64,000 nt of DNA from Clostridia bacterium. Lineage in GTDB: Bacteria > Bacillota > Clostridia > RGIG6154. Shown here in pieces: positions 1 to 64,000 of this stretch. The position numbers and the translations under genes are program-made. The DNA is taken from NCBI GenBank assembly GCA_045589295.1, contig JAZNOU010000002.1, forward strand, positions 88,801 to 152,800, given 5' to 3'. The notes beneath the pieces were generated by a model. It was not told where the DNA came from. It was given only the letters and a program-made list of their open reading frames with translations, and searched no databases. Within the stretch, counting starts at the first letter, position 1. Each line of letters begins with the position of its first letter.

Positions 1-186
1 GTGATTGCTGTGATTGTGATTGCGACGATGACGATGTTTATGAATTTGAATGTGATAAATGCGGCGAAACAATTTTCGTTGACGGAAGCCTTTTAGATGA
101 AGATGAAGAAATTCTTTGTCCAAACTGTGGTGAAGAAATTTCTCTTGAATTTGATGATTGCGACTGCGGTTGCTGCGATCACGAAT
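1..186 (+). CDS. C-terminal fragment of a small Cys/Asp-rich zinc-ribbon-like protein (CxxC-x17-CxxC, then CDCGCCDHE); the 5' end lies outside the window
   Basis: Open frame from the window edge to TAA at 184-186; paired CxxC motifs; strong terminator directly downstream. Confidence 0.35.
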
Positions 187-200
187 AATAATTAAGTTAA

Positions 201-233
201 AAAAGCACGTGCATATTTGCACGTGCTTTTTTG
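201..233 (+). terminator. Rho-independent terminator (AGCACGTGCA-tatt-TGCACGTGCT followed by TTTTT)
   Basis: Perfect 10-bp inverted repeat with a U-tract, seen directly. Confidence 0.8.
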
Positions 234-304
234 TATTATTTGGAAAAGCTTACAAATTTTTCTTTATTTTTCTTTGTTTTGTTGACTTTTTTTGGTTTTG
301 CTAT

Positions 305-333
305 TGACTTTGGTTGTAAAGTGGTGTAAAATA
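305..333 (+). promoter_or_regulatory. Sigma-A-type promoter P1 for the GRE operon (TTGACT-17-TAAAAT, AAAGTGG immediately upstream of the -10)
   Basis: Hexamers and spacing read from the sequence; about 30 nt upstream of the HAD gene RBS. Confidence 0.5.
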
Positions 334-361
334 TAGTTGTATTATTATCGAGGTATTATAT

Positions 362-1099
362 ATGAAACTGATTGCAAGTGATTTAGACGGAACTCTTTTG
401 TTAAAAGGAGAGAAAAAACTAAATAGCAGAGTTTTAAAGTCTTTGACAGCGCTTAAATCTTCCGAGATTGATTTTTCAGTTGCGTCAGGCAGAACATATG
501 GCGAACTTATAAGAATTTTTGACGGTTTTTTAAGAGATACATATTTTATTTCATTTGACGGAGCACTAGTGGTTAAAAACGGGGAAAATCTGTATGGCAG
601 TCCTTTTTCAAAGGAGGATTTAAAGCTTATAAATAAGTTTGATGAGTTTGTTTTGCATGGCAAATTTATGACTTATGTGAAATCTCGTTATCCTTATTTT
701 ATAAGAAAGATAAAAAAACAATACAATGGGCACGTGGTGCAAATTTCTGATGTATCCGAAATAAAGGATTGTACTTTTAAGTTGGTTTTGTATAAAAATT
801 TCAGAACGCTGGAAAAACTTCCGTTTGATATGGTGTATAAGGACAATACCTTGTGTGAGTTTGTAAAGCAGGGGACAAACAAAGGAGTTGCTCTTAAAAA
901 TATTTTAAGCGAACTTAAAATACAACCCGAAGATTGTGCTGTGTTCGGCGACAGTGAAAATGATAAAGAGTTTTTAAAAGTTTCACAAAACAGCTTTGCA
1001 GTTAAAAACTCAAAACACGAGATAAGAAAGATTTGCAAATTCTATACTGATGATATTTCATCGACAATTGATATGTTAGTTAAGGAGGCAACAAAATGA
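362..1099 (+). CDS. HAD-superfamily hydrolase, Cof-like (IIB) sugar phosphatase
   Basis: N-terminal DLDGTLL motif and a 245-aa Cof-type layout with C-terminal GDSxND; GAGGT RBS; stop overlaps the GRE start (ATGA). Confidence 0.85.
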   Translation: MKLIASDLDGTLLLKGEKKLNSRVLKSLTALKSSEIDFSVASGRTYGELIRIFDGFLRDTYFISFDGALVVKNGENLYGSPFSKEDLKLINKFDEFVLHGKFMTYVKSRYPYFIRKIKKQYNGHVVQISDVSEIKDCTFKLVLYKNFRTLEKLPFDMVYKDNTLCEFVKQGTNKGVALKNILSELKIQPEDCAVFGDSENDKEFLKVSQNSFAVKNSKHEIRKICKFYTDDISSTIDMLVKEATK

Positions 1100-3627
1100 A
1101 AAAATTTGATTTTGACGGCATTTTAAAAAGTCCTAGAATTGACCGTTTGATTGATAATTTGTTTGTGAAAATGCCGGAAATTGAAGCAGAACGTGCGGTG
1201 CTTCTTACCGAGTCCTATAAGCAGACTGAAGGAGAACCAATTATTTTAAGACGTGCAAAAGCATTTAAAAATATCTGCGAAAAGCTTCCGCTTACAATTC
1301 GTGATGAAGAACTTATCGTAGGTGCTGCAACAAAAGTTGCACGTGGTTGTCAGGTGTTTCCTGAGTATTCTTTTGAATGGCTTGAAGAGGAGTTTGATAC
1401 AGTAGAAACAAGATCTGCAGACCCTTTCCACATTTCTGAAGAAACAAAAGCAACTTTAAAAGAAGTGTATAAGTACTGGAGAGGAAAAACCACCAGCGAT
1501 CTTGCTACTTCATATATGTCGTCTGCGGCATTAAAGGCAATTGAGCACAATATCTTTACACCCGGGAATTATTTTTACAATGGTGTAGGTCACGTTACAG
1601 TTGATTATAAGAAAGTTCTTGAAGTAGGTTACAAGGGCATTATGGCAGAGGCTAAAAAGGCTTTGGCAGAATGTGATGTTGCGCAGTCTGATTATGCATC
1701 AAGAAGTGCATTTTTAGAAGCAGTAATTATAAGCTGCGAGGCAGCAATTACCTTTGCAAAAAGATATTCAGAATATGCTTATCAGCTTGCACAGAATACC
1801 GCAGATGCTACAAGAAAACAGGAACTTTTAATAATTTCAGAAAACTGCGCAAATGTTCCTGAAAATGGTGCAAAATCATTCTATGAGGCTTGTCAGTCAT
1901 TCTGGTTTGTTCAGCTTCTTATTCAGACAGAATCAAGCGGGCACTCAATTTCACCTGGTCGTTTTGACCAGTATATGTATCCTTATTATAAAAAGGATAT
2001 TGATGCAGGCAAAATCACAAAGGAGTTTGCTCAAGAGCTTATTGATTGTGTTTGGGTTAAACTCAACGACTTCACAAAGGTAAGAGATAAAGCATCGGCA
2101 GAAGGTTTTGCAGGCTACAGTTTGTTTCAGAACCTGATTGCAGGCGGTCAGACTCCTGACGGAAGAGATGCCACAAACGACCTTTCATTCATGACAATTG
2201 AAGCAACTATGCATGTGCTTTTGCCACAGCCGTCGTTCTCTGTAAGGGTATGGAACGGAACTCCGCATGAATTTATGATTAAAGCGGGTGAACTTACAAG
2301 AACAGGTGTTGGTCTTCCTGCTTATTATAACGACGAAGTTATTATTCCTGCTTTAGTAAACCGCGGTCTTACTTTAGAAGATGCAAGAAACTACAACATC
2401 ATCGGTTGTGTTGAGCCTCAGTGTCCTGGCAAGACAGATGGATGGCATGATGCAGCGTTTTTTAATATGTGTAGAATTGTAGAGCTTGTTTTCTCAAACG
2501 GTGTTGATGAAGGTGAGAAAATAAGCGTTGACACAGGGAATGTTGAAGACTTTAAAACATTTGAAGAATTTTTTGATGCTTACAAAGCTCATATGAATTA
2601 TATGATAAAGCTTATGGTTAACGCAGACAATGCTATTGATATGGCACATATGAACCGTTGTCCGTTGCCATTCCAGTCATGTATGGTGGCTGACTGTATC
2701 GGCAGAGGCAAATCAATGCAGGAAGGTGGCGCGATTTACAACTTTACAGGTCCGCAAGGATTTGGTATTGCTAATATGGCAGATGCTCTTTATGCAATTA
2801 AAAAGCTTGTATTTGATGAAAAGAAAATTACTTTGGCTGAATTTAAAGAGGCTTTAAAAGATAACTACGGAAGAAGCACAGACGAAAAGCAGGCTATGAG
2901 CATTACAACTGAAATTGTGAGACAGATTGTATCTGCAGGTCAGACAGTTTCTGAAGAAAAAATTGCTGAAATTTACAAAATGGTTGCCGCAAGTGGTGGC
3001 GTAAGCGAAGAGAAAAAAGCAAAATATGATAAGCTTCTTGAGATGATTGATGCACTTCCTAAGTTTGGTAATGACAACAGTGAAGTAGATGCTTTAGCGA
3101 GAGAAGTTGCTTATACATATACAAAGCCATTGGAACAGTATAAAAATCCAAGAGGCGGAAGCTATCAGGCGGGATTATATCCTGTGTCTGCTAACGTTCC
3201 GCTTGGCGCACAGACAGGGGCAACTCCTGACGGAAGGTTTGCTTGTACCCCTGTGGCAGATGGTGTATCGCCTTGTGCAGGCAGGGATGTCAACGGACCT
3301 ACTGCGGCTGCAAACTCTGTTTCAAAGCTTGACCACTTTATTGCATCAAACGGAACGTTATTTAATATGAAGTTCCATCCGTCAGCTTTAAAAGGAAGAG
3401 CGGGTCTTGAGAGCTTTGTTTCGCTTATCAGAGCCTACTTTGACCAGAAAGGCAGTCACATGCAGTTTAACGTTGTAAGCCGTGAAACACTTCGCGATGC
3501 ACAGAAGAATCCTGAAAAGTATAAGAGCTTGGTTGTTCGTGTTGCGGGATATTCTGCACTGTTTACAACACTTTCAAAATCACTTCAGGATGATATTATT
3601 AACAGAACTGAACAAGGTGGATTTTAA
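1096..3627 (+). CDS. Glycyl radical enzyme, PFL2/diol-dehydratase family; probable B12-independent 1,2-propanediol dehydratase of the microcompartment
   Basis: 843 aa; GCVEP thiyl-radical loop; C-terminal RVAGYSALF glycyl-radical motif; directly followed by an activase and BMC genes. Confidence 0.85.
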   Translation: MKKFDFDGILKSPRIDRLIDNLFVKMPEIEAERAVLLTESYKQTEGEPIILRRAKAFKNICEKLPLTIRDEELIVGAATKVARGCQVFPEYSFEWLEEEFDTVETRSADPFHISEETKATLKEVYKYWRGKTTSDLATSYMSSAALKAIEHNIFTPGNYFYNGVGHVTVDYKKVLEVGYKGIMAEAKKALAECDVAQSDYASRSAFLEAVIISCEAAITFAKRYSEYAYQLAQNTADATRKQELLIISENCANVPENGAKSFYEACQSFWFVQLLIQTESSGHSISPGRFDQYMYPYYKKDIDAGKITKEFAQELIDCVWVKLNDFTKVRDKASAEGFAGYSLFQNLIAGGQTPDGRDATNDLSFMTIEATMHVLLPQPSFSVRVWNGTPHEFMIKAGELTRTGVGLPAYYNDEVIIPALVNRGLTLEDARNYNIIGCVEPQCPGKTDGWHDAAFFNMCRIVELVFSNGVDEGEKISVDTGNVEDFKTFEEFFDAYKAHMNYMIKLMVNADNAIDMAHMNRCPLPFQSCMVADCIGRGKSMQEGGAIYNFTGPQGFGIANMADALYAIKKLVFDEKKITLAEFKEALKDNYGRSTDEKQAMSITTEIVRQIVSAGQTVSEEKIAEIYKMVAASGGVSEEKKAKYDKLLEMIDALPKFGNDNSEVDALAREVAYTYTKPLEQYKNPRGGSYQAGLYPVSANVPLGAQTGATPDGRFACTPVADGVSPCAGRDVNGPTAAANSVSKLDHFIASNGTLFNMKFHPSALKGRAGLESFVSLIRAYFDQKGSHMQFNVVSRETLRDAQKNPEKYKSLVVRVAGYSALFTTLSKSLQDDIINRTEQGGF

Positions 3628-4418
3628 TGGATAAGGATTTTTACAATGTAAAAGGGCGAATTTTTGACATTCAGAAATTTTCGGTTCATGATGGTCCTGG
3701 TATAAGAAGCATTGTGTTTTTAAAAGGCTGTGCGCTAAGGTGCAAATGGTGTTGCAATCCTGAGTCTCAAAGTTATGACATACAGCAGATGAATATGGAT
3801 GGTAAAATTAAAACCGTGGGACGTGATGTTACTGTAGCAGAAGTAATGGATGAAGTGCTAAAAGACTTCCCTTATTTCAGACGTTCGGGTGGAGGAATAA
3901 CTCTTTCTGGCGGCGAGTGTTTGCTTCAACCTGACTTTTCGGTGGCTCTTCTAAAGGCAGCAAAGTACAACGGAATTTCTACAGCTATTGAGTCTACTGG
4001 GTTTGCTAAATATGAGGTTATTGAAAAATTGCTTCCTTATTTAGATGTTTATTTGATGGATATAAAACATATGAACAGTGAAAAACACAGGCTTTTTACA
4101 AGTCAACCAAATGAACGGATTTTGGAAAATGCGGTGAAAATAGCACAGAATGCAAAAAAACTTATAATAAGAGTTCCGGTTATTCCGACGTTTAATGATA
4201 CCGTTGAAGAAATAACTGATATTGCAAGATTTGCAAAAAGTCTTAAAAATGTTGATGAAATTCATCTTCTTCCTTACCATAGATATGGAACAGACAAGTA
4301 CAAGTGGCTTGGAAGAAAGTATGAACTTGAAAACATCACTTCGCCGACCGATGAAAAAATGCAGGAGCTTTTAAGAGCAGCAGAAGCTGTAGGGTTAAAT
4401 GCTCAGATAGGAGGGTAA
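3627..4418 (+). CDS. Glycyl-radical enzyme activating enzyme (radical SAM), short PflA-like form
   Basis: CALRCKWC = CxxxCxxC radical SAM motif; 263 aa; no additional Cys-cluster insert; TAATG overlap with the GRE stop. Confidence 0.9.
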   Translation: MDKDFYNVKGRIFDIQKFSVHDGPGIRSIVFLKGCALRCKWCCNPESQSYDIQQMNMDGKIKTVGRDVTVAEVMDEVLKDFPYFRRSGGGITLSGGECLLQPDFSVALLKAAKYNGISTAIESTGFAKYEVIEKLLPYLDVYLMDIKHMNSEKHRLFTSQPNERILENAVKIAQNAKKLIIRVPVIPTFNDTVEEITDIARFAKSLKNVDEIHLLPYHRYGTDKYKWLGRKYELENITSPTDEKMQELLRAAEAVGLNAQIGG

Positions 4419-4419
4419 T

Positions 4420-4788
4420 ATGCAGGATATTTCAATGCAGGATAAAATGAGAATAGTGCAAGAGCTTGTTCCGGGTAAGCAGATTACTCTTGCACATATT
4501 ATTGCAAATCCGGATCAGGTTTTGTATAAAAAATTAGGACTTGACCCTCAGGTTGAGTATTCAAAATCGGCAATTGGAATTATTACACTTTCGCCAAGTG
4601 AAACTGCAATTATAGCAGGTGATATTGCGATAAAGGCGTCAGGAGCAGAGCTTGGATTTGTTGACCGCTTCAGCGGAACACTTATCACAACAGGAACTGT
4701 ATCTGAGGTAGAGGCTTCGATGAACGCAATTTGTGATTATTGCAAAAACAAGCTTGGTTTTACAATTTGTGAAATAACAAAGACCTGA
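4420..4788 (+). CDS. BMC shell protein, PduU/EutS family (circularly permuted BMC-H)
   Basis: 122 aa; PduU/EutS-like sequence; GGAGGG RBS. Confidence 0.75.
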   Translation: MQDISMQDKMRIVQELVPGKQITLAHIIANPDQVLYKKLGLDPQVEYSKSAIGIITLSPSETAIIAGDIAIKASGAELGFVDRFSGTLITTGTVSEVEASMNAICDYCKNKLGFTICEITKT

Positions 4789-4825
4789 TTTTCTGGAGGG
4801 GTTTTACATTAAAAGAATAATTTTT

Positions 4826-5233
4826 ATGGGCAGAACCGGCAGCGGAAAAACATCAATTACGCAGGCGCTTAAAAAACAGCCTGTAAAGTATAAAAAGACT
4901 CAGTACATAAATTATTATGAAGCAATTATTGATACTCCGGGTGAATATGCCGAAAATGCTCACTTAGGAAGGGCACTTGCTCTTTATTCTTATGAGGCAG
5001 ATGTTGTTGGACTTTTGCTTTCTGCAACAGAAGAATATTCGCTTTTCCCGCCAAACATTACTTGCCTTGTAAATCGAGAGGTTGTAGGAATTGTGACAAA
5101 AATTGATAAACAAAATGCAAATCCTGACAGGGCAAAAAAATGGCTTGAGCTTACAGGATGCAAAAAAATATTTTTTGTAAGTTCAAAAACTGGTGAGGGA
5201 ATAGAAGAATTGACTAATTATTTGTCAAAATGA
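4826..5233 (+). CDS. PduV/EutP-family small GTPase (BMC-associated). The true start is probably non-canonical ATT at 4808, giving MKRIIFMGRTGSGKTS
   Basis: GxxGxGKTS P-loop; in-frame upstream extension IKRIIFMG matches the EutP N-terminus and lies 7 nt after GGAGGG. Confidence 0.8.
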   Translation: MGRTGSGKTSITQALKKQPVKYKKTQYINYYEAIIDTPGEYAENAHLGRALALYSYEADVVGLLLSATEEYSLFPPNITCLVNREVVGIVTKIDKQNANPDRAKKWLELTGCKKIFFVSSKTGEGIEELTNYLSK

Positions 5234-5240
5234 AAATAAA

Positions 5241-5260
5241 ACCACAAAAAACCACAAAAA
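5241..5260 (+). repeat. Tandem 10-bp direct repeat ACCACAAAAA x2 (helically phased A-tracts) upstream of promoter P2
   Basis: Seen directly; could be an UP element, a bent-DNA element or a regulator (DeoR) site. Confidence 0.5.
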
Positions 5261-5284
5261 AATTAAAAAAACAACATATTTTTG

Positions 5285-5318
5285 TTGACAAAACAAAGAA
5301 AAAGTGGTACTATTATAT
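5285..5318 (+). promoter_or_regulatory. Sigma-A promoter P2 for the aldolase/shell operon (TTGACA-17-TGgTACTAT, extended -10; shares AAAGTGG with P1)
   Basis: Hexamers and spacing read directly; about 55 nt upstream of the aldolase RBS. Confidence 0.55.
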
Positions 5319-5375
5319 TGTAAACAAATATATTCAAACATAATATACAATTTCAAGAGAAAAGGAGAATAGATT

Positions 5376-6188
5376 ATGACTTCAGAATTTGAAATCAAAA
5401 AACAAATTTGTGACATCGGTAAGAGAATTTACAACAGAGGCATGGTTGCTGCAAATGACGGTAACATTTCTGTTAAGCTTTCCGACAATGAATTTTTGTG
5501 CACACCTACAGGTGTAAGTAAGGGCTTTATGACACCCGAGTACATCTGTAAAGTTGACAGAGACGGTAATGTTATCCAGGCAAATGGTAACTTTAAGCCT
5601 TCTTCTGAAATCAAAATGCACATGAGAGTTTATCAGCAGAGACCTGATGTAAAAAGTGTTGTTCACGCACATCCTATTTACGCAACAAGTTTTGCTATTG
5701 CAGGCATTCCGCTTACACAGCCTATTATGCCTGAAGCAGTTATTGCACTTGGTTGCGTTCCGATTGCTGAGTACGGCACACCTTCTACAATGGAAATTCC
5801 TGATGCTGTAGAAAAATACTTGCAGTATTATGATGCAGTGCTCTTGGCTAACCATGGTGCACTTGCATATTCTGATAGCTTACTTGCAGCATATCACAAG
5901 ATGGAATCTTTGGAATTTTATGCAGAGCTTCTCTTTAAAGCAAAACAGCTTGGTGGCCCAAAAGAATTGTCAGAAGAACAGGTTCAGAGACTTTACGAAA
6001 TCAGAAGACAGTTCGGTATGACAGGTAAACATCCTGCAGACCTCTGCCCAAATGCTAAAGACGGAAAAACAAGCTGCCATTCATGCGGCGGACACTGCGG
6101 CGGACACAAAGCTGCTACAATAAGCGGGGCAGATGCTGATTTGGTTGCATCAATTACAAAAAGAGTAATGGAACAGCTTGGCAAATAA
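5376..6188 (+). CDS. Class II aldolase (L-fuculose/L-rhamnulose-1-phosphate aldolase family) with a Cys/His-rich linker and a C-terminal encapsulation peptide
   Basis: Class II aldolase core (HAHPIYATSFAIAG); C-terminal tail CPNAKDGKTSCHSCGGHCGGHK followed by amphipathic DADLVASITKRVMEQLGK; AAAAGGAG RBS. Confidence 0.85.
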   Translation: MTSEFEIKKQICDIGKRIYNRGMVAANDGNISVKLSDNEFLCTPTGVSKGFMTPEYICKVDRDGNVIQANGNFKPSSEIKMHMRVYQQRPDVKSVVHAHPIYATSFAIAGIPLTQPIMPEAVIALGCVPIAEYGTPSTMEIPDAVEKYLQYYDAVLLANHGALAYSDSLLAAYHKMESLEFYAELLFKAKQLGGPKELSEEQVQRLYEIRRQFGMTGKHPADLCPNAKDGKTSCHSCGGHCGGHKAATISGADADLVASITKRVMEQLGK

Positions 6189-6212
6189 TTGCACTTTGAA
6201 AGGAGCAGTTAT

Positions 6213-6686
6213 ATGAATGAGCAAAATATTTCTTCTTTGGTAGCTGCTGCAATTAAAGACGTGATTTTAAACTCTTCTTCCGAAATGAATCTCGACAAGG
6301 CTAAGAAGCTTGCTTTAATTGTTGAAAACGAAGCAAAAAGGATTGGGGTTAAGGCAGTGGTTGCAATTTCCAATTCGGGAGCAAGACCTGTTTTGGTTGA
6401 GTGTATGGATGATTCTTATATAGCAAGTTATGATGTTGCTTTTAACAAAGCCTACACTGTAGTTGCACTCAAAATGCCAACTTCAAAGCTTAAAACTTTG
6501 AGCCAGCCCAACCAACCACTTTACGGTATACAATTTACTAATCAAGGACAGATTGTTATTTTCGGCGGTGGTGAGCCACTTTATAAAGATGGTAAGATAG
6601 TTGGAGGCCTTGGGGTAAGCGGCGGAACCGAAGAACAAGATACCTACCTTGCTGAGTTTGGTGCTAAAGCATGGGAGGAACTTTAA
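6213..6686 (+). CDS. DUF336 / GlcG / PduO C-terminal-domain-like (heme-binding-like) protein
   Basis: About 157 aa with GGG.P and GVSGG motifs typical of DUF336; AAGGAG RBS before the ATG at 6213 (the track start at 6189 is TTG). Confidence 0.7.
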   Translation: MNEQNISSLVAAAIKDVILNSSSEMNLDKAKKLALIVENEAKRIGVKAVVAISNSGARPVLVECMDDSYIASYDVAFNKAYTVVALKMPTSKLKTLSQPNQPLYGIQFTNQGQIVIFGGGEPLYKDGKIVGGLGVSGGTEEQDTYLAEFGAKAWEEL

Positions 6687-6687
6687 A

Positions 6688-8217
6688 ATGACCGAACTAA
6701 AGAAAAAAGCTCTTGAAATTGCAAAGAGCAAATCCAGTACGGTTGTTGAAGTTTTTAGAGAAGAAAAACAAGAGTTTATTTATTATCTTATTGAAAACGG
6801 CGGATATTTCGCAAATGATAATGAGATAAAAAGGCTTGAAACACATGCAGTTACAAAAGCTGACAATTTAAATGCTGTGTTGTTTAAAATGAAAGCAATT
6901 ACAGCATACGACCACAAGTTTATAATTTATGATGCCGACAAGGCATATTTAGACGGGTTTAATGTTCCAATGGTTGGAATTAAAACCTTAAAAAAAGAAA
7001 AAAGGAGCGCTGAAATGGATATTAATCAGGATAAAATTCAGGCAATAGTTCAGCAGGTTCTGTCCGAAATGGGAGGAAATGCAAAGCCGGCTCCAAAGGC
7101 AACAGGTGGCGCAATCCCCAAAACAAGCAGGGCGGCAATGCTCACAAAGCTTGAAAATTACGAAATAAAAGAGTTCCCTATTCCTGAGCTTGGCGACGAT
7201 GACATTTTAGTTAAAGTTGAAGGTTGCGGCGTTTGCGGAACCGATGCACACGAATTCAAACGTGATCCCTTTGGTCTTATCCCACTTGTTCTCGGTCACG
7301 AGGGCACGGGCGAAATTGTAAAGATGGGTAAAAACGTTAAAAAGGACAGTGCAGGAAAGCCACTTAACGTTGGCGATAAAGTTGTTACCTGTATGATCTT
7401 TAAAGACAATCCGGATATCACAATGTTTGATTTAAACAAACAAAATGTCGGCGGTGCAGATGTCTACGGACTTCTCCCTGATGATGACATTCACTTAAAT
7501 GGTTGGTTTGCAGACTACATAGTAGTAAGAGGCGGTTCTACAGTATTTAATGTTAGCGACTTAGACCTCGATTCAAGAATTTTAATTGAACCTTGTGCAG
7601 TTTTAATTCACGCAGTAGAACGTGCTAAAACAACAGGAATTTTAAAATTCAATTCAAGAGTTGTTGTTCAGGGTTGTGGACCTATCGGTCTTATCTGTAT
7701 CGCGATTCTTCGTACAATGGGTATTGAAAATATCGTTGCAGTAGATGGCGAACAAAAAAGACTTGATTTTGCAAGAGAAATGGGCGCGACAGGTACAGTT
7801 AACTTCAAAGACCACAAGGGTATTGAAGCACTTACCGGTGCAGTAGAAAACGAATTTGGCGGATACTTAGCTGACTTTGCATTCCAGTGCACTGGCTCAC
7901 CAATTGCTCACGCTAACATTTACAAGTTTATAAGAAACGGTGGCGGTCTTTGCGAACTCGGTTTCTTTATAAACGGCGGCGACGCTACAATCAATCCACA
8001 CTTTGACATTTGTTCAAAGGAAATCACAACAGTAGGTTCTTGGGTTTACACTTTAAGAGATTATGCTACAACATTTGATTTCTTAAAGAGAGCAAAAGGT
8101 ATCGGACTTCCGATGGAAAAGCTCATCACTCACAAGTTCCCACTTGACCAAATCAATGAGGCTCACATCACAAACCTTAAGATGGAAGGCCTTAAAATAG
8201 CAATAGTAAATGATTAA
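6688..8217 (+). CDS. Zn-dependent MDR-family alcohol dehydrogenase, fused in frame to an uncharacterised ~109-aa N-terminal domain and an internal encapsulation-peptide-like helix; a possible second start lies at 7015
   Basis: GCGVCGTDAHE and GHEGTGE Zn-ADH motifs and a GxGxxG Rossmann fold; GGGAGG RBS before ATG 6688; internal AAAAGGAG + ATG at 7015 followed by MDINQDKIQAIVQQVLSEMGG and a Pro/Ala-rich linker. Confidence 0.8.
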   Translation: MTELKKKALEIAKSKSSTVVEVFREEKQEFIYYLIENGGYFANDNEIKRLETHAVTKADNLNAVLFKMKAITAYDHKFIIYDADKAYLDGFNVPMVGIKTLKKEKRSAEMDINQDKIQAIVQQVLSEMGGNAKPAPKATGGAIPKTSRAAMLTKLENYEIKEFPIPELGDDDILVKVEGCGVCGTDAHEFKRDPFGLIPLVLGHEGTGEIVKMGKNVKKDSAGKPLNVGDKVVTCMIFKDNPDITMFDLNKQNVGGADVYGLLPDDDIHLNGWFADYIVVRGGSTVFNVSDLDLDSRILIEPCAVLIHAVERAKTTGILKFNSRVVVQGCGPIGLICIAILRTMGIENIVAVDGEQKRLDFAREMGATGTVNFKDHKGIEALTGAVENEFGGYLADFAFQCTGSPIAHANIYKFIRNGGGLCELGFFINGGDATINPHFDICSKEITTVGSWVYTLRDYATTFDFLKRAKGIGLPMEKLITHKFPLDQINEAHITNLKMEGLKIAIVND

Positions 8218-8236
8218 TTTTAGGAGGGTATAAATC

Positions 8237-8512
8237 ATGGCATTAGAAGCATTAGGTATGATTGAAACAAGAGGTCTTACTGCAGCAATTGAAGCGGCAG
8301 ACGCAATGGTTAAAGCTGCAGAAGTAACACTTATCGGAACTGAAAAAATCGGTTCAGGATTAGTAAGTGTTATGGTTCGTGGTGATGTAGGAGCAGTTAA
8401 AGCTGCTACAGAAGCAGGTTCTGCTTGCGCATCTCGCCTTGGCGAATTGGTTGCAGTTCACGTAATCCCAAGACCACACGCTGATGTTGAAAAAATTCTC
8501 CCCAAATTCTAA
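8237..8512 (+). CDS. BMC-H shell protein (PduA/EutM-like hexamer)
   Basis: 91 aa; canonical Pfam00936 BMC-domain sequence [14 protein letters not shown]...; AGGAGGG RBS. Confidence 0.92.
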
Positions 8513-8528
8513 TTAAGAGGTGAGATAA

Positions 8529-8906
8529 ATGGCAACAGCTAAAAAGACAACTAAGGCGGCTGCTCCAAAAGCAGAGCCTAAAAAAGAAGTAAATATCAAG
8601 GTTGAATCTATTAAGGAGGAAAAGAAAATGGCATTAGAAGCATTAGGTATGGTAGAAACAAGAGGTTTGGTAGCTGCAATTGAAGCTGCCGATGCAATGC
8701 TCAAAGCTGCAAACGTACAGCTTTTAGGAACTGAAAGAATCGGTTCTGGTTTGGTAAGCGTTATGGTTCGCGGTGATGTAGGCGCTGTTAAAGCTGCTGT
8801 AGAAGCTGGTCAGGCAAGTGCTCAGAGACTCGGCGAAATCATTGCTACACACGTAATTCCAAGACCTCATGGTGATGTTGAAAAAATTCTTCCGTCACTC
8901 AAATAA
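8529..8906 (+). CDS. BMC-H shell protein with a 33-aa Lys/Ala-rich N-terminal extension (PduJ/K-like); alternative internal start at 8628
   Basis: BMC domain nearly identical to the upstream paralog; N-terminal tail [19 protein letters not shown]...; RBS present both at 8513-8523 and internally (AAGGAGG at 8613-8619). Confidence 0.85.
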
Positions 8907-8925
8907 TTTAACTGTCAAATATAAG

Positions 8926-8951
8926 GGTTGCCGTGCTTAAATGCACGGCGA
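8926..8951 (+). other. Stable intercistronic RNA hairpin (GTTGCCGTGC-ttaaat-GCACGGCGAC) with no U-tract, between the BMC-H and BMC-P genes
   Basis: 10-bp GC-rich stem read directly; position suggests an mRNA stability/processing element or a partial attenuator. Confidence 0.45.
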
Positions 8952-8982
8952 CCTGATGATAGTATTACGGGAGGGTACTTAA

Positions 8983-9243
8983 ATGATTATCGGTAAGGTA
9001 ATAGGAAGCATTGTTTCCACAAGAAAAAACGAAAATTTAGTTGGCAATAAATTTATGATTGTTGAACCTGCTCAAAAAACTGGAAATGGCAACATCGTTG
9101 CAGTTGATAATATCGGTGCAGGTATCGGAGAGTATGTTTTAGTTGCAACAGGCAGTGCGGCAAGAATTGGCTGCAATATGGAATCAAGTCCTGTTGATGC
9201 TGCAATTGTCGGAATAATTGATGATGCAAGCGAATTAAAATAA
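8983..9243 (+). CDS. BMC-P vertex (pentamer) protein, EutN/PduN/CcmL family
   Basis: 86 aa; EutN/CcmL family sequence MIIGKVIGSIVSTRK...; GGGAGGG RBS. Confidence 0.9.
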   Translation: MIIGKVIGSIVSTRKNENLVGNKFMIVEPAQKTGNGNIVAVDNIGAGIGEYVLVATGSAARIGCNMESSPVDAAIVGIIDDASELK

Positions 9244-9264
9244 AACTATTATGAAAGGTAACAA

Positions 9265-10602
9265 ATGGCTATGACACTTGAAAAATTGCAACAGCTTATG
9301 AAGGACAATGGTATAGTCGGTGCCGGTGGTGCTGGATTTCCTTCATACGCAAAGTTGGATAAAAGAGCAGATACGATTATATTAAACTGTGCAGAGTGTG
9401 AGCCTCTTTTAAAGCTTCACAGACAGCTTTTGGCAGAGTATGCGTATGAAATTATGAGCACTCTTGACTTAATTGCTGATTTAGTTGATGCAAAAAGTGT
9501 TATTATTGCTGTAAAACATGCCTATACTGAGGCTGTTAATGCGGTAAAAGCCAATCTTGATTCTTTTAAAAGAATAAGCATTGGATATTTACCTGAAATT
9601 TATCCGGCAGGCGATGAGGTTGTTACAATTTATGAAACAACCAAGAGAGTCGTTGCACCGGGTAAGCTCCCCATTACGGTGGGAGTAACGGTGTTTAATG
9701 TTGAAACTATTTATAATGTGTACAGAGCGATAAATGAAAATGAGCCTGTTACATATAAATACATAACTGTTGCAGGCGAGGTTAAAAAACCTGTGACAGT
9801 AAAAGTTCCTCTTGGAACATCAATTAAAGAAGTCATCAAAATGGCAGGTGGCGCAACCGTTGAGGATTATAAGTTAATCAACGGCGGACCTATGACAGGT
9901 GGCTTGATTGAAGAATTTCAGACAGTAACAAAGACAACAAATGGTATTTTGGTTATGCCTAAAGACCATTATATTATAAATAAAAGATTGGCAAGCATCA
10001 AGACCGATATGAAACGTGCTATGAGTGCTTGTTGCCAGTGTAAAATGTGCACAGATATGTGTTCAAGAAATCTTTTGGGACACCCTATAAAACCTCATGA
10101 ATTTATGAGAGTGGCAACATCGGGAGTTACAAGAGATATTGAACCATTTATTAATACAATGTTTTGTTCTGCGTGCGGACTTTGCGAGATGTATGCCTGC
10201 AATCAGGGGCTTTCACCAAGAGCTTTGATTTTAGCTTACAAGAACGGACTAAGACAAAACGGAATAAAAATCCCAGATGATATTTCATTTAAAGAAGTAT
10301 CAAAGCAGAGGGAATTCAGAAAAGTTCCCATGCATCGTCTTGTTGCAAGACTTGGACTTACACCATATGACAAACCTGCACCACTTGATAATGAACTCAA
10401 AAGTGTAAAAACTGTGAAAATTGCATTAGCACAACATATTGGTGCACCTTGCAATGCAGTTGTTAAAAAAGGTGACAAGGTTAAAAGTGGACAGATAATT
10501 GGAGAATCGTCGGTTGACAAGTTGGGTGTGAACATTCACGCATCGATATCTGGTGTTGTACTTGATGTCAACGACAGATTTGTTACTATAAAAGGAGAGT
10601 AA
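9265..10602 (+). CDS. PduS-like Fe-S flavoprotein (RnfC/NuoF-type NADH-binding module with two 4Fe-4S motifs)
   Basis: GAGGAGFP nucleotide motif; CCQCKMCTDMC and CSACGLCEMYAC ferredoxin motifs; 445 aa. Confidence 0.85.
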   Translation: MAMTLEKLQQLMKDNGIVGAGGAGFPSYAKLDKRADTIILNCAECEPLLKLHRQLLAEYAYEIMSTLDLIADLVDAKSVIIAVKHAYTEAVNAVKANLDSFKRISIGYLPEIYPAGDEVVTIYETTKRVVAPGKLPITVGVTVFNVETIYNVYRAINENEPVTYKYITVAGEVKKPVTVKVPLGTSIKEVIKMAGGATVEDYKLINGGPMTGGLIEEFQTVTKTTNGILVMPKDHYIINKRLASIKTDMKRAMSACCQCKMCTDMCSRNLLGHPIKPHEFMRVATSGVTRDIEPFINTMFCSACGLCEMYACNQGLSPRALILAYKNGLRQNGIKIPDDISFKEVSKQREFRKVPMHRLVARLGLTPYDKPAPLDNELKSVKTVKIALAQHIGAPCNAVVKKGDKVKSGQIIGESSVDKLGVNIHASISGVVLDVNDRFVTIKGE

Positions 10603-10605
10603 GGT

Positions 10606-11154
10606 ATGGGAAAAGCAATTGGTATGGCTGAATTTCAGAATGTGTCATCAGGTGTTCAAGCTGCTGATATTATCATTAAAACAGCCGATGTAGATGTAAT
10701 TGAGGCACAGGTTGTGTGCCCTGGTAAATACATAATAATCATTACAGGACAGCTGAGTGCTGTAAGAGCTTCCATTGATGCAGCAAAAGTTAAGTTTGCA
10801 CAGACAATGGTAGACAGTTTTGTACTTGGAAATCCCGATGAATCAATTTTCCCTGCAATTTACGGCTCAAATCCTGTTGAAAACCCAAACGCTTTAGGTG
10901 TTTTGGAAACATACTCTGCAGCTTCAATTATTGTTGCTGCTGACCTTGCAGCAAAAACTGCAGATGTTAATTTGATTGAACTCAGAATTGCGAGAGGTAT
11001 GTGCGGTAAGTCTTATATGTATATTACAGGCGAGGTTGCTGCAGTAACCGCTTCAATAGAAAATGCAAAAGCTAAAATTGGTGATAACGGAATGTTGCTT
11101 GATGCATCGGTTATTCCAAATCCTGATAAAAAACTTTGGGACACAATTTTATAA
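10606..11154 (+). CDS. BMC-T tandem-BMC-domain shell protein, PduT-like, with a conserved Cys (VVCPGKY) for a 4Fe-4S site
   Basis: 182 aa, two BMC domains; Cys at about residue 38 as in PduT. Confidence 0.85.
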   Translation: MGKAIGMAEFQNVSSGVQAADIIIKTADVDVIEAQVVCPGKYIIIITGQLSAVRASIDAAKVKFAQTMVDSFVLGNPDESIFPAIYGSNPVENPNALGVLETYSAASIIVAADLAAKTADVNLIELRIARGMCGKSYMYITGEVAAVTASIENAKAKIGDNGMLLDASVIPNPDKKLWDTIL

Positions 11155-11226
11155 GCTGGAGCATAGAAGAAATAAAGCTTATAATGAAACGGCAGTATGG
11201 TAATTTATAATAGAGGGTGAGAACTT

Positions 11227-12618
11227 ATGAATATTAGTGAAAGCTACATTAAACAAATTGTAGAACAGGTAATAAACGGAACACAGACCGTGGCTGGCAA
11301 CAAAACACTTAAAGGTGTATTCCCCACAATGGGCGAGGCGCTTGTTGCAGTTGAAAAAGCTTATAAAGAATTTAAATCATACAGCGTAGCACAGCGTGAG
11401 AAAATGATTTCTAAAATCAGAGAATACACATTGGCAGAAGCTGAAAATATGGCGGTGCTTGGTGTAAAAGAAACCAAAATGGGAAGGGTTTCTGATAAAA
11501 TTATCAAGCATCAGTTGGTTGCAAACAAAACTCCGGGTACTGAAGATTTACAGCCATCAGTTATGACAGGTGATGATGGTATGACATTGGTTGAAATGGC
11601 ACCTTACGGTGTAATTGGTAGTATCACACCTTCAACAAATCCATCAGAAACTGTTATTTGCAACTCAATGGGTATGATTGCAGGCGGAAATGCGGTTGTA
11701 TTTAATCCGCATCCTAACGCGTGTGATACAGCAAATTATGCAGTTGACCTTGTTAACAGAGCAGTTTTAGAGGCGGGAGGCCCAGAAAACTTAGTAGTTT
11801 CTGTTGCAAAACCTACGAGAGAGTCTTCAAATGAAATGATGGCTTCTCCTGTAGTTAAAATGCTTGTTGCAACAGGCGGACCTGGTGTTGTTAAAGCACT
11901 CTTGTCTTCTGGTAAAAAGGCAATTGGTGCAGGGGCAGGAAATCCTCCTGTTATTGTTGACGATACTGCAGATATTGAAAAAGCGGGCGCAGATATTGTT
12001 AAAGGTGCAAGCTTTGACAATAACTTGCCATGTATTGCAGAAAAAGAATGTTTTGTATTTAACAACGTGGCAGACAGACTTATTGCTTCAATGCTTGAAA
12101 ATGGTGCGTACCTTGTTAAAGGAGCAGACATTGATAAGCTTGTTAAAGTCGCACTTGTTGAAAAAGACGGAAAATATTCAATCAATAAAGATTTTGTAGG
12201 CAGAGATGCTTCTAAGTTCTTAAAAGAAATTGGAATTGATGCAGATCCAAGACTTATAATCTGTGAAACGGATTTTAACCATCCGTTTGTTCAGGAAGAA
12301 CTTATGATGCCAATTTTGCCGATTGTAAGAGTTAACAATATTGACGAAGCTATTGAACTTGCTGTTAAGGCAGAACACGGCAACCGTCACACAGCACATA
12401 TTCATTCAAAGAATATCGACCACCTTACAAGATTTGCAAGAGCGGTTGAAACAACAATTTTTGTTAAAAATGCTCCTTCTTATGCAGGTATCGGTGCAGG
12501 CGGAGAAGGTTATACAACATTTACTATAGCAGGTCCTACAGGTGAAGGTTTAACAGCTGCTCATTCATTCACCAGAAGCAGAAGATGCGTTATGGTAGAC
12601 GGACTTCATATTGTTTAA
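11227..12618 (+). CDS. CoA-acylating aldehyde dehydrogenase (PduP/EutE family) with an N-terminal encapsulation peptide
   Basis: 463 aa ALDH fold with a catalytic Cys region; N-terminal amphipathic SYIKQIVEQVING. Confidence 0.88.
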   Translation: MNISESYIKQIVEQVINGTQTVAGNKTLKGVFPTMGEALVAVEKAYKEFKSYSVAQREKMISKIREYTLAEAENMAVLGVKETKMGRVSDKIIKHQLVANKTPGTEDLQPSVMTGDDGMTLVEMAPYGVIGSITPSTNPSETVICNSMGMIAGGNAVVFNPHPNACDTANYAVDLVNRAVLEAGGPENLVVSVAKPTRESSNEMMASPVVKMLVATGGPGVVKALLSSGKKAIGAGAGNPPVIVDDTADIEKAGADIVKGASFDNNLPCIAEKECFVFNNVADRLIASMLENGAYLVKGADIDKLVKVALVEKDGKYSINKDFVGRDASKFLKEIGIDADPRLIICETDFNHPFVQEELMMPILPIVRVNNIDEAIELAVKAEHGNRHTAHIHSKNIDHLTRFARAVETTIFVKNAPSYAGIGAGGEGYTTFTIAGPTGEGLTAAHSFTRSRRCVMVDGLHIV

Positions 12619-12647
12619 TTTTACTTATTGACGAAAGGAAAGCGAAA

Positions 12648-13289
12648 ATGAAAGCTTTGGGAATGATAGAAGTTTATAGCTTTACAACTGCTGTATGTGT
12701 TGCCGACGTTGCAGCAAAGGCAGCAGATGTTAAGGTTATTGCTTTTGATAGAAACAGACCTATATCCCCTGATGTTCCAGCTCCGGTTGTAATGATTGTT
12801 AAAATTGAGGGTGAGGTTGCTGCAGTCAGAGCTGCAGTTGAAGCAGGTGTGAATTATTCAAAGGAAAAGGGTAAGTACATTGTATCTCATATAATTGCAC
12901 GTCCTGATGAAGACACAGAAAATATGGCTTATCTTATAGATATAAACAAAGATAAGTACAACAAAAAATTCCCCAAGAACTTTAAGGGCGTACAAACTTC
13001 AGAGCCTGAAACAAAAGGTGCTATTGGACTTTTGGAGGTAGAGGGTTTGGTTGCTTCAATTGAAGGATTGGATACAATGCTTAAAGCTGCTGAAGTTAAG
13101 CTGGTACATACAGAAAAAAGACTTGGAGGTAGACTTGTAACTTACATTATAACAGGTAATGTATCCTCAGTTAAAGCGGCTGTGGAAGCAGGTTATAGTG
13201 GTGCAAAAGTTTTAGGAAGAGTTTTTGGTAATGAGATAATTGCAAATCCTCATAATGAAGTACTTAAATTTTTTGATATGGAAGTTTAA
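12648..13289 (+). CDS. BMC-T tandem-BMC-domain shell protein
   Basis: Two Pfam00936-like domains (MKALGMIEV... and GAIGLLEVEGL...); the start at 12648 has an AAAGGAAAG RBS; the longer frame from 12585 overlaps pduP and is rejected. Confidence 0.85.
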   Translation: MKALGMIEVYSFTTAVCVADVAAKAADVKVIAFDRNRPISPDVPAPVVMIVKIEGEVAAVRAAVEAGVNYSKEKGKYIVSHIIARPDEDTENMAYLIDINKDKYNKKFPKNFKGVQTSEPETKGAIGLLEVEGLVASIEGLDTMLKAAEVKLVHTEKRLGGRLVTYIITGNVSSVKAAVEAGYSGAKVLGRVFGNEIIANPHNEVLKFFDMEV

Positions 13290-13312
13290 TGTTGCATAAA
13301 GGAAGAGTTTTT

Positions 13313-13969
13313 ATGGATACAAAAATCATTGAAGATGCAGTTTTAAAGGCTATAAATGAATATAATATGGACGTAAGCGGCGAAATCAAAGTGGGTGTGT
13401 CACAAAGACATATTCATCTATCCCGTGAAGACCTTGACATTTTGTTTGGAAAAGGATATGAACTTACAAAAAAGAAAACTTTGATGGGAAGAGAGTATGC
13501 CTCGGAAGAAACAGTAACCTTAGTTGGACCATCACTAAAATCCATTGAAAAGGTGAGAGTTTTAGGTCCTGTGAGAAAAGACACACAGGTTGAAATTTCA
13601 AGAACGGATACTTTTATTTTAAAGGTTAGTCCGCCTGTTCGTCCGTCAGGTAAAATTGAAGGTTCTGAAAAAGTTGTTGTTGTAGGACCTAAAGGCAGTG
13701 TGTATTTAAGGCAGGGTGTTATTATTGCTAATCGTCACATTCATCTTACACCTGCTTACGCTGAGCGCCACGACATTAAAGACGGCGACTATGTTGATGT
13801 TATGGTTGAAGGCATTAAGCCAACCAAGTTTTTTGATGTTCAGGTGCGCGTGAGAGATGATTTTAATGTTGAAATGCATATTGATACTGATGATGCAAAC
13901 TCAGCAGGAATCAAAAACGGCAGTATTGTTAAAATTGTAAGAAAATGCGAAGATTGCAATTGTCGTTAA
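13313..13969 (+). CDS. pduL: Phosphate propanoyl/acetyl-transferase PduL with an N-terminal encapsulation peptide
   Basis: PduL family sequence with duplicated HxH-containing beta-barrel halves (SQRHIHLS, ANRHIHLT); N-terminal MDTKIIEDAVLKAINEY; AAAGGAAGAG RBS. Confidence 0.88.
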   Translation: MDTKIIEDAVLKAINEYNMDVSGEIKVGVSQRHIHLSREDLDILFGKGYELTKKKTLMGREYASEETVTLVGPSLKSIEKVRVLGPVRKDTQVEISRTDTFILKVSPPVRPSGKIEGSEKVVVVGPKGSVYLRQGVIIANRHIHLTPAYAERHDIKDGDYVDVMVEGIKPTKFFDVQVRVRDDFNVEMHIDTDDANSAGIKNGSIVKIVRKCEDCNCR

Positions 13970-13984
13970 GATAGTAGGGGTGAT

Positions 13985-14749
13985 ATGATGTTTGCTCTGG
14001 AACGCCAGAAAAAGATTTTAGAGCTTTTAGAACAAGATGGTGCGGTGTTTGTTACAAAATTAAGCACAGAACTTGGTGTTACAGAAGAAACCGTTCGCCG
14101 AGATCTTGAGAAGCTTGAAAAACAAGAGGCTTTAGTCAGAACTCACGGAGGCGCAATGCCGATTGTTGAATCTAACAGAGAGCTTTCTTTAGAAAAAAGA
14201 AAAAATATAAATGTTGATGCCAAAATTCGCTTAGCAAAAGAAGCGGTTAATCATATTGTGTCGGGTGATACAGTGTTTTTAGATGCATCGACTACAACGT
14301 TTTACATTGCCAGAGAACTTAAAAACTTTAAGAATGTTACTATTGTAACAAATTCGCTAAGAGTTATAACCGAGCTTGCAGGTCAGCCAAATTTAAATGT
14401 TATTGCAATCGGGGGGTACGCTTCTGATAATCAGTCACTTGTAGGGAGTATTGCTCAAAGAGATATTGCGAATAATTATTTTGCAAATAAGATGTTCTTC
14501 TCAAGCCGAGGCATGACAGAAAGTGTAGGTATTTTAGAAAGTAACGAGCAAGAGTGTGGTATAAAGCAGGCAATGATGAAAAATGCTGAGAAAAAATACT
14601 ACGTTTGCGATCACTCCAAAATTGGAAGGGTTGGATTTGCAAAGCTAGCACAATTTACCGATGTTGACTATGTAATTACTGAGGGACCTTTAGGAGAGTC
14701 GTTTAAAAAAATATTCGAAGATATTGACACGAAATTAGTTGAGATATAA
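13985..14749 (+). CDS. DeoR-family transcriptional regulator (HTH plus sugar-phosphate-binding domain), likely regulator of the locus
   Basis: N-terminal DeoR HTH (RQKKILELLEQDGAVFVTKLSTELGVTEETVRRDLEKLE); 254 aa. Confidence 0.88.
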   Translation: MMFALERQKKILELLEQDGAVFVTKLSTELGVTEETVRRDLEKLEKQEALVRTHGGAMPIVESNRELSLEKRKNINVDAKIRLAKEAVNHIVSGDTVFLDASTTTFYIARELKNFKNVTIVTNSLRVITELAGQPNLNVIAIGGYASDNQSLVGSIAQRDIANNYFANKMFFSSRGMTESVGILESNEQECGIKQAMMKNAEKKYYVCDHSKIGRVGFAKLAQFTDVDYVITEGPLGESFKKIFEDIDTKLVEI

Positions 14750-14752
14750 TAA

Positions 14753-14784
14753 AAACAGGTGCACAACGCACCTGTTTTATTATT
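14753..14784 (+). terminator. Rho-independent terminator ending the microcompartment operon
   Basis: ACAGGTGC-acaac-GCACCTGT followed by TTTATTATTT. Confidence 0.8.
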
Positions 14785-14946
14785 TGAATAATTTTAGCAA
14801 AAGTAGTTGAATTTTAACTTATTATATTATATACTATTTGTAAGGTTGATACAATGCTCAAATCAAGAATATGTGCTTATAAGCAAAGCTTGGTGTAATG
14901 GGCGTTATTGAGATTGTAACACTAATTGTAAATGCATAAAAGAGGA

Positions 14947-16371
14947 ATGATTACGTTGAGAAAAACAAAAATTATATGTACACTAGGACCATCTACTGAT
15001 AATCCCGAAATCATTGAAAAAATGGTTAAAGCAGGCATGAATGTTGCAAGACTTAATTTTTCACACGGGACTCACGAAGAACAGCTTAAAAGAATAAATA
15101 TGGTAAAAGAAGTAAGACAAAGGCTTAATTGCCCATTGGCGATTTTGCTTGATACCAAGGGACCTGAAATAAGAATAGGCATGTTTAAAGATGGGTTTGC
15201 AATGCTCAATGCAGGTCAGAAATTTACACTTGTGTGCGACGAGATACAAGGTGATAATCAAAGGGTTTCTGTATCACATAAAAAAATCTCCTCAATTTTA
15301 AAGAGCGGAGATACCATTCTGATAGATGATGGTTTAATAGAACTTAATGTTGAAGAATTTGACGGTAAAGATGTAGTTTGCCGGGTTATAAACGGGGGGA
15401 AGATTTCAAACAAAAAAAGTATAAATCTCCCAGGTGTTAAATTGGATATGCCTTATATGACCGAGCGTGACAGAGAAGATCTTTTGTTCGGAATTAAGGC
15501 AGATGTTGATTATGTTGCGGCTTCGTTTATCAGAAATGCCGATGATGTAAAATGTGTCAGAAACTTGCTTGATGAAAACGGCGGTAAAGATATTAAGTTG
15601 ATTTCAAAAATAGAAAATAACGAGGGTGTAGAAAATATTGACGAGATTTTAGCAGAGTCTAACGGTATTATGATTGCCAGAGGGGATATGGGTGTTGAAA
15701 TTTCGTTTGAAAGACTTCCTGCAATTCAAAAATCACTTATCAAAAAGTGCTATGAGGCTGGTAAGCCTGTAATTACCGCAACACAGATGCTTGAATCTAT
15801 GGTGCATAGCCCAAGACCTACAAGGGCAGAGGTTTCGGACGTGGCAAATGCTATTTATGACGGAACAAGCGCCATTATGCTTTCGGGTGAAACCGCTGCA
15901 GGTATGTATCCGATAGAAAGTGTTGAAACAATGTCAAAAATTGCCGAAATGACTGAGAAAAATATTCATTATAAGAAAAGATTTCTGGCTCAGCAAAAAA
16001 TAAAAAATACGTCTATTACTGACGCGGTAAGTCATGCTGCGTGCACAATGGCGATTGACTTGGGAGCGGCTGCTATTGTTGCAGTTACCACCAGCGGACA
16101 TACAGCGAGAATGCTTTCAAAATTCAGACCATCATGTCCGATAATTGCCGTTATAGTTGATGAAAAGGCATACCATCAGACTTCTATGACATGGGGAGTA
16201 GTTCCGGTAAAAAATGATATGCAGGAAACAATGGACGATATGTTTGAATCAGGAATGAGAAAGGCGATTACAACAAGAATTTTAAAAAAAGACGATATGA
16301 TAGTTTTAACAGGAGGATTACCTGTTGGAATTGCAGGAACAACAAATGTTGTAAAGGTGCAGATTTTATAA
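14947..16371 (+). CDS. pyk: Pyruvate kinase
   Basis: KIICTLGPST N-terminus and pyruvate kinase family features; AGAGGA RBS before ATG 14947. Confidence 0.92.
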   Translation: MITLRKTKIICTLGPSTDNPEIIEKMVKAGMNVARLNFSHGTHEEQLKRINMVKEVRQRLNCPLAILLDTKGPEIRIGMFKDGFAMLNAGQKFTLVCDEIQGDNQRVSVSHKKISSILKSGDTILIDDGLIELNVEEFDGKDVVCRVINGGKISNKKSINLPGVKLDMPYMTERDREDLLFGIKADVDYVAASFIRNADDVKCVRNLLDENGGKDIKLISKIENNEGVENIDEILAESNGIMIARGDMGVEISFERLPAIQKSLIKKCYEAGKPVITATQMLESMVHSPRPTRAEVSDVANAIYDGTSAIMLSGETAAGMYPIESVETMSKIAEMTEKNIHYKKRFLAQQKIKNTSITDAVSHAACTMAIDLGAAAIVAVTTSGHTARMLSKFRPSCPIIAVIVDEKAYHQTSMTWGVVPVKNDMQETMDDMFESGMRKAITTRILKKDDMIVLTGGLPVGIAGTTNVVKVQIL

Positions 16372-16405
16372 AAAAAGAAGGTGTGAAATTCACACCTTCT
16401 TTTTA
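16372..16405. terminator. Bidirectional terminator (GAAGGTGTGAA-att-TTCACACCTTC flanked by A/T runs) between pyk and the convergent SEDS gene
   Basis: Perfect inverted repeat seen directly. Confidence 0.8.
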
Positions 16406-17485
16406 AATATAGTCTTTTCGTTTTAATACACTTAAAGCAATGCCTATTGAGATGAATGTTGTAAGTATGGAAGAACCACCATAGCTGAAAAAAGGAAGAG
16501 GTATTCCTGTTACAGGCATTATTCCAATACACATTCCAATGTTTTCAAAACTCTGGAAAATAAGCATTGCGGAAATTCCTGCTAAAATGTATGACCCTGA
16601 GCTTTTTTTTACCTCAGCGGCATTTTTGATAAGAATAAAAATGATAGTGCAAAGCAATGCTATTATTAAAATTGAACCTAAAAAGCCAAGTTCTTCTCCC
16701 GCTACTGCAAATATAAAGTCTGTATGTTTTCCGGGTAGAAAATCCATCTGGATTTGGGTGCCTTGAAAAATACCTTTGCCAAAAAGTTTGCCGGCTCCTA
16801 CTGCGAGTTTTGATTGAATAACATTGTAGCCTGCCCCTGCAGGACTTAATTCCGGATTTAGAAAAACTAAAATTCTGTTTTTTTGAAATTCATCTAAAAA
16901 CATCCATATAAATGGTGTTGACGCTAAAAATATTGTGCCGGCAGCCACAAAATAACGAATTTTAAGACCTGCAAAAAACAACATAACGATTGTGATGAAT
17001 ATAAACACCATAGCAGTTCCGTAGTCAGGCTGAAGCAAAATAAGCGCAAGTGGAACTAAAATATGCAAAAGCAAAAGTGATATACTTTTAAAACTGTTAA
17101 TGTTTTTTGTGCTGCCAAGATGCGCTGAAAAGGTAAGAATAAAGCCTATTTTTGCAAATTCCGATGGTTGAATATTGACAGGGCCTAAAGCAATCCAACC
17201 GTTCGTGCCCGTTTGCTCTCTTCCCGTTCCGATAAAAAGAACTAAAATTAAAAGCACTGTGTATGCTATAAATATTATTTTATTAAGCTCAAGTAAAATT
17301 TCAAAATCCAGTGCCTTTAAAACAAGCATAATCGCAATTCCAAGAACTATCCCGATAGCCTGAACTACGACGTTTGATATGCTTCCGCTTGAATGAGTGG
17401 CGCTTGCTATTAAAACAAGCCCGTAGATGGCAGAAATAATACTAAGAGCTGTTAACACAGAAATGTGTTTGTTCTTTTTCTGCAT
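16403..17485 (-). CDS. SEDS-family peptidoglycan glycosyltransferase (FtsW/RodA/SpoVE)
   Basis: 360-aa polytopic membrane protein with FtsW/RodA-like sequence. Confidence 0.85.
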   Translation of the reverse strand: MQKKNKHISVLTALSIISAIYGLVLIASATHSSGSISNVVVQAIGIVLGIAIMLVLKALDFEILLELNKIIFIAYTVLLILVLFIGTGREQTGTNGWIALGPVNIQPSEFAKIGFILTFSAHLGSTKNINSFKSISLLLLHILVPLALILLQPDYGTAMVFIFITIVMLFFAGLKIRYFVAAGTIFLASTPFIWMFLDEFQKNRILVFLNPELSPAGAGYNVIQSKLAVGAGKLFGKGIFQGTQIQMDFLPGKHTDFIFAVAGEELGFLGSILIIALLCTIIFILIKNAAEVKKSSGSYILAGISAMLIFQSFENIGMCIGIMPVTGIPLPFFSYGGSSILTTFISIGIALSVLKRKDYI

Positions 17486-17638
17486 AAAAAACTCCTGTAA
17501 ATTTATTTGTAGCTTAATTATAATTTATTTAAAGGTAAAAGTAAAGAGTTTTTTTGCCAAAAATGTGGACAAATATTCTTAAATATGGTAAAATAAAGAT
17601 TATTATAATTATGTAAATGTTAAGGGAGATGAACAGTA

Positions 17639-19294
17639 ATGGATTACGAAAAATTAGCGGAACTTGTTTTGCCCGAAATTGATAAAAACATACAAGATTA
17701 TGAGTTGATATATCCCAAAAGACAACTTCCAGAAGGTGCACAGGTTACAAGGTTTGCACCTTCACCTACAGGATTTTTGCATATAGGCGGTCTTTTTTCT
17801 GCACTCATATCTGAAAGAACTGCTCATCAAAGCGGCGGAAAATTTATTTTAAGAATTGAGGATACTGACAAAAAACGCGAGGTTGAAAATGGCGTTGAAA
17901 AAATTTTGGAAGGTCTTAAAGAATTTGGCGTTAATGTTGACGAGGGTGTTATAGGAGAAGATAAGGAAACAGGAGATTATGGCCCTTATACTCAGAGCAA
18001 ACGCGGTGCTATTTACGGAGCATTTGCAAAAGAACTTGTAAAAAAAGGTTTGGCATATCCGTGCTTTTGCACAGAAGAAGAAATTGCCGGCATAAGACAG
18101 TTACAAGAACAACAAAAGCTTCTTCCTGGTTACTATGGCGAATTTGCAAAGTGCAGAGAGCTTACTTTAGAACAAGTTGAAGAAAACATCAAAAAAGGAA
18201 TGCCTTTTGTTTTAAGATTAAAATCACCCGGAAATGCCGAAAGAAAAGTTTCTTTTAAAGACGGTATAAGAGGCAAGATTGAAATGCCTGAAAATATTGT
18301 GGATGTTGTAATTTTAAAATCGGATAAAATCCCCACATACCACTTTGCACACGCGGTTGATGACTATCTTATGGGTACAACTTATGTTATCAGAGGCGAT
18401 GAATGGATTTCGTCCGTTCCAATACATCTGCAGCTTTTCTACTGTCTTGGTATCAAGCCTCCTAAATATGCACATATTGCGCCCATTATGAAAGAAGATG
18501 GTGGCGGAAAAAGAAAAATTTCAAAACGTAAAGACCCCGAAGCTGCAGTTTCTTTTTACACAGAAGAGGGTTTTCCGGTTGACGGAGTTATGGAATATCT
18601 TTTGAATTTGGCAAACTACACGTTTGAAGATTTTAAACGCGCTAATAAAAAGGCTCACTGGACAGAGTTTAAGCTTGAAATGAATAAAATGAGCAACTCA
18701 GGCGGGCTTTTTGATATGGTAAAGCTTACCGATATATGCAAAAACATTATTGCATCAATGACGGCTGAGGAAGTTTATGAAAAAGCGGCTGCTTGGGCAA
18801 AGGTGTTTGACAAAGAACTTTATGAGCTTTTGTCACGGGATAAAGAATTCAGCACAAAAATGTTCGGGTTTGACAGAAATCCCGACAAACCAAGAAAAGA
18901 TATTGCAAAGTGGTCTGATGTAAGAGAAAGCTTTTCATTTATGTTTGATGAAACTTTTGATGGTAAATACGCTGAAGTTGAAAATGTATCAAAGGAAGAT
19001 GCGAAAAAAATCCTTGACCTGTATAAAGTTATGTATGACGAAACTGCAGATAACACAGCGTGGTTTGAAACTATGAAGGATTTGGCTGAAAAAGTTGGAT
19101 TTGCAAGAGAAGTTAAAGAATATAAAGCAAATCCGGATGCTTTTCCGGGGCATGTTGGTGATGTGAGTAATATAATAAGAGTTGCAGTTACAGGCAGAAC
19201 AAAATCACCTGATCTTTGCTCTATTATGAAACTTTTAGGGAAAGAAAAAGTTGTAGCAAGAATTGACAGAGCAATTGCTGCTCTAGGACTATAA
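17639..19294 (+). CDS. gltX: Glutamyl-tRNA synthetase (long, 551-aa form)
   Basis: [18 protein letters not shown] motif, RIEDTD, KISKRK (KMSKS). Confidence 0.85.
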
Positions 19295-19313
19295 AAGTCA
19301 AAGGAGAAGAACA

Positions 19314-20969
19314 ATGGAAGAATATATTTCATCTAATTTTATTCATGATGCAATAGATAAAGATTTGGAAGATGGCGTTTACAATTCTGTTCAGACAAGA
19401 TTCCCACCAGAGCCTAACGGATATTTGCACATAGGTCATGTTAAAGCGATTAATATTGATTTTTCTACTGCTAAAAAGTACAATGGGAAATGCAATTTAA
19501 GACTTGACGATACAAACCCGACTAAAGAAGATACCGAGTATGTGGATGCTATAATGGAGGACATCAAGTGGCTTGGATTTGAATGGGAAAATGTATATTA
19601 CGCATCGGATTATTTCCCGATTATCTATGACTGTGCGATAAAACTTATCAAGAAAGGCAAGGCTTTTGTTTGTGACCTTACCCCAGATGAAATGAGAGAG
19701 TACAGAGGAACACTTAAAGAACCAGGTAAAGAGAGTCCGTACAGAAACAGAAGTGTGGAAGAAAACCTTGATTTGTTTGAAAGAATGACAAAAGGTGAGT
19801 TTGAAACAGGTTCAAAGGTTCTTCGTGCAAAAATTGATATGGCATCAGGTAATCTTAATATGCGAGATCCTATCATTTACAGAGTTTTAAAGGCTACTCA
19901 TCACAGAACAGGAGATAAATGGTGTGTTTATCCTATGTATGACTTTGCACATCCTATTTCAGATGCTGCAGAAGGTGTTACACATTCACTTTGTTCACTT
20001 GAGTTTGAAGACCACAGACCGCTTTATGATTGGGTTTTAAAAGAATGTGATTTTGAAGTTCCGTCAAGACAAATTGAGTTTGCAAGACTTAATTTGACAA
20101 ACACTTTAACAAGCAAAAGAAAGTGTAAAAAACTTGTTGATGACGGTATTGTTGATGGTTGGGACGATCCGAGGATGTCAACCATTTCTGCCATGAGAAG
20201 AAGAGGATACCCTGCAGATGCTATGATTGATTTTGCTAATCGTATTGGTGTGGCAAAGGCATTCAGCGTTGTTGATTATGCACTTTTAGAGCATTGTGTA
20301 AGAGAAAATCTTAACTTAAATGCACCTCGTGCTATGGCTGTTTTGGATCCCCTTAAAGTAACAATTGAAAACTATCCCGAAAATGTAAGTGAAGATATAG
20401 AAGTTGACATCAATCCAAATGACGAAACCGCAGGCAAAAAAACAGTTACATTCTCAAGAAATATATTTATTGAAAAAGATGACTTTATGGAAGTTCCTGT
20501 TAAAGGCTACAAGAGACTTACACCTGACAATGAGGTAAGACTTAAAGGCGCGTACTTTGTAAGGGTTAAAGATATTATAAAAAATGAAAACGGCGAAGTG
20601 GTTGAGCTTATATGCACATACGACCCTGAGTCTAAGGGCGGAAATTCACCAGACGGAAGAAAAGTTAAAGGGACAATCCAATGGGTTGATGCTAACAATT
20701 GTTTAACTGCTCAGGTTAATATGTATGACAAATTATTTATGACTTCAAATCCGGGTGATTTAGAGGATTATCTTGACAATTTAAATCCTGACTCACTTAA
20801 AGTTTTAACAAATTGCAAAATTGACAAGGATTTGGAAAATGCAAAACCTGGTGACAGCTTCCAGTTTATGAGAAATGGATACTTTACAGTAGATAAAAAC
20901 TCCGGCGAAGATAAAATAATATTCAACTTGACTGTTACACTTAAAGATTCATATAAGCCTACAGTATAA
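19314..20969 (+). CDS. glnS: Glutaminyl-tRNA synthetase
   Basis: [22 protein letters not shown], GlnRS-type C-terminal anticodon-binding beta-barrels. Confidence 0.88.
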
Positions 20970-20991
20970 GTTGTTGAAAGGATATGATAAA

Positions 20992-22926
20992 ATGGGAGAA
21001 AAATTTTATATAACCACTGCTATTGCGTATACTTCCCGCAAGCCCCACATTGGGAATACTTACGAAATTGTTTTAACTGATGCTATTGCGAGATTTAAGA
21101 AACAGCAAGGTTTTGATGTGTTTTTCTTAACAGGAACAGACGAGCACGGCATTAAAATTCAAGAAATAGCAGAAAATGCAGGTATTTCGCCAAAAGAATA
21201 TGTTGATGGTGTTGCAGGTGAAATTAAAGCTATATGGGATTTAATGAATACAAGTTATGATAAATTTATCAGAACAACTGATGATTACCATGTAAAACAG
21301 GTGCAGAAAATTTTTAAAAAATTCTACGACCAGGGCGATATTTATAAAGGTGAATATGAAGGAATGTACTGTGTACCTTGCGAAACTTTCTACACAGAAA
21401 GCCAGCTTGTAGACGGCAAATGCCCTGACTGCGGAAGAGAAGTAAAACCTGCAAAAGAAGAGGCGTATTTCTTTAAAATGAGCAAATATCAGGATGCTTT
21501 AATGAAACACATCGAAGAAAATCCTGATTTTATTCAGCCTGAATCAAGAAAAAAAGAAATGGTAAACAATTTCTTAAAACCAGGTCTTCAGGATCTTTGT
21601 GTTTCAAGAACATCATTTACATGGGGTGTTCCTGTTGAATTTGATGAGGGACACGTTATTTACGTGTGGATTGACGCTCTTTCAAACTACATTACAGCTT
21701 TGGGTTACGATACAGAAAATCCGTCAGAACTTTACAATAAGTACTGGCCTGCAGATGTTCACGTTATCGGCAAAGACATTTTAAGATTCCACACAATTTA
21801 CTGGCCGATTATGCTTATGGCACTTGGCCAGCCTCTCCCTAAAAAAGTTTTCGGTCATCCGTGGCTTTTGTTCGGAAACGATAAAATGAGCAAATCAAAA
21901 GGCAATGTTATTTATGCTGACGATTTGGTAGAACTTTTTGGAGTTGATGCAGTAAGATTTTATCTATTGTCTGAAATGCCGTACGGTAATGACGGAAGTA
22001 TAACTTACGAAAACATTATAGCAAGATATAACTCAGAGCTTGCAAACGTTTTGGGCAACCTTGTAAATCGTACTGTTGCTATGACACATAAGTATTTTGG
22101 AGGTATTGTTCAGGCACCTTCAAAAGCAGAAGAAATCGACAACGAACTTATTGCTCAGGCGAAAGAAACGGTGAAAAATACAATCGCTAAAATGGAAGAA
22201 TATAAAACAAGCGATGCAATTGCAGAAATCTGGAACCTCTTAAAAAGAAGTAACAAGTATATTGATGAAACAACTCCGTGGGCACTTGCAAAAGACGAAA
22301 GCAATAAAGAAAGACTTGGAACAGTACTCTATAACTTGATTGAAGCGATAAGAATTGCGGCGGTTTTACTCACTCCGTTTATGCCTGAGACAGCAGAAAA
22401 AATTGCAAAGCAAATTAATGCGGATAATCTTTCTTTTGAAAGCATTAAAGAGTTTGGCGGGTATAAAGCAGGTACACAGACAAATGAAGCAACTCCGCTT
22501 TTTGCAAGACTTGACGAAGCTAAAACTTTGGAAGAAATCGAAAAGTTTTTAGAAAAATATAATGAGCCTGAAGAAAAATTTGAGCCTTTTAAAGAAGAAA
22601 TCGAATTTGAAGATTTTGAAAAATGTGATTTAAGAGTAGCTCGCGTTTTAGAGTGTGAAGAAGTTCCTAAAGCAAATAAGCTTTTGAAATTCAAACTTAA
22701 AGTCGGCAACGAAGAAAGAGTTATACTTTCGGGAATTAAAAAATACTACAAACCAGAAGATTTGGTTGGCAAAAATGTTTTGATTATTGCAAACCTTAAG
22801 CCAAGAAAGATTATGGGTATTGAATCTAAGGGTATGATACTTTCAGCAGTTGATGATAATGAAGACATTCTTTCAGTTACAACAACCTTAGATGGTAGTT
22901 TTAAAGCAGGATCAATTGTTTGCTAA
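20992..22926 (+). CDS. metG: Methionyl-tRNA synthetase with C-terminal tRNA-binding (EMAP/Trbp111-like) domain
   Basis: HIGN motif, CxxC zinc knuckle, KMSKS, C-terminal tRNA-binding domain; GAAAGGA RBS before ATG 20992. Confidence 0.9.
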   Translation: MGEKFYITTAIAYTSRKPHIGNTYEIVLTDAIARFKKQQGFDVFFLTGTDEHGIKIQEIAENAGISPKEYVDGVAGEIKAIWDLMNTSYDKFIRTTDDYHVKQVQKIFKKFYDQGDIYKGEYEGMYCVPCETFYTESQLVDGKCPDCGREVKPAKEEAYFFKMSKYQDALMKHIEENPDFIQPESRKKEMVNNFLKPGLQDLCVSRTSFTWGVPVEFDEGHVIYVWIDALSNYITALGYDTENPSELYNKYWPADVHVIGKDILRFHTIYWPIMLMALGQPLPKKVFGHPWLLFGNDKMSKSKGNVIYADDLVELFGVDAVRFYLLSEMPYGNDGSITYENIIARYNSELANVLGNLVNRTVAMTHKYFGGIVQAPSKAEEIDNELIAQAKETVKNTIAKMEEYKTSDAIAEIWNLLKRSNKYIDETTPWALAKDESNKERLGTVLYNLIEAIRIAAVLLTPFMPETAEKIAKQINADNLSFESIKEFGGYKAGTQTNEATPLFARLDEAKTLEEIEKFLEKYNEPEEKFEPFKEEIEFEDFEKCDLRVARVLECEEVPKANKLLKFKLKVGNEERVILSGIKKYYKPEDLVGKNVLIIANLKPRKIMGIESKGMILSAVDDNEDILSVTTTLDGSFKAGSIVC

Positions 22927-22937
22927 AAAGTGAATAA

Positions 22938-22978
22938 ACCTCCTTTTTTGGTTAATAATACTAAAAAAAGGAGGTTTT
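22938..22978 (+). terminator. metG terminator hairpin (AAACCTCCTTTTTT-loop-AAAAAAGGAGGTTT followed by Us); its 3' arm contains the rubrerythrin Shine-Dalgarno
   Basis: 14-nt inverted repeat read directly; AGGAGG within the descending arm, 8 nt before the rbr ATG. Confidence 0.7.
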
Positions 22979-22981
22979 TTT

Positions 22982-23518
22982 ATGGAATTAAAAGGTTCAA
23001 AAACAGAAGCGAATTTAATGGCAGCTTTTGCGGGTGAAACTCAGGCAAGGACAAAATATCATTATTACGCATCAAAAGCAAGGGAAGATGGCTATGAACA
23101 TATTGCAAAGGTTTTTGAGGAAACTGCCGCAAATGAAAAAGCACACGCAAAAATATGGTTTAAGCTCCTTAAAGGCGGTATGCCCGGTACGCTTGATAAT
23201 TTGAAAGACGGCGCATCAGGTGAAGATTATGAATGGTCTGAAATGTATAAAGAATTTGAAGAAGTTGCAAAAGATGAGGGGTTTGACAACATTGCAAGGC
23301 TTTTTAAAGAGGTTGGAGAAATTGAAAAAACTCATCTTGACAGATATAATCAGCTTATAAAAGAAGTTGAAAATAATGAGGTGTTTCAAAAGCAGACTGA
23401 GGTTAAATGGCGCTGTGCAAACTGCGGATACATCCACCAGGGACAAGGTGCGCCTGATGTTTGTCCTGTGTGTGCTCACCCTAAAGCATATTTTGAGGTT
23501 AAGGCAGATAATTACTGA
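22982..23518 (+). CDS. rbr: Rubrerythrin (di-iron ferritin-like domain plus C-terminal rubredoxin CxxC...CxxC)
   Basis: ExxH di-iron motifs and C-terminal CANCG...CPVCAHP. Confidence 0.92.
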   Translation: MELKGSKTEANLMAAFAGETQARTKYHYYASKAREDGYEHIAKVFEETAANEKAHAKIWFKLLKGGMPGTLDNLKDGASGEDYEWSEMYKEFEEVAKDEGFDNIARLFKEVGEIEKTHLDRYNQLIKEVENNEVFQKQTEVKWRCANCGYIHQGQGAPDVCPVCAHPKAYFEVKADNY

Positions 23519-23555
23519 TTTTCTGCGAATAAATTCCAAATATAATACAATAAAA

Positions 23556-23590
23556 GGAAAAGCAGGTATTTTTACCTGCTTTTTTTAGTA
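23556..23590 (+). terminator. Rho-independent terminator after rbr
   Basis: AAAGCAGGTA-ttttt-TACCTGCTTT followed by TTTTT. Confidence 0.8.
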
Positions 23591-23685
23591 AAAAAATAAG
23601 AAAAAATAGCCTAAAAGGTTGAAATTTTTGCTCATATAGTATAAAATATAATAATAGACTATTAGTGATTATTTAAAAAAAGGAT

Positions 23686-24759
23686 ATGATAAATTTGACT
23701 GATGTTTTAGTTTTATTTGGTGGACAGTCAACTGAGCACGAAGTATCTCTTTGCTCTGTTACAAATGTTTTAAATAAATTGAATCCCCAAAAGTATAATA
23801 TTATAAAAGTCGGCATTACAAAAACAGGACAGTGGCTTTTATATGAAGGAGACAACAAAAATATCAAGGACGGAAGCTGGGAAAACAATAATGTAACTCC
23901 TGCGTTTTTAGTTCCTGATGCTTCAATGGGACTTGTTGTTTTAAGAAACGGAAGGGCTGAAATAAAAAATGTTGATGTTGTGTTCCCTGTTCTTCATGGT
24001 GCATGCGGTGAGGACGGAACCATTCAAGGTCTTTGTGCACTTGCAAAAGTTCCTTGTGTAGGTCCTGATATGATTTCATCTGCCATTTGTATGGATAAAA
24101 CATCAACCAAGATTATGCTTAAAGATTTAAATATTCCTCAGGCAGACTGGATTACAATTATAAGCAGTGAACTTTCAGACATTGGAAATGTTGTAAAAAG
24201 AATTGAAGAAAAGTTTGAATATCCTGTGTTTATAAAGCCTGCAAATGCAGGATCTTCGGTTGGCATAGGAAAATCACACAATAAAGAGGAGCTTATAGAG
24301 CACCTTGAAAATGCGGCAAAGGTTGACAGCAAGATATTGGTTGAAGAATTTATTGACGGCAGAGAAGTTGAATGTGCGGTTTTAGGAAACGACGACCCTG
24401 TTGCATCTGTTTTGGGTGAAATTATTCCTGATAAAGAGTTTTATGATTACGAGGCAAAATACCACTCAGACTCAAAGCTTATAATTCCTGCGCCTATCTC
24501 TGAAACAAAATCAAATCAGATAAGAGAGATTGCGAAAAAGGCGTTTACAAAAATCGGTCTTAAGGGAATGTCAAGAATTGATTTCTTTGTACATAAAATT
24601 ACAGGCGATATTTACTTAAATGAGATTAACACAATCCCAGGATTTACAGACATCAGTATGTATCCTGTTCTTATGGAAAAAACGGGGATTGGCGGGGAAA
24701 TGCTGGTTGATAAACTGATAGAACTTGCCATTGAAGAATTTGCTGGTGAAAGATTATGA
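23686..24759 (+). CDS. ddl: D-alanine--D-alanine ligase
   Basis: ATP-grasp Ddl family; LHGACGEDGTIQG motif. Confidence 0.88.
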   Translation: MINLTDVLVLFGGQSTEHEVSLCSVTNVLNKLNPQKYNIIKVGITKTGQWLLYEGDNKNIKDGSWENNNVTPAFLVPDASMGLVVLRNGRAEIKNVDVVFPVLHGACGEDGTIQGLCALAKVPCVGPDMISSAICMDKTSTKIMLKDLNIPQADWITIISSELSDIGNVVKRIEEKFEYPVFIKPANAGSSVGIGKSHNKEELIEHLENAAKVDSKILVEEFIDGREVECAVLGNDDPVASVLGEIIPDKEFYDYEAKYHSDSKLIIPAPISETKSNQIREIAKKAFTKIGLKGMSRIDFFVHKITGDIYLNEINTIPGFTDISMYPVLMEKTGIGGEMLVDKLIELAIEEFAGERL

Positions 24760-25565
24760 AAAACAAACCAATCGGAGTTTTCGACTCGGGACTTGGCGGA
24801 CTTACCGCGGTTAAAGAAATAATGAATCTTATGCCTAATGAGGACATAATTTATTTTGGTGACACAGCAAGAGTTCCTTATGGCTCAAGGTCGAGCGAAA
24901 CTATAATTAAATATGCAAAGCAGGACATTAACTTTTTAAAATCGTTTGATATAAAAATAATTTTAGCTGCTTGCGGAACAGTTTCTTCTGTGGCGCTTCC
25001 TGAAATTCCCAATAAGGACGTTAAAGTTATCGGCGTTGTTGAGCCTGCAGCAGTTGCATCAGTAAAGGCTACTAAAAACAAAAAAATAGCCGTTTTGGGA
25101 ACACAAGGAACTATAAACAGCAGGGCATACGAAAAAGCAATAACAAAAATCATGCCGGAGGCTTTAATTACATCAGTTGCGTGCCCATTGTTTGTGCATT
25201 TAGTTGAAAATGGCTATCACGATAACGAGGCGACGTATTTGATTGCAAAAGATTATTTGAGTGAGGTTATAAAAAGCGGTGCAGATACTGTTATTTTAGG
25301 TTGTACTCACTATCCAATGCTCACACAAGTAATTGCAGAAATTTTAGGAAATAAAGTAAAGCTGATTAATGTGGGCGAAACTGCGGCGCAGTACCTCAGG
25401 GAAATCTTAGAGCAAGAGGGTAAGCTTTGCAGTGAAAAAAATCCTACGTATGAATTCTATGCATCAGATGCTAAAAGCGGATTTGACTACTTAGCAAAAA
25501 TGTTTTTAAAAAGGGATTTAGGAATACTTAAAAGCGTGGATATTGATAAAATCAAGGAGGACTAA
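24756..25565 (+). CDS. murI: Glutamate racemase
   Basis: IGVFDSGLGGLT motif and the catalytic Cys pair regions. Confidence 0.9.
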   Translation: MKNKPIGVFDSGLGGLTAVKEIMNLMPNEDIIYFGDTARVPYGSRSSETIIKYAKQDINFLKSFDIKIILAACGTVSSVALPEIPNKDVKVIGVVEPAAVASVKATKNKKIAVLGTQGTINSRAYEKAITKIMPEALITSVACPLFVHLVENGYHDNEATYLIAKDYLSEVIKSGADTVILGCTHYPMLTQVIAEILGNKVKLINVGETAAQYLREILEQEGKLCSEKNPTYEFYASDAKSGFDYLAKMFLKRDLGILKSVDIDKIKED

Positions 25566-25991
25566 ATGACAGTTAATGCCATTGCATCTATAAAAACCTG
25601 TCAGAAAACACCTGACGGAGAAAACTTTAATATAGAAATGATGTGTGACGCGGAATATATTTACTCTTTTGATAAATGCACACTAAAATATAACGAGCCT
25701 GAGGGGTCGGAACTTGGCAAAACCCAAACACTTATTGAAATAGAGGATGAAAGTATTACACTTACAAGAAGCGGTGAAAATAACTCAAGAATGTATTTCA
25801 AAAAAGGCGAAAAGTATATGAGTGTTTACGAAATGCCTTTTGGAATGTTTTCAATCAATATAAATTCTGAGTATGTTGAGATTTCAAAAAATGAAGAGGG
25901 GGCACATATTGAAATAGAATATGCCTTGGAACTTGAGGGTATAGTTTCATCAAAAAATAAATTAGAACTTGATATAAAGAGGAAAATATAA
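25566..25991 (+). CDS. Hypothetical protein, DUF1934/YwiB-like beta-barrel
   Basis: 141 aa, no recognisable catalytic motif; translationally coupled to neighbours. Confidence 0.6.
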   Translation: MTVNAIASIKTCQKTPDGENFNIEMMCDAEYIYSFDKCTLKYNEPEGSELGKTQTLIEIEDESITLTRSGENNSRMYFKKGEKYMSVYEMPFGMFSININSEYVEISKNEEGAHIEIEYALELEGIVSSKNKLELDIKRKI

Positions 25992-27310
25992 TGAAGTCAG
26001 TTAAAAAAGCAGGACTTTTGTTGGTTTGCTTTGTGCTTGCTTTAAATGTAATCACGGTACAGGCAGCAGAGTTTACTGCAAACCAGAATGTGTATAACGA
26101 ACTTATAAATATTACCTACGACGATATGGCGTATATGCCTGTAAACCATTGGTCAAGCACAGCAGTATATGTAACATCTGCGGCAGGGCTTATAAAAGGG
26201 TATGATGCTAACTTTAATCCGGGAGGAACAGTTACTAAAAGCGAAGCTTTAGCGGTGCTGTTCAGGTCGTCGGGACATGAGGGACTTGCAAATTCATATT
26301 ACAGCAATATCCTAAAATCTAAAGAAAAGGAGCCTTATGAGTACAACAATGTAGACTCGTGGGCAGACGGATATATAAGACTCGCTGTTGACTTCGGAAT
26401 TTTAACACCCGATGAGTACCTTTACTGTATGTCATCTAAGTATAATAACGATGGCGAGTTCCAAAAAAACAAACCTGCACTTAAGGCAGAACTTGCAAAG
26501 TGGATTGTTAAGGTATATAAATTGCCCGTCCAAAAAGGCGAGAGCAAAATTTCTGCGTTTTATGACTATAGCGAACTTAAAAGCGAGGACAAGCAGTACT
26601 TAGAAACTGCTGTATACTATGGAATTTTAAATGGTTCTGGTGACAGACTTGACCCGTACGTTACAATGACGCGCGAACAGATGGCACAGATTTTTTATAA
26701 CATAAGAAATTTGTGGGCAGAAAAACTGGGATACGAAATTTTGCAGGGTACGATTTCTGACGTAAATAAAACAACAACTCAATCAGAGGGCAAAATTACA
26801 AACGACATTGTTATTTCAACCGATGCAGGTAATTTAATCACCCAAAGAGAGTATAAGTTAAATGGTGAAGCGGTAGACAATACCTATGACAGCGGGCTTT
26901 TGTATAAAGATTTTGTTGTAATAGCACAAGGTCATCTGCCAACCGACTCTACCATTTTAAAGAAGTCTGATGGGATAAGCATTTTTGTAAAAGACAGTGC
27001 CGTTAAGTTTATTTTAAAAAATAAATCGGGCGGAAATCTTGATTTTTCTTCTGAAGAATTTAAAGATGCTTCGGTACATAAGGGCAGACTTTATTTTTAC
27101 GATGCAGATGAAATGACATTGGTTTTAAAAACGGAAAAAGGGTTTGAGGAAATCAACTGCAGCAATGCAACAGAGTTTTCATACAGAACAAATGTAGTCG
27201 ACAAATCAAAAATTAATGAAATGTATAAAGACAGCGAAATTTACGTATTTACCTGTGTTGAAATAGCAGGAAACAGAGAGTTTGCGTACAGAGTACAGAT
27301 AACAGATTAA
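25991..27310 (+). CDS. Secreted cell-wall-associated protein with N-terminal signal peptide and three S-layer-homology (SLH)-like repeats
   Basis: Signal peptide MKSVKKAGLLLVCFVLALNVITVQA; repeated SLH-like motifs. Confidence 0.7.
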   Translation: MKSVKKAGLLLVCFVLALNVITVQAAEFTANQNVYNELINITYDDMAYMPVNHWSSTAVYVTSAAGLIKGYDANFNPGGTVTKSEALAVLFRSSGHEGLANSYYSNILKSKEKEPYEYNNVDSWADGYIRLAVDFGILTPDEYLYCMSSKYNNDGEFQKNKPALKAELAKWIVKVYKLPVQKGESKISAFYDYSELKSEDKQYLETAVYYGILNGSGDRLDPYVTMTREQMAQIFYNIRNLWAEKLGYEILQGTISDVNKTTTQSEGKITNDIVISTDAGNLITQREYKLNGEAVDNTYDSGLLYKDFVVIAQGHLPTDSTILKKSDGISIFVKDSAVKFILKNKSGGNLDFSSEEFKDASVHKGRLYFYDADEMTLVLKTEKGFEEINCSNATEFSYRTNVVDKSKINEMYKDSEIYVFTCVEIAGNREFAYRVQITD

Positions 27311-27322
27311 CAAGGAGAGGAT

Positions 27323-28741
27323 TTGATGAAAAGAAGAATTTTAGCACTGCTTTTGGCAGTATTTATTATAATACCTAATGCTGCCTTTGCATCAGAAACC
27401 ACAGAGCCTGAAGGTTTTGCGGTAATAACAACTCTGTTTAATTTTGTAAAGCACTTTTATCAATTTGATGTGGATGATTCTGCGGCAAACGAAAACATAA
27501 TAAAAGAAGTTTTAAGAGAAAATCCCGATGCTTTTCAAACCATTATAAAAGCGTTTATGGCAACTTTGGACGAGCACAGTGTGTATTACACAAAAGAAGA
27601 GTTTGAAAGCTTTAATAATTATATAGAATCAGGTTTTGCAGGAATAGGTATTACATATTTAAGAGAAAATGGCAAGATGGTAGTATCAGGAACTGTAGAA
27701 AATTCACCTGCATATAAGGCAGGTATTCAGCCTGGTGATATAATCGCAGCAGTTGACGGAGTTTCACTTTATGAATGTGACACAGATTTTGCCGCGTCAC
27801 TTATTAGAGGAAACGAGGGAACAAGTGTTGTAATCACGGTTGAACGTGGTAGTGAAAAGTTTGATGTTACGCTTATAAGAGCAACACTTCACGACTTTAC
27901 TGTTAACTACTCAATGCTTGAAGATGATATTGCGTATTTTAACATTACTATGTTTGGTTCTGAAACAGCAAAAGAGTTTGAAAAGGCATATGAAGAACTT
28001 CAGCAGTACAATCCCAAAGGATATATCATAGATTTAAGATATAACACAGGCGGTGTTACAGATGCGGCGCTATCTTGTCTCTCGTATTTTCTCCCTAAGG
28101 ATGCTGTTACAATGAACATTTATAGCAAAACTCAAGGAACAGAGGTGTATAAAAACAAAAAAGACGGGAAAAAGCAAAATGTTGCAGTTTTGGTAAACGA
28201 ATTTTCAGCATCGGCATCGGAAATTTTTACTGCGGCGATTAAAGATAATGAAGCAGGCGTAATTGTGGGCACAAAAACTTATGGTAAAGGTACTTCGCAG
28301 ACTACAATTGGTCTTGGTGAATACGGCGGACTTAAACTTACAATAGCAGAGTTTCAGTCGCCAAACGGTAACAGGATTGACGGCGTTGGTATTACTCCTG
28401 ATGTCTATGTAAAAAATGTTTCTAAAAAAGCAGAAGCAGGAGATTACGAAAAGCTTGAATATAAAACTATATACAAGCAGGGCGACAGCGGTGATGAAAT
28501 ATATGCAATAAAGCAAAGGCTTTCGGCAACAGGGTATTTTAAGGGAACAATGGATAGTTACTTTGATTTGTCCTTAGTAAATGCCGTAAAGGCAATTCAG
28601 AAAGAAACAGGGCTTTTTGTTTACGGAGTCGCAGACATTACAACACAGACAGTTATCAATAATCTTGCGTTGGAAGCAGAGATTATGATAGATTCGCAGT
28701 TTAACGAAGCTTTAACACAAGTTAAAAATAATATAAAATAA
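27323..28741 (+). CDS. Carboxy-terminal processing (S41, CtpA-like) protease with PDZ domain and C-terminal PG_binding_1 domain
   Basis: PDZ segment GIQPGDIIAAVDG; S41 Ser/Lys dyad region (SASASEIF ... TKTYGKG); C-terminal peptidoglycan-binding repeat. Confidence 0.82.
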   Translation: MMKRRILALLLAVFIIIPNAAFASETTEPEGFAVITTLFNFVKHFYQFDVDDSAANENIIKEVLRENPDAFQTIIKAFMATLDEHSVYYTKEEFESFNNYIESGFAGIGITYLRENGKMVVSGTVENSPAYKAGIQPGDIIAAVDGVSLYECDTDFAASLIRGNEGTSVVITVERGSEKFDVTLIRATLHDFTVNYSMLEDDIAYFNITMFGSETAKEFEKAYEELQQYNPKGYIIDLRYNTGGVTDAALSCLSYFLPKDAVTMNIYSKTQGTEVYKNKKDGKKQNVAVLVNEFSASASEIFTAAIKDNEAGVIVGTKTYGKGTSQTTIGLGEYGGLKLTIAEFQSPNGNRIDGVGITPDVYVKNVSKKAEAGDYEKLEYKTIYKQGDSGDEIYAIKQRLSATGYFKGTMDSYFDLSLVNAVKAIQKETGLFVYGVADITTQTVINNLALEAEIMIDSQFNEALTQVKNNIK

Positions 28742-28755
28742 AGAGGGTAATAATA

Positions 28756-29265
28756 ATGAACGGAAAAACAAAACAAATTGTAATTTCAGGACTTTTGGTG
28801 GCAATAGCATTTATTATTCCACTTATACTTCCTAACCTTAGCGGTTTGCCTGAGTTCTCAGCAACTCCTTTTGCACACGTACCAATTATGGTTGCAATGT
28901 TTATCAATCCATCTGTTACAATATTTGTTGTACTGGGTACTGCACTGAGCTTTTTTATAAAGTATGTTCCTATTGTGGGGCTTCGTGCGCTTTCGCATCT
29001 TTTGTTTGCAATGGTTGCTACAAATATGCTTAAAGAATCAAAGTCAAAAACAAATATTTTTATTACATACCTTGTAACACTTGTTCTTCATGCAGGTGCG
29101 GAGGCAATTATTGTTGCACTTTGGTTTATATTTTTTGCAGGCACCGGACTTGCAAGTCCGCTATTCCTTGGAATAGGCATTTTTGCTTTGCACCATACAT
29201 TTGATTTTGCAATAACACTTGTAATTTACTTTGCACTTGTTAAAGCAAAAGTTTTAAAATCATAA
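28756..29265 (+). CDS. Small polytopic membrane protein (possible ECF/QueT-type substrate-capture component)
   Basis: 169 aa with 5-6 hydrophobic helices; no catalytic motifs. Confidence 0.5.
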   Translation: MNGKTKQIVISGLLVAIAFIIPLILPNLSGLPEFSATPFAHVPIMVAMFINPSVTIFVVLGTALSFFIKYVPIVGLRALSHLLFAMVATNMLKESKSKTNIFITYLVTLVLHAGAEAIIVALWFIFFAGTGLASPLFLGIGIFALHHTFDFAITLVIYFALVKAKVLKS

Positions 29266-29282
29266 TTTGAAAGGTAACTACT

Positions 29283-31022
29283 ATGAATTTCAGAAATATT
29301 TTAACTCAAAAAGTTAAAGAGGCATTTTTAATTGCAGGATATGATGACAACAATGCATACGTTAGCGTTTCATCAAGACCTGACCTTTGCCAGTATCAGT
29401 GTAACGGCTGTTTACCTCTTGCTAAAGTTTACAAGCAAAAGCCAATGGATATTGCAGAAAAAATTTCATCTATTTTATCGACAGATGAAGCATTTGAGTC
29501 GGTAATTGCTTGTCCTCCTGGTTTTCTAAATATTGTTGTTAAAGATGAATTTTTAACAGGCTTTATCAATAAAATGAATGAAGACGACGGATTTTTGTAT
29601 GAAAAAACTGTAAGTCCCACAAAAACTGTTGTTGACTATGGCGGAGCCAACGTTGCAAAATCACTTCACGTAGGACACCTTCGTTCTGCAATTATAGGTG
29701 AAAGCATTAAAAGACTTTTAAGATTTGACGGCAACGAAGTTTTGGGTGACGTTCATTTAGGTGATTGGGGACTTCAGATGGGTATTGTAATTCTTGGCAT
29801 CATTGAGCAGTTCGGCATTGAAAACCTACAGACTGAGAAAGACAGAAGCAAACACATTACCATTTCAGTTTTGGAAAAAACATACCCTGCAAAGAGCATG
29901 GAAGCAAAAAGCGACGAAAATGTTATGGCAGAGTGTAAGAGAATAACATTTGAACTTCAAAAGGGTGAAGGCATTTACTTTGATATCTGGCAGAAAGTTT
30001 TAGAGGTTTCTGTTGAAGATTTAAAGAAAAACTATGCAAGACTTGGTGTTGAATTTGACCTTTGGAAAGGTGAAAGCGACACAAGGACTGTTACAGCCGC
30101 TATGATTAAGTCATTAAAAGATAAAGGCTTTGCGCACGAAGACGATGGAGCGTTGGTTATTGATATTACAGAAGAAACAGACAATCCGCCGCTTCCACCA
30201 TTTATTTTGGAAAAATCTGATGGTGCTATACTTTACTCTACAACAGACCTTGCAACTATCTTGCAAAGGTGTGAAGAGTTTGACACAGACAGAATGATTT
30301 ATGTTGTTGACAACCGTCAGGGAACACACTTTAAACAGCTTTTCAGAACGGTTGAAAAAACCGGCATTGCAGGGAAAGAATTACAGCTTGAATTTTCAGG
30401 TTTTGGAACGATGAATGGCAAAGACGGCAAACCTTATAAAACCCGTGAGGGTGGTGTTATGCGTCTTGAGGATCTTATAAATGCACTTGAAACAGAGGCA
30501 TATAAAAAACTTGACGAAACAATGGGTGACAGTGCTTCTTTAGATGAGAAGAAAGAAATTGCGCATCAGGTGGGCGTTGGTGCACTTAAATTTGCAGACC
30601 TTTCAAACCACAGAAGTAAAGATTATAATTTCGATGTTGAAAGATTTTGCTCCTTTGAGGGCAAGACAGGTCCTTATGTTCAGTATACTGCGGTAAGAAT
30701 TGCATCAATCCTTGCTAAATGTGAAAAAACGGACGGGAAAATAGCGGTTCCTGAGGGTGATGTTCAAAGAGATTTGTTTATTTTATTAACTGAGTATCAG
30801 ACTGCTGTTAAGGCGGCTGCAAACGAACTTGCACCAAATATTTTAGTTGATTATATCTATCAGCTTGCGGTGCTTTTAAATAAATATTATCACGAATATA
30901 AAGTTGCAACAGAAACCGATGAACAGAAGAAAAAATCAAGAGTGGCGACACTTACACTTTCACTTAACTTGATGAAAACACTTTTAGATATTGTGGGAAT
31001 TGAAATCCCAAGCAGAATGTAA
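29283..31022 (+). CDS. argS: Arginyl-tRNA synthetase
   Basis: HVGHLRSAIIGE HIGH-region motif; 579 aa; ArgRS C-terminal DALR domain. Confidence 0.9.
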   Translation: MNFRNILTQKVKEAFLIAGYDDNNAYVSVSSRPDLCQYQCNGCLPLAKVYKQKPMDIAEKISSILSTDEAFESVIACPPGFLNIVVKDEFLTGFINKMNEDDGFLYEKTVSPTKTVVDYGGANVAKSLHVGHLRSAIIGESIKRLLRFDGNEVLGDVHLGDWGLQMGIVILGIIEQFGIENLQTEKDRSKHITISVLEKTYPAKSMEAKSDENVMAECKRITFELQKGEGIYFDIWQKVLEVSVEDLKKNYARLGVEFDLWKGESDTRTVTAAMIKSLKDKGFAHEDDGALVIDITEETDNPPLPPFILEKSDGAILYSTTDLATILQRCEEFDTDRMIYVVDNRQGTHFKQLFRTVEKTGIAGKELQLEFSGFGTMNGKDGKPYKTREGGVMRLEDLINALETEAYKKLDETMGDSASLDEKKEIAHQVGVGALKFADLSNHRSKDYNFDVERFCSFEGKTGPYVQYTAVRIASILAKCEKTDGKIAVPEGDVQRDLFILLTEYQTAVKAAANELAPNILVDYIYQLAVLLNKYYHEYKVATETDEQKKKSRVATLTLSLNLMKTLLDIVGIEIPSRM

Positions 31023-31034
31023 AGGAGAATTAAA

Positions 31035-32300
31035 ATGGAAATAGAATCAAAATGCCTGTATTCAGGGTATACACCTGAAAACGGAGGTCCTCAGACACTC
31101 CCTATTTATCAGAGTACAACATTTAAGTACAATTCAACAGAGCAGGTTGCAAAACTTTTTGACTTAACGGAAAATGGATTTTTCTATTCAAGAATAGGAA
31201 ATCCAACAGTTGATGCTGTTGAACAGAAAATTGCAGATTTAGAGGGTGGTGTTGGAGCACTTTTAACATCATCTGGTCAGGCGGCAAATTTTATTGCGAT
31301 ACTTAATATTTTAAGTGCAGGCGATCATATGATTTCATCAAATGAAATTTATGGCGGAACTTTTAATCTTTTCGCAGTAACGCTCAAAAGAATGGGCATT
31401 GAAGTTACATTTGTTGACCAAGATCTTTCAGTAGAAGAGCTTCAAAAGTATGTAAAACCAAACACAAAAGCAGTTTTTGGTGAAACAATTACAAACCCTA
31501 CCATTTCGGTTTTAGATATTGAGAAGTTTGCTCAGTTTGCACACAAAAATAATGTGCCTCTTATTATTGACAACACATTTGCAACTCCTGTGCTTTGCCG
31601 TCCATTTGAGTATGGAGCAGATATTGTTACACACTCAACTACAAAGTATATGGATGGTCACGCACTTACTGTTGGCGGTGTTATTGTTGATAGCGGCAAA
31701 TTTGACTGGACAAATGGTAATTTTCCGGATCTTACAACACCAGATGAATCTTATCACGGAGTTACATATACCAAAGAATTTGGCAAAATGGCATATATTG
31801 TAAAAGCAAGAGTTCAGCTTATGCGTGACCTTGGTGCAACACCATCTGCTTTTAATGCGTTTTTAATCAATCAGGGATTAGAAACACTTCCAATGAGAAT
31901 TAAAACACATTCTGACAACGCAGAAAAGATGGCACAGTTCCTTTCTAATCACGACAAGGTAGAATTTGTTAACTATCCTACAATAGAGGGTAACAAATAC
32001 GCTTCTTTAGCGAAAAAGTATTTAGACGGAGGAAACAGCGGTGTTATTGCCTTTAGCTTAAAAGGTGGAAGACAGGCGGGTGTCAAATTTATTGACAGTT
32101 TAAAAATGGTGTCACTTTTAGTTCACGTTGCAGATATAAGAAGTTGCGTGCTTCATCCTGCAAGCTCTACTCACAGACAGCTTTCAGATCAGCAGCTTTT
32201 AGATGCGGGTATTACACCTGGTCTTATCAGATTTTCTGTTGGTACTGAAAATATTAAAGATATTATAGCCGATGTTTCTCAGGCACTTGATCAGATTTAA
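31035..32300 (+). CDS. PLP-dependent O-acetylhomoserine/O-acetylserine sulfhydrylase (MetY/Cys-Met metabolism family)
   Basis: 421 aa; trans-sulfuration family; PLP-Lys region [10 protein letters not shown]. Confidence 0.82.
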
Positions 32301-32314
32301 TGAGGTGAAATTTA

Positions 32315-33241
32315 ATGGTATATAACAATATTTTAGAAGCTATCGGTAACACTCCGATTATAAAGCTTCAGAATATTGCACCAGAAGGCGGCGCGGATAT
32401 TTTAGTTAAGTTTGAAGGACTTAATGTAGGTGGATCAATAAAAACAAGAACTGCTTATAATATGATTATGCGCGCAAAAGCTCAGGGGAAAATAAATAAA
32501 GATACAATAATTGTAGAACCTACAAGTGGTAATCAGGGGATTGGTCTTGCTCTTGTTGGTGCGGTTTTTGGCTATAAAACAAGAATAATTATGCCGGACT
32601 CTGTTAGTGAAGAAAGAAGAAAACTTGTTAATCACTATGGTGCAGAGGTTGTTTTGGTGCACGACTCAGGGAATATTGGACTTTGTATCGATGAGTGTGT
32701 AAAACTCGCACTTAAAATGCAACAAGAAGATGAAAATGTGTTTGTTCCCCAACAATTTGAAAATCCAGCAAACCCGGAAATCCAAAGATATCAGACAGGT
32801 AGAGAAATTTTAGAGCAGGTTGCAGGCCCTATTCACGGCTTTTGCTCAGGCATTGGCACAGGAGGAACTATAACAGGTATCGGCGAAACATTAAAGGCGG
32901 CAAACCCCGATATGAAGATATGGGCAGTTGAGCCTGAAAATGCCGCAATTTTATCAGGTGGGTCAATCGGAACTCATATTCAAATGGGGATTGGCGACGG
33001 ACTTATTCCTGCAATTTTAAATCAAGACATTTATGATGATATTTGTATTGTAAAGGATGAGGAAGCAATTTCCGTTTCAAAGGCTCTGGCTGCAAAAGAA
33101 GGAATTTTGTGCGGTATTTCAAGCGGAACAAATGTTGCAGCAGCAATTAAGCTTGCAAAAGAATTAGGTCCAGGAAAAACTGTGGTAACCATTCTTCCCG
33201 ATACGGCAGAACGATATTTCTCAACACCGCTTTTTGAGTAA
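32315..33241 (+). CDS. cysK: Cysteine synthase (O-acetylserine sulfhydrylase), PLP beta-family
   Basis: PLP-lysine motif GGSIKTRTAY; GTGGT nucleotide loop; 308 aa. Confidence 0.85.
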   Translation: MVYNNILEAIGNTPIIKLQNIAPEGGADILVKFEGLNVGGSIKTRTAYNMIMRAKAQGKINKDTIIVEPTSGNQGIGLALVGAVFGYKTRIIMPDSVSEERRKLVNHYGAEVVLVHDSGNIGLCIDECVKLALKMQQEDENVFVPQQFENPANPEIQRYQTGREILEQVAGPIHGFCSGIGTGGTITGIGETLKAANPDMKIWAVEPENAAILSGGSIGTHIQMGIGDGLIPAILNQDIYDDICIVKDEEAISVSKALAAKEGILCGISSGTNVAAAIKLAKELGPGKTVVTILPDTAERYFSTPLFE

Positions 33242-33275
33242 ACAAAAATAAAGTGACTATTTAGAATAATAAAAC

Positions 33276-33305
33276 AAAAATCCTCAAATTTTTTGAGGGT
33301 TTTTG
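33276..33305 (+). terminator. Rho-independent terminator after cysK
   Basis: AAATCCTCAAA-ttttt-TGAGGGTTT followed by TTGCTTT. Confidence 0.75.
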
Positions 33306-33433
33306 CTTTATACAGGAACTCTTGCTGGAATAGATGCGTCTTGTAGATACTTTGAAATTTTTATTTGACAATATATGTATAAAACAGTTATAATAATTAA
33401 GTAGGAATTTGTTTTTTAAACTGAGGTGTTTTT

Positions 33434-33925
33434 TTGAGAATACTTGGAATTGACCCGGGCTTTGCAATAGTAGGGTACGGTGTCATTGATTATGAGAAAG
33501 GTAAATATAAAACGGTTGATTACGGCAAAATTACCACTCCTGCGGGAATGGATATGCCACTTAGGTTAAAAGAGGTTTACGATGGTATTTTAAGGCTTAT
33601 TGAACTTTTTAATCCTGATGTCTTGGCAATAGAAGAATTGTTTTTTAACACCAACGTAAAAACTGCAATTGCGGTAGGACACGCAAGAGGTGTAATAGTT
33701 TTGGCTGCCGCAAACAAGGGGATTAAAATAAACGAATATACGCCGCTTCAGATAAAACAGGCGGTAGTAGGTTATGGCAGGGCGGATAAAAATCAGGTTC
33801 AGCAGATGGTTAAAATGTTTTTAGGACTTAAAGAAGTGCCGAAACCCGATGATACGGCAGATGCTTTAGCAGTTGCAATATGTCATGCTAATTCATCTTC
33901 GTTGGGCGGAGTCTTAGGTTTATAA
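33434..33925 (+). CDS. ruvC: Holliday junction resolvase RuvC (TTG start)
   Basis: RILGIDPG... RuvC fold with catalytic acidic residues; GAGGTG RBS 5 nt before TTG. Confidence 0.88.
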
Positions 33926-33941
33926 AGAAAGGAATTTTACT

Positions 33942-34532
33942 ATGTATGCATATATAAAAGGCAGCCTTGAATTTTTAACTCACTCAGAGGCAGTAGTTGA
34001 AGCAGGTGGCGTGGGGTACAGAATATTCATTTCTCCCAAAACAAGAAGCAGATTGCCTGATTTGGGACGTGAGGTGAAACTTTTTACTCATTTTGCGGTA
34101 AGAGAAGATGCGATGGAGCTTTATGGTTTTTATTCTGCAGAAGAGCTTTTTGTATACGAGCAGCTTATTTCTGTTTCAGGAGTAGGACCAAAAGTAGGTC
34201 TTGCAATTCTTTCTGCTATGGAACCTAACGAGTTTATTGCTTCAGTTGTAACCAATGATGTGAAGGCAATAACAAAGGCACAAGGGGTTGGGGCAAAGCT
34301 TGCAGCAAGAATTATTTTAGAACTTAAGGACAAGATGCAGAAAGAAAGTGCAGAGCTTGATTTGGAAATTATCCCGCAAAGCGAGGAAACAGTCGATGCC
34401 GGCGAGGCGGTTGAGGCACTGTTAGCGCTTGGATATTCTGCACAGGAAGCTAAGAAGGCAGTAAGTGGACTTTCGGGAACGGTTGAAGAGATTATAAGTG
34501 CGGCACTCAAAAATTTAATGAGAAGAGGGTAA
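33942..34532 (+). CDS. ruvA: Holliday junction branch-migration protein RuvA
   Basis: OB-fold N-terminus, HhH motifs (GVGPKVGLAILS), C-terminal RuvB-interaction domain. Confidence 0.9.
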   Translation: MYAYIKGSLEFLTHSEAVVEAGGVGYRIFISPKTRSRLPDLGREVKLFTHFAVREDAMELYGFYSAEELFVYEQLISVSGVGPKVGLAILSAMEPNEFIASVVTNDVKAITKAQGVGAKLAARIILELKDKMQKESAELDLEIIPQSEETVDAGEAVEALLALGYSAQEAKKAVSGLSGTVEEIISAALKNLMRRG

Positions 34533-34536
34533 TTAA

Positions 34537-35541
34537 ATGGAAGACAGAATCATAACATCTACATATACAACAGATGATGAAGATATCGAGGTTTCATTAA
34601 GACCTAGAACACTCTCTGAGTATGTCGGTCAGTCAAAGGCAAAAGAAAACTTAGAGGTTTTTATTGAGGCGGCAAAAATGAGAAATGAGCCTTTGGATCA
34701 CATTCTTTTGTACGGACCGCCGGGGCTTGGTAAAACTACTCTGGCAAGTATTATTTCAAATGAAATGGGTGTGAATATAAGAATTACATCGGGTCCTGCA
34801 ATAGAACGCCCTGGTGATTTGGCTGCAATTATTTCAAACCTTTCAACAAATGATATTTTGTTTATTGACGAAATTCACAGGCTAAACAGAAGTGTTGAAG
34901 AAATTCTTTATCCTGCCATGGAAGATTTTGTTATTGACATCGTGTATGGAAAGGGCGTTTCTGCAAAAACTGTTCGCGTTGCACTTCCAAAATTCACATT
35001 AATCGGCGCAACTACAAGAGCGGGAATGTTATCATCGCCACTTCGTGACAGATTTGGGTTTATAAGCCGACTTGAAATGTATACAAAAGAAGAACTTACT
35101 GAAATTGTTACCCGTTCTGCAAGAATTTTAGATATTATAATAGAAAAAGACGGAGCAGAAGAAATTGCAATGCGTTCAAGAGGCACACCGAGAATTGCAA
35201 ACAGACTTTTAAAGCGTGTGCGTGACTATGCGCAGATAAAAGCCGAGGGAATTATTACCAAAGAGGTGGCAGACAAGGCACTTAATATGATGGAAGTGGA
35301 TAAATTAGGATTAGACAGTATTGACAGAAGAATTTTATCTACTATTATAAACAACTTTGCGGGAGGTCCTGTTGGTCTTGATACAATAGCTGCGTCTGTA
35401 GGTGAGGAAGCAAATACAATTGAGGATGTTTGTGAGCCATATCTTTTGCAACAAGGGTTTTTAACAAGAACCGCAAGGGGAAGATGTGCTACAAGGCTTG
35501 CTTATGAGTATATGGGGATACCGTTTTCCGAAAAACCGTAA
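34537..35541 (+). CDS. ruvB: Holliday junction ATP-dependent helicase RuvB
   Basis: AAA+ Walker [12 protein letters not shown]; LFIDEIHRL Walker B; 334 aa. Confidence 0.93.
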
Positions 35542-35657
35542 AAACACGCAAAAACAAAAGAAAACTAAAGATATCTTGTGGAAAAATCACAAAACAAACT
35601 AAATAAGGCTGTAAAAACGGCTTGAAAAAAATATTTAAAGTGGTAAAATATACTTTA

Positions 35658-35684
35658 TTAGCACTCGTTTGATTTGAGTGCTAA
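35658..35684 (+). promoter_or_regulatory. CIRCE element (HrcA operator) TTAGCACTC-N9-GAGTGCTAA upstream of groES, preceded by a TTGAAA-17-TGgTAAAAT promoter
   Basis: Perfect match to the CIRCE consensus, read directly. Confidence 0.92.
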
Positions 35685-35709
35685 TTTAAAACAGAGAGGA
35701 GAATGCTAA

Positions 35710-35994
<285 letters not shown>

Positions 35995-36011
35995 ATAATA
36001 GGAGGAATTAA

Positions 36012-37643
<1,632 letters not shown>

Positions 37644-37668
37644 TTAGCAAGCAATATAGCTTAATAAA

Positions 37669-37697
37669 CAAAAAAGCGGAATTATCCGCTTTTTTTG
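37669..37697 (+). terminator. Rho-independent terminator after groEL
   Basis: AAAAAGCGGA-attat-TCCGCTTTTTTT. Confidence 0.85.
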
Positions 37698-37986
37698 TTG
37701 TGAAAATTGTCGATTTCTATTGTAAACGCAACTCACTTATGATATAATTGTTGCATACAGAATTTTATTTCATAAAATTCTCAAGAGCTAACGCTCTTTC
37801 GTACTCTTTCGAGCACTGCAACAATTGACGGCGTCGTAAAAATGCCCTTGCAAGCAAGCATTTTTACTCCTGGTAAAATTGGCATCTATTTTGTACACTA
37901 ATTCTATAATTGTTGCATACAGATTTACTGATTTTATAATTAAAGCACAGAGTTTTGTGATTTAAGTATTTAAAGGGGGAAAACAA

Positions 37987-39381
37987 ATGGAAAAACTTAC
38001 TAAGAAATATGGTTTGCTTACTGCTATTTGTATGGTAGTAGGAACCGTAATTGGTTCTGGTGTATTTTTTAAGGCCCAGAACGTACTTGCAGCTACGGGC
38101 GGCAGTATGCCATTAGGAATCATTGCATGGGTTATCACAGGATTGTTAATGGTTATCTGTTCTGCACAGTTTGCTGTTATGGCTACAAAATATGAGAAAG
38201 TAAGCGGTATTGTTGACTATGCAGAAGCTACATGCGGAAAGGGTTACGCTTACTATTTTGCTTGGTTCATGGTAAATATTTACTATCCTGGCATGACATC
38301 CGTTCTTGCCTGGGTTTCAGCAAGATACTTAGGTGTTCTTTTTGGATGGGATATGACAGGCGCCGAAGTTATGGCGTTGGCGGGATTCTTTCTTATAGCA
38401 TCTTACACAATGAATGCTCTTTCACCAAAACTTGCAGGTAAGTTTCAGGTAAGCGCTACTGTTATTAAATTAATCCCAATTGTTCTAATGGCAATAGTTG
38501 GTACTATTGCAGGCATTGTTAACGGAACGCTCACAAACAATTTTACGACTGTAGTTTCTGAAGCTGTTGGCTCAAGTACAAGCAGTGGCCTTTTTGCTGC
38601 AATTGTTGCTACAGTTTTTGCATATGAAGGTTGGATTGTTGCAACTTCTATTAATGCCGAACTGAAAAACCCGAAAAAGAATCTGCCAATCGCACTTGTT
38701 ATCGGATCTTTGATAGTAGTAAGTGCCTATGTTCTATACTTTATCGGTGTTGCAGGCGGTGCTACAAATGCTGTTCTTATCAGTGAGGGCGCGACTACTG
38801 CATTTATTAACATATTTGGCGGTGTTGGTGGAACATTACTTAACATTTGTATTATTATTTCCTGTCTTGGAACTTTGAATGGTCTTATGGTTGGTGCAAC
38901 ACGCGGAATGTATGCTATAGCAGCCCGTAATAATGGCCCTATGCCTCAGACATTTTCACAAATTGATAAAGCAACAAATATGACTACAAACTCTGCAATA
39001 TGGGGACTATTTGTATGTGGAATATGGCTTATATATTTCTATGGTGCAAATCTTACATCAGGTTGGTTTGGCGTTTTCAATTTTGATTCATCAGAACTTC
39101 CTATTGTTACAATTTACGCTATGTATATTCCTATTTTCATTGCTTGGATGAAGAAAGAAAAGGATATGGGCGTATTCAAAAGATTTATACTACCAACAAT
39201 ATCATTGATTGCTTGTGTGTTTATGGTGTTTGCTGCAGTTTATGCTCATGGTATTACACCTTACCTTGCGGCAAAAGCTAATGGAACTTTCTCATTTCCA
39301 GTACTGTTCTATTTAATTGTTTTTGCGGTAGTTATAATATTAGGTGCAATTTTCAAAAAGCCTGAAGATAAAAATGACTAA
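37987..39381 (+). CDS. APC-superfamily amino-acid permease
   Basis: 464 aa, 12 TM helices, APC-family motifs. Confidence 0.82.
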   Translation: MEKLTKKYGLLTAICMVVGTVIGSGVFFKAQNVLAATGGSMPLGIIAWVITGLLMVICSAQFAVMATKYEKVSGIVDYAEATCGKGYAYYFAWFMVNIYYPGMTSVLAWVSARYLGVLFGWDMTGAEVMALAGFFLIASYTMNALSPKLAGKFQVSATVIKLIPIVLMAIVGTIAGIVNGTLTNNFTTVVSEAVGSSTSSGLFAAIVATVFAYEGWIVATSINAELKNPKKNLPIALVIGSLIVVSAYVLYFIGVAGGATNAVLISEGATTAFINIFGGVGGTLLNICIIISCLGTLNGLMVGATRGMYAIAARNNGPMPQTFSQIDKATNMTTNSAIWGLFVCGIWLIYFYGANLTSGWFGVFNFDSSELPIVTIYAMYIPIFIAWMKKEKDMGVFKRFILPTISLIACVFMVFAAVYAHGITPYLAAKANGTFSFPVLFYLIVFAVVIILGAIFKKPEDKND

Positions 39382-39392
39382 TAAATATAAAA

Positions 39393-39428
39393 CCTCCCTC
39401 GGAAAACCTTCTGGGGAGGTTTTTTATA
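39393..39428 (+). terminator. Rho-independent terminator after the permease
   Basis: AACCTCCC-tcggaaaaccttctg-GGGAGGTT followed by TTTT. Confidence 0.75.
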
Positions 39429-39528
39429 GTAGTTAACAGTGTTGCAACTGCTGCTATAAGAAAAAAGAGGTATATGGTTATAGGACAAAACCTGCTTGAG
39501 TATTAATTTATCAAGGAGGTTTTTTATT

Positions 39529-39912
39529 GTGGAAAAAGGATTGTTTACGGCATCTACATTTACGTCAGGCAGAATTTTGCCTATAGAAGGAGTTAACGTA
39601 TATATATCAAGAGAAAATGAGGGAGGAGAGGAACTTTTATTTGCATTAAAAACCGATGAAAATGGGAATACGCAAGTGGTCGAACTTGATGCACCCGACA
39701 TGGAACTTTCTGAAAACCCCGGGAATTACAGACCATTTTCTGTATACAATGTAAGGGCTGTAAAAGATGGATTTTTCAGGACAATAATAAAAGACGTTCA
39801 GGTGTTTGCAAACAGAACTACACAACAAAATATAGATATGATACCGCTTCCTGAAAACATACAAAATATTGACACGACAAATACTTTTGTTGTATTGCCG
39901 CAAAATTTGTAG
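39529..39912 (+). CDS. Small protein with a carboxypeptidase-regulatory-like/SleC pre-region-like beta-sandwich (GTG start)
   Basis: AAGGAGG RBS 9 nt before GTG 39529; sequence GRILPIEGVNVYISRE...NGNTQVVELDAPD resembles the N-terminal pre-domain of clostridial SleC. Confidence 0.5.
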   Translation: MEKGLFTASTFTSGRILPIEGVNVYISRENEGGEELLFALKTDENGNTQVVELDAPDMELSENPGNYRPFSVYNVRAVKDGFFRTIIKDVQVFANRTTQQNIDMIPLPENIQNIDTTNTFVVLPQNL

Positions 39913-39921
39913 GAGGTAAAT

Positions 39922-41859
39922 ATGGCTATAAAATATCCAGTGATTCCCGAGTATATAACAGTTCATTTAGGACCACCAGATTCAAATGCAAAAAATGTCA
40001 CGCTTTCGTTTGCTGATTATATAAAAAACGTAGCATCGGGCGAGATTTATCCTACATGGCCTGAAAGCTCTTTAAGAGCAAATATTTATGCTCAGATTTC
40101 CTATGCGCTTAACAGGGTATATTTAGAGTACTATCGTTCAAGAGGGTATGATTTTGACATAACATCTACAACGGCGCTTGATCAAAGCTTTGAAGAGGGA
40201 AGAAATATATTTGAAAACATTTCTGAAATAGTTGATGATATATTTAATTCTTATATAAAAAGAGAGCAAAATTTAGAACCGCTAGCTGCAAAATTTTGTA
40301 ATGGCACAACAACAACGTGCGATGGCTTGTCACAATGGGGGTCAGTAGAACTTGCAAATCAGGGGCTTGGAGCTTATGATATCTTAACAAATTATTATGG
40401 AAGTGATATAGTGTTAGTTGAGGATGTTTCAGTAGAAGGGATAGCAGAATCTTATCCTGGAACGGCGTTAAGACTGGGTGATAGCGGGCCCGATGTGTTT
40501 GTAATACAAAGGTCGTTAAATGGCATTTCAAATAATTATCCTGCAATCCCTAAAATAAATCCTGTAAATGGCGTGTTTGATGAAAATACTGAAAATGCGG
40601 TAAGGAAATTCCAAGAAATTTTTAAACTAACACAGGACGGAATTGTGGGTAGAGCAACGTGGTACAGATTAGTTGAACTTTTTGTAGGGATTAAAAGACT
40701 TTCAGAACTTGAAGCAGAGGGCATAAGACTTTCAGATTATTTAAATGGGAATGGCAATGCGCAGAGTATAGCAAAAACTTCAAGTCGCATTAAACAAACG
40801 ATACAAAATGATTTAACAATAGGAAGTACGGGGCAAGAGGTGTGGAATGTGCAGTACATACTTTCATTCTTGTCATACTTTTATCCTACAGCGCTTCCTA
40901 CGAATGTGACAGGAGTTTATACCGAAGCAACTGCAAATTCGGTAAGAGCATTGCAAAAACAGTTTGATTTGCCTGAAACAGGTATAGTTGATCAGGCAAC
41001 CTTAAATGAAATTTATAATGCCTACATTACTATAGCGCTTTATTTGAAAATAAGAGAACCGTTTGATAATGAAAAATTTTTGGCGCCTTTTTCCGGAAAG
41101 GTTTTGTCAAGAGGGGATACTGGTGATGATGTAAGAGAGATACAAAGACATATAAACTATATTGCAAAATATCATGGTAGTGGTGTGGGAGAGGTTGAAC
41201 AAACAGGTGTGTTTGGTCCACTCACAGCAAAAAGTATTTTTCAAATTCAGCAAAATGCTGGGATTACTGCGAGCGGGGCTGTAGAAAGTGCTACACACAG
41301 TGCTATTAGAAGTCAGAGCTATGATGCAATAAGCACTGTGAACTCAAAAGAAAGACAGTATCCGGGATTTAAGCTGAGTGAGGGCGATAGTGATGCTGCT
41401 CTTAGACAAAATAACAAGACTATTTCAACTCCTGTAGAAGATGTTCAACAAAAATTAAGGCGAATTTCGTCCGTTATGGAAATCCCGGTTGTTATTCCGA
41501 ACGGAAGATTTGGAAGTGATACTACAGATGCTGTTATTGTTATTCAGAAAGAAGCGGAACTTGATCCAAATGGCGTGATTGATTATGATACGTGGGAATA
41601 TATAGTGCTTTTGGATGATGATTTAATAAAAGAAAGCAAAGGATTTGATTGTGTTGTTCCTAATGCTAAAGATGTACAAAGTTTTGCCCAAATTATGGCA
41701 GACAGAATTTCTGATGAGTTTTCAAATGTAGGTGATGAAAGCTTTGAAGAGCAAATTAAAAAAATTCAGCAAGCTTTATCTTTAGAGCAAACGGGTATAG
41801 TGGATAAAAGAACATGGGATGGGATAGTGACTTTATATGAAAGTATTGACAGTAAGTAA
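39922..41859 (+). CDS. Peptidoglycan-binding protein with four PG_binding_1 repeats and a SleC-like N-terminal domain; putative spore cortex-lytic/cell-wall hydrolase
   Basis: Repeats of GDxGxxVxxxQ..L type (four copies: GDSGPDVFVIQRSLN, GSTGQEVWNVQYIL, GDTGDDVREIQRHIN, the fourth degenerate); AGGAGG RBS 10 nt after the previous stop. Confidence 0.6.
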   Translation: MAIKYPVIPEYITVHLGPPDSNAKNVTLSFADYIKNVASGEIYPTWPESSLRANIYAQISYALNRVYLEYYRSRGYDFDITSTTALDQSFEEGRNIFENISEIVDDIFNSYIKREQNLEPLAAKFCNGTTTTCDGLSQWGSVELANQGLGAYDILTNYYGSDIVLVEDVSVEGIAESYPGTALRLGDSGPDVFVIQRSLNGISNNYPAIPKINPVNGVFDENTENAVRKFQEIFKLTQDGIVGRATWYRLVELFVGIKRLSELEAEGIRLSDYLNGNGNAQSIAKTSSRIKQTIQNDLTIGSTGQEVWNVQYILSFLSYFYPTALPTNVTGVYTEATANSVRALQKQFDLPETGIVDQATLNEIYNAYITIALYLKIREPFDNEKFLAPFSGKVLSRGDTGDDVREIQRHINYIAKYHGSGVGEVEQTGVFGPLTAKSIFQIQQNAGITASGAVESATHSAIRSQSYDAISTVNSKERQYPGFKLSEGDSDAALRQNNKTISTPVEDVQQKLRRISSVMEIPVVIPNGRFGSDTTDAVIVIQKEAELDPNGVIDYDTWEYIVLLDDDLIKESKGFDCVVPNAKDVQSFAQIMADRISDEFSNVGDESFEEQIKKIQQALSLEQTGIVDKRTWDGIVTLYESIDSK

Positions 41860-41875
41860 GTGGTTAGTTTTGGCA

Positions 41876-41986
41876 TTAATGTTGGTTGTTATAATTACAG
41901 CTGTTATGGTATTTTCACACGTGGAAAACAAGACACCGCGAGAGCAAAAAAAAATAGAAATAATTTTGCCTGAGGGAGGTAAGCGT
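41876..41986 (+). CDS. Possible 36-aa single-TM micropeptide (MLVVIITAVMVFSHVENKTPREQKKIEIILPEGGKR); its stop overlaps the next gene's TTG start
   Basis: Short ORF with a hydrophobic helix plus charged tail; below the track's length cut-off; speculative. Confidence 0.2.
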
Positions 41987-42831
41987 TGAAGACGGTAAAA
42001 TATATTGCACTTTTTTTAATGGCAATTTCTGTATTTTGCATGGCGTTTGCTGTGTATGTTTTATATGTGAGGAAAGTCGAGCCAACGAGCGCAAATAAAA
42101 TCGGCAAGGAACTTAACATTTTAATGTATCACAGCATTTTGGATAATTCAAAAAGGGTTGGAAATTATGTTATTACTCCCAGCATGTTTGAAGATGATTT
42201 AAAATATTTAAAAGAAAATGGATATACAACAATTACAACAAAAGATTTGACAGATTATGTAGAAACAGGAAAAGAACTTCCAGAAAAAGCAGTTATTATA
42301 ACCTTTGACGACGGATATTATAATAATTATTCGTATGCATATCCGCTGCTTAAAAAGTATGATATGAAGGGCGTATTGTCGGTAATAGGGTATTATACTG
42401 AGCAATATTCAAAAGAAAGGTCGTTTAATAACAATTATTCACATGTTACATGGAAGATGATTAAGGATATGTCGGACAGCGGAGTGTTTGAAATACAAAA
42501 CCACACATACAATTTGCATAACTTAAACAAAAGAAAGGGAGTGCTTAAACAAAAGAGTGAAACAGACGAAGAATATAAAAAAATGCTTGAAAATGATATA
42601 ATTAAAAATCAAAAATTATTAAAAATTAATTGTGGAATTTCTCCCGTTGCGTTCACCCCGCCATTTGGTGCCATAAATGATGATGCTTTGGGAATTATAA
42701 GAGAATTAGGGTTTAAGGTAACTTATGGTTGCGAAGAAGGAACTAATTATATAACAAGAGATCCTGAGTGTCTTTTTGAATTAAAACGGTATAACAGAAC
42801 TAAAAATTTTGATATATCAAGGATTTTGTAG
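41986..42831 (+). CDS. Polysaccharide deacetylase (NodB-homology, PdaA/PgdA-like) with N-terminal membrane anchor (TTG start)
   Basis: ITFDDGY motif 1 and downstream His motifs of CE4 deacetylases; GGGAGG RBS before TTG 41986. Confidence 0.8.
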   Translation: MKTVKYIALFLMAISVFCMAFAVYVLYVRKVEPTSANKIGKELNILMYHSILDNSKRVGNYVITPSMFEDDLKYLKENGYTTITTKDLTDYVETGKELPEKAVIITFDDGYYNNYSYAYPLLKKYDMKGVLSVIGYYTEQYSKERSFNNNYSHVTWKMIKDMSDSGVFEIQNHTYNLHNLNKRKGVLKQKSETDEEYKKMLENDIIKNQKLLKINCGISPVAFTPPFGAINDDALGIIRELGFKVTYGCEEGTNYITRDPECLFELKRYNRTKNFDISRIL

Positions 42832-42898
42832 CACATTATATACGCTTTGAATAATATGTATTATATGCATTTAAGGGGCGTTGGGGGGACATTTAAAA

Positions 42899-44239
42899 GT
42901 GTGCGAATTTTGTGGGATAGTTTCGGCATTGAGGCCCGAAAGCTCTTACTGGCGAAAAATGTGCGAATATATCATAAAAGGAGGGAAGTCTTTTCAGGAC
43001 AGTGGAATTACCGTTTCCTACAAATGTGATTTTTTTGAAAAAGAAGTAGCAGGCAAAAAATGTTTTGCAGTGTTATGGGGTAATATAAGCAATTATAACA
43101 GACTAAGACAAAGTATGCAGGTTAAAGGGGTAACTTTTGAAACAGAAAAGTGTGCAGAAATTGTACTTAGTACATATCTTGCGTTTGGTAAAAGTGTTTT
43201 AAAAAGCTTTAATGGTGAGTTTGCAGGGGTTATATGGGACGGGTATGAAAAGGAGTTAATTTTATTTCGGGATAAAGTAGGGTTTAAAAGGCTTTTTTAT
43301 TATTTTGATGGGCAAAGAATAGCATTTTCATCAAATATTAAGGAAATTTTTGAATTTCCCTTTGTAAAAAAGGAGCCATCATACGATATTTACTGTAAAC
43401 TTTTCACTTGGTCGGGAAGTATTATTAATTCTGAAACTTTTTTTAATAATATTTATGAAATACAACCTTCGGGGTACCTTTCATATAAATCGGGGAAGTT
43501 AAAAGCTAAAAGTTATTATGTGTTTGATTTTGCAAGTTCTACCGATAGTTTTTGCCAGACTGTTAATGGCTTTGATTATTTTTTAAAGGATACAAATTTT
43601 AGGTTCGGGGATGAAAAATTAATATCAAAATCAACGCTTTATGAAAGAATTTGTAAATATATTTATCAAAACTGTATGCCATCGCCGTATTTGACTTTGA
43701 CAGATTTATCCAATTCAGACAGTAAAGAAAAGATTTGCTCGGATATTAATTTGTTTACAATTCCTAAAAGATTTAAATTGCCCATAAAAGCATGTGAGGA
43801 GGGGGACAGGGAGTTGATAAATGATTTCTTGTCTGAAATACCTCTATTTGAGTATCGGGATGAAAAGGATATAAGCAGGAAAGAGGAATTATATATAAAA
43901 ACTTCAGTGGTGCTTCCAAGTGTTATTGCTGCCAAGAGGTCAGTTAGCCCAAACATCGCTTTTCCCTATCTTGAAGAGAAGTGTTTGGCATATTCAATAA
44001 AAAGTGAAAGATACAGAGAAAGACTTTTGAAAAGCTATTTTTATCATCAAAAATACAAACCACTAAAAAATAATGTGAAAGGTCTTAAGTCACTTTTTTA
44101 CGAAATGATTAAAAATGAGAGCTTTATGTTTGGAATGATTTCCAAAGAAGAAATTTTAAAGTTTACACGCCTTTTTCCGCGACCTGAAACAATGCTATAT
44201 TTAATTCAGGTAGATGTGTGGCTGAATACGTTTATGTAA
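42899..44239 (+). CDS. Class-II glutamine amidotransferase / asparagine-synthetase-B-like protein, truncated and lacking the PP-loop (SGGxDS) synthetase motif (GTG start; alternative TTG 42881)
   Basis: N-terminus (M)CEFCGIVSAL resembles the MCGI Ntn nucleophile; NGEFAGVIWD...LFRDKVGFKRLFYY...FSSNIKEI matches the AsnB GATase domain; no SGGxDS in the C-terminal half. Confidence 0.6.
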   Translation: MCEFCGIVSALRPESSYWRKMCEYIIKGGKSFQDSGITVSYKCDFFEKEVAGKKCFAVLWGNISNYNRLRQSMQVKGVTFETEKCAEIVLSTYLAFGKSVLKSFNGEFAGVIWDGYEKELILFRDKVGFKRLFYYFDGQRIAFSSNIKEIFEFPFVKKEPSYDIYCKLFTWSGSIINSETFFNNIYEIQPSGYLSYKSGKLKAKSYYVFDFASSTDSFCQTVNGFDYFLKDTNFRFGDEKLISKSTLYERICKYIYQNCMPSPYLTLTDLSNSDSKEKICSDINLFTIPKRFKLPIKACEEGDRELINDFLSEIPLFEYRDEKDISRKEELYIKTSVVLPSVIAAKRSVSPNIAFPYLEEKCLAYSIKSERYRERLLKSYFYHQKYKPLKNNVKGLKSLFYEMIKNESFMFGMISKEEILKFTRLFPRPETMLYLIQVDVWLNTFM

Positions 44240-44242
44240 AAA

Positions 44243-44275
44243 AGCGCTATCTTTAAGATAGCGCTTTTAAAATTT
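44243..44275. terminator. Bidirectional terminator (AAAGCGCTATC-ttta-AGATAGCGCTTT) between the AsnB-like gene and the convergent tsf
   Basis: 11-bp perfect inverted repeat flanked by A/T runs. Confidence 0.85.
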
Positions 44276-44282
44276 TTGTTAA

Positions 44283-45170
44283 TTATTTTGCCATTGAAGC
44301 AACTTCAGCTGCAAAATCGTCTTCTTTCTTTTCAAGACCTTCGCCTTTTTCAAATCTTACATAGTCAATGAGTTTAACACCATTTGCTGCAAGATATTTT
44401 TCAACTGATACTTTATCGTCTTTAACGAATTTCTGCTGAAGGAGACAGTTTTCTTCAAAGAATTTGTTGATTTTACCTTCAACCATTTTTTCTAAAATAT
44501 TTTCAGGTTTACCTGCCATTTTAGGATCTTCTTTAATCTGTGCTAAAATAATGTTCTTTTCTTTTTCAACATCTTCTGCTGGAACAACTGATTTATCCAT
44601 ATATAATGGGTTCATAGCAGCAATCTGCATAGCAGCATCTTTTGCAGCAGTAACTGCCTGAGCGTTTGAAAGGTCAGCTTCAACCTTTACCATAACACCG
44701 ATTTTACCACCCATATGAATGTAGTCAACAACGTTTCCTTCAAAACGAGCAAATCTTCTTACATTCATATTTTCACCAATTTTAGCAATTTTTTCTGTTA
44801 AAATATCTTTAACAGTGCTACCATCGATTGTTGAAGCTAAAAGCGCATCAACGTCTGCAGGGTTTTCTTTAATAACCTGTTTAGCAAAGTCTTTAACCAT
44901 ATTAACAAATTCATCGTTTTTAGCAACAAAGTCAGTTTCTGAGTTAACTTCAACGATTGCGCCGACACTACCATCAACAACAATGTCAACTAAGCCTTCT
45001 GCAGCAATTCTTCCGCTCTTTTTAACAGCTTTAGCCATTCCTTTTTCACGAAGAATTTCGATAGCTTTGTCCATATCACCGTCAGCTTCGGTAAGAGCCT
45101 TTTTGCAGTCCATCATACCGCAGCCTGTTTTTTCTCTTAAATCTTTAACATCACTTGCTGTAAATGCCAT
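44283..45170 (-). CDS. tsf: Elongation factor Ts
   Basis: MAFTASDVKDLREKTGCGMMDCKKAL N-terminus (UBA-like) and EF-Ts dimerisation domains; start at the ATG giving MAF..., not the longer track ORF. Confidence 0.93.
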   Translation of the reverse strand: MAFTASDVKDLREKTGCGMMDCKKALTEADGDMDKAIEILREKGMAKAVKKSGRIAAEGLVDIVVDGSVGAIVEVNSETDFVAKNDEFVNMVKDFAKQVIKENPADVDALLASTIDGSTVKDILTEKIAKIGENMNVRRFARFEGNVVDYIHMGGKIGVMVKVEADLSNAQAVTAAKDAAMQIAAMNPLYMDKSVVPAEDVEKEKNIILAQIKEDPKMAGKPENILEKMVEGKINKFFEENCLLQQKFVKDDKVSVEKYLAANGVKLIDYVRFEKGEGLEKKEDDFAAEVASMAK

Positions 45171-45249
45171 AATAACATCTTCCTTTCGTATATTGATAAG
45201 CGGTCTTTCAATTCTGTTACCAAAAGACCGCCCCAAAGTTTAAATTAAA

Positions 45250-45981
45250 TTATTCCTGAACAGCAGCTTCTGCGTCATCTTCAGCAACGCTGTATGATTC
45301 GCCCTGTCTGCCTTCCAAAATTGCATTTGCGATTGTAGAAGCGATAAGTTTTACTGCTCTGATAGCGTCATCGTTACCAGGGATAGGATAATCAACTTCT
45401 TCAGGATCGCAGTTTGTGTCAACGATAGCAACAACCGGAATGCCAAGCTTGTGAGCTTCAGCAATTGCGATTTTTTCTTTCTTAGGATCAACAACAAACA
45501 TAGCAGCTGGAATTTCTTTCATATCTTTAATACCGCCAAGGTATTTTTCAAGTTTTTCAGCTTCGTTGTTGAGATTTGAAACTTCTTTCTTAGGGAGAAG
45601 GTCAAATACGCCGTCTTCTTCCATTTTCTTAAGCTGTTTTAATCTTTCGATTCTCTTTTTGATTGTACCAAAGTTTGTAAGCATACCGCCGAGCCATCTA
45701 GCGTTAACATAATACATGCCAACTCTTTCAGCTTCTTCTTTGATTGATTCCTGAGCCTGCTTTTTAGTACCAACAAAAAGTACTTCACCGCCATCTGCAG
45801 CGATGTCTCTTACAAAAGAGTAAGCTTCTTCAACTTTTTTTGCAGTCTTCTGCAAGTCAATGATATAAATACCATTTCTTTCAGCAAAGATATACTCTGC
45901 CATTTTTGGGTTCCATCTTCTTGTCTGGTGACCGAAGTGAACGCCTGCTTCTAACAATTGTTTCATAGAAATAACTGCCAT
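45250..45981 (-). CDS. rpsB: 30S ribosomal protein S2
   Basis: [27 protein letters not shown] canonical S2 N-terminus; the longer track ORF (to 46101) is 5'UTR read-through. Confidence 0.93.
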
Positions 45982-46039
45982 TTTTACTACACCTCCGTGG
46001 TTTTTTCCTCCGCTTTTTTGTGTATTTCCGGAAGCCTTA

Positions 46040-46072
46040 TTCAAAGGACCACAACCGGCAAAAAAAGCGTGC
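46040..46072 (-). promoter_or_regulatory. Strong sigma-A promoter for rpsB-tsf on the minus strand (TTGCAC-17-TGgTATACT), followed by a leader of about 70 nt
   Basis: Read on the reverse complement; the leader may carry an S2-autoregulatory structure. Confidence 0.5.
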
Positions 46073-46175
46073 GTATTTTTTCCGCCCAAATAGTATACCA
46101 CAATTTGTAAGAAAGTGCAAGCTTTTTTTGAAAAAATTTAAAAATGCGAAAACCAAATCGGTTTTCGCATTAAAT

Positions 46176-47159
46176 TCAACCTAAAAGGTAGGATGAGATT
46201 GACTGATAAGTTTTGTCCATTTTTTCAAAATCCATTGCACTTATGTATATCTGTTCAATTTTTTTGTGATGTGTTTTTGCATCACTAAGGCTTTTAATTG
46301 CAAGGTTTAAAAGTTCTTTTATATGTTCGTTGTTATGAGAAGGAGTTTCAAAATGTATTGTTTCGTAAGTTCTGTCAAAGCTGTGAAATTCGTTTTTTGT
46401 TGTGAAACTTAAAGAAAGCTCTTTTATGACAAGATGTTCTGCCTTTTCGTTTGGAAACATGGGACAAAAGAAAAGTTCGGTGTCATAACCTGATATATTA
46501 GCAGAGAAATTAAGTTGTTTTAAAATGTCAGAAGTGTTTGGGCTTTCTTTGATACCTATTATGCGTCCCACTAAAATATCTTCAAGAAAATTTACGTTAC
46601 CGTCGGGAGTTATGCCTGATGCGAAAAACTTTCTTGTTTTACCGACACTATCTTTGTGTGGAAAATTGAATTTACGGCATATATTTTTTATGTCATATAA
46701 ATTTGAAGATTTGTTGGGATAAAGAGTCTGCGCCGCAGCTAAGTATCTGTAGCAGTTGTTAAAATTCTCCTTTTTTAAAGAAATGAGGTGCATTATTTCA
46801 TCTTTGTGAGGAATAAGTAATTCTTCGTTCCAAAAGTCAGCAATGTTATAAATTTTGCCGGATATTCCAGGCATCAATGGGTCCTGGGTATGAGGTGACG
46901 TTGCATCTACAATTACCGCCCTTTTATCGGGTATTCTTACTCCATCTAAAGAGTTTGGGTCGGATGAACAAAAAAATGCTTCTGTTTCAAAACCCAGGGT
47001 TTGGGCATCTTTCAAAATTTTTTTCATTAAAGTAGATTTGCCTGTGCCGCTTCCACCTTTTATAAACACGACTTTGTTGTCATCTTTTTCATCATAAACA
47101 GAGTCAAAGCGGCTGAAAAATCCTTGGGGAGTATTGGCAGCAGGGAAAAACTTACGCAT
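46176..47159 (-). CDS. Uncharacterised P-loop NTPase/kinase-like protein (Walker A GGSGTGKST, Walker B-like VIVDA), co-transcribed with spoIIID
   Basis: 327 aa; its start overlaps the spoIIID stop by 8 nt; no family assignment possible from sequence alone. Confidence 0.7.
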   Translation of the reverse strand: MRKFFPAANTPQGFFSRFDSVYDEKDDNKVVFIKGGSGTGKSTLMKKILKDAQTLGFETEAFFCSSDPNSLDGVRIPDKRAVIVDATSPHTQDPLMPGISGKIYNIADFWNEELLIPHKDEIMHLISLKKENFNNCYRYLAAAQTLYPNKSSNLYDIKNICRKFNFPHKDSVGKTRKFFASGITPDGNVNFLEDILVGRIIGIKESPNTSDILKQLNFSANISGYDTELFFCPMFPNEKAEHLVIKELSLSFTTKNEFHSFDRTYETIHFETPSHNNEHIKELLNLAIKSLSDAKTHHKKIEQIYISAMDFEKMDKTYQSISSYLLG

Positions 47160-47418
47160 TTTTTACCTCCTTTTGTTTCAAATACTTGTTTTTGGTTGCA
47201 ATTCCGCCCCTTAAGTGCCTTTCTGCCTTGTTGATTGCAAGAATCGGTTGAACGTCATAAAAAAGCGCACGGTTTATATAATAAAGCCGCTCCGTGACAT
47301 CTTTATGTACAGTAGATTTAGAAACGCCGAAGTGTTTTGCTGCAGCGCGGACTGTTGCTTTTTTATCTATAATGTATTGAGCGATAGTAACGGTTCTTTC
47401 TTCGATATCCGAATTCAT
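47152..47418 (-). CDS. spoIIID: Stage III sporulation protein D (SpoIIID), small HTH transcription factor
   Basis: 88 aa; IEERTVTIAQYII..KATVRAAAKHFGVSKSTVHKDVTERL...RHLRGGIATK closely matches B. subtilis SpoIIID. Confidence 0.9.
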   Translation of the reverse strand: MNSDIEERTVTIAQYIIDKKATVRAAAKHFGVSKSTVHKDVTERLYYINRALFYDVQPILAINKAERHLRGGIATKNKYLKQKEVKNA

Positions 47419-47528
47419 AAAAAACGCCCCTTGCTTTTATATATTCCTTTAAAATATATGAAAGCGAAGGGGAGTTAATTACTGTATTTGTAAGGTTAAA
47501 TTTTTCAAGTTCTTTTATACTCTTATAG

Positions 47529-48503
47529 CTAATATGCAGAATTGATTTCCTTTAATAATTTTTTAAGGTCCTCTATTACATTTTCGGGTGAGATGATTTT
47601 AGCTTTATTGCCAAAACTCATTACCCAAGCCAGGAACTGAGGGCTTACTGCTACGTTTACGTTGCAGGTAAAGTGGCTTTCGTCTGATTTTATTATTGAA
47701 ATGTCAGTGCCGAATTTATCAAAAACTACACCTACGAGTGAGTTGTCAAATTCTATTTTAATTTTTGTTTCTTCACCGCCAAACATTGAAAATACTGATT
47801 TTGCGTATGCTGAAAGGTCAAAATCTTCAGGAGGCATAGTTCTTTTTTCTTCAGTTATGGTTATTGCATCCATTTTATCCACGCGGTAGTGAGTAAAGTG
47901 ACCGTACTTTTCCTTGTATGTAATAAGGTAGTAATTTTCGTCATCCCAGGTGAGTGAAATGGGGGATTCAATATATTTTTCACCGTTTTTTCGGTATTCT
48001 TTCTCCTTGTTTATATTAAGGTTAAAATATTTAAATGATATTTGTCGGTCGTTTGCAATCGCATCGTAAATTTTGTCTACATTGTAGTATATTTGTTCAT
48101 TGTATGCTTTTACTCTGTTAGTAACAACGACCTGTCGGTGGAGTTTTTTTGCATTTTCATGGCTTGTAAGTTTTTCTATTTTTGAAATAAGTTCCATGCT
48201 TTTTTTATGTGTAATAAATTTTGAAGACTGAACGCTGTCAACCAAAAGTTTAAGCTCAGGGAGTTCAAAATCTCTGCTGCCTATAAAATAGTCGTGGGTT
48301 TTAGTTTTTCTTGAACAGATGTCAAGACCAAAAAGGCGGAGTTGTTCTAAATCATCATACACACTTTTGCGTTCTGCTTTAATTCCATATCTTTCAAGCT
48401 CTGAAATTATTTGCGGTACAGTTAGTGTGTGGTCATCATCTGTTTTTTCTAACAGAAGCTGAGCCATATATAAAAGTTTTAATTTTTGTCCTGAAGATTT
48501 CAT
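47529..48503 (-). CDS. WYL-domain transcriptional regulator (N-terminal wHTH, WYL, C-terminal WCX-like)
   Basis: 324 aa; HTH_11-like N-terminus; WYL-type segment NYYLITYKEKYGHFTHYRVDKM. Confidence 0.75.
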   Translation of the reverse strand: MKSSGQKLKLLYMAQLLLEKTDDDHTLTVPQIISELERYGIKAERKSVYDDLEQLRLFGLDICSRKTKTHDYFIGSRDFELPELKLLVDSVQSSKFITHKKSMELISKIEKLTSHENAKKLHRQVVVTNRVKAYNEQIYYNVDKIYDAIANDRQISFKYFNLNINKEKEYRKNGEKYIESPISLTWDDENYYLITYKEKYGHFTHYRVDKMDAITITEEKRTMPPEDFDLSAYAKSVFSMFGGEETKIKIEFDNSLVGVVFDKFGTDISIIKSDESHFTCNVNVAVSPQFLAWVMSFGNKAKIISPENVIEDLKKLLKEINSAY

Positions 48504-48577
48504 AATAACACCTCACAGTATTGTCGAAATAAGTATATCATTGTTTGAGTTTTTGTGCAATATAAAAACTTGCGCAT

Positions 48578-49876
48578 TTAACGCAAGTTTTTAATGGACG
48601 GGCCATTTATAAGTGTTCCGTTTTTTTCAAATCTTGAACCGTGGCAAGGACAATCCCATGAATGTTCGGTATGATTCCATTTAAGTGCGCATCCTAAGTG
48701 AGGGCATCTGGGAGCAGTTGGGGTTAAAAGATTTTTTGCTGATTCAAGTCCATTTACAAAAAGCTGTGGCTTTAATATGTTTCTGTCAGGTGCAAAAATT
48801 TCATGGTATTTACTTTTCTTTTCTGTTATCATATCACACAGAATTTTTGCGGCAACCATGGATGATGTCATACCCCACTTATTAAACCCTGTTGCAACGT
48901 ATAAATCGGGGGTGTTTTTAGAATAGTTTCCGATATAAGGGACATTGTCTAAACTCATACAGTCCTGAGTTGACCAGGTATATTTTAACTGGGCGGTAGG
49001 GTAATGCTTTTCTGTTAACCGTGTTATTGCCTGCCAGTTTTCACCATACTTACCAGTTCTGTGACTTCCACCGCCTAATATAAGCAGATTATTGTGAAAA
49101 CTAAGTGATAAGCCTTTTAAATCCTCATCAACGTACATTCCTTTTAAATTAGGTGAATTTTCAAAAGCACTTACGTAGCTTCTGTGTTGGTATAACTTCA
49201 GAAAATAGCTTCCGTGCTTGTTTATAAAAGGAAAGTGGGTGGCAACAATTATTTTTTTTGCCGTGATTTTTGCCTTATCTGAAATTGCGCAATGTGATTT
49301 TATTTCGCGGATAAAAGTGTTTTCGTATATTTTTAAGTTTTTTGCGAGTTTCTTAATAAGTTCAAGAGGATTAAACTGTGCTTGATTTTTATAGCATATG
49401 CCACCTACCGTTTTAAAAGGAAGCTCGCTGCAATCTGAAAATTCTGCAGGAAATCCCAAAGATTGAACTGCCCTGATTTCGTCTTCTATTTTCCATCTGT
49501 TTAAAGTTGAATAAGTGTAAGAACTTTTAGTTTCAAATCCTGAGTTTATATCTGCACACAGTTTTTCGTATTGCAAAAGTGCATCCTTGTTGGCATTAAG
49601 GTACATAAGGGCTTTTTCTTTGCCGAAATCTTTTATAAGTTTACTGTAGATAAGCCCATGACCAAATGTGATTTTGGCAGTGGTGTTTTTGGTAGTGCCT
49701 GAGGCAATACGATTTGCTTCTGTTAAAACACAATCTACTCCTGCCTCAGACAAAAGGTGTGCACATAATATTCCGCAAAGACCTCCGCCGATAATCAAAA
49801 CATCAGTTTTTATATCTTCTTTAAGTTCTTCAAATTTAGGTAAGTCAGTTATATCTGACCATAGTGATTTGTTCAT
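48578..49876 (-). CDS. FAD-dependent oxidoreductase (DAO family) fused to a C-terminal Rieske [2Fe-2S] domain (YhfW-like)
   Basis: N-terminal GGGLCGILCA dinucleotide fold; C-terminal CPHLGC...CPCHGS Rieske motifs. Confidence 0.82.
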   Translation of the reverse strand: MNKSLWSDITDLPKFEELKEDIKTDVLIIGGGLCGILCAHLLSEAGVDCVLTEANRIASGTTKNTTAKITFGHGLIYSKLIKDFGKEKALMYLNANKDALLQYEKLCADINSGFETKSSYTYSTLNRWKIEDEIRAVQSLGFPAEFSDCSELPFKTVGGICYKNQAQFNPLELIKKLAKNLKIYENTFIREIKSHCAISDKAKITAKKIIVATHFPFINKHGSYFLKLYQHRSYVSAFENSPNLKGMYVDEDLKGLSLSFHNNLLILGGGSHRTGKYGENWQAITRLTEKHYPTAQLKYTWSTQDCMSLDNVPYIGNYSKNTPDLYVATGFNKWGMTSSMVAAKILCDMITEKKSKYHEIFAPDRNILKPQLFVNGLESAKNLLTPTAPRCPHLGCALKWNHTEHSWDCPCHGSRFEKNGTLINGPSIKNLR

Positions 49877-50035
49877 TTTAGTCCTCCCTTTATATAGGAA
49901 TAATATACCCGTTTTTTAGGAAAAATAAAAAAATTTTTAAAAAAGTGGAACTTTTTGTAAAGGTGATAGTCTAAGCACTGTAACCAATAAGGAGTTACCA
50001 AAATAATTTATCTTATAAATGGAGGAAAAAAGAAG

Positions 50036-50737
50036 ATGAACATTAAAAAAAGAATTTTAGCTTTAGTTGCTGCAGTGACAGTGCTTGCAAGTTTTGCGGC
50101 AGTAGCAGAGGAAACAAACGATGTAATGCTTATTTCAGAAGACGTAGCAGTTGAAGAAACTGTGCCGGTTAACGGTATGACTCTCTGGGGTGTTGAAGTT
50201 GAAGTGTTGGATGACATCACAATGATGCCTCTTCGCGAAGTTGCAGAAGGTTTTGGTTATACAGTAGAGTGGAATGACGAAGATTGGTCAATTGCTCTTT
50301 ACAAAGGTGCAGTTTACATAACAATGGAAATTGGCGAAGATGCTTATGCTTTCTCACGTATGACTCACAGACCGCTTGGTAAAGCACCTACACTCATCGA
50401 CGACAAAACTTTTGTTCCGATTTCATTTGTAGAAGAAATGCTTGGCGGATATGCAGTAGCTGAAGAAGAGGGAACATACAAATTCGTAAGCCCTTCAATC
50501 GTTACAGTTAAAGAGTTCACAGAGGAAGGTTCAATCCTTGTTGAAGACGAAATGCGTGGCGAAGTAATCGTTCACATTGGCGAAGAAACAAAAATCTTTG
50601 CAGGCGAAAAAGAAGTAGCTAAAGAAGAAATTAAAGAAGGTATGCTCTTAGGTGTTGAATACGGTATGGCTATGACAATGAGCATTCCGGCTCAAACAAC
50701 TGCAGAAAGAATTATAATTTTAAACGTAACAGAATAA
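50036..50737 (+). CDS. Secreted protein with signal peptide and copper-amine-oxidase-N-terminal-like (stalk) domain; acidic, highly expressed codon usage
   Basis: Signal peptide MNIKKRILALVAAVTVLASFAAVA; GGAGGA RBS; domain assignment tentative. Confidence 0.6.
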   Translation: MNIKKRILALVAAVTVLASFAAVAEETNDVMLISEDVAVEETVPVNGMTLWGVEVEVLDDITMMPLREVAEGFGYTVEWNDEDWSIALYKGAVYITMEIGEDAYAFSRMTHRPLGKAPTLIDDKTFVPISFVEEMLGGYAVAEEEGTYKFVSPSIVTVKEFTEEGSILVEDEMRGEVIVHIGEETKIFAGEKEVAKEEIKEGMLLGVEYGMAMTMSIPAQTTAERIIILNVTE

Positions 50738-50754
50738 TATAGAAATTTTCATAA

Positions 50755-50790
50755 AAAAAGACGGTGCTAAAAGCATCGTCTTTTTTACTA
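50755..50790. terminator. Bidirectional terminator (AAAGACGGTGCT-aaaa-GCATCGTCTTT flanked by A/T runs)
   Basis: Inverted repeat read directly; serves the convergent transcripts. Confidence 0.8.
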
Positions 50791-50931
50791 TTTACTTTTA
50801 CAATGGCCCTTGCAATTTTTAGCATAAGGACAGCCTATACATTTAGCTCCCTTTTTCTTTTGAGTTATTATGTAGTAAATTGCGGAGCCTAAAATAAGCA
50901 TTAAAATAATTAAAACAATAATATTTTTCAT
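50788..50931 (-). CDS. FeoB-associated Cys-rich small membrane protein (47 aa: TM helix plus CIGCPYAKNCKGHC), not in the ORF track
   Basis: Reverse-strand ORF MKNIIVLIILMLILGSAIYYIITQKKKGAKCIGCPYAKNCKGHCKSK; ATGA overlap with the feoB stop (translational coupling). Confidence 0.7.
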   Translation of the reverse strand: MKNIIVLIILMLILGSAIYYIITQKKKGAKCIGCPYAKNCKGHCKSK

Positions 50932-52898
50932 ACTCTCTCCTTGTTTGTTTTAGTTAAATAGATAACAATAAGAACCATAGAAAGAACTGAAATTAAACCA
51001 GGTATAAAACCAACCCCCAAAGTGCCTAGTTCGAAAATCGAACCAATCTGGTACACTAAAAATGCAATTGTATAACCAAATCCAAACTGGAGCATTATTC
51101 CGCCCAAAAGCCACTTTGGGCTTTTCATTTCGGCATTCATAGCGCCGATTGCTGCAAAGCAAGGGGGAGTAAACAGGTTAAACATAAGGCAAGCAAGAGC
51201 AGCGGCTTTTGTAATGCCTAAAATAGTAGCAACTTCGTTAGCACCGCCTACTAATGCAAGTTCTTCTGTGTCAATAAAATTAGAAATTGCATAAACTGAT
51301 GCGAGTGTACCAACTACATTTTCTTTTGCAATAAAACCTGTAATAGCAGCTGCAGCCATTTGCCATACACCAAAGCCCAAAGGGATTAAAAGTACGGCAA
51401 CAGGTGATGCGATGGTTGCAAGAATAGAAGTGCTTTCCATTCCTTCTTCTACCAATTGAAAACTCCAGTTATAGCTTTGCATAATTGTAACAGCTGCATT
51501 GCAAATTAAAATAACTGTTCCCGCTTTTACAATGTATGCCCAACCTCGTGAACACATTGACTTAAATGCAAGTGTTAAGCTTGGAATTTTATATTCGGGA
51601 AGTTCAATTATAAAGAATGATTTTTTAGGGTTATGACCTGTAATTTTATTAACTAAAAGAGCACCAAAGAAAATGAGGAAAATACCTACAAAATACATAA
51701 TTGTACCAACCCACTCATTTCCGCCGAAAAATACTCCTGCAAAAAGTGCAATAACAGGAAGTTTGGCTCCGCAGGGCATAAAGGGGGTGAGCATTGCAGT
51801 TGCTCGTCGTTCTCTTTCGTTTCTGATTGTGCGTGATGCCATAATTCCGGGGATTGAGCAACCGGTACCAACAACGAAAGGGATAACGGATTTACCTGAA
51901 AGACCTACTTTTTTGAAAATCGGGTCTAAAACAATTGTAGCACGTGCCATATACCCTAAGTCTTCTAACAGTGCAATGAAAAAGTACATAACCATAACAA
52001 GTGGCAAAAAGCCCACTACTGCACTTACACCGCCCACTATTCCGTCAACTACGATTGTTTGCAGTATGGGGGCAGTGCCATCCATCCAAACCTTTACAAA
52101 TTCTCCGAATTTGTCGATTATAGGACAAAGTATACTTTCGGCAAGCCAAGGACCTAAGGATGCCTGTGATACCCAGAAAACAAACCACATTACAATGCCA
52201 AAAACTAAAAGTCCTACAAACGGGTTTGACAAAACCTTGTCAATCTTGTCCTGAGTGTTGATTACTTGTGACAAAATTTTCTTCGTTTCTACAACCGTTA
52301 CAATTTCGTTTACAAATTTAAATCTGTTTCTGTCATCTGCTTCAACTACAGATTTGTCTGTTAAATCAATGTCACCCTGAACGTAAGGGGGAATAACTTT
52401 TGTGCCTTTTAATGAAACGGCAGCATCAATTACTGATTTTAAACCTTTTTTGTTTGTTGAAATGGTTTCTATGACAGGACATCCTAGCTTTTTGGAAAGT
52501 ACATATATGTCGATTACAGTTTCTTTCTTTTCATTTATGTCGCTTTTGTTTAATGCCACAACAACAGGAACACCAAGTTCTAAAAGCTGTGTTGTGAAAA
52601 ACAGGCTTCTGGCCAAATTTGTGGCATCTACTATATTTATAATAACATCGGGATTTTCATTTTTTATGTACGTACTTGTAACGCTTTCTTCAGATGTGAA
52701 AGGGGACATAGAGTACGCGCCCGGAAGGTCAACTGCAATTATTTCTTCCTTTAAAGAATGGTAGTATTTTTTTATTTTATTTTCACGCTTGTCAACAGTA
52801 ACACCCGCCCAGTTTCCCACACGTTCGCTTTTGCCTGTTAAAGCATTATACATAGTGGTTTTACCGCTGTTCGGGTTGCCTGCTAATGCAATTCTCAT
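50928..52898 (-). CDS. feoB: Ferrous iron transporter FeoB (N-terminal G-domain plus polytopic membrane domain)
   Basis: GNPNSGKTT G1 motif, DLPG, NKSD; 656 aa. Confidence 0.95.
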   Translation of the reverse strand: MRIALAGNPNSGKTTMYNALTGKSERVGNWAGVTVDKRENKIKKYYHSLKEEIIAVDLPGAYSMSPFTSEESVTSTYIKNENPDVIINIVDATNLARSLFFTTQLLELGVPVVVALNKSDINEKKETVIDIYVLSKKLGCPVIETISTNKKGLKSVIDAAVSLKGTKVIPPYVQGDIDLTDKSVVEADDRNRFKFVNEIVTVVETKKILSQVINTQDKIDKVLSNPFVGLLVFGIVMWFVFWVSQASLGPWLAESILCPIIDKFGEFVKVWMDGTAPILQTIVVDGIVGGVSAVVGFLPLVMVMYFFIALLEDLGYMARATIVLDPIFKKVGLSGKSVIPFVVGTGCSIPGIMASRTIRNERERRATAMLTPFMPCGAKLPVIALFAGVFFGGNEWVGTIMYFVGIFLIFFGALLVNKITGHNPKKSFFIIELPEYKIPSLTLAFKSMCSRGWAYIVKAGTVILICNAAVTIMQSYNWSFQLVEEGMESTSILATIASPVAVLLIPLGFGVWQMAAAAITGFIAKENVVGTLASVYAISNFIDTEELALVGGANEVATILGITKAAALACLMFNLFTPPCFAAIGAMNAEMKSPKWLLGGIMLQFGFGYTIAFLVYQIGSIFELGTLGVGFIPGLISVLSMVLIVIYLTKTNKERV

Positions 52899-52915
52899 AT
52901 TCGTCCTCCTTTGTT

Positions 52916-52933
52916 AGTTAGCATTGGCTAACT
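52916..52933. promoter_or_regulatory. Perfect palindrome AGTTAGC-ATTG-GCTAACT in the feoA-feoB spacer; candidate metalloregulator (DtxR-family) operator
   Basis: Seen directly; resembles GTTAG/CTAAC half-sites of DtxR/IdeR boxes. Confidence 0.45.
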
Positions 52934-52977
52934 GTACATTAAAATATATACGGCTACACTTTCAAAAAGAGTGCCGT

Positions 52978-53190
52978 TTATATTTTAATAGCTTTAGCTA
53001 ATTGGTTATCTATGTTATATCTTGAGTCTTTTATAGCTATAATACATCCACCTATTACACGATTGATAACGGTAACAGTTTCACCGCTGTAACAGCCTAA
53101 TGTAAAAAGGAACGCATTTAATTCCTCATCATCTGTTTTAATATCTTTAATTATGTATTGTTTGCCAATCTGAGCTTCGGTTAAATTCAT
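52978..53190 (-). CDS. feoA: Ferrous iron transport protein FeoA
   Basis: 70 aa SH3-like FeoA sequence. Confidence 0.9.
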   Translation of the reverse strand: MNLTEAQIGKQYIIKDIKTDDEELNAFLFTLGCYSGETVTVINRVIGGCIIAIKDSRYNIDNQLAKAIKI

Positions 53191-53213
53191 TTTGAACCTC
53201 TTTCTAAATAGAT

Positions 53214-53266
53214 AAGTTAGTCTTTGCTAACCAAGGTATTTTAACATTAAAAAAACGGCTTGTCAA
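53214..53266 (-). promoter_or_regulatory. feoA promoter (minus strand TTGACA-17-TAAAAT at 53238-53266) with a GTTAG-N6-CTAAC palindrome (53216-53231) overlapping the predicted transcription start
   Basis: Read on the reverse complement; operator-over-+1 geometry typical of a repressor. Confidence 0.5.
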
Positions 53267-53352
53267 TACTTTTTGGTAAAAAAATGAAATTTTTGACAAA
53301 TAAATGTTTCTGTGGTAAAATATTTATATATTAAATTTATGAGGTAAGAGCA

Positions 53353-53724
53353 ATGATTATTAAAGAATCAGCAGAGAATTATCTGGAAACTATATACGTT
53401 TTAAATAAAAAAAATGGATTTGTGAGAAGTATTGATATTGCAAATGAGCTGGGTTTTTCAAAACCAAGCATTTCAGTTGCGATGAAAGGATTTCGTGAAG
53501 ACGGATATATCCTTGTGGCACCAGATGGTAAGATAACATTAACTGAAAAGGGTATTTTAGTAGCAGAAAGAGTTTACGAGCGACACCAGATAATTGCAAA
53601 AGCACTCATTGCTTTGGGAGTCAGCGAACAGACTGCGTTTGAGGATAGTTGTAAGTTAGAACACGATTTAAGTGATGAAAGCTTTGATAGAATAAAAGAG
53701 CATTTTGAAAAATTTAATAAATAA
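53353..53724 (+). CDS. DtxR/MntR-family metal-dependent transcriptional regulator
   Basis: 123 aa; N-terminal DtxR-type wHTH plus metal-binding/dimerisation helices; divergent from feoAB. Confidence 0.85.
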   Translation: MIIKESAENYLETIYVLNKKNGFVRSIDIANELGFSKPSISVAMKGFREDGYILVAPDGKITLTEKGILVAERVYERHQIIAKALIALGVSEQTAFEDSCKLEHDLSDESFDRIKEHFEKFNK

Positions 53725-53725
53725 A

Positions 53726-53756
53726 AAAAGCAAGCCTTTACGGGCTTGCTTTTTTA
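53726..53756. terminator. Terminator hairpin (AAAGCAAGCC-tttac-GGGCTTGCTTTTTT) after the DtxR-family gene, abutting the tRNA 3' end
   Basis: Inverted repeat with a U-tract. Confidence 0.8.
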
Positions 53757-53832
53757 TGGAGCTGGTAATGCGACTTGAACGCACGACCCCTTCATTACGA
53801 GTGAAGTGCTCTACCGACTGAGCTATACCAGC
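53757..53832 (-). tRNA. tRNA-Thr (anticodon CGT)
   Basis: Minus-strand cloverleaf GCTGGTA...CTTCA-CTCGTAA-TGAAG...TACCAGC-T-CCA; GTTCAAGTC T-loop; encoded CCA. Confidence 0.85.
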
Positions 53833-53939
53833 ATATAAGCAAAAAGCTTTAAAGATTAAATAACGGTTTTCACTAAAAGTGAAAACCGCAACACGCAATC
53901 GGTAAAGGTTAATCACTTGATTAACCTTTTAAATTTTAA

Positions 53940-54128
53940 TTACATAGCTCTTGTAACTTTTCCCGAACGCAAACATCTTGTGCAAACGTTAACAGTTTTT
54001 TTAGTGCCGTTAACAACAGCTTTAACCTTTCTGATGTTGGGTTTCCAAGCTCTGTTTGTTCTGATGTGTGAGTGAGAAATATTTATACCGAATACAACGC
54101 CTTTTCCGCAGATATCGCATTTTGCCAT
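53940..54128 (-). CDS. rpmB: 50S ribosomal protein L28
   Basis: 62 aa MAKCDICGKG... canonical L28. Confidence 0.93.
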   Translation of the reverse strand: MAKCDICGKGVVFGINISHSHIRTNRAWKPNIRKVKAVVNGTKKTVNVCTRCLRSGKVTRAM

Positions 54129-54309
54129 GTATGATACACCTCCTTGAAAATCCGTACTAAATCAAAGTACAACATATTGTAACACAAAAAAATGTAAAAT
54201 GCAAGTAATTTTTTATTTTTTGTTAAATTTTTTCTTCAAAAACCTCAAAGGTTGATTTTAAAGCGGTAATATGATACACTTTAAGGCATTAAATTTGTTG
54301 GAGTTTGGT

Positions 54310-56619
54310 ATGAAAAAAAGGTATTTATGTGTCTTTGTATGCGCGTTTGCTACGGGTATTTTAGCTTTCGGGTTACCTTTTAAAATATTTTGGGCTGTTT
54401 TCTCGCTTATATTTTTAGCGGGAATGTTTTTGTTGATTAAAAATAAAAAAATATATATTTTTATTTTGTCTTTAATTTTTTTAATTGGTGGAATTTACGG
54501 TGATTTTACTCAAAATGCATATAAGAACTCACCTCTTTATGAATATACAAAGATTCCGTGCAGCGGCAAGATGTTTGTTAAGGCAATTGAAACAAAACAT
54601 GAAGACTATGTAACGGTAAATGCGGTTGTTACTGAGGTGGAGGGTAAAAAGATAAATGAAAAAGTGCTTTTTACCATTTTGGGGATAAATGATGTAAGAG
54701 TAAACAGTGTAATACATTTTAATGATATAAATTTTAAAATCCCTGACAGAGAAAGGAACAGAGGGGGATTTAATTACAACAAGTATTTAAAATCAAAAGG
54801 AATTTATTTCACGGCAAGTGCATCAAAAACTGATTTGAGAGCCAGTGGAAGTGACGGGTTCATTATTTTAAGAAAATTAAGGACATTTAAGCAAAAACTT
54901 GCGTATCGGAGCGAGGAGGTATTTAAAGACAGTTCGGCTAAAGAAATAATGCCTGCAATACTTGTAGGTAATGACGTTTTAATCTCAAAGCAGGTTGATG
55001 GCCTGTTTAAGCAGGCAGGTATAACACACATTCTGGTAGCATCGGGGATGCACGTTATGGTAGTTATGCTTTTATGTGCTCTGATTTTGTATCCATTGAG
55101 AAGGTTCAGGTTTATTTATTATACAGTTTCTTGTTTGTGTCTTATTACATTTGCAGGCATTGTTGGAATGCATCCGTCAATAGTACGTGCAACAATAGCA
55201 TACTTTATGTATCTTATTGCAAGAAATACATTAAAGAGTGCAGATAGCTTAACAATTCTTTTTACAACAGCGCTTGTTATTCTTATTATCAATCCTATGA
55301 GCATTTATAACACAAGCTTTCTTTTGTCATTTGGGGCGGTGTTTGGTATTTTAACATTTACCGAGCACATTAAAAGGCGTATAAAATGGTGCCTGTATGT
55401 GCCGTCGGGATTGGTTTCGTTAATAGAATTTTTGCCAATAAAAACAGCTGTTGTTGTAAAACGTGTTGTCTTTTCGATATACAATACAGCGGTTAGTGCA
55501 ATGGCGGTGTCGGCTGCTGCACAAATAGGAATACTGCCTATTATGCTGGGTACTTTCAAATCAACAGCTGTACTTTCTATATTTGTAAACATAGTAATAT
55601 CATTTGCAATACCATTTTTGTATGCTTTTGGTATAGCGGCGCTTATTTTTAACATACAGCCTTTCGTAGCTTTGACTGAGTTTTTGTGTGATTTGTTTGT
55701 AAAGGGGGCACAGATCACTGCAAGCATTCCAGGGAACAATGTTAGTGTTGCGTCGTCTTATTTAATAATTGCAGTGACAGTTTTGTTTGTTGTTATATTT
55801 CTCTTAAGATGTAAAACCAAATGGACCGAAAAACTGTTTGAACCCTTAATTTTTGTATGTTTAATTGTTGCGCTGTTGGGCAACGCGTTTTATGGATATA
55901 TTCCTAAAGATAAGGTGAATGTTACCTTTTTAAATGTTGAACAGGGTGATTGTGCAATAATAAGACTTCATAATAAAAAGACAGTTATAGTCGATACGGG
56001 AACTGAAAAAATGTGCAGTCAGGAAGTAATAGAATTTTTGACAAGAGAGGGAATAGATAACATTTGTGCTTTGATAATTTCTCACGATGATAGTGATCAT
56101 TCAGGAGGAATAGAGTTGCTTTGTGATTATATGAATGTTGAAAAAGTAATCACAAGTGAATTTTGCAAGACCGATACACAAACTACCATAGTGAAAAAAG
56201 GAGACACATTTGATATAGAGGGAGCAAAATTTACTGTTTTAAGTCCAGGGGAACAAATGTATGAAAATGAAAACGAGTCATCTTTAGTTGTAAGAATGGA
56301 TTTTGGTGAAAGTTCTTTTTTGTTTACAGGTGATATAGGTCAAGAAACTGAAAAAACTATTGAAAATGTTGACGTTGATGTTTTAAAGGTTTCACATCAC
56401 GGCTCAAAAAATTCAAGTGCCAAAGAGTTTGTGGATAGAGTTTCGCCTTTGTATTCGGTTGTTTCAGTCAGCAAGAGTAACAGCTATGGGCATCCGGATA
56501 ATGGCGTGTTAAAACGACTTAAAGCAAGTGGAAGTGAAGTTTTGAGGACAGACGAGGATTTTACAATAACATTTGTGGCGGACTTAAACGGCGAATTTAA
56601 ATTGACAAAAGGGCTTTAA
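54310..56619 (+). CDS. comEC: DNA internalisation competence protein ComEC/Rec2 (membrane competence domain plus C-terminal metallo-beta-lactamase domain)
   Basis: Polytopic N-terminal/competence domain; C-terminal HDDSDHSGG MBL motif; TGGAG RBS before ATG 54310. Confidence 0.88.
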   Translation: MKKRYLCVFVCAFATGILAFGLPFKIFWAVFSLIFLAGMFLLIKNKKIYIFILSLIFLIGGIYGDFTQNAYKNSPLYEYTKIPCSGKMFVKAIETKHEDYVTVNAVVTEVEGKKINEKVLFTILGINDVRVNSVIHFNDINFKIPDRERNRGGFNYNKYLKSKGIYFTASASKTDLRASGSDGFIILRKLRTFKQKLAYRSEEVFKDSSAKEIMPAILVGNDVLISKQVDGLFKQAGITHILVASGMHVMVVMLLCALILYPLRRFRFIYYTVSCLCLITFAGIVGMHPSIVRATIAYFMYLIARNTLKSADSLTILFTTALVILIINPMSIYNTSFLLSFGAVFGILTFTEHIKRRIKWCLYVPSGLVSLIEFLPIKTAVVVKRVVFSIYNTAVSAMAVSAAAQIGILPIMLGTFKSTAVLSIFVNIVISFAIPFLYAFGIAALIFNIQPFVALTEFLCDLFVKGAQITASIPGNNVSVASSYLIIAVTVLFVVIFLLRCKTKWTEKLFEPLIFVCLIVALLGNAFYGYIPKDKVNVTFLNVEQGDCAIIRLHNKKTVIVDTGTEKMCSQEVIEFLTREGIDNICALIISHDDSDHSGGIELLCDYMNVEKVITSEFCKTDTQTTIVKKGDTFDIEGAKFTVLSPGEQMYENENESSLVVRMDFGESSFLFTGDIGQETEKTIENVDVDVLKVSHHGSKNSSAKEFVDRVSPLYSVVSVSKSNSYGHPDNGVLKRLKASGSEVLRTDEDFTITFVADLNGEFKLTKGL

Positions 56620-56650
56620 AGCAATATAATTAACATCAGGAAGTGATTTT

Positions 56651-57568
56651 GTGAATATCTATAAAAATATATTAGAGTTAATAGGAAAAACACCGCTAAT
56701 GGAACTTTCTAAGTTTAATGAAACAGAGGCGACAATTCTTGCAAAGCTTGAATATTTTAATCCTGCAGGAAGCGTTAAAGACAGAGTGGCTTTAAAAATG
56801 ATAGAAGATGCAGAAAAACAGGGGCTTTTAAAAGAAGGCTCAGTAATAATTGAACCTACAAGCGGAAACACAGGCATAGGGCTTGCTGCTGTTGCGGCAT
56901 ATAAAGGATACAAAGTTATACTTACAATGCCTGAAACAATGAGCATTGAACGAAGGAAGCTTCTTTTAGCTTATGGTGCAGAAATTGTTTTGACGGATGG
57001 TTCAAAGGGAATGAATGGTGCTATAGAAAAAGCCAGAGAGCTTGCAGAAACAATTTCGGGAAGTTTTATAACGGGTCAGTTTGTAAATCCCTCAAATCCT
57101 GAGGCACACAAACAAACGACAGGTCCTGAAATTTGGGAAGACACTAACGGAAAGGTTGACATTTTTATTGCAGGAGTAGGAACCGGCGGAACTATCACGG
57201 GCGTTGGAGAATATCTTAAGTCCAAAAATCCCGACATAAAGGTTGTCGCGGTAGAACCTTTTGACTCACCCTACCTGTCAGAAGGAAAGAGTGGGGCACA
57301 TTCACTTCAGGGGATAGGTGCAGGGTTTGTTCCTGAGATTTTAAATACAGATGTGTATGATGAAATTGTGACAGTAAAAACCGATGAAGCATATGAAATG
57401 AGTAAAAAACTTGCAAAAACCGAGGGCGTTTTAGTTGGGATTACTTCGGGGGCGGCACTTTATGCAGCACAAAAGATAGCAAAAAGAGATGAGAACAAGG
57501 GCAAGGTAATAGTTGCACTTTTGCCTGATACGGGTGACAGGTACCTTTCTACAACAATGTTTGATTAA
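56651..57568 (+). CDS. cysK: Cysteine synthase A (second cysK paralog; GTG start)
   Basis: PLP-Lys motif AGSVKDRVAL and GVGTGGTITG loop; 305 aa. Confidence 0.88.
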   Translation: MNIYKNILELIGKTPLMELSKFNETEATILAKLEYFNPAGSVKDRVALKMIEDAEKQGLLKEGSVIIEPTSGNTGIGLAAVAAYKGYKVILTMPETMSIERRKLLLAYGAEIVLTDGSKGMNGAIEKARELAETISGSFITGQFVNPSNPEAHKQTTGPEIWEDTNGKVDIFIAGVGTGGTITGVGEYLKSKNPDIKVVAVEPFDSPYLSEGKSGAHSLQGIGAGFVPEILNTDVYDEIVTVKTDEAYEMSKKLAKTEGVLVGITSGAALYAAQKIAKRDENKGKVIVALLPDTGDRYLSTTMFD

Positions 57569-57616
57569 AAATTACATTTCTTGACTTTATACTTGGTGTG
57601 TGGTAAAATTAAAGTG

Positions 57617-58333
57617 ATGAAAGGTGGCGATAGCTTGAACAAGAAAATTCTTGTAGTTGATGATGAACAGGCGATTGTCGACATTTTAAAATTTAACCTT
57701 GAAAGAGAAGGTTATGAGGTAATCGAGTGCTATGACGGAAGTGCGGGTTATGAAGCGGCACTTAAAGAAAATCCCGACCTTATTCTGCTTGATGTTATGC
57801 TTCCTGAGATGGACGGGTTTGAGGTGTGCAGAAAATTAAGAAACGAAATTTCAACACCTATTATTATGATTACAGCCAGAACAGAAGAAATTGATAAGGT
57901 TTTAGGTTTGGAACTGGGCGCAGATGACTATATAACAAAGCCTTTTGGTGTAAGGGAGCTTATGGCACGTGTTAAAGCTAACTTAAGAAGAACAGTTGTT
58001 GTTCCCCAAAATGCAAGCGATGAAAATACTTTAACATTTGGTGAACTTAAAATCGATTTTGAAAGCTATGAAGTAAAAAAAGGTGATAACATCTTGGAAC
58101 TTACTACAAGAGAATTTGAGCTTTTGAAATTTTTATCTGCAATTCCCGGCAAAATTGTATCCAGAGAAACGCTTTTGGAAAAGGTGTGGGGATATGAATA
58201 TTACGGCGACGGAAGAACGGTAGATGTTACTGTAAGACGTCTTCGCGAAAAGCTTGAGGAAAATCCGGCAGAGCCTCAGTACATAGTTACAAAGCGTGGA
58301 GTTGGCTATTATTTTAACAAGCAACCAAAATAA
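57617..58333 (+). CDS. OmpR/PhoB-family response regulator (REC plus winged-helix), orphan: no adjacent histidine kinase
   Basis: KKILVVDDE ... LDVMLPEMDGF ... C-terminal trans_reg_C; start ambiguous (ATG 57617, or TTG 57635 with an AAAGGTGG RBS). Confidence 0.85.
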   Translation: MKGGDSLNKKILVVDDEQAIVDILKFNLEREGYEVIECYDGSAGYEAALKENPDLILLDVMLPEMDGFEVCRKLRNEISTPIIMITARTEEIDKVLGLELGADDYITKPFGVRELMARVKANLRRTVVVPQNASDENTLTFGELKIDFESYEVKKGDNILELTTREFELLKFLSAIPGKIVSRETLLEKVWGYEYYGDGRTVDVTVRRLREKLEENPAEPQYIVTKRGVGYYFNKQPK

Positions 58334-58415
58334 AAATTAATTTTTTGAATAAAAGCTTGACATTTCACATAATATATGATATACTTACAAAGCTGTGAAA
58401 AGCAAGCTTATATAT

Positions 58416-58492
<77 letters not shown>

Positions 58493-58544
58493 TAAAAAGC
58501 GACTTGTTTCGACAAGTCGTTTTTTCAATGAAATACAAAGGGGA

Positions 58545-59081
58545 GTGGACAACATTATTATATTAGCGCAGATTGTAGGCATTGTTGCTGTAGCAACATT
58601 TATTTTAAGCTACCAGCTTAAAAAAAGAAAAAGTATTATTTTGGTTAATGGAATATCAAGCGTTTTGTATGTTTTACAGTATGCAATGCTCGGAGCCTTT
58701 GAGGGTGCTACACTTGATATACTTTCAACCATTTCAACATTTGCTGCACACAATAAAGATAAAGGTTTTATCTCAAAACATACTAAACTGGTTATTGTAC
58801 TTATCAACTTGTTAATGCTTATCTCAGGACTTGCTTTATACAAAAACATATACAGCCTTTGCCCTGTATTTGGAGCAATACTTCAGACAAGTGCCTTTTG
58901 GATATCTGATGAAAGAAAAATAAGAATTGTTTCTTTCCTTGGAGCACCGTTTTGGCTTGTATATAATTTGGTTAGCATGGCATACGGCTCTGCTATAGGA
59001 AGTATGTTAAGCATTATTTCCATAGGGACCGCAATTTTAAGATATGATATTTTACCAAACAGAAATAAAAAAGGAATGTAA
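58545..59081 (+). CDS. Inner-membrane protein, YgjV-like family
   Basis: 178 aa, about six TM helices; weak family assignment. Confidence 0.55.
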   Translation: MDNIIILAQIVGIVAVATFILSYQLKKRKSIILVNGISSVLYVLQYAMLGAFEGATLDILSTISTFAAHNKDKGFISKHTKLVIVLINLLMLISGLALYKNIYSLCPVFGAILQTSAFWISDERKIRIVSFLGAPFWLVYNLVSMAYGSAIGSMLSIISIGTAILRYDILPNRNKKGM

Positions 59082-59108
59082 AATTATTTACATTCCTTTT
59101 TTATTTGT

Positions 59109-59447
59109 TTATTTCTTAAACATAAAGAATACTGCGCCTAAAATACATAAAAATGCGAAAAAATAGTTGATTGTAAACTTTTCCTTTAAGTAAAGTACAG
59201 AAAAAATTGAAAATACCGTGAGAGAAATTACTTCCTGAATAACTTTAAGCTGTGCGGCGGTAAAGTAGTTACTGCCTAAACGATTTGCGGGAACCTGGAA
59301 TATGTACTCAAAAAATGCAAGCCCCCAGCTTACAAGTATAACTGCCCACAGCGCCGTGCTTTTGAACTTAAGATGTCCATACCATGCGAAAGTCATAAAT
59401 ACGTTTGAAATAACCAAAAGCCCTATTGGCATAAGAGATTGCAACAT
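59109..59447 (-). CDS. Small DMT-superfamily membrane protein (DUF486/EamA-like half-transporter)
   Basis: 112 aa, four TM helices. Confidence 0.55.
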   Translation of the reverse strand: MLQSLMPIGLLVISNVFMTFAWYGHLKFKSTALWAVILVSWGLAFFEYIFQVPANRLGSNYFTAAQLKVIQEVISLTVFSIFSVLYLKEKFTINYFFAFLCILGAVFFMFKK

Positions 59448-59636
59448 TAAAATTCCACCTTTTTGTTAAAATTCTTTGTTAATTATACAATACTTTACTT
59501 AAAAAATCAATAAAAAGTAAAATCTTGATTAAAGATATGTTTTATGATAAAATTATTTATCAGAAGTTTTAAGATGCGCTGTGACAAGCAAGATATAAAA
59601 TACATTAAAGGCACGATAAGAAAACGAGGTAGTAAT

Positions 59637-61370
59637 ATGCTGAAAAAATTTATAAGTTATTATAAACCGCACAAAAAGATGCTTGCACTTGATATGCTTG
59701 CGGCACTTTTAATATCGCTCACAGGTATGGTTTATCCAATTGTTACAAATAAAATGCTTAACGAATTTATTCCAAATAAGATGTATAAAACAATAGTGCT
59801 TGCAGGGATTGTTGTGCTTGCTTTATATATTGTAAGGCTGTATTTGAGATATTTTGTTCAGTATTATGGTCACATAATCGGTGTTAAAATGCAGTCTGAA
59901 ATGAGAATTGATTTGTTTAAGCATTTGCAAAAACTACCGTACAAGTTTTATGACAACAACGAAACAGGGAGAATTATGACAAGAATTACAAGCGACTTAT
60001 TTGAGGTGTGTGAGCTTGCTCATCACGGACCTGAAAATATTTTAATAAGTGCAGTTATGATTGTTTTGTCATTTACCTATCTTTTGAGTATTGATGTGAT
60101 ACTTACATTGATTATTTTTGCGTGTGTTCCTGTTTTGATGATTGTTACCGCGCATTACAGAAAGGCAATGAAAACGGCTTTTGCGGACAGAAGAAAAAGC
60201 AATGCAACAATCAACGCGGCGGTAGAAAGCAGTATTACGGGTATAAGAGTTACAAAGGCATATACAAATTCTGCGTTGGAAGTTGAAAAGTTTAAAAAAG
60301 GCGATAAGGAGTTTGTTGATTCATCTAAAATGGCATATTCTGCTATGGCAAAATTTCATTCCTCAACAACATTTATCACAGATATTTTTAACGTAATTAT
60401 TTTAATTGCGGGTGGACTTTTCCTTTATTCAGGAAGAATTTCATTTGGAGATTATTCAACATTTATTGTTTCTGTTAACTTGTTTATAAACCCCGTAACA
60501 ACACTTATAGGATTTATGGAGCAGTTCCAAAACGGTGTCAGTGGCTTTAAACGATTTGTTGAAATTATGGAAGAAGAGCCCGAAGCGGAAAACCACTTAG
60601 CAGAAACGCTTGAAAATGTTCAAGGAACAATAGAATTTAAAAATATTACGTTTTCATACGACAAAACTAAGGAAGTACTTAATAACGTGAGTATGAAAAT
60701 AGAAAAGGGCAGAAAACTTGCGCTTGTCGGTCCGTCAGGAGGCGGAAAAACTACAATATGTCATTTGCTCCCGAATTTTTACAAGTTAGAGGACGGGGTT
60801 GGTGAAATTTTAATTGATGGGAAAAATATAAAAGATTTAACACTTCAATCTGTAAGAAAGAATATTGGCATTGTTCAGCAGGATGTTTTTCTCTTTGCAG
60901 GAACAATAAAAGACAACATTTTGTATGGAAATCCCGATGCAACTGAAGAGGAAATGGTTGAGGCTGCGAAAAAAGCAAATATTCACGAGTACATTTTAAC
61001 TCTTCCAAACGGATATGATACTCAAATCGGCGAGCGCGGGGTTAAGCTTTCAGGTGGACAAAAGCAAAGGATAAGTATTGCAAGAGTGTTTTTGAAAAAT
61101 CCTGCAATTTTAATTTTAGACGAAGCTACAAGTGCACTTGACAATACAACAGAAGTTTTAATTCAGCAGGCGCTGGACGAACTTTGCAAGGGGAGAACAA
61201 CTTTAGTTGTAGCACATCGTCTTTCAACTATAAGAAATGCAGATGAAATTGTGGTTGTAACTGAAGGACTGATTAAAGAGCGCGGAACTCACGAAGAACT
61301 TATGGCAAAAGACGGAATGTATAAAGCTTTATATTCGCTTCAGTTCAGGGATAATGATTTTTTTGAATAA
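59637..61370 (+). CDS. ABC transporter, fused permease/ATPase exporter (MsbA/type I exporter family)
   Basis: Six-TM domain plus Walker A GPSGGGKTT, signature LSGGQKQR, Walker B ILILDEATSALD; GAGGT RBS before ATG 59637. Confidence 0.9.
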   Translation: MLKKFISYYKPHKKMLALDMLAALLISLTGMVYPIVTNKMLNEFIPNKMYKTIVLAGIVVLALYIVRLYLRYFVQYYGHIIGVKMQSEMRIDLFKHLQKLPYKFYDNNETGRIMTRITSDLFEVCELAHHGPENILISAVMIVLSFTYLLSIDVILTLIIFACVPVLMIVTAHYRKAMKTAFADRRKSNATINAAVESSITGIRVTKAYTNSALEVEKFKKGDKEFVDSSKMAYSAMAKFHSSTTFITDIFNVIILIAGGLFLYSGRISFGDYSTFIVSVNLFINPVTTLIGFMEQFQNGVSGFKRFVEIMEEEPEAENHLAETLENVQGTIEFKNITFSYDKTKEVLNNVSMKIEKGRKLALVGPSGGGKTTICHLLPNFYKLEDGVGEILIDGKNIKDLTLQSVRKNIGIVQQDVFLFAGTIKDNILYGNPDATEEEMVEAAKKANIHEYILTLPNGYDTQIGERGVKLSGGQKQRISIARVFLKNPAILILDEATSALDNTTEVLIQQALDELCKGRTTLVVAHRLSTIRNADEIVVVTEGLIKERGTHEELMAKDGMYKALYSLQFRDNDFFE

Positions 61371-61419
61371 TATAAGAGCACACCTTTAAAGGCGTGCTCT
61401 TTTTTATTGCTTAAAATTA

Positions 61420-62304
61420 TTATTTGTCTTCTTCAATAATTCCTTTAAGTGATGCGGCAAGACCTGCGAGCGATTGGATTTCTGACGGGATAATAATTTT
61501 CGTTGATTTCCCGTCGGCAACCACTTGGAGCGCTTCTAAACTTTTTACTGCAATAACACCTTGGCTTGGCGAGGCATCATTTAACATTTTAATACCTTCT
61601 GCAGTAGCGTTTTGTACTTTTAATATTGCCTCAGCTTCACCTTCTGCTTTTTTAATAGCAGATTCTTTTTGTGCTTCAGCTGCTAAAATTGCGGCTTCTT
61701 TCTGACCTTCTGCGACTAAAATAGCTGATTTCTTTTCACCCTCTGCAATCAAAATCGCTTCACGTCTTTCACGCTCGGCTTTCATTTGCTTTTCCATAGC
61801 ATCGCGGATTTCTTTAGGTGGCAAAATATTTTTAAGTTCAACACGGTTGATTTTTATACCCCATGGGTCTGTTGCTTCGTCCAAAATAGCACGCATTTTG
61901 GTGTTAACAATTTCGCGTGATGTGAGAGTTTCATCAAGCTCTAAATCACCGATAATGTTACGAAGTGTGGTAGCTGTTAAGTTTTCAATAGCAGACATTG
62001 GGTGGTTTACACCATAGGTATACATTTTAGGGTCGGTAATCTGATAGTATACAACTGTGTCAATCTGCATTGTAACGTTATCTTTTGTTATAACCGGCTG
62101 TGGTGCAAAGTCAACAACCTGTTCTTTTAAAGAAACTTTTTTTCTTACCTGTTCAATGAACGGAATTTTGAAGTGAAGACCTACATCCCATGTGGCGCTA
62201 TACGCCCCGAGGCGCTCTACAACATAAGCTTCTGCTTGTGGAACAATTTTAATATTTGCAACTATTATTACTATTGCAAGGAAAAATAAAATTAATAATA
62301 TCAT
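61420..62304 (-). CDS. SPFH/band-7 (stomatin/prohibitin-like) membrane protein
   Basis: N-terminal TM plus SPFH domain plus C-terminal Ala/Glu-rich coiled coil. Confidence 0.85.
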   Translation of the reverse strand: MILLILFFLAIVIIVANIKIVPQAEAYVVERLGAYSATWDVGLHFKIPFIEQVRKKVSLKEQVVDFAPQPVITKDNVTMQIDTVVYYQITDPKMYTYGVNHPMSAIENLTATTLRNIIGDLELDETLTSREIVNTKMRAILDEATDPWGIKINRVELKNILPPKEIRDAMEKQMKAERERREAILIAEGEKKSAILVAEGQKEAAILAAEAQKESAIKKAEGEAEAILKVQNATAEGIKMLNDASPSQGVIAVKSLEALQVVADGKSTKIIIPSEIQSLAGLAASLKGIIEEDK

Positions 62305-62315
62305 ACTAACACTCC

Positions 62316-62750
62316 TTATTTAACTATCAGGTGAACACCTTCGATTTTCTCAACTGTTACAAGTGAATTCTGTGGCACAGTCGAAGAATTTAAAGACCTT
62401 GCTGACCAGACTTTTCCGCCAACCTTGACCTGACCTTTTCCTTCTATCTGGTTTATTTCCTCAATAACAATTCCTTGCTGACCGATTACAAGGTCTGCAT
62501 TTGTTTTTGTGTGACTTTTGGTTAGCTTATTTTTAACAAGAGGTCTTGTTATAAAAAGAGCTATGGCAGAAACTACAATAAATATTATTATCTGATATAC
62601 AAAACCTATACCAAAATATGATGATATAAGTGCAGCTAAAGCTCCGGCTGAAAACCAGATTGTAACAAGTCCTGCAGTTAATGCTTCTATCACAAAAGTA
62701 AGCACTAAAACAATGAGCCATAATGTTTGATATGCGATAGGAAAATTCAC
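62316..62750 (-). CDS. NfeD-like membrane protein (partner of the SPFH protein)
   Basis: TM helices plus C-terminal OB-fold beta domain; operonic with the SPFH gene. Confidence 0.8.
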   Translation of the reverse strand: MNFPIAYQTLWLIVLVLTFVIEALTAGLVTIWFSAGALAALISSYFGIGFVYQIIIFIVVSAIALFITRPLVKNKLTKSHTKTNADLVIGQQGIVIEEINQIEGKGQVKVGGKVWSARSLNSSTVPQNSLVTVEKIEGVHLIVK

Positions 62751-62869
62751 AAAATCACTCCTTTCTTAATGAAAAGTATATCATAAAACATACTAATTTG
62801 CAATAATGTGTTTTAATGTGGAAAACATAGGAAGTTTATGACGTTTAAAAGTTTTATTTTACAGAACAG

Positions 62870-62902
62870 TTGACATAATTTTTCAAAATTGTAGGTTATA
62901 AT
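62870..62902 (+). promoter_or_regulatory. Promoter with TTGACA and TATAAT hexamers separated by 21 bp, as in Spo0A-activated spoIIE-type promoters
   Basis: Hexamers and the 21-bp spacer counted directly. Confidence 0.45.
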
Positions 62903-62934
62903 TTGAGGTAAAGTAAGCTTTAAGGCGGGTTTTT

Positions 62935-64000
62935 ATGTATCAAAGAGCAATTATACATATTAAAAATAAAATATTAAACTTATTCAAAAGCATAAGACTG
63001 AACGAAACCATAATGCTTTTTACAGGACTTTTGCTCGGTGGGGCAAATGCGTTTGAGGGAATAGGAATATTTGGTGTTGTGTGCAGTATCTGCTATATGA
63101 AAAAAGGGTTTAAGTCATTTAGTGTGCTTTTCCCCGTTATAGGATACACGCTCATTTATCAGGGAGCGTTTAAAATGAAATATATTGTATCCTGCCTTTT
63201 TTTATGTGTCTTAAGAGAAATTTTACATAAAGTTAAAAAGGACAAGTTGTTTGGAATTCTGTCATTTGCGGTGTATCCCTTAATTGCTTTAACAGAAACG
63301 GTTATTTTGGGATTCAGTATGTATGATATGTTCCTGCTTTTTATTGAATGTTCAGTGCTTTTGGTTTTTTCGTTGTTTTATGAAAGATTTTTAAATTATT
63401 TTTCTTCAAAAACATTAAGAAGGACTATGAAACAAAGCGAGCTTTCAGCGATTATACTTGTAGGCGCTGTTTGTATGACAGCTTCAGGCGATGTGGAATT
63501 TGTACTAGGGATAAATCCTGCCGGAGTGATAGCCGCATTTATAATTATGTTTTGTGCGCTTAAGTTTTCGCTTGGCGTTACCGCAATTTCAGGAATAATT
63601 CTGGGACTTTGTGTGGCAGTTGCAAATAAAAATATGATTTTTTGCATAGGGTCTTATGCGATTTCTGCGCTTTTTGGCGGGCTTGCAAAAAAATATGGAA
63701 AAGCGGGAATTGTGCTTACATTTATAATAACAAATGCATTGATTACTTTTTATGTGAATGGGTCAACTGAAGTTTTGATTAATCTTTTTGATGTTTTAGT
63801 AGCGGCACTGGTGTTTGCAATTTTACCTAAAGCGGCTTTTGATACAGTTAAAGACAACCTGATGCTTTTGATGGCAACAGACAGTACAAGGGAGGCAAGA
63901 AGACTTGGGGTAATTAAAGAATTTACATACGAAAAAATGAATAGGCTGTCTGCTGCATTTAAAGGGCTTGCAGATTCTTTGAAATTCAGCGAAAGTAAAA
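62935..64000 (+). CDS. Polytopic membrane protein, 5' part only (open to the window end); probable N-terminal membrane domain of stage II sporulation protein E (SpoIIE)
   Basis: At least 355 codons without a stop; about 10 predicted TM helices; absent from the track because no stop lies within the window; SpoIIE call rests on topology plus the unusual promoter. Confidence 0.5.
   Translation, partial: MYQRAIIHIKNKILNLFKSIRLNETIMLFTGLLLGGANAFEGIGIFGVVCSICYMKKGFKSFSVLFPVIGYTLIYQGAFKMKYIVSCLFLCVLREILHKVKKDKLFGILSFAVYPLIALTETVILGFSMYDMFLLFIECSVLLVFSLFYERFLNYFSSKTLRRTMKQSELSAIILVGAVCMTASGDVEFVLGINPAGVIAAFIIMFCALKFSLGVTAISGIILGLCVAVANKNMIFCIGSYAISALFGGLAKKYGKAGIVLTFIITNALITFYVNGSTEVLINLFDVLVAALVFAILPKAAFDTVKDNLMLLMATDSTREARRLGVIKEFTYEKMNRLSAAFKGLADSLKFSESK

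Follow-up and report, generated by a model that had tools for sequence, protein, structure and literature searches.

Gene Content of the Locus

The stretch of DNA analyzed here (64 kb; hereafter the window) carries 17 co-directional genes on the + strand, at positions 362-14749, that form a glycyl-radical-enzyme microcompartment (GRM) locus. Its features are as follows (EP, encapsulation peptide).

198-233, +: terminator-like hairpin closing the preceding gene (16-bp stem, then a T-run); left border of the locus
304-332, +: promoter-like site P1, TTGACT-17-TAAAAT, upstream of the HAD gene (consensus scan only)
362-1099, +: HAD-IIB Cof-type sugar phosphatase, 245 aa (PF08282, 1.6e-37)
1096-3627, +: glycyl radical enzyme (GRE) of the (S)-1,2-propanediol dehydratase type, 843 aa (match to 5i2a, conserved active-site residues)
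3627-4418, +: GRE-activating radical SAM enzyme, 263 aa, without ferredoxin-like insertion (PF04055, PF13353)
4420-4788, +: EutS/PduU-like (permuted) BMC shell protein, 122 aa (NCBIfam EutS, 114.9 bits; partial PF00936)
4808-5233 (first ATG 4826), +: PduV/EutP small GTPase (PF10662, 1.3e-48)
5285-5313, +: promoter-like site P2, TTGACA-17-TACTAT with TG, in the 143-bp gap before the aldolase gene (consensus scan only)
5376-6188, +: class II aldolase, fuculose/rhamnulose-phosphate type, 270 aa (PF00596, 5.6e-51)
6030-6107, +: Cys/His motif of the aldolase, H219-H244
6132-6185, +: C-terminal EP of the aldolase, D253-K270
6189-6686, +: DUF336/HbpS-like (PduO C-terminal-domain-like) protein (PF03928, 3.8e-33)
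6688-8217, +: Zn-MDR alcohol dehydrogenase (ADH), full ORF, 509 aa
6688-7002, +: N-terminal domain of the ADH (N-domain), aa 1-~105, an inactive PduP catalytic-domain fragment
7003-7017, +: internal Shine-Dalgarno AGGAG (7003-7007) and ATG (7015-7017), read from the sequence
7015-8217, +: EP MDINQDKIQAIVQQVLSEM (nt 7015-7068), linker, and Zn-MDR ADH/lactaldehyde reductase (PF08240, PF00107)
8237-8512, +: BMC-H shell protein, 91 aa (PF00936, 8.8e-30)
8529-8906, +: BMC-H, 125 aa, with a ~35-aa Lys/Ala-rich N-terminal extension (PF00936 at residues 38-113)
8983-9243, +: BMC-P vertex protein, EutN/CcmL family (PF03319, 2.8e-30)
9265-10602, +: PduS-like flavin/Fe-S oxidoreductase, 445 aa (PF01512, PF10531, PF13534, PF13375)
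10606-11154, +: PduT-like BMC-T, 182 aa, Cys38 (two BMC domains; TIGR02526, 119 bits)
11227-12618, +: PduP-like CoA-acylating aldehyde dehydrogenase, 463 aa, N-terminal EP, Cys269 (NF011927)
12648-13289, +: second tandem-domain BMC-T, ~213 aa (two PF00936 domains)
13289-13969, +: PduL phosphotransacylase, 226 aa, N-terminal EP-like helix (PF06130, 4.7e-70)
13985-14749, +: DeoR-family regulator, 254 aa (PF00455, PF08220)
14752-14778, either strand: bidirectional terminator-like hairpin; right border of the locus

Pfam and NCBIfam searches recovered, in place and on the + strand, every component listed in a preliminary description of the sequence, which had overlooked the DUF336/HbpS-like gene and had taken the extension of the longer BMC-H, real but N-terminal and Lys/Ala-rich, for a tail. 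All assignments are consistent with a GRM5 composition. The PduP- and PduL-like proteins exceed the cut-offs of their NCBIfam models (673.9 bits versus 403 for NF011927 and 244 versus 209 for NF011652). The second BMC-T is counted from Met22 of an ORF opening at 12585. For PduV, translation probably starts six codons upstream of 4826, at the ATT at 4808; the in-frame upstream residues read IKRIIF, GGAGG precedes them, and 44 of 59 relatives have ATG at this codon. The DUF336 protein has its probable start at ATG 6213, and its N-terminal amphipathic stretch may be EP-like. Two sigma-A operons had been proposed, and P1 and P2 do fall in the only two sizeable intergenic gaps; the evidence is by consensus, however, and promoter-like matches in total do not exceed chance (47 versus 40.4 +/- 6.5).

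The Locus Among Known Microcompartments

At least 593 genomic stretches encode a relative of the window ADH. For comparison, 80 loci representing three GRM5 gene arrangements were fetched from GTDB species genomes. About 28 of these, all from other species, share the order HAD-GRE-AE-EutS-PduV-Aldo-DUF336-ADH-H-H-P-PduS-PduT-PduP-T-PduL-DeoR. The preliminary description had considered the locus non-canonical. Because about 28 loci match its order exactly, HAD gene included, that claim is refuted by its own criterion; many genomes show the gene-for-gene correspondence, with HAD and Zn-ADH, that it held to be incompatible with it.

These window-type ("type A") loci, found in gut and rumen metagenome-assembled genomes of uncultured Clostridia/Oscillospiraceae (e.g., L001 and L003-L018), also have the ADH N-domain and differ in nothing substantial, the PduV start being ATT in the window instead of ATG. 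The window, too, appears to come from an uncultured lineage of Clostridia represented by metagenome-assembled genomes. Proteins of L001 are 75-96% identical to those of the window, except PduS (61%), the N-domain (64%), and PduT (73%).

In Clostridium phytofermentans (Cphy_1174-1187) and Roseburia inulinivorans, the GRM5 locus has the same enzyme set (PMC3557285): a propanediol-dehydratase GRE, a short activase, an aldolase with C-terminal EP, and a Zn-MDR ADH, together with PduP, PduL, PduS, PduT, PduU-like, BMC-H, BMC-P, and DeoR proteins. PduS and PduT occur in all GRM5 loci (PMC6325248). The orthologous structural genes Cphy_1174-1186 are induced 15.7- to 86.6-fold on fucose and rhamnose, and microcompartments were seen (PMC3557285). 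In those two loci the ADH gene immediately follows pduP, whereas in the window PduP, BMC-T, and PduL follow PduT; the window additionally has the leading HAD gene, PduV, and DUF336. GRM3 and GRM4 loci resemble the window in their propanediol-dehydratase GRE with internal EP-like insertion, PduP, PduL, and shell (PMC6325248; PMC5311937), but lack the aldolase and the Zn lactaldehyde reductase, have activases with a ferredoxin-like insertion, and take in free 1,2-propanediol. PVM and PVM-like loci share a homologous class II aldolase with C-terminal EP acting on fucose/rhamnose derivatives (PMC4207490; PMC4594438); unlike the window they have no GRE, pass lactaldehyde straight to the core enzymes, and belong to an aerobic context.

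A Pseudoenzyme Fragment Precedes the Alcohol Dehydrogenase

The Zn-MDR type of the ADH, first regarded as atypical, is in fact the defining alcohol dehydrogenase/lactaldehyde reductase of GRM5 (PMC3557285; PMC4207490; PMC6325248), a reductase described by PF00107/PF08240 (PMC6325248). Its catalytic part is 83-95% identical across the 80 loci, whatever their arrangement. The full ORF most likely starts at ATG 6688, with GGAGG upstream at 6674-6678; the ORF-opening TTG at 6649 is an unlikely start.

The extra N-domain, likewise listed as unusual, is real and confined to one sub-clade, but is shared by about 27 of the fetched loci and is absent from Lachnospiraceae-type loci with the C. phytofermentans order. 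It is homologous to PduP residues 248-371, with the loop of catalytic Cys269 deleted. By codon comparison it is under purifying selection (dN/dS 0.10-0.51), and about 27 species retain an open frame despite saturation of dS.

The account toward which we lean is that the domain is a tolerated relic with no specific role, the remains of a pduP gene, formerly located between DUF336 and the ADH, that decayed in frame. The closest PduP is the type-B protein, whose gene in Lachnospiraceae-type loci occupies exactly that position, immediately before the ADH gene, and the loss of the catalytic Cys loop and the relaxed constraint point the same way. The family is also tiny: 1.84 billion representatives include 21 matches, of which 19 are short proteins or fragments. 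Against this origin as a neutral relic, stop codons should have accumulated at such divergences, dN/dS is well below 1, and the domain survives as a separate ORF too (112 aa in L069, and P0130).

These last observations, and the conserved internal start described below, lend some support to a second, rather doubtful explanation, namely that the domain is a functional adaptor, a mimic of the PduP catalytic domain that would dock the reductase on PduP or its oligomerization arms, keep NADH consumer and producer at 1:1 inside the shell, and, through nested starts, yield long and short isoforms. Its fold is predicted with confidence, and Cphy1178 uses its catalytic domain as the contact surface for the oligomerization domain of its partner (PMC4762007). 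Yet the N-domain's rate of evolution is 5-10 times that of the enzyme part, most GRM5 loci work without it, and the proposed tether is pure inference.

All 27 N-domain loci keep an internal start codon and a purine-rich, Shine-Dalgarno-like element, usually AGGAG and in a few cases of the GAGG type; the nucleotides are conserved even in loci whose encoded residues are different. Homologues of ~400 aa begin at the Met of ATG 7015, which is the ancestral ADH start and a candidate start for a 400-aa short isoform. Because the internal Shine-Dalgarno and ATG are conserved, two ADH isoforms are plausible. In PduB/PduB' and CcmM58/CcmM35, a second in-frame Shine-Dalgarno and ATG within one ORF gives two products, the longer of which has an additional N-terminal domain; for the window ADH, in contrast, the two products are predicted from conserved signals, and the extra domain is a pseudoenzyme fragment. 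The ADH gene of this sub-clade has very probably absorbed ~105 codons of a former upstream pduP, and the fused ORF still contains the old ADH ribosome-binding site with its ATG.

Substrate of the Pathway

The HAD phosphatase, whose stop codon overlaps the GRE start, carries no EP and lies below every NCBIfam equivalog cut-off; its best PDB matches are the E. coli YbiV/SupH sugar phosphatases (1rlm, 2hf2). We conjecture that it is probably a cytosolic safety valve for sugar phosphates. Its presence is no departure from type: a hydrolase, DUF336, DeoR, PduS, and a class II aldolase are listed among GRM5 ancillary genes (Axen et al. 2014, PMC4207490), and a HAD gene comes first in about 28 of the 80 loci. 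The same holds for the Cys/His linker of the aldolase. A C-terminal EP after a 23-81-aa linker with 5.5% Cys is a published trait (PMC4594438), and, of the ~76 tails read in the 80 loci, virtually every one has the motif, whichever of the three gene orders it comes from. The best PDB matches of the aldolase are L-fuculose-phosphate aldolases. It falls below all NCBIfam equivalog cut-offs (top model, 3-oxo-tetronate-4-phosphate decarboxylase, 145.8 bits versus 250). Its putative specificity rests on orthology; it is 71-91% identical to the aldolases of all three GRM5 arrangements.

The HAD protein, Zn-ADH, N-domain, and Cys/His linker had been cited as grounds for a sugar phosphate other than fuculose or rhamnulose phosphate. 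The missed aldolase cut-offs would fit such a substrate, as would the lack of fucose/rhamnose isomerase, kinase, and transporter genes in the 64-kb window, and a 2026 review warns that annotation-assigned GRM functions may hide variability (PMC13450708). Nevertheless, a different substrate is very unlikely: four of the five features cited are standard in fucose/rhamnose-responsive GRM5 loci and do not support it, aldolase and ADH catalytic part are conserved across all arrangements to the extent given above, and the GRE active site is that of propanediol dehydratase.

The best PDB match of the GRE is the R. inulinivorans diol dehydratase 5i2a (1285.7 bits; CutC, 532 bits). The two enzymes are 65% identical, and H166, S284, F344, C438, E440, V697, and G818, the glycyl-radical Gly, are the same in both. 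No CutC-like site, the alternative named in the preliminary description, was found. The match to glycerol dehydratase is interrupted at residues 600-649 by a ~50-aa internal insertion (~nt 2893-3045), which is a predicted internal EP in the literature and is typical of GRM3/4/5 propanediol dehydratases (PMC6325248). A choline TMA-lyase, glycerol dehydratase, or other eliminase is thus highly improbable: glycerol dehydratase is the second-best PDB match (1055.8 bits), but Phe344 and Val697 are Tyr and Ser in that enzyme (1r8w), and the GRE misses the curated cut-offs for CutC (614 versus 1050), HypD (645 versus 1100), and HpfG (738 versus 1000). The activase aligns in one piece to PFL-AE, but other GRE activase models align to it with a gap of ~40 aa; activases without the ferredoxin insert occur in GRM5 only (PMC6325248), making the short form, once considered odd, specific to this class.

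Model for the Window Locus

The preliminary proposal of GRM5-type logic, from aldolase to propionyl-CoA and propionyl-phosphate, is supported. By orthology to the studied loci, L-fuculose-1-phosphate or L-rhamnulose-1-phosphate, supplied by enzymes whose genes would lie in other parts of the genome, would enter the shell, assembled from BMC-H, BMC-T, BMC-P, and EutS-like proteins. The EP-tagged aldolase would cleave it to DHAP and L-lactaldehyde, which the Zn-MDR dehydrogenase would reduce with NADH to (S)-1,2-propanediol. The GRE, turned on by the short activase with PduS and PduT as likely electron-supply partners, would dehydrate this to propionaldehyde. PduP would then form propionyl-CoA and regenerate NADH, PduL would yield propionyl-phosphate, and part of the propionaldehyde may be reduced to 1-propanol. 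DeoR would regulate the locus.

It is very probable, then, that the locus encodes a complete GRM5 microcompartment for anaerobic use of L-fucose and L-rhamnose, and the analysis gave no grounds for questioning that fuculose/rhamnulose phosphate is the substrate. The locus is an ordinary member of an already described gene cluster, leading from fucose and rhamnose to propionate and propanol, and its sole uncommon trait is the extra N-terminal domain of the ADH, a dead aldehyde dehydrogenase fragment.

Gene Content and Borders of the Locus

The interval 300–14790 contains 17 genes, all in one direction, to which the following Pfam and NCBIfam assignments were made.

Genes of the locus (coordinates, strand, product; Pfam models are given for three enzymes)
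362–1099, + strand, HAD Cof-type phosphatase
1096–3627, + strand, glycyl radical enzyme (GRE), 843 aa (PF02901 and PF01228)
3627–4418, + strand, radical-SAM activase, 263 aa
4420–4788, + strand, EutS/PduU-like shell protein
4826–5233, + strand, PduV/EutP GTPase
5376–6188, + strand, class II aldolase, 270 aa (PF00596, 5.6e-51)
6189–6686, + strand, DUF336/HbpS-like protein
6688–8217, + strand, Zn-MDR alcohol dehydrogenase (ADH) (PF00107 and PF08240)
8237–8512 and 8529–8906, + strand, two BMC-H genes
8983–9243, + strand, BMC-P
9265–10602, + strand, PduS
10606–11154, + strand, PduT-like BMC-T with Cys38
11227–12618, + strand, PduP-like acylating aldehyde dehydrogenase
12648–13289, + strand, second BMC-T
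13289–13969, + strand, PduL
13985–14749, + strand, DeoR regulator

Every component listed in the preliminary description is present, and the inventory is extended by the DUF336 gene, which had been overlooked. Terminator-like hairpins at 198–233 and 14752–14778 flank the locus on both sides. Promoter-like consensus matches in total are not above the number expected by chance; the best placed, at 304–332 and 5285–5313, lie in the only two sizeable intergenic gaps, a placement of consensus matches that would fit two operons. No riboswitch or other RNA was detected in the locus with Rfam, the only hits in the window being two tRNAs elsewhere.

Two start codons deserve comment. The reading frame of the second BMC-T opens at 12585 and shares 34 nt with the 3′ end of pduP; the likelier start is Met22 (12648), the point at which homologous proteins and the BMC domain set in. 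In pduV, an ATT codon (4808) preceded by GGAGGGG occupies the start position, which is ATG in 44 of 59 related loci (MKRIIFMGR...), and a protein beginning at the next ATG (4826) would lose the first beta-strand ahead of the P-loop. The ATT could serve as a non-canonical start, could leave PduV truncated at its N terminus, or could be an error of sequencing.

N-terminal amphipathic stretches resembling encapsulation peptides (EPs) occur on DUF336 (NISSLVAAAIKDVIL, 6213–6290), PduP (SESYIKQIVEQVING, 11227–11290), and PduL (TKIIEDAVLKAINEY, 13289–13390). If these are EPs, nearly all enzymes of the locus would be tagged, save the HAD protein, the activase, and PduV. The HAD protein, a generic Cof-type sugar phosphatase with E. 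coli YbiV/SupH as its nearest structures, lacks an EP.

The remainder of the 64-kb window holds housekeeping genes only (pyruvate kinase, FtsW, several aminoacyl-tRNA synthetases, Ddl, RuvAB, GroEL, S2/EF-Ts, FeoB, and ComEC), and none of them encodes an isomerase, kinase, or transporter for fucose or rhamnose; the same situation has been reported for C. phytofermentans. Just before the 198–233 terminator, positions 1–190 encode the 3′ end of a small Cys/Asp-rich, Zn-ribbon-like ORF (CDCDCDDDD...CPNCGEE...CDCGCCDHE). Two neighboring paralogues of 551 aa each (17639–19294 and 19314–20969), followed by MetRS, are class I tRNA synthetases of the Glu/Gln type, probably one GluRS and one GlnRS, or else both non-discriminating. 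On the − strand at 46176–48503, an NPHP3_N-like P-loop NTPase protein (327 aa) adjoins a WYL/WCX-domain regulator (324 aa), a pairing that is frequent in defence islands.

The GRE Is of the Propanediol Dehydratase Type

The GRE and its cognate radical-SAM activase adjoin the BMC shell genes, as in GRM5, the fucose/rhamnose type of GRE microcompartment. Among solved structures, the best match of the GRE is the diol dehydratase of Roseburia inulinivorans (RiDD, 5i2a), which aligns end to end with 1285.7 bits, compared to 1055.8 bits for glycerol dehydratase and ~532 bits for CutC. Both the GRE and RiDD are 843 aa long and are 65% identical in a global alignment. Residues identical in the two proteins include His166, Ser284, Phe344, Cys438-Val-Glu440, Val696/697, and the radical Gly817/818, with Cys438 and Glu440 representing the CxE pair that touches propanediol in propanediol dehydratase (PMC13450708). 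Glycerol dehydratase carries Tyr and Ser at positions 344 and 697; since the RiDD residues are retained at these sites, the pocket is predicted to be of the propanediol type. A ~50-residue insertion at ~600–649, which breaks the alignment to glycerol dehydratase, corresponds to the insertion in GRM3/4/5 dehydratases that has been read as an internal encapsulation peptide (PMC6325248). By its CxE motif, RiDD-like pocket, and internal insertion, the GRE is predicted to be a 1,2-propanediol dehydratase.

Other assignments were rejected. Glycerol dehydratase is disfavored by the lower structure score and by Phe344/Val697 in place of Tyr/Ser. The GRE falls well below the equivalog cut-offs for HpfG (738 versus 1000) and HypD (645 versus 1100). 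An enzyme resembling choline TMA-lyase, the alternative raised in the preliminary description, does not hold either: the score against TIGR04394, the model for CutC of GRM1/GRM2 choline utilization, is 614 bits versus a cut-off of 1050, the structure scores are 532 versus 1286 for RiDD, and the RiDD pocket residues are identical.

The Locus Has the Composition of GRM5

The other components agree with the published definition of GRM5. The aldolase (PF00596) ends in an amphipathic EP, DADLVASITKRVMEQLGK, that is conserved in ~76 of the loci retrieved in this study; such a C-terminal EP has been described after a 23–81-residue linker containing 5.5% Cys (Aussignargues et al. 2015, PMC4594438). 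The dehydrogenase is a zinc-binding MDR protein in place of an Fe-ADH. Axen et al. noted that the GRM5 alcohol dehydrogenase has zinc-binding Pfams rather than those of the usual iron type (PMC4207490), Petit et al. (2013) found a zinc-type ADH likewise in the loci of C. phytofermentans and of R. inulinivorans (PMC3557285), and Ferlez et al. (2019) defined the GRM5 lactaldehyde reductase as PF00107/PF08240 (PMC6325248). The activase matches PFL-AE in one stretch, whereas its match to other GRE activase models is split with a ~40-residue offset, and it lacks the ~70-aa ferredoxin-like insertion, a property confined to GRM5 activases (Ferlez et al. 2019, PMC6325248). Homologues of both PduS and PduT are encoded, a combination seen in 57 of 57 GRM5 loci in the same survey (PMC6325248). 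GrpU is absent, and the locus holds no shell gene beyond the six assigned. An acylating aldehyde dehydrogenase and PduL core, a DeoR regulator, and an ancillary hydrolase with DUF336 complete the set, the last two being on the GRM5 ancillary list (PMC4207490).

We therefore regard the locus as GRM5 with high confidence. In this family, induction on fucose or rhamnose and a need for the locus in growth on them, as well as polyhedral bodies, have been demonstrated only in C. phytofermentans and R. inulinivorans (PMC3557285). In the former, the structural genes Cphy_1174–1186 rise 15.7- to 86.6-fold on both sugars (Petit et al. 2013, PMC3557285), against a change of only ~2-fold for the DeoR regulator Cphy_1187 (PMC3557285). 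The preliminary description had flagged the HAD phosphatase, the Zn-ADH, an N-terminal domain on the ADH, a Cys/His linker in the aldolase, and the short activase as non-canonical and possibly indicative of a different substrate. All of these except the ADH domain are already in the GRM5 literature, and the flags give no ground for proposing a new substrate.

The Cys/His motif of the aldolase linker, HPADLCPNAKDGKTSCHSCGGHCGGH, spans H219–H244 (window 6030–6107) between the core and the EP and follows the pattern GKHPA(D/N)xCxN...SCHxC, then more Cys/Gly, then the EP. The literature describes the linker region as unconserved, yet the core H-P-A-[DN]-x-C...S-C-H-x-C is retained in essentially all of ~76 tails read from 80 loci of three gene arrangements. 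The motif is thus real, as had been proposed, but it is canonical for GRM5 rather than a departure from it, and it may form a metal or Fe-S site.

Related Loci Fall into Three Gene Orders

GTDB species genomes were scanned with the ADH, yielding at least 593 encoding stretches; 80 loci were fetched, and the window proteins were mapped onto them by tblastn. About 28 of the 80 have the order HAD-GRE-AE-EutS-PduV-Aldo-DUF336-ADH-H-H-P-PduS-PduT-PduP-T-PduL-DeoR (type A; AE, activase), which is that of the window gene for gene. Most of these loci come from gut or rumen MAGs of uncultured Clostridia and Oscillospiraceae. One such relative, L001, is 75%–96% identical to the window per protein, except for PduS (61%), PduT (73%), and the N-terminal domain of the ADH (64%). 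These matches extend to the HAD and Zn-ADH architecture, the very observation that the preliminary description had named as refuting its reading.

In type B, pduP lies directly upstream of the ADH gene; this arrangement occurs in Lachnospiraceae (Dorea, Lachnotalea, Konateibacter, and Mobilisporobacter) and equals the Cphy_1177–1187 order of C. phytofermentans in Table 1 of Petit et al. Type C, from Acutalibacteraceae and others, ends in DeoR-PduP-PduL. Three loci (L036, L047, and L068) contain the GRE, activase, EutS, PduV, Zn-ADH, shell genes, PduP, and DeoR, and show no match to the window aldolase, DUF336, PduS, or PduL by tblastn. These loci may represent a derivative without an aldolase, with free 1,2-propanediol as its starting substrate. 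To GRM5, catalogued since 2014–2015, frequent among Clostridia of the gut and rumen, and of established chemistry, the window locus adds little.

The ADH Carries a Fragment of PduP

The ADH ORF (509 aa) begins at ATG 6688, with GGAGG at 6674–6678, and comprises ~105 residues (the N-domain), a typical EP (MDINQDKIQAIVQQVLSEM), a linker, and the dehydrogenase. The frame is open for at least 95 codons upstream of the EP in 27 of the 80 loci, and the N-domain is found in three further loci (L034, L038, and L069). Where it is missing, the ADH starts exactly at the EP Met; database homologues also form two size classes, of ~500–524 aa and ~400 aa. In a rough, midpoint-rooted neighbor-joining tree of GRE, aldolase, and ADH, the N-domain loci fall mostly in one group. 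The extra domain noted in the preliminary description is real, but it is shared by a sub-clade of loci. No account of it was found in the GRM5 literature, a comparison leaving aside the primary GRM bioinformatics survey of Zarzycki et al. 2015 (AEM).

Profile–profile alignment with hhalign relates the N-domain to residues 248–371 of PduP (96.5% probability, E 7e-10); control profiles (GRE, aldolase, ADH, and reversed PduP) reached at most 4.6%. The first guess, that it represents the C-terminal end of PduP, was discarded given this internal position. A functional CoA-acylating aldehyde dehydrogenase (PduP/EutE) can also be dismissed, because only ~248–371 is represented and the loop with the catalytic Cys269 falls in a 9-residue gap of the alignment. 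By these comparisons, the N-domain is a PduP homologue but no enzyme of that family.

Its closest relatives are type B PduPs (E 2e-10), ahead of the type A PduPs from the same loci (1.5e-6) and those of type C (2e-5). The best BLASTP matches are all type B, as are 13 of the 14 PduPs listed by hmmsearch. Because pduP in type B sits immediately upstream of the ADH gene, the simplest history would be that an older pduP at that site decayed in frame once its place had been taken by a second, downstream pduP. Among 1.84 billion cluster representatives, in which fused ADHs merge into short forms at 50% clustering, the N-domain profile gave 21 matches, 19 of them short proteins or fragments; two weak, multi-stretch matches to long proteins (2902 and 785 aa) were taken as spurious. 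No other N-domain architecture occurred among these representatives, and on this search the domain is restricted to this lineage.

A Nested Start and Possible Roles of the N-Domain

Pairwise dN/dS, with dS often saturated, ranges from 0.10 to 0.51 for the N-domain and from 0.015 to 0.075 for the catalytic part of the ADH. These values suggest that the N-domain is translated and under purifying selection, far weaker than that on the enzyme. The domain is usually fused ahead of the reductase EP; occasionally, in L069 and the database protein P0130, it forms an independent 112-aa ORF that has a stop codon of its own and another frame than the ADH. The stand-alone ORF, at 10001–10260 in L069, lies between DUF336 and an ADH that begins at its own Shine-Dalgarno (SD) sequence and ATG.

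All 27 fused genes possess an SD-like purine-rich element ~7 nt before an internal start (7003–7007 and 7015 in the window), mostly AGGAG and, in a few loci, GAGG-type; the start is shifted by a couple of codons in three loci. These signals are kept even where the encoded residues differ (e.g., Arg-Ser versus Arg-Arg), which argues for selection on the RNA signal and points to a second, canonical 400-aa ADH product.

As to the role of the N-domain, the reading we slightly favor is a tolerated relic, for which the decay history and the relaxed constraint relative to the enzyme would be expected and to which the remaining purifying selection is less easily reconciled. That same selection would suit an adaptor, for example one docking the NADH-consuming reductase on the NADH-producing PduP. 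The PduP catalytic domain (238–427), which includes 248–371, makes the main inter-subunit contact with the oligomerization domain (PMC4762007). Such an adaptor is the less likely reading, if worth considering. More speculative still is the full scenario, in which a ~105-codon pduP fragment was domesticated in one GRM5 sub-clade, with long and canonical short ADH isoforms made possible by the retained internal SD and ATG and the PduP-mimicking domain acting as a tether or cargo organizer within the shell.

A selected, catalytically dead PduP fragment and a conserved nested start on the Zn-ADH constitute a modest positive finding and a small lead. If the N-domain is functional, it would represent a natural case in which a pseudo-enzyme pairs cargo proteins to recycle a cofactor, of interest to microcompartment engineers.

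Follow-up and report, generated by a model that had tools for sequence, protein, structure and literature searches.

A microcompartment alcohol dehydrogenase fused in frame to an aldehyde dehydrogenase-derived domain, with a conserved putative internal translation start

The packing and proportions of cargo enzymes in catabolic bacterial microcompartments (BMCs) are poorly understood, encapsulation of alcohol dehydrogenases (ADHs) especially, and encapsulation peptides (EPs) are treated as terminal tags. A gene found in a 64,000-nucleotide stretch of a contig from a Clostridia bacterium (hereafter the window) raises the question of how an ADH comes to carry a putative EP in its interior, behind an additional domain and just downstream of a ribosome-binding site and start codon, and whether such a gene would give rise to one protein or to two.

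Layout of the fused gene and its locus

The gene is a single open reading frame (ORF) of 510 codons (6688-8217, plus strand) whose stop-free translation yields 509 amino acids followed by a stop codon. A sequence-only reading of the window had divided this frame into three parts, and translation together with Pfam and NCBIfam scans confirmed that layout: a folded domain of 104 residues (the N-domain) is followed across a short junction by an amphipathic helix and Pro/Ala linker, which make up the putative EP, and then by a Zn-dependent ADH (Table 1). The identification of the C-terminal part as a canonical Zn-ADH likewise held, given that ADH_N (PF08240; residues 169-283, 52.0 bits against a cut-off of 23.5), ADH_zinc_N (PF00107; residues 332-467, 75.9 bits against a cut-off of 31.8) and Glu_dehyd_C all score above their Pfam cut-offs there. 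None of the NCBIfam equivalog models reached its cut-off against the ADH, and an exact-sequence look-up of the window protein found no record. Over 80 BMC loci, identity of the ADH domain is 70-96%.

The surrounding locus is a complete GRM5-type (glycyl-radical, fucose/rhamnose) BMC, and its synteny is seen in 80 loci. Its first half encodes a glycyl radical enzyme (GRE), an activase, PduU-like and EutP proteins, a class II aldolase with a C-terminal EP and an HbpS/PduO-C-like protein, and the fused ORF is followed by genes for two BMC-H proteins, EutN, PduS, PduT, an aldehyde dehydrogenase (AldDH) with an N-terminal EP, BMC-T, PduL and DeoR. The likely true start of the HbpS-like gene is the ATG at 6213, which is preceded by AGGAG-N7; homologues align from residue 9 of the TTG-started version of this ORF. 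In enzyme family and in locus type (GRE, activase, class II aldolase, PduS/PduT, AldDH, PduL and shell genes) the fused gene corresponds to the GRM5 lactaldehyde reductase, a Zn-ADH with pfam00107 and pfam08240 domains of the Roseburia inulinivorans and Clostridium phytofermentans type (PMC6325248, PMC5311937), whose role in reducing lactaldehyde to 1,2-propanediol with NADH is a putative literature assignment (PMC6325248, PMC5311937). An EP and linker ahead of the catalytic domain are shared, and identity to the unfused enzymes is 83-90%; the fused gene differs in having a further AldDH-derived domain of ~104 amino acids before the EP and a second, putative internal translation start.

The sequence-only reading had also likened the helix and linker to an EP, a comparison that is supported by an AF2-predicted helix and a conserved pattern, while its remark that EPs are normally terminal has to be set against the non-terminal EPs proposed for GRM3 and GRM5 GREs (PMC5311937, PMC6325248). 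The putative EP spans residues 110-130 of 509. Its hxxhhxxhh pattern, IQAIVQQVL, is kept in 80 of 80 loci and recurs within the same locus at the N-terminus of the AldDH and the C-terminus of the aldolase, and the profile of the segment weakly resembles the N-terminal EPs of EutC, PduD and PduE (E 0.017-0.23). Directly after MDINQDKIQAIVQQVLSEMGG comes the linker NAKPAPKATGGAIPKTS, which is poorly conserved and varies in both sequence and length among orthologues (alignment A1). Every NCBIfam ADH model (Tdh, IdnD, AdhP and others) leaves the stretch before about residue 147-168 unaligned, and Pfam ADH_N aligns from 169. The segment thus combines the usual traits of an EP, namely an amphipathic helix, a poorly conserved flexible linker and an extension missing from non-BMC homologues; in position it is internal to the full-length ORF and would be N-terminal only in a short isoform initiated at 7015.

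Table 1. Positions of the fused gene's parts, start sites and neighboring genes in the window
Feature	Position	Strand	Basis
HbpS/PduO-C-like gene, immediately upstream of the fused ORF	6213..6686	+	Pfam PF03928
GGAGG Shine-Dalgarno of the putative long isoform, 9 nt before ATG 6688, inside the 3' end of the HbpS-like gene	6674..6678	+	sequence; conserved in orthologues
ATG start of the putative long isoform (509 aa), 1 nt past the HbpS-like TAA	6688..6690	+	sequence
N-domain, residues 1-104, predicted folded alpha/beta module from the catalytic domain of a PduP-type acylating AldDH	6688..6999	+	profile, hhalign, AF2, Foldseek
Junction, residues 105-109 (KRSAE), predicted disordered, holds R106	7000..7014	+	pLDDT <50 for residues 105-112
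Internal Shine-Dalgarno AGGAG, 7 nt before the internal ATG	7003..7007	+	conservation in fused orthologues
Internal ATG, ancestral EP-ADH start and putative short-isoform start (400 aa)	7015..7017	+	ATG in 29/29 fused genes
Putative EP helix, residues 114-127 within MDINQDKIQAIVQQVLSEMGG	7027..7068	+	AF2 helix
Pro/Ala/Gly-rich flexible linker, residues 129-146	7072..7125	+	pLDDT <50 for residues 129-145
Zn-dependent medium-chain ADH domain, putative GRM5 lactaldehyde reductase	7126..8217 (stop codon included)	+	Pfam; literature role (PMC6325248)
Full-length acylating AldDH with N-terminal EP	11227..12618	+	Pfam PF00171

Origin and distribution of the N-terminal domain

Residues 1-109 have no Pfam or NCBIfam match, a word-indexed search of 5.8 billion proteins with the N-domain returned no match, and an exhaustive search of 1.84 billion representatives returned only four short matches. 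Because protein databases held hardly any relatives, the family was recovered from genome DNA instead. The sequence-only reading had been unable to assign a motif to this domain, and family scans are indeed empty, yet profile and structure searches assign it as a remnant of an acylating AldDH. In the PDB, the N-domain profile matches 4c3s, 5dbv and 5dru, and alignment to an AldDH profile by hhalign gave 97.4% with an E-value of 1.1e-11 (97.8% with a second alignment; E range 1e-11 to 1e-12). The aligned region corresponds to AldDH residues ~275-370, starting just past the invariant catalytic C269 and ending before H388 and H391. The N-domain HMM matches AldDHs only, and it does so at the same region of every locus AldDH (best E 1e-10), including residues 277-372 of the one in the window. 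An AF2 model, computed from an alignment of only five sequences, reaches a pLDDT of 86-93 for the greater part of residues 1-104, and the 21 best Foldseek matches to it in the PDB are all acylating ALDHs (probability 0.99-1.00), among them the BMC enzymes of C. phytofermentans and R. palustris.

The domain is no longer an AldDH in the full sense. It falls below the family threshold and represents only residues ~275-370 of a two-domain architecture of ~460 amino acids; the catalytic Cys (LPCIAEKE loop) and catalytic His are absent from it, and it has neither a conserved Cys or His nor any recognized motif for binding or catalysis. Collectively, the profile comparisons and the structural model indicate that the N-domain is a catalytically dead remnant of a PduP-type acylating AldDH. 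It occupies the slot in which sister loci have a full AldDH gene and, in 26 of 28 cases, scores higher against the AldDH type of that syntenic slot than against the AldDH of its own locus, a preference that could be biased by the more diverse sequences in the upstream-type profile. Sequence comparison identifies the AldDH of the locus as a paralogue of the gene that gave rise to the N-domain. The EP helix was also considered as a homologue of the ALDH helix beyond residue 370, and this was ruled out, as the hhalign alignment ends at N-domain residue 100.

The same in-frame fusion is present in 28 other GTDB species-level genomes, in four further metagenome contigs and in one near-identical independent assembly, the further metagenome loci having been found by a scan with alignment A5. 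The independent metagenome assembly, L087, represents the same species and is 99-100% identical, with one synonymous SNP elsewhere, and the homopolymer-rich junction (A7 G A6 GGAG) matches in it base for base. The fused genes come from a group of uncultured gut Clostridia. In Dorea, Lachnotalea, Konateibacter, Mobilisporobacter, Acutalibacteraceae and other relatives, the EP methionine is the very first residue of the ADH, so the N-domain was gained in a single group. For most unfused orthologues the first codon is the methionine equivalent to the internal ATG, and in at least 41 unfused loci, 25 with the HbpS-like gene and 16 with a full AldDH directly upstream, the ADH begins at its EP. These comparisons indicate that the ancestral state of the ADH was EP first.

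Orthologous loci had been proposed as a check in two ways, namely whether a stop codon separates the N-domain from the ADH and whether the N-domain is a gene of its own. Such a stop is lacking in 28 of 29 genes, and in the single exception, L069, the N-domain is separate: there it forms its own ORF, whose TGA overlaps the ADH ATG (ATGA), on a single low-coverage contig. In the unfused relatives a separate N-domain gene is ruled out, as the ADH directly follows the HbpS-like or AldDH gene and leaves no room for one. In L081, again a single low-coverage contig, the ADH is absent, the N-domain and helix are present and the internal Shine-Dalgarno and ATG are both gone, and L082 was set aside because its contig end, covered only 4x, diverges past the N-domain. 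The fused genes do not form one clade in a neighbor-joining tree of the ADHs, whose resolution is too poor to date the fusion or to count losses; this pattern may reflect one fusion and repeated loss, or transfer, or merely the low resolution of the tree. We found no description of a relic-EP-ADH fusion in the literature.

Selection on the internal start and the number of products

A ribosome-binding site 7 nt ahead of the internal ATG had been claimed from the window alone, and it is there as AGGAG. The arrangement AGGAG-N7-ATG is found in 25 of the 29 fused genes and GAGG[AG]-N6-ATG in the remaining four, which places a conserved in-frame Shine-Dalgarno and start codon inside the ORF, as expected of a two-isoform gene. 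Across the 64-kb window AGGAG-N7-ATG occurs eight times against 1.3 expected, a number that none of 100 shuffles reaches, and six of the eight sites are the starts of long ORFs; the arrangement is nearly exclusive to gene starts in this genome. Part of the internal Shine-Dalgarno is formed by the codon of R106, an invariant or near-invariant residue. That codon is AGG in 25 of 28 genes; across ten further columns with a conserved Arg, where synonymous codons are freely mixed, AGG accounts for 7 of ~285, and this codon-level test argues against a constraint purely on amino acids. In the predicted mRNA fold the internal Shine-Dalgarno is part of an A-rich stretch without base pairing, and an mRNA structure hiding it was ruled out (no significant fold, z = -1.0). 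Together, these sequence comparisons indicate that the internal Shine-Dalgarno and ATG are kept under selection. The conserved Shine-Dalgarno and methionine could alternatively represent a pausing site or an Arg-Arg junction constraint.

The upstream start has a different character. In the orthologues, the start of the N-domain overlaps or abuts the HbpS stop and GGAGG is conserved there, and the adjoining stop and start suggest translational coupling. The start codon itself is ATG in about 8-10 of the 29 genes, GTG in about 12, TTG in four and ATA in four, and the use of codons other than ATG in at least 19 of 29 is in keeping with a long form made in the lesser amount. Estimates of dN/dS, made where dS is saturated or nearly so, are 0.10-0.51 for the N-domain (median ~0.24) and 0.00-0.06 for the ADH, and the N-domain retains conserved core motifs (Y32, L34, G38, G39 and F78). 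These alignments show the N-domain to be under purifying selection, and it appears to be translated; the relic is kept as a folded protein module, possibly with a protein-protein contact or scaffold role in the microcompartment core.

Fusion and paired isoforms had been offered as alternatives, and the evidence supports both jointly, in that the N-domain was added in one group and the internal Shine-Dalgarno and ATG are conserved in 29 genes. The reading we favor, to which we assign a probability of roughly 0.7, is a fusion in which the ADH retained its own start, so that the gene would yield a long isoform (relic domain-EP-linker-ADH) and a short one (EP-linker-ADH). In this scenario, the ancestral lactaldehyde/alcohol dehydrogenase of the GRM5 microcompartment (fucose/rhamnose to 1,2-propanediol) would have begun with its EP and flexible linker, and a second AldDH gene would once have lain between it and the HbpS-like gene, as is still the case in Lachnospiraceae loci. 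This second gene would have shrunk to a catalytically dead piece of ~100 amino acids and become joined in frame to the ADH, leaving the EP mid-protein, and selection would have retained the ADH's own Shine-Dalgarno and ATG inside the fused ORF. The long isoform would then be initiated at a start codon that is often weak and is coupled to the HbpS-like stop and the short isoform at the internal ATG, and the two would probably co-assemble because medium-chain ADHs are oligomers. We regard the fusion as established, and likewise its conservation, the derivation of the domain and the selection acting both on the domain and on the internal Shine-Dalgarno and ATG, and from these we infer that two proteins are made, their ratio and the existence of a binding partner for the relic domain.

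One rival reading treats the fusion as an artefact, with a one-base homopolymer error in A7-G-A6 having joined a small upstream gene to the ADH and the true state resembling L069, or has the ribosome slip at A AAA AAA G in a programmed -1 frameshift, so that the N-domain ends at the TGA in GCTGAAATG. The -1 frame of the window does meet a TGA just before the ATG, and L069 does keep two separate genes with an ATGA overlap. Given that an independent assembly shows the identical junction, and that 28 other species, most of them without an A-run or slippery heptamer there (for example TCTGAGAGGAGAATAGCT in L003 and AAAGACAGGAGAGAAACG in L008), have the junction in frame, we consider both versions of this explanation essentially refuted by the sequences, with next to no chance of being correct. 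It is also possible to accept the fusion and suppose that only the full-length protein is made, its EP acting internally and its inner Shine-Dalgarno and ATG being a leftover of the fusion or serving another purpose such as an interdomain translational pause. Non-terminal EPs have been proposed in GRM3 and GRM5 GREs (PMC5311937, PMC6325248), the helix could remain accessible given that junction and linker are predicted to be disordered, and 28 of 29 orthologues have no stop that interrupts the frame. We nonetheless find this account unlikely: a leftover would hold neither AGG in 25 of 28 genes while other conserved Arg codons scramble nor ATG in 29 of 29 at a fixed spacing, the ADH-less L081 has lost Shine-Dalgarno and ATG and retained the helix, and AGGAG-N7-ATG marks true starts elsewhere in the genome.

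The opposite view, that only the short EP-ADH matters and that the N-domain is a decaying, functionless remnant translated incidentally or never, draws on a domain whose rate of evolution exceeds that of the ADH 5-10 times, whose start codon is weak in most genomes, and which lacks catalytic residues and is lost or absent at many related loci. Decay is hard to reconcile with a dN/dS far below 1 (median ~0.24) at near-saturated dS, with a frame intact across ~100 codons in more than 30 independent sequences, with conserved core motifs and a confidently predicted fold, or with a domain that survives free-standing in L069 and, in L081, with the helix and without the ADH. Based on these observations, we judge a functionless N-domain to be quite improbable.

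Known counterparts and implications for microcompartment cores

Each component of this gene has a partial counterpart in known systems. The N-terminal EP of Salmonella PduP is MNTSELETLIRTILSEQL. The EP described here shares its hydrophobic pattern and the SE that comes next (LETLIRTILSE in PduP versus IQAIVQQVLSE), and likewise leads into a flexible linker; it differs in being putative and in being carried by an ADH instead of an AldDH. PduB and PduB' of the Pdu microcompartment are two products from two in-frame starts, and here too one gene of a BMC operon has two in-frame starts, although PduB is a shell protein whose long form is only ~37 residues longer, whereas the fused gene places a whole folded domain on a cargo enzyme. 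Closest in design is CcmM (M58/M35), a BMC core protein whose gene has an in-frame internal Shine-Dalgarno and start, whose long form begins with an additional domain of enzyme-fold origin and both forms of which are needed for core assembly. By contrast, CcmM is the scaffold of an anabolic BMC with isoforms shown experimentally, and the gene studied here encodes a catabolic cargo enzyme with isoforms deduced from sequence conservation alone. The intramolecular EP of GRM3 and GRM5 GREs (PMC5311937, PMC6325248) is likewise a predicted non-terminal targeting helix in the same locus type, and the window's own GRE carries an EP insertion at about residues 600-650; that insertion lies within a domain and is without a start codon of its own, in contrast to the formerly N-terminal EP that fusion would have made internal here. 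Finally, catalytically inactive AldDH paralogues in GRM1 loci have been proposed as scaffolds (PMC4594438), and these too are AldDH-derived dead proteins kept in a BMC locus beside an active AldDH, but they are full-length and not a ~100-residue fragment (AldDH ~275-370) fused to a different enzyme.

These comparisons permit a more speculative interpretation, which we put forward tentatively and hold to be possible more than probable, in which the gene is a metabolosome counterpart of carboxysomal CcmM. The isoform ratio would depend on two starts, a weak and coupled one upstream and a strong one inside the ORF, and the dead AldDH-derived domain of the long form would be a dedicated scaffold tying lactaldehyde reductase and, via mixed oligomers, its short form to AldDH or other core components. 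If this interpretation is true, NADH/NAD+ recycling inside the compartment would be organised by a scaffold, and the gene would be without precedent in two respects: the isoforms of a catabolic BMC cargo enzyme would control core assembly, and a fragment of an enzyme would have been recruited as an adaptor in a BMC core. Confirmation of two isoforms would extend the dual-start control of core composition seen with CcmM in carboxysomes to metabolosomes, and the family would also provide a compact candidate adaptor domain for BMC engineering. The gene family is a natural and evolutionarily maintained design in which apparently the same enzyme has its tag either exposed at the N-terminus or placed behind an extra domain, itself a recycled piece of the pathway's partner enzyme, and it is a clear example of a gene remnant that has been retained and reused, not deleted.

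An aldehyde dehydrogenase relic fused to a microcompartment alcohol dehydrogenase

A complete GRM5-type bacterial microcompartment (BMC) locus of ~15 kb surrounds a single open frame that encodes a Zn-dependent medium-chain alcohol dehydrogenase (ADH), both domains of which were located by Pfam scan at residues 169-283 and 332-467. An encapsulation peptide (EP) helix, MDINQDKIQAIVQQVLSEMGG, and a Pro/Ala/Gly linker separate these domains from the N-terminal residues. The locus comprises, in order, a glycyl radical enzyme and its activase; a PduU-like shell protein and EutP; a class II aldolase bearing a C-terminal EP-like helix; an HbpS/PduO-C-like protein followed by the ORF; two BMC-H genes, EutN, PduS and PduT; an acylating aldehyde dehydrogenase (AldDH) with an N-terminal EP; and a BMC-T gene, PduL and a DeoR regulator. 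The Zn-ADH of GRM5 loci is a putative lactaldehyde reductase that would convert lactaldehyde, derived from fuculose or rhamnulose phosphate, to 1,2-propanediol (PMC6325248, PMC5311937); by domains and locus, the enzyme encoded here is a member of this group with the same putative activity. The EP and linker of the fused genes have a form identical to that of unfused orthologues, and structurally the helix qualifies as an EP in all but its position, which is non-terminal in the long product; GRM3/GRM5 glycyl radical enzymes provide a precedent for this (PMC5311937).

The sequence-only reading had found no assignable motif in the N-terminal domain, which holds for protein families, as residues 1-109 had no match in Pfam or NCBIfam scans, but not for its origin, since remote homology search and structure prediction both point to an acylating AldDH. 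A profile of the N-domain family (residues 1-104) weakly matches 4c3s, 5dbv and 5dru, crystal structures of the Clostridium phytofermentans BMC propionaldehyde dehydrogenase (E ~0.02; search of PDB structures). Against all ORFs of the fetched loci, the N-domain HMM hit aldehyde dehydrogenases only (E down to 1e-10), always at residues ~271-381, and profile-profile comparison with AldDH gave 97.4% probability (E 1.1e-11; 97.8% in a second run), aligning N-domain residues 20-103 with AldDH 275-370. This region opens just past the invariant catalytic Cys269 and closes ahead of conserved His residues. An AlphaFold model built from five sequences has high confidence over most of residues 1-104 (block means 86-93, one dip to 66), disorder at 105-112 and 129-145, and a helix at 114-127; its 21 top PDB fold matches are all acylating AldDHs or AdhE AldDH domains (probability 0.99-1.00, TM 0.53-0.58, 145-residue query). 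By homology, the N-domain is thus a piece of an acylating AldDH, with the modelled fold of part of the catalytic domain and none of its catalytic residues, and is catalytically dead. Although homologous to acylating AldDHs, it matches neither the family model nor the full architecture and has no catalytic Cys or His, which makes it a derived fragment rather than a member enzyme.

The slot of the N-domain, between the HbpS-like gene and the ADH, is the position of a full AldDH in Lachnospiraceae-type loci, and this upstream AldDH type outscores the own-locus AldDH as N-domain match in 26/28 cases. In the simplest history, a redundant AldDH paralogue upstream of the ADH would have been trimmed down and then joined to it. 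N-domain dN/dS is 0.10-0.51 (median ~0.24; 12 pairs with measurable dS), against 0.00-0.06 for the ADH; core residues Y32, L34, G38, G39 and F78 are invariant or nearly so, and these comparisons show the relic to be selectively maintained.

Recurrence of the fusion across genomes

One genome per GTDB species was scanned, which yielded 80 related loci. The frame is open in 28 of them from a start beside the HbpS-like stop, through an N-terminal extension of 94-152 codons, into the ADH; another 41 are unfused, the ADH lying directly 3' of the HbpS-like gene (25) or of a full-length AldDH (16) and starting at the EP, mostly at a methionine aligned to M110, that of the internal ATG. Metagenomes added four fused loci plus L087, a 99-100% match to the window with one synonymous SNP and the same A7-G-A6-GGAG junction. 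A homopolymer error as the source of the fusion is excluded because the in-frame fusion recurs in other species and metagenomes and L087 shares the junction; a programmed frameshift there is likewise excluded, since most orthologues have no A-run at this point. The fusion is real. The stop codon between N-domain and ADH that the sequence-only reading had expected in orthologues of a misread gene is absent from all 28 fused genome loci and present in L069.

L069 carries the N-domain as an ORF of its own (112 aa), the TGA of which overlaps the ADH ATG (ATGA); an ancestral split, a secondary split or a single-base assembly error in the MAG could each account for this. L081 encodes a small stand-alone protein made up of the AldDH-derived domain plus an EP-like helix, ISETQIREIVEQILFKL; this locus has no ADH, and a BMC-H gene comes directly next. 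Only two short contigs carry this type. Together, the free-standing domains of L069 and L081 argue for a role of the module in its own right. In a third locus, L082, the N-domain is intact and followed by AGGAG, with ATT where ATG is expected, and the contig's final ~40 nt bear no relation to EP-ADH; at 4x coverage, either a disrupted locus or an assembly artefact at the contig end could explain this.

Unfused Acutalibacteraceae/Oscillospiraceae-type loci (e.g. L073, L075 and L070, among L023-L080) carry a run of five BMC-H-like genes downstream of the ADH, and their PduT-DeoR interval has no AldDH, BMC-T or PduL. At least three gene orders of the GRM5 locus therefore exist: with an AldDH preceding the ADH, with the relic fused, or with neither. 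More than one course of gain and loss is compatible with these data.

Neighboring genes of the window have features of their own. Family HMMs of the glycyl radical enzyme break at residues ~600-650; the segment inserted there contains a pair of amphipathic helices, ITTEIVRQIVSAG and EEKIAEIYKMVAASGG, and fits the description of the "intramolecular EP" insertion in GRM3/GRM5 enzymes. A Cys/His-rich stretch of the aldolase, possibly a metal-binding linker, lies between the catalytic domain and the C-terminal EP-like helix ADLVASITKRVMEQLGK. HbpS-like homologues align only from residue 9 of the listed ORF, and the second BMC-H protein begins with a Lys/Ala-rich extension of 33 residues that is kept, at variable length, in related loci.

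Positions of features in the window and in related loci
Feature	Position	Strand	Remarks
Single open frame, 510 codons	window 6688-8217	+	translation
AGGAG	window 7003-7007	+	7 bases ahead of ATG 7015
Glycyl radical enzyme insert	window about 2890-3050		
Class II aldolase	window 5376-6188		
Aldolase Cys/His-rich stretch CPNAKDGKTSCHSCGGHCGGHK	window about 6060-6188		
HbpS-like ORF	window 6189-6686		listed from TTG 6189; true start most likely ATG 6213 with AGGAG-N7
Second BMC-H protein	window 8529-8906		
Separate N-domain ORF	L069:5923-6261		CAYQKW010000001.1
Stand-alone protein	L081:699-1124		ENA ERZ28633346 scaffold_797014
Intact N-domain, AGGAG and divergent contig end	L082:2031-2418		ENA ERZ28436100 NODE_61219
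N-domain N-terminus without ATG, GTG or TTG	L034:5932; L011:5932; L038:2562; L009:5926; L081:699; L082 about 2025		

Two probable translation starts and a possible scaffold

The 7-nt spacing of the internal ribosome-binding site noted by the sequence-only reading was confirmed, and a Shine-Dalgarno (SD) motif at fixed spacing precedes an in-frame ATG in 29/29 fused genes, as AGGAG-N7-ATG in 25 and GAGG[AG]-N6-ATG in four. The near-invariant Arg106 overlaps this motif and is encoded by AGG in 25/28 sequences, whereas ten further conserved Arg columns in these proteins mix AGA, CGT and CGC freely, with AGG in 7/~285, indicating constraint at the nucleotide and not only the amino-acid level. AGGAG-N7-ATG occurs eight times in the window (1.3 expected), six of them marking starts of long ORFs, and the internal SD is unpaired, in an A-rich stretch, in the predicted mRNA fold. 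SD and ATG are both lost in L081, where no ADH needs translation, and the helix is retained. By these patterns, the internal SD and ATG are under selection.

The upstream start is GTG, TTG or ATA in at least 19/29 genomes and overlaps or abuts the stop of the HbpS-like gene, which suggests that the long-form start is coupled and probably weaker. One subgroup has no ATG, GTG or TTG at the N-domain N-terminus, though it is conserved; the sole plausible start is an ATA overlapping the upstream TAA (ATAA), 6-7 nt past GGAGG, suggesting a non-canonical start or termination-reinitiation coupling.

The gene would thus yield a long isoform (relic-EP-ADH) and a short one (EP-ADH), both putative products. 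The earlier interpretation, which offered either two isoforms or a fusion placing an EP mid-protein, holds, and the evidence supports the two together. Full-text searches on GRM5, lactaldehyde reductase and encapsulation peptides returned no description of this fusion or its internal start. The finding has moderate to good interest for those working on microcompartments. PduB/PduB' has a dual-start arrangement like that of this gene, whose products are predicted from sequence. Medium-chain ADHs are oligomeric, so the long and short forms would probably co-assemble. The dual start of CcmM (M58/M35; PMC7059596) works alike, the products here being putative. Within the BMC core, the relic domain would act as an interaction or scaffold element, a role made plausible by two published observations: alcohol and aldehyde dehydrogenases form a complex in Pdu compartments, and a scaffold role has been proposed for inactive AldDH paralogues of GRM1 loci (PMC4594438).
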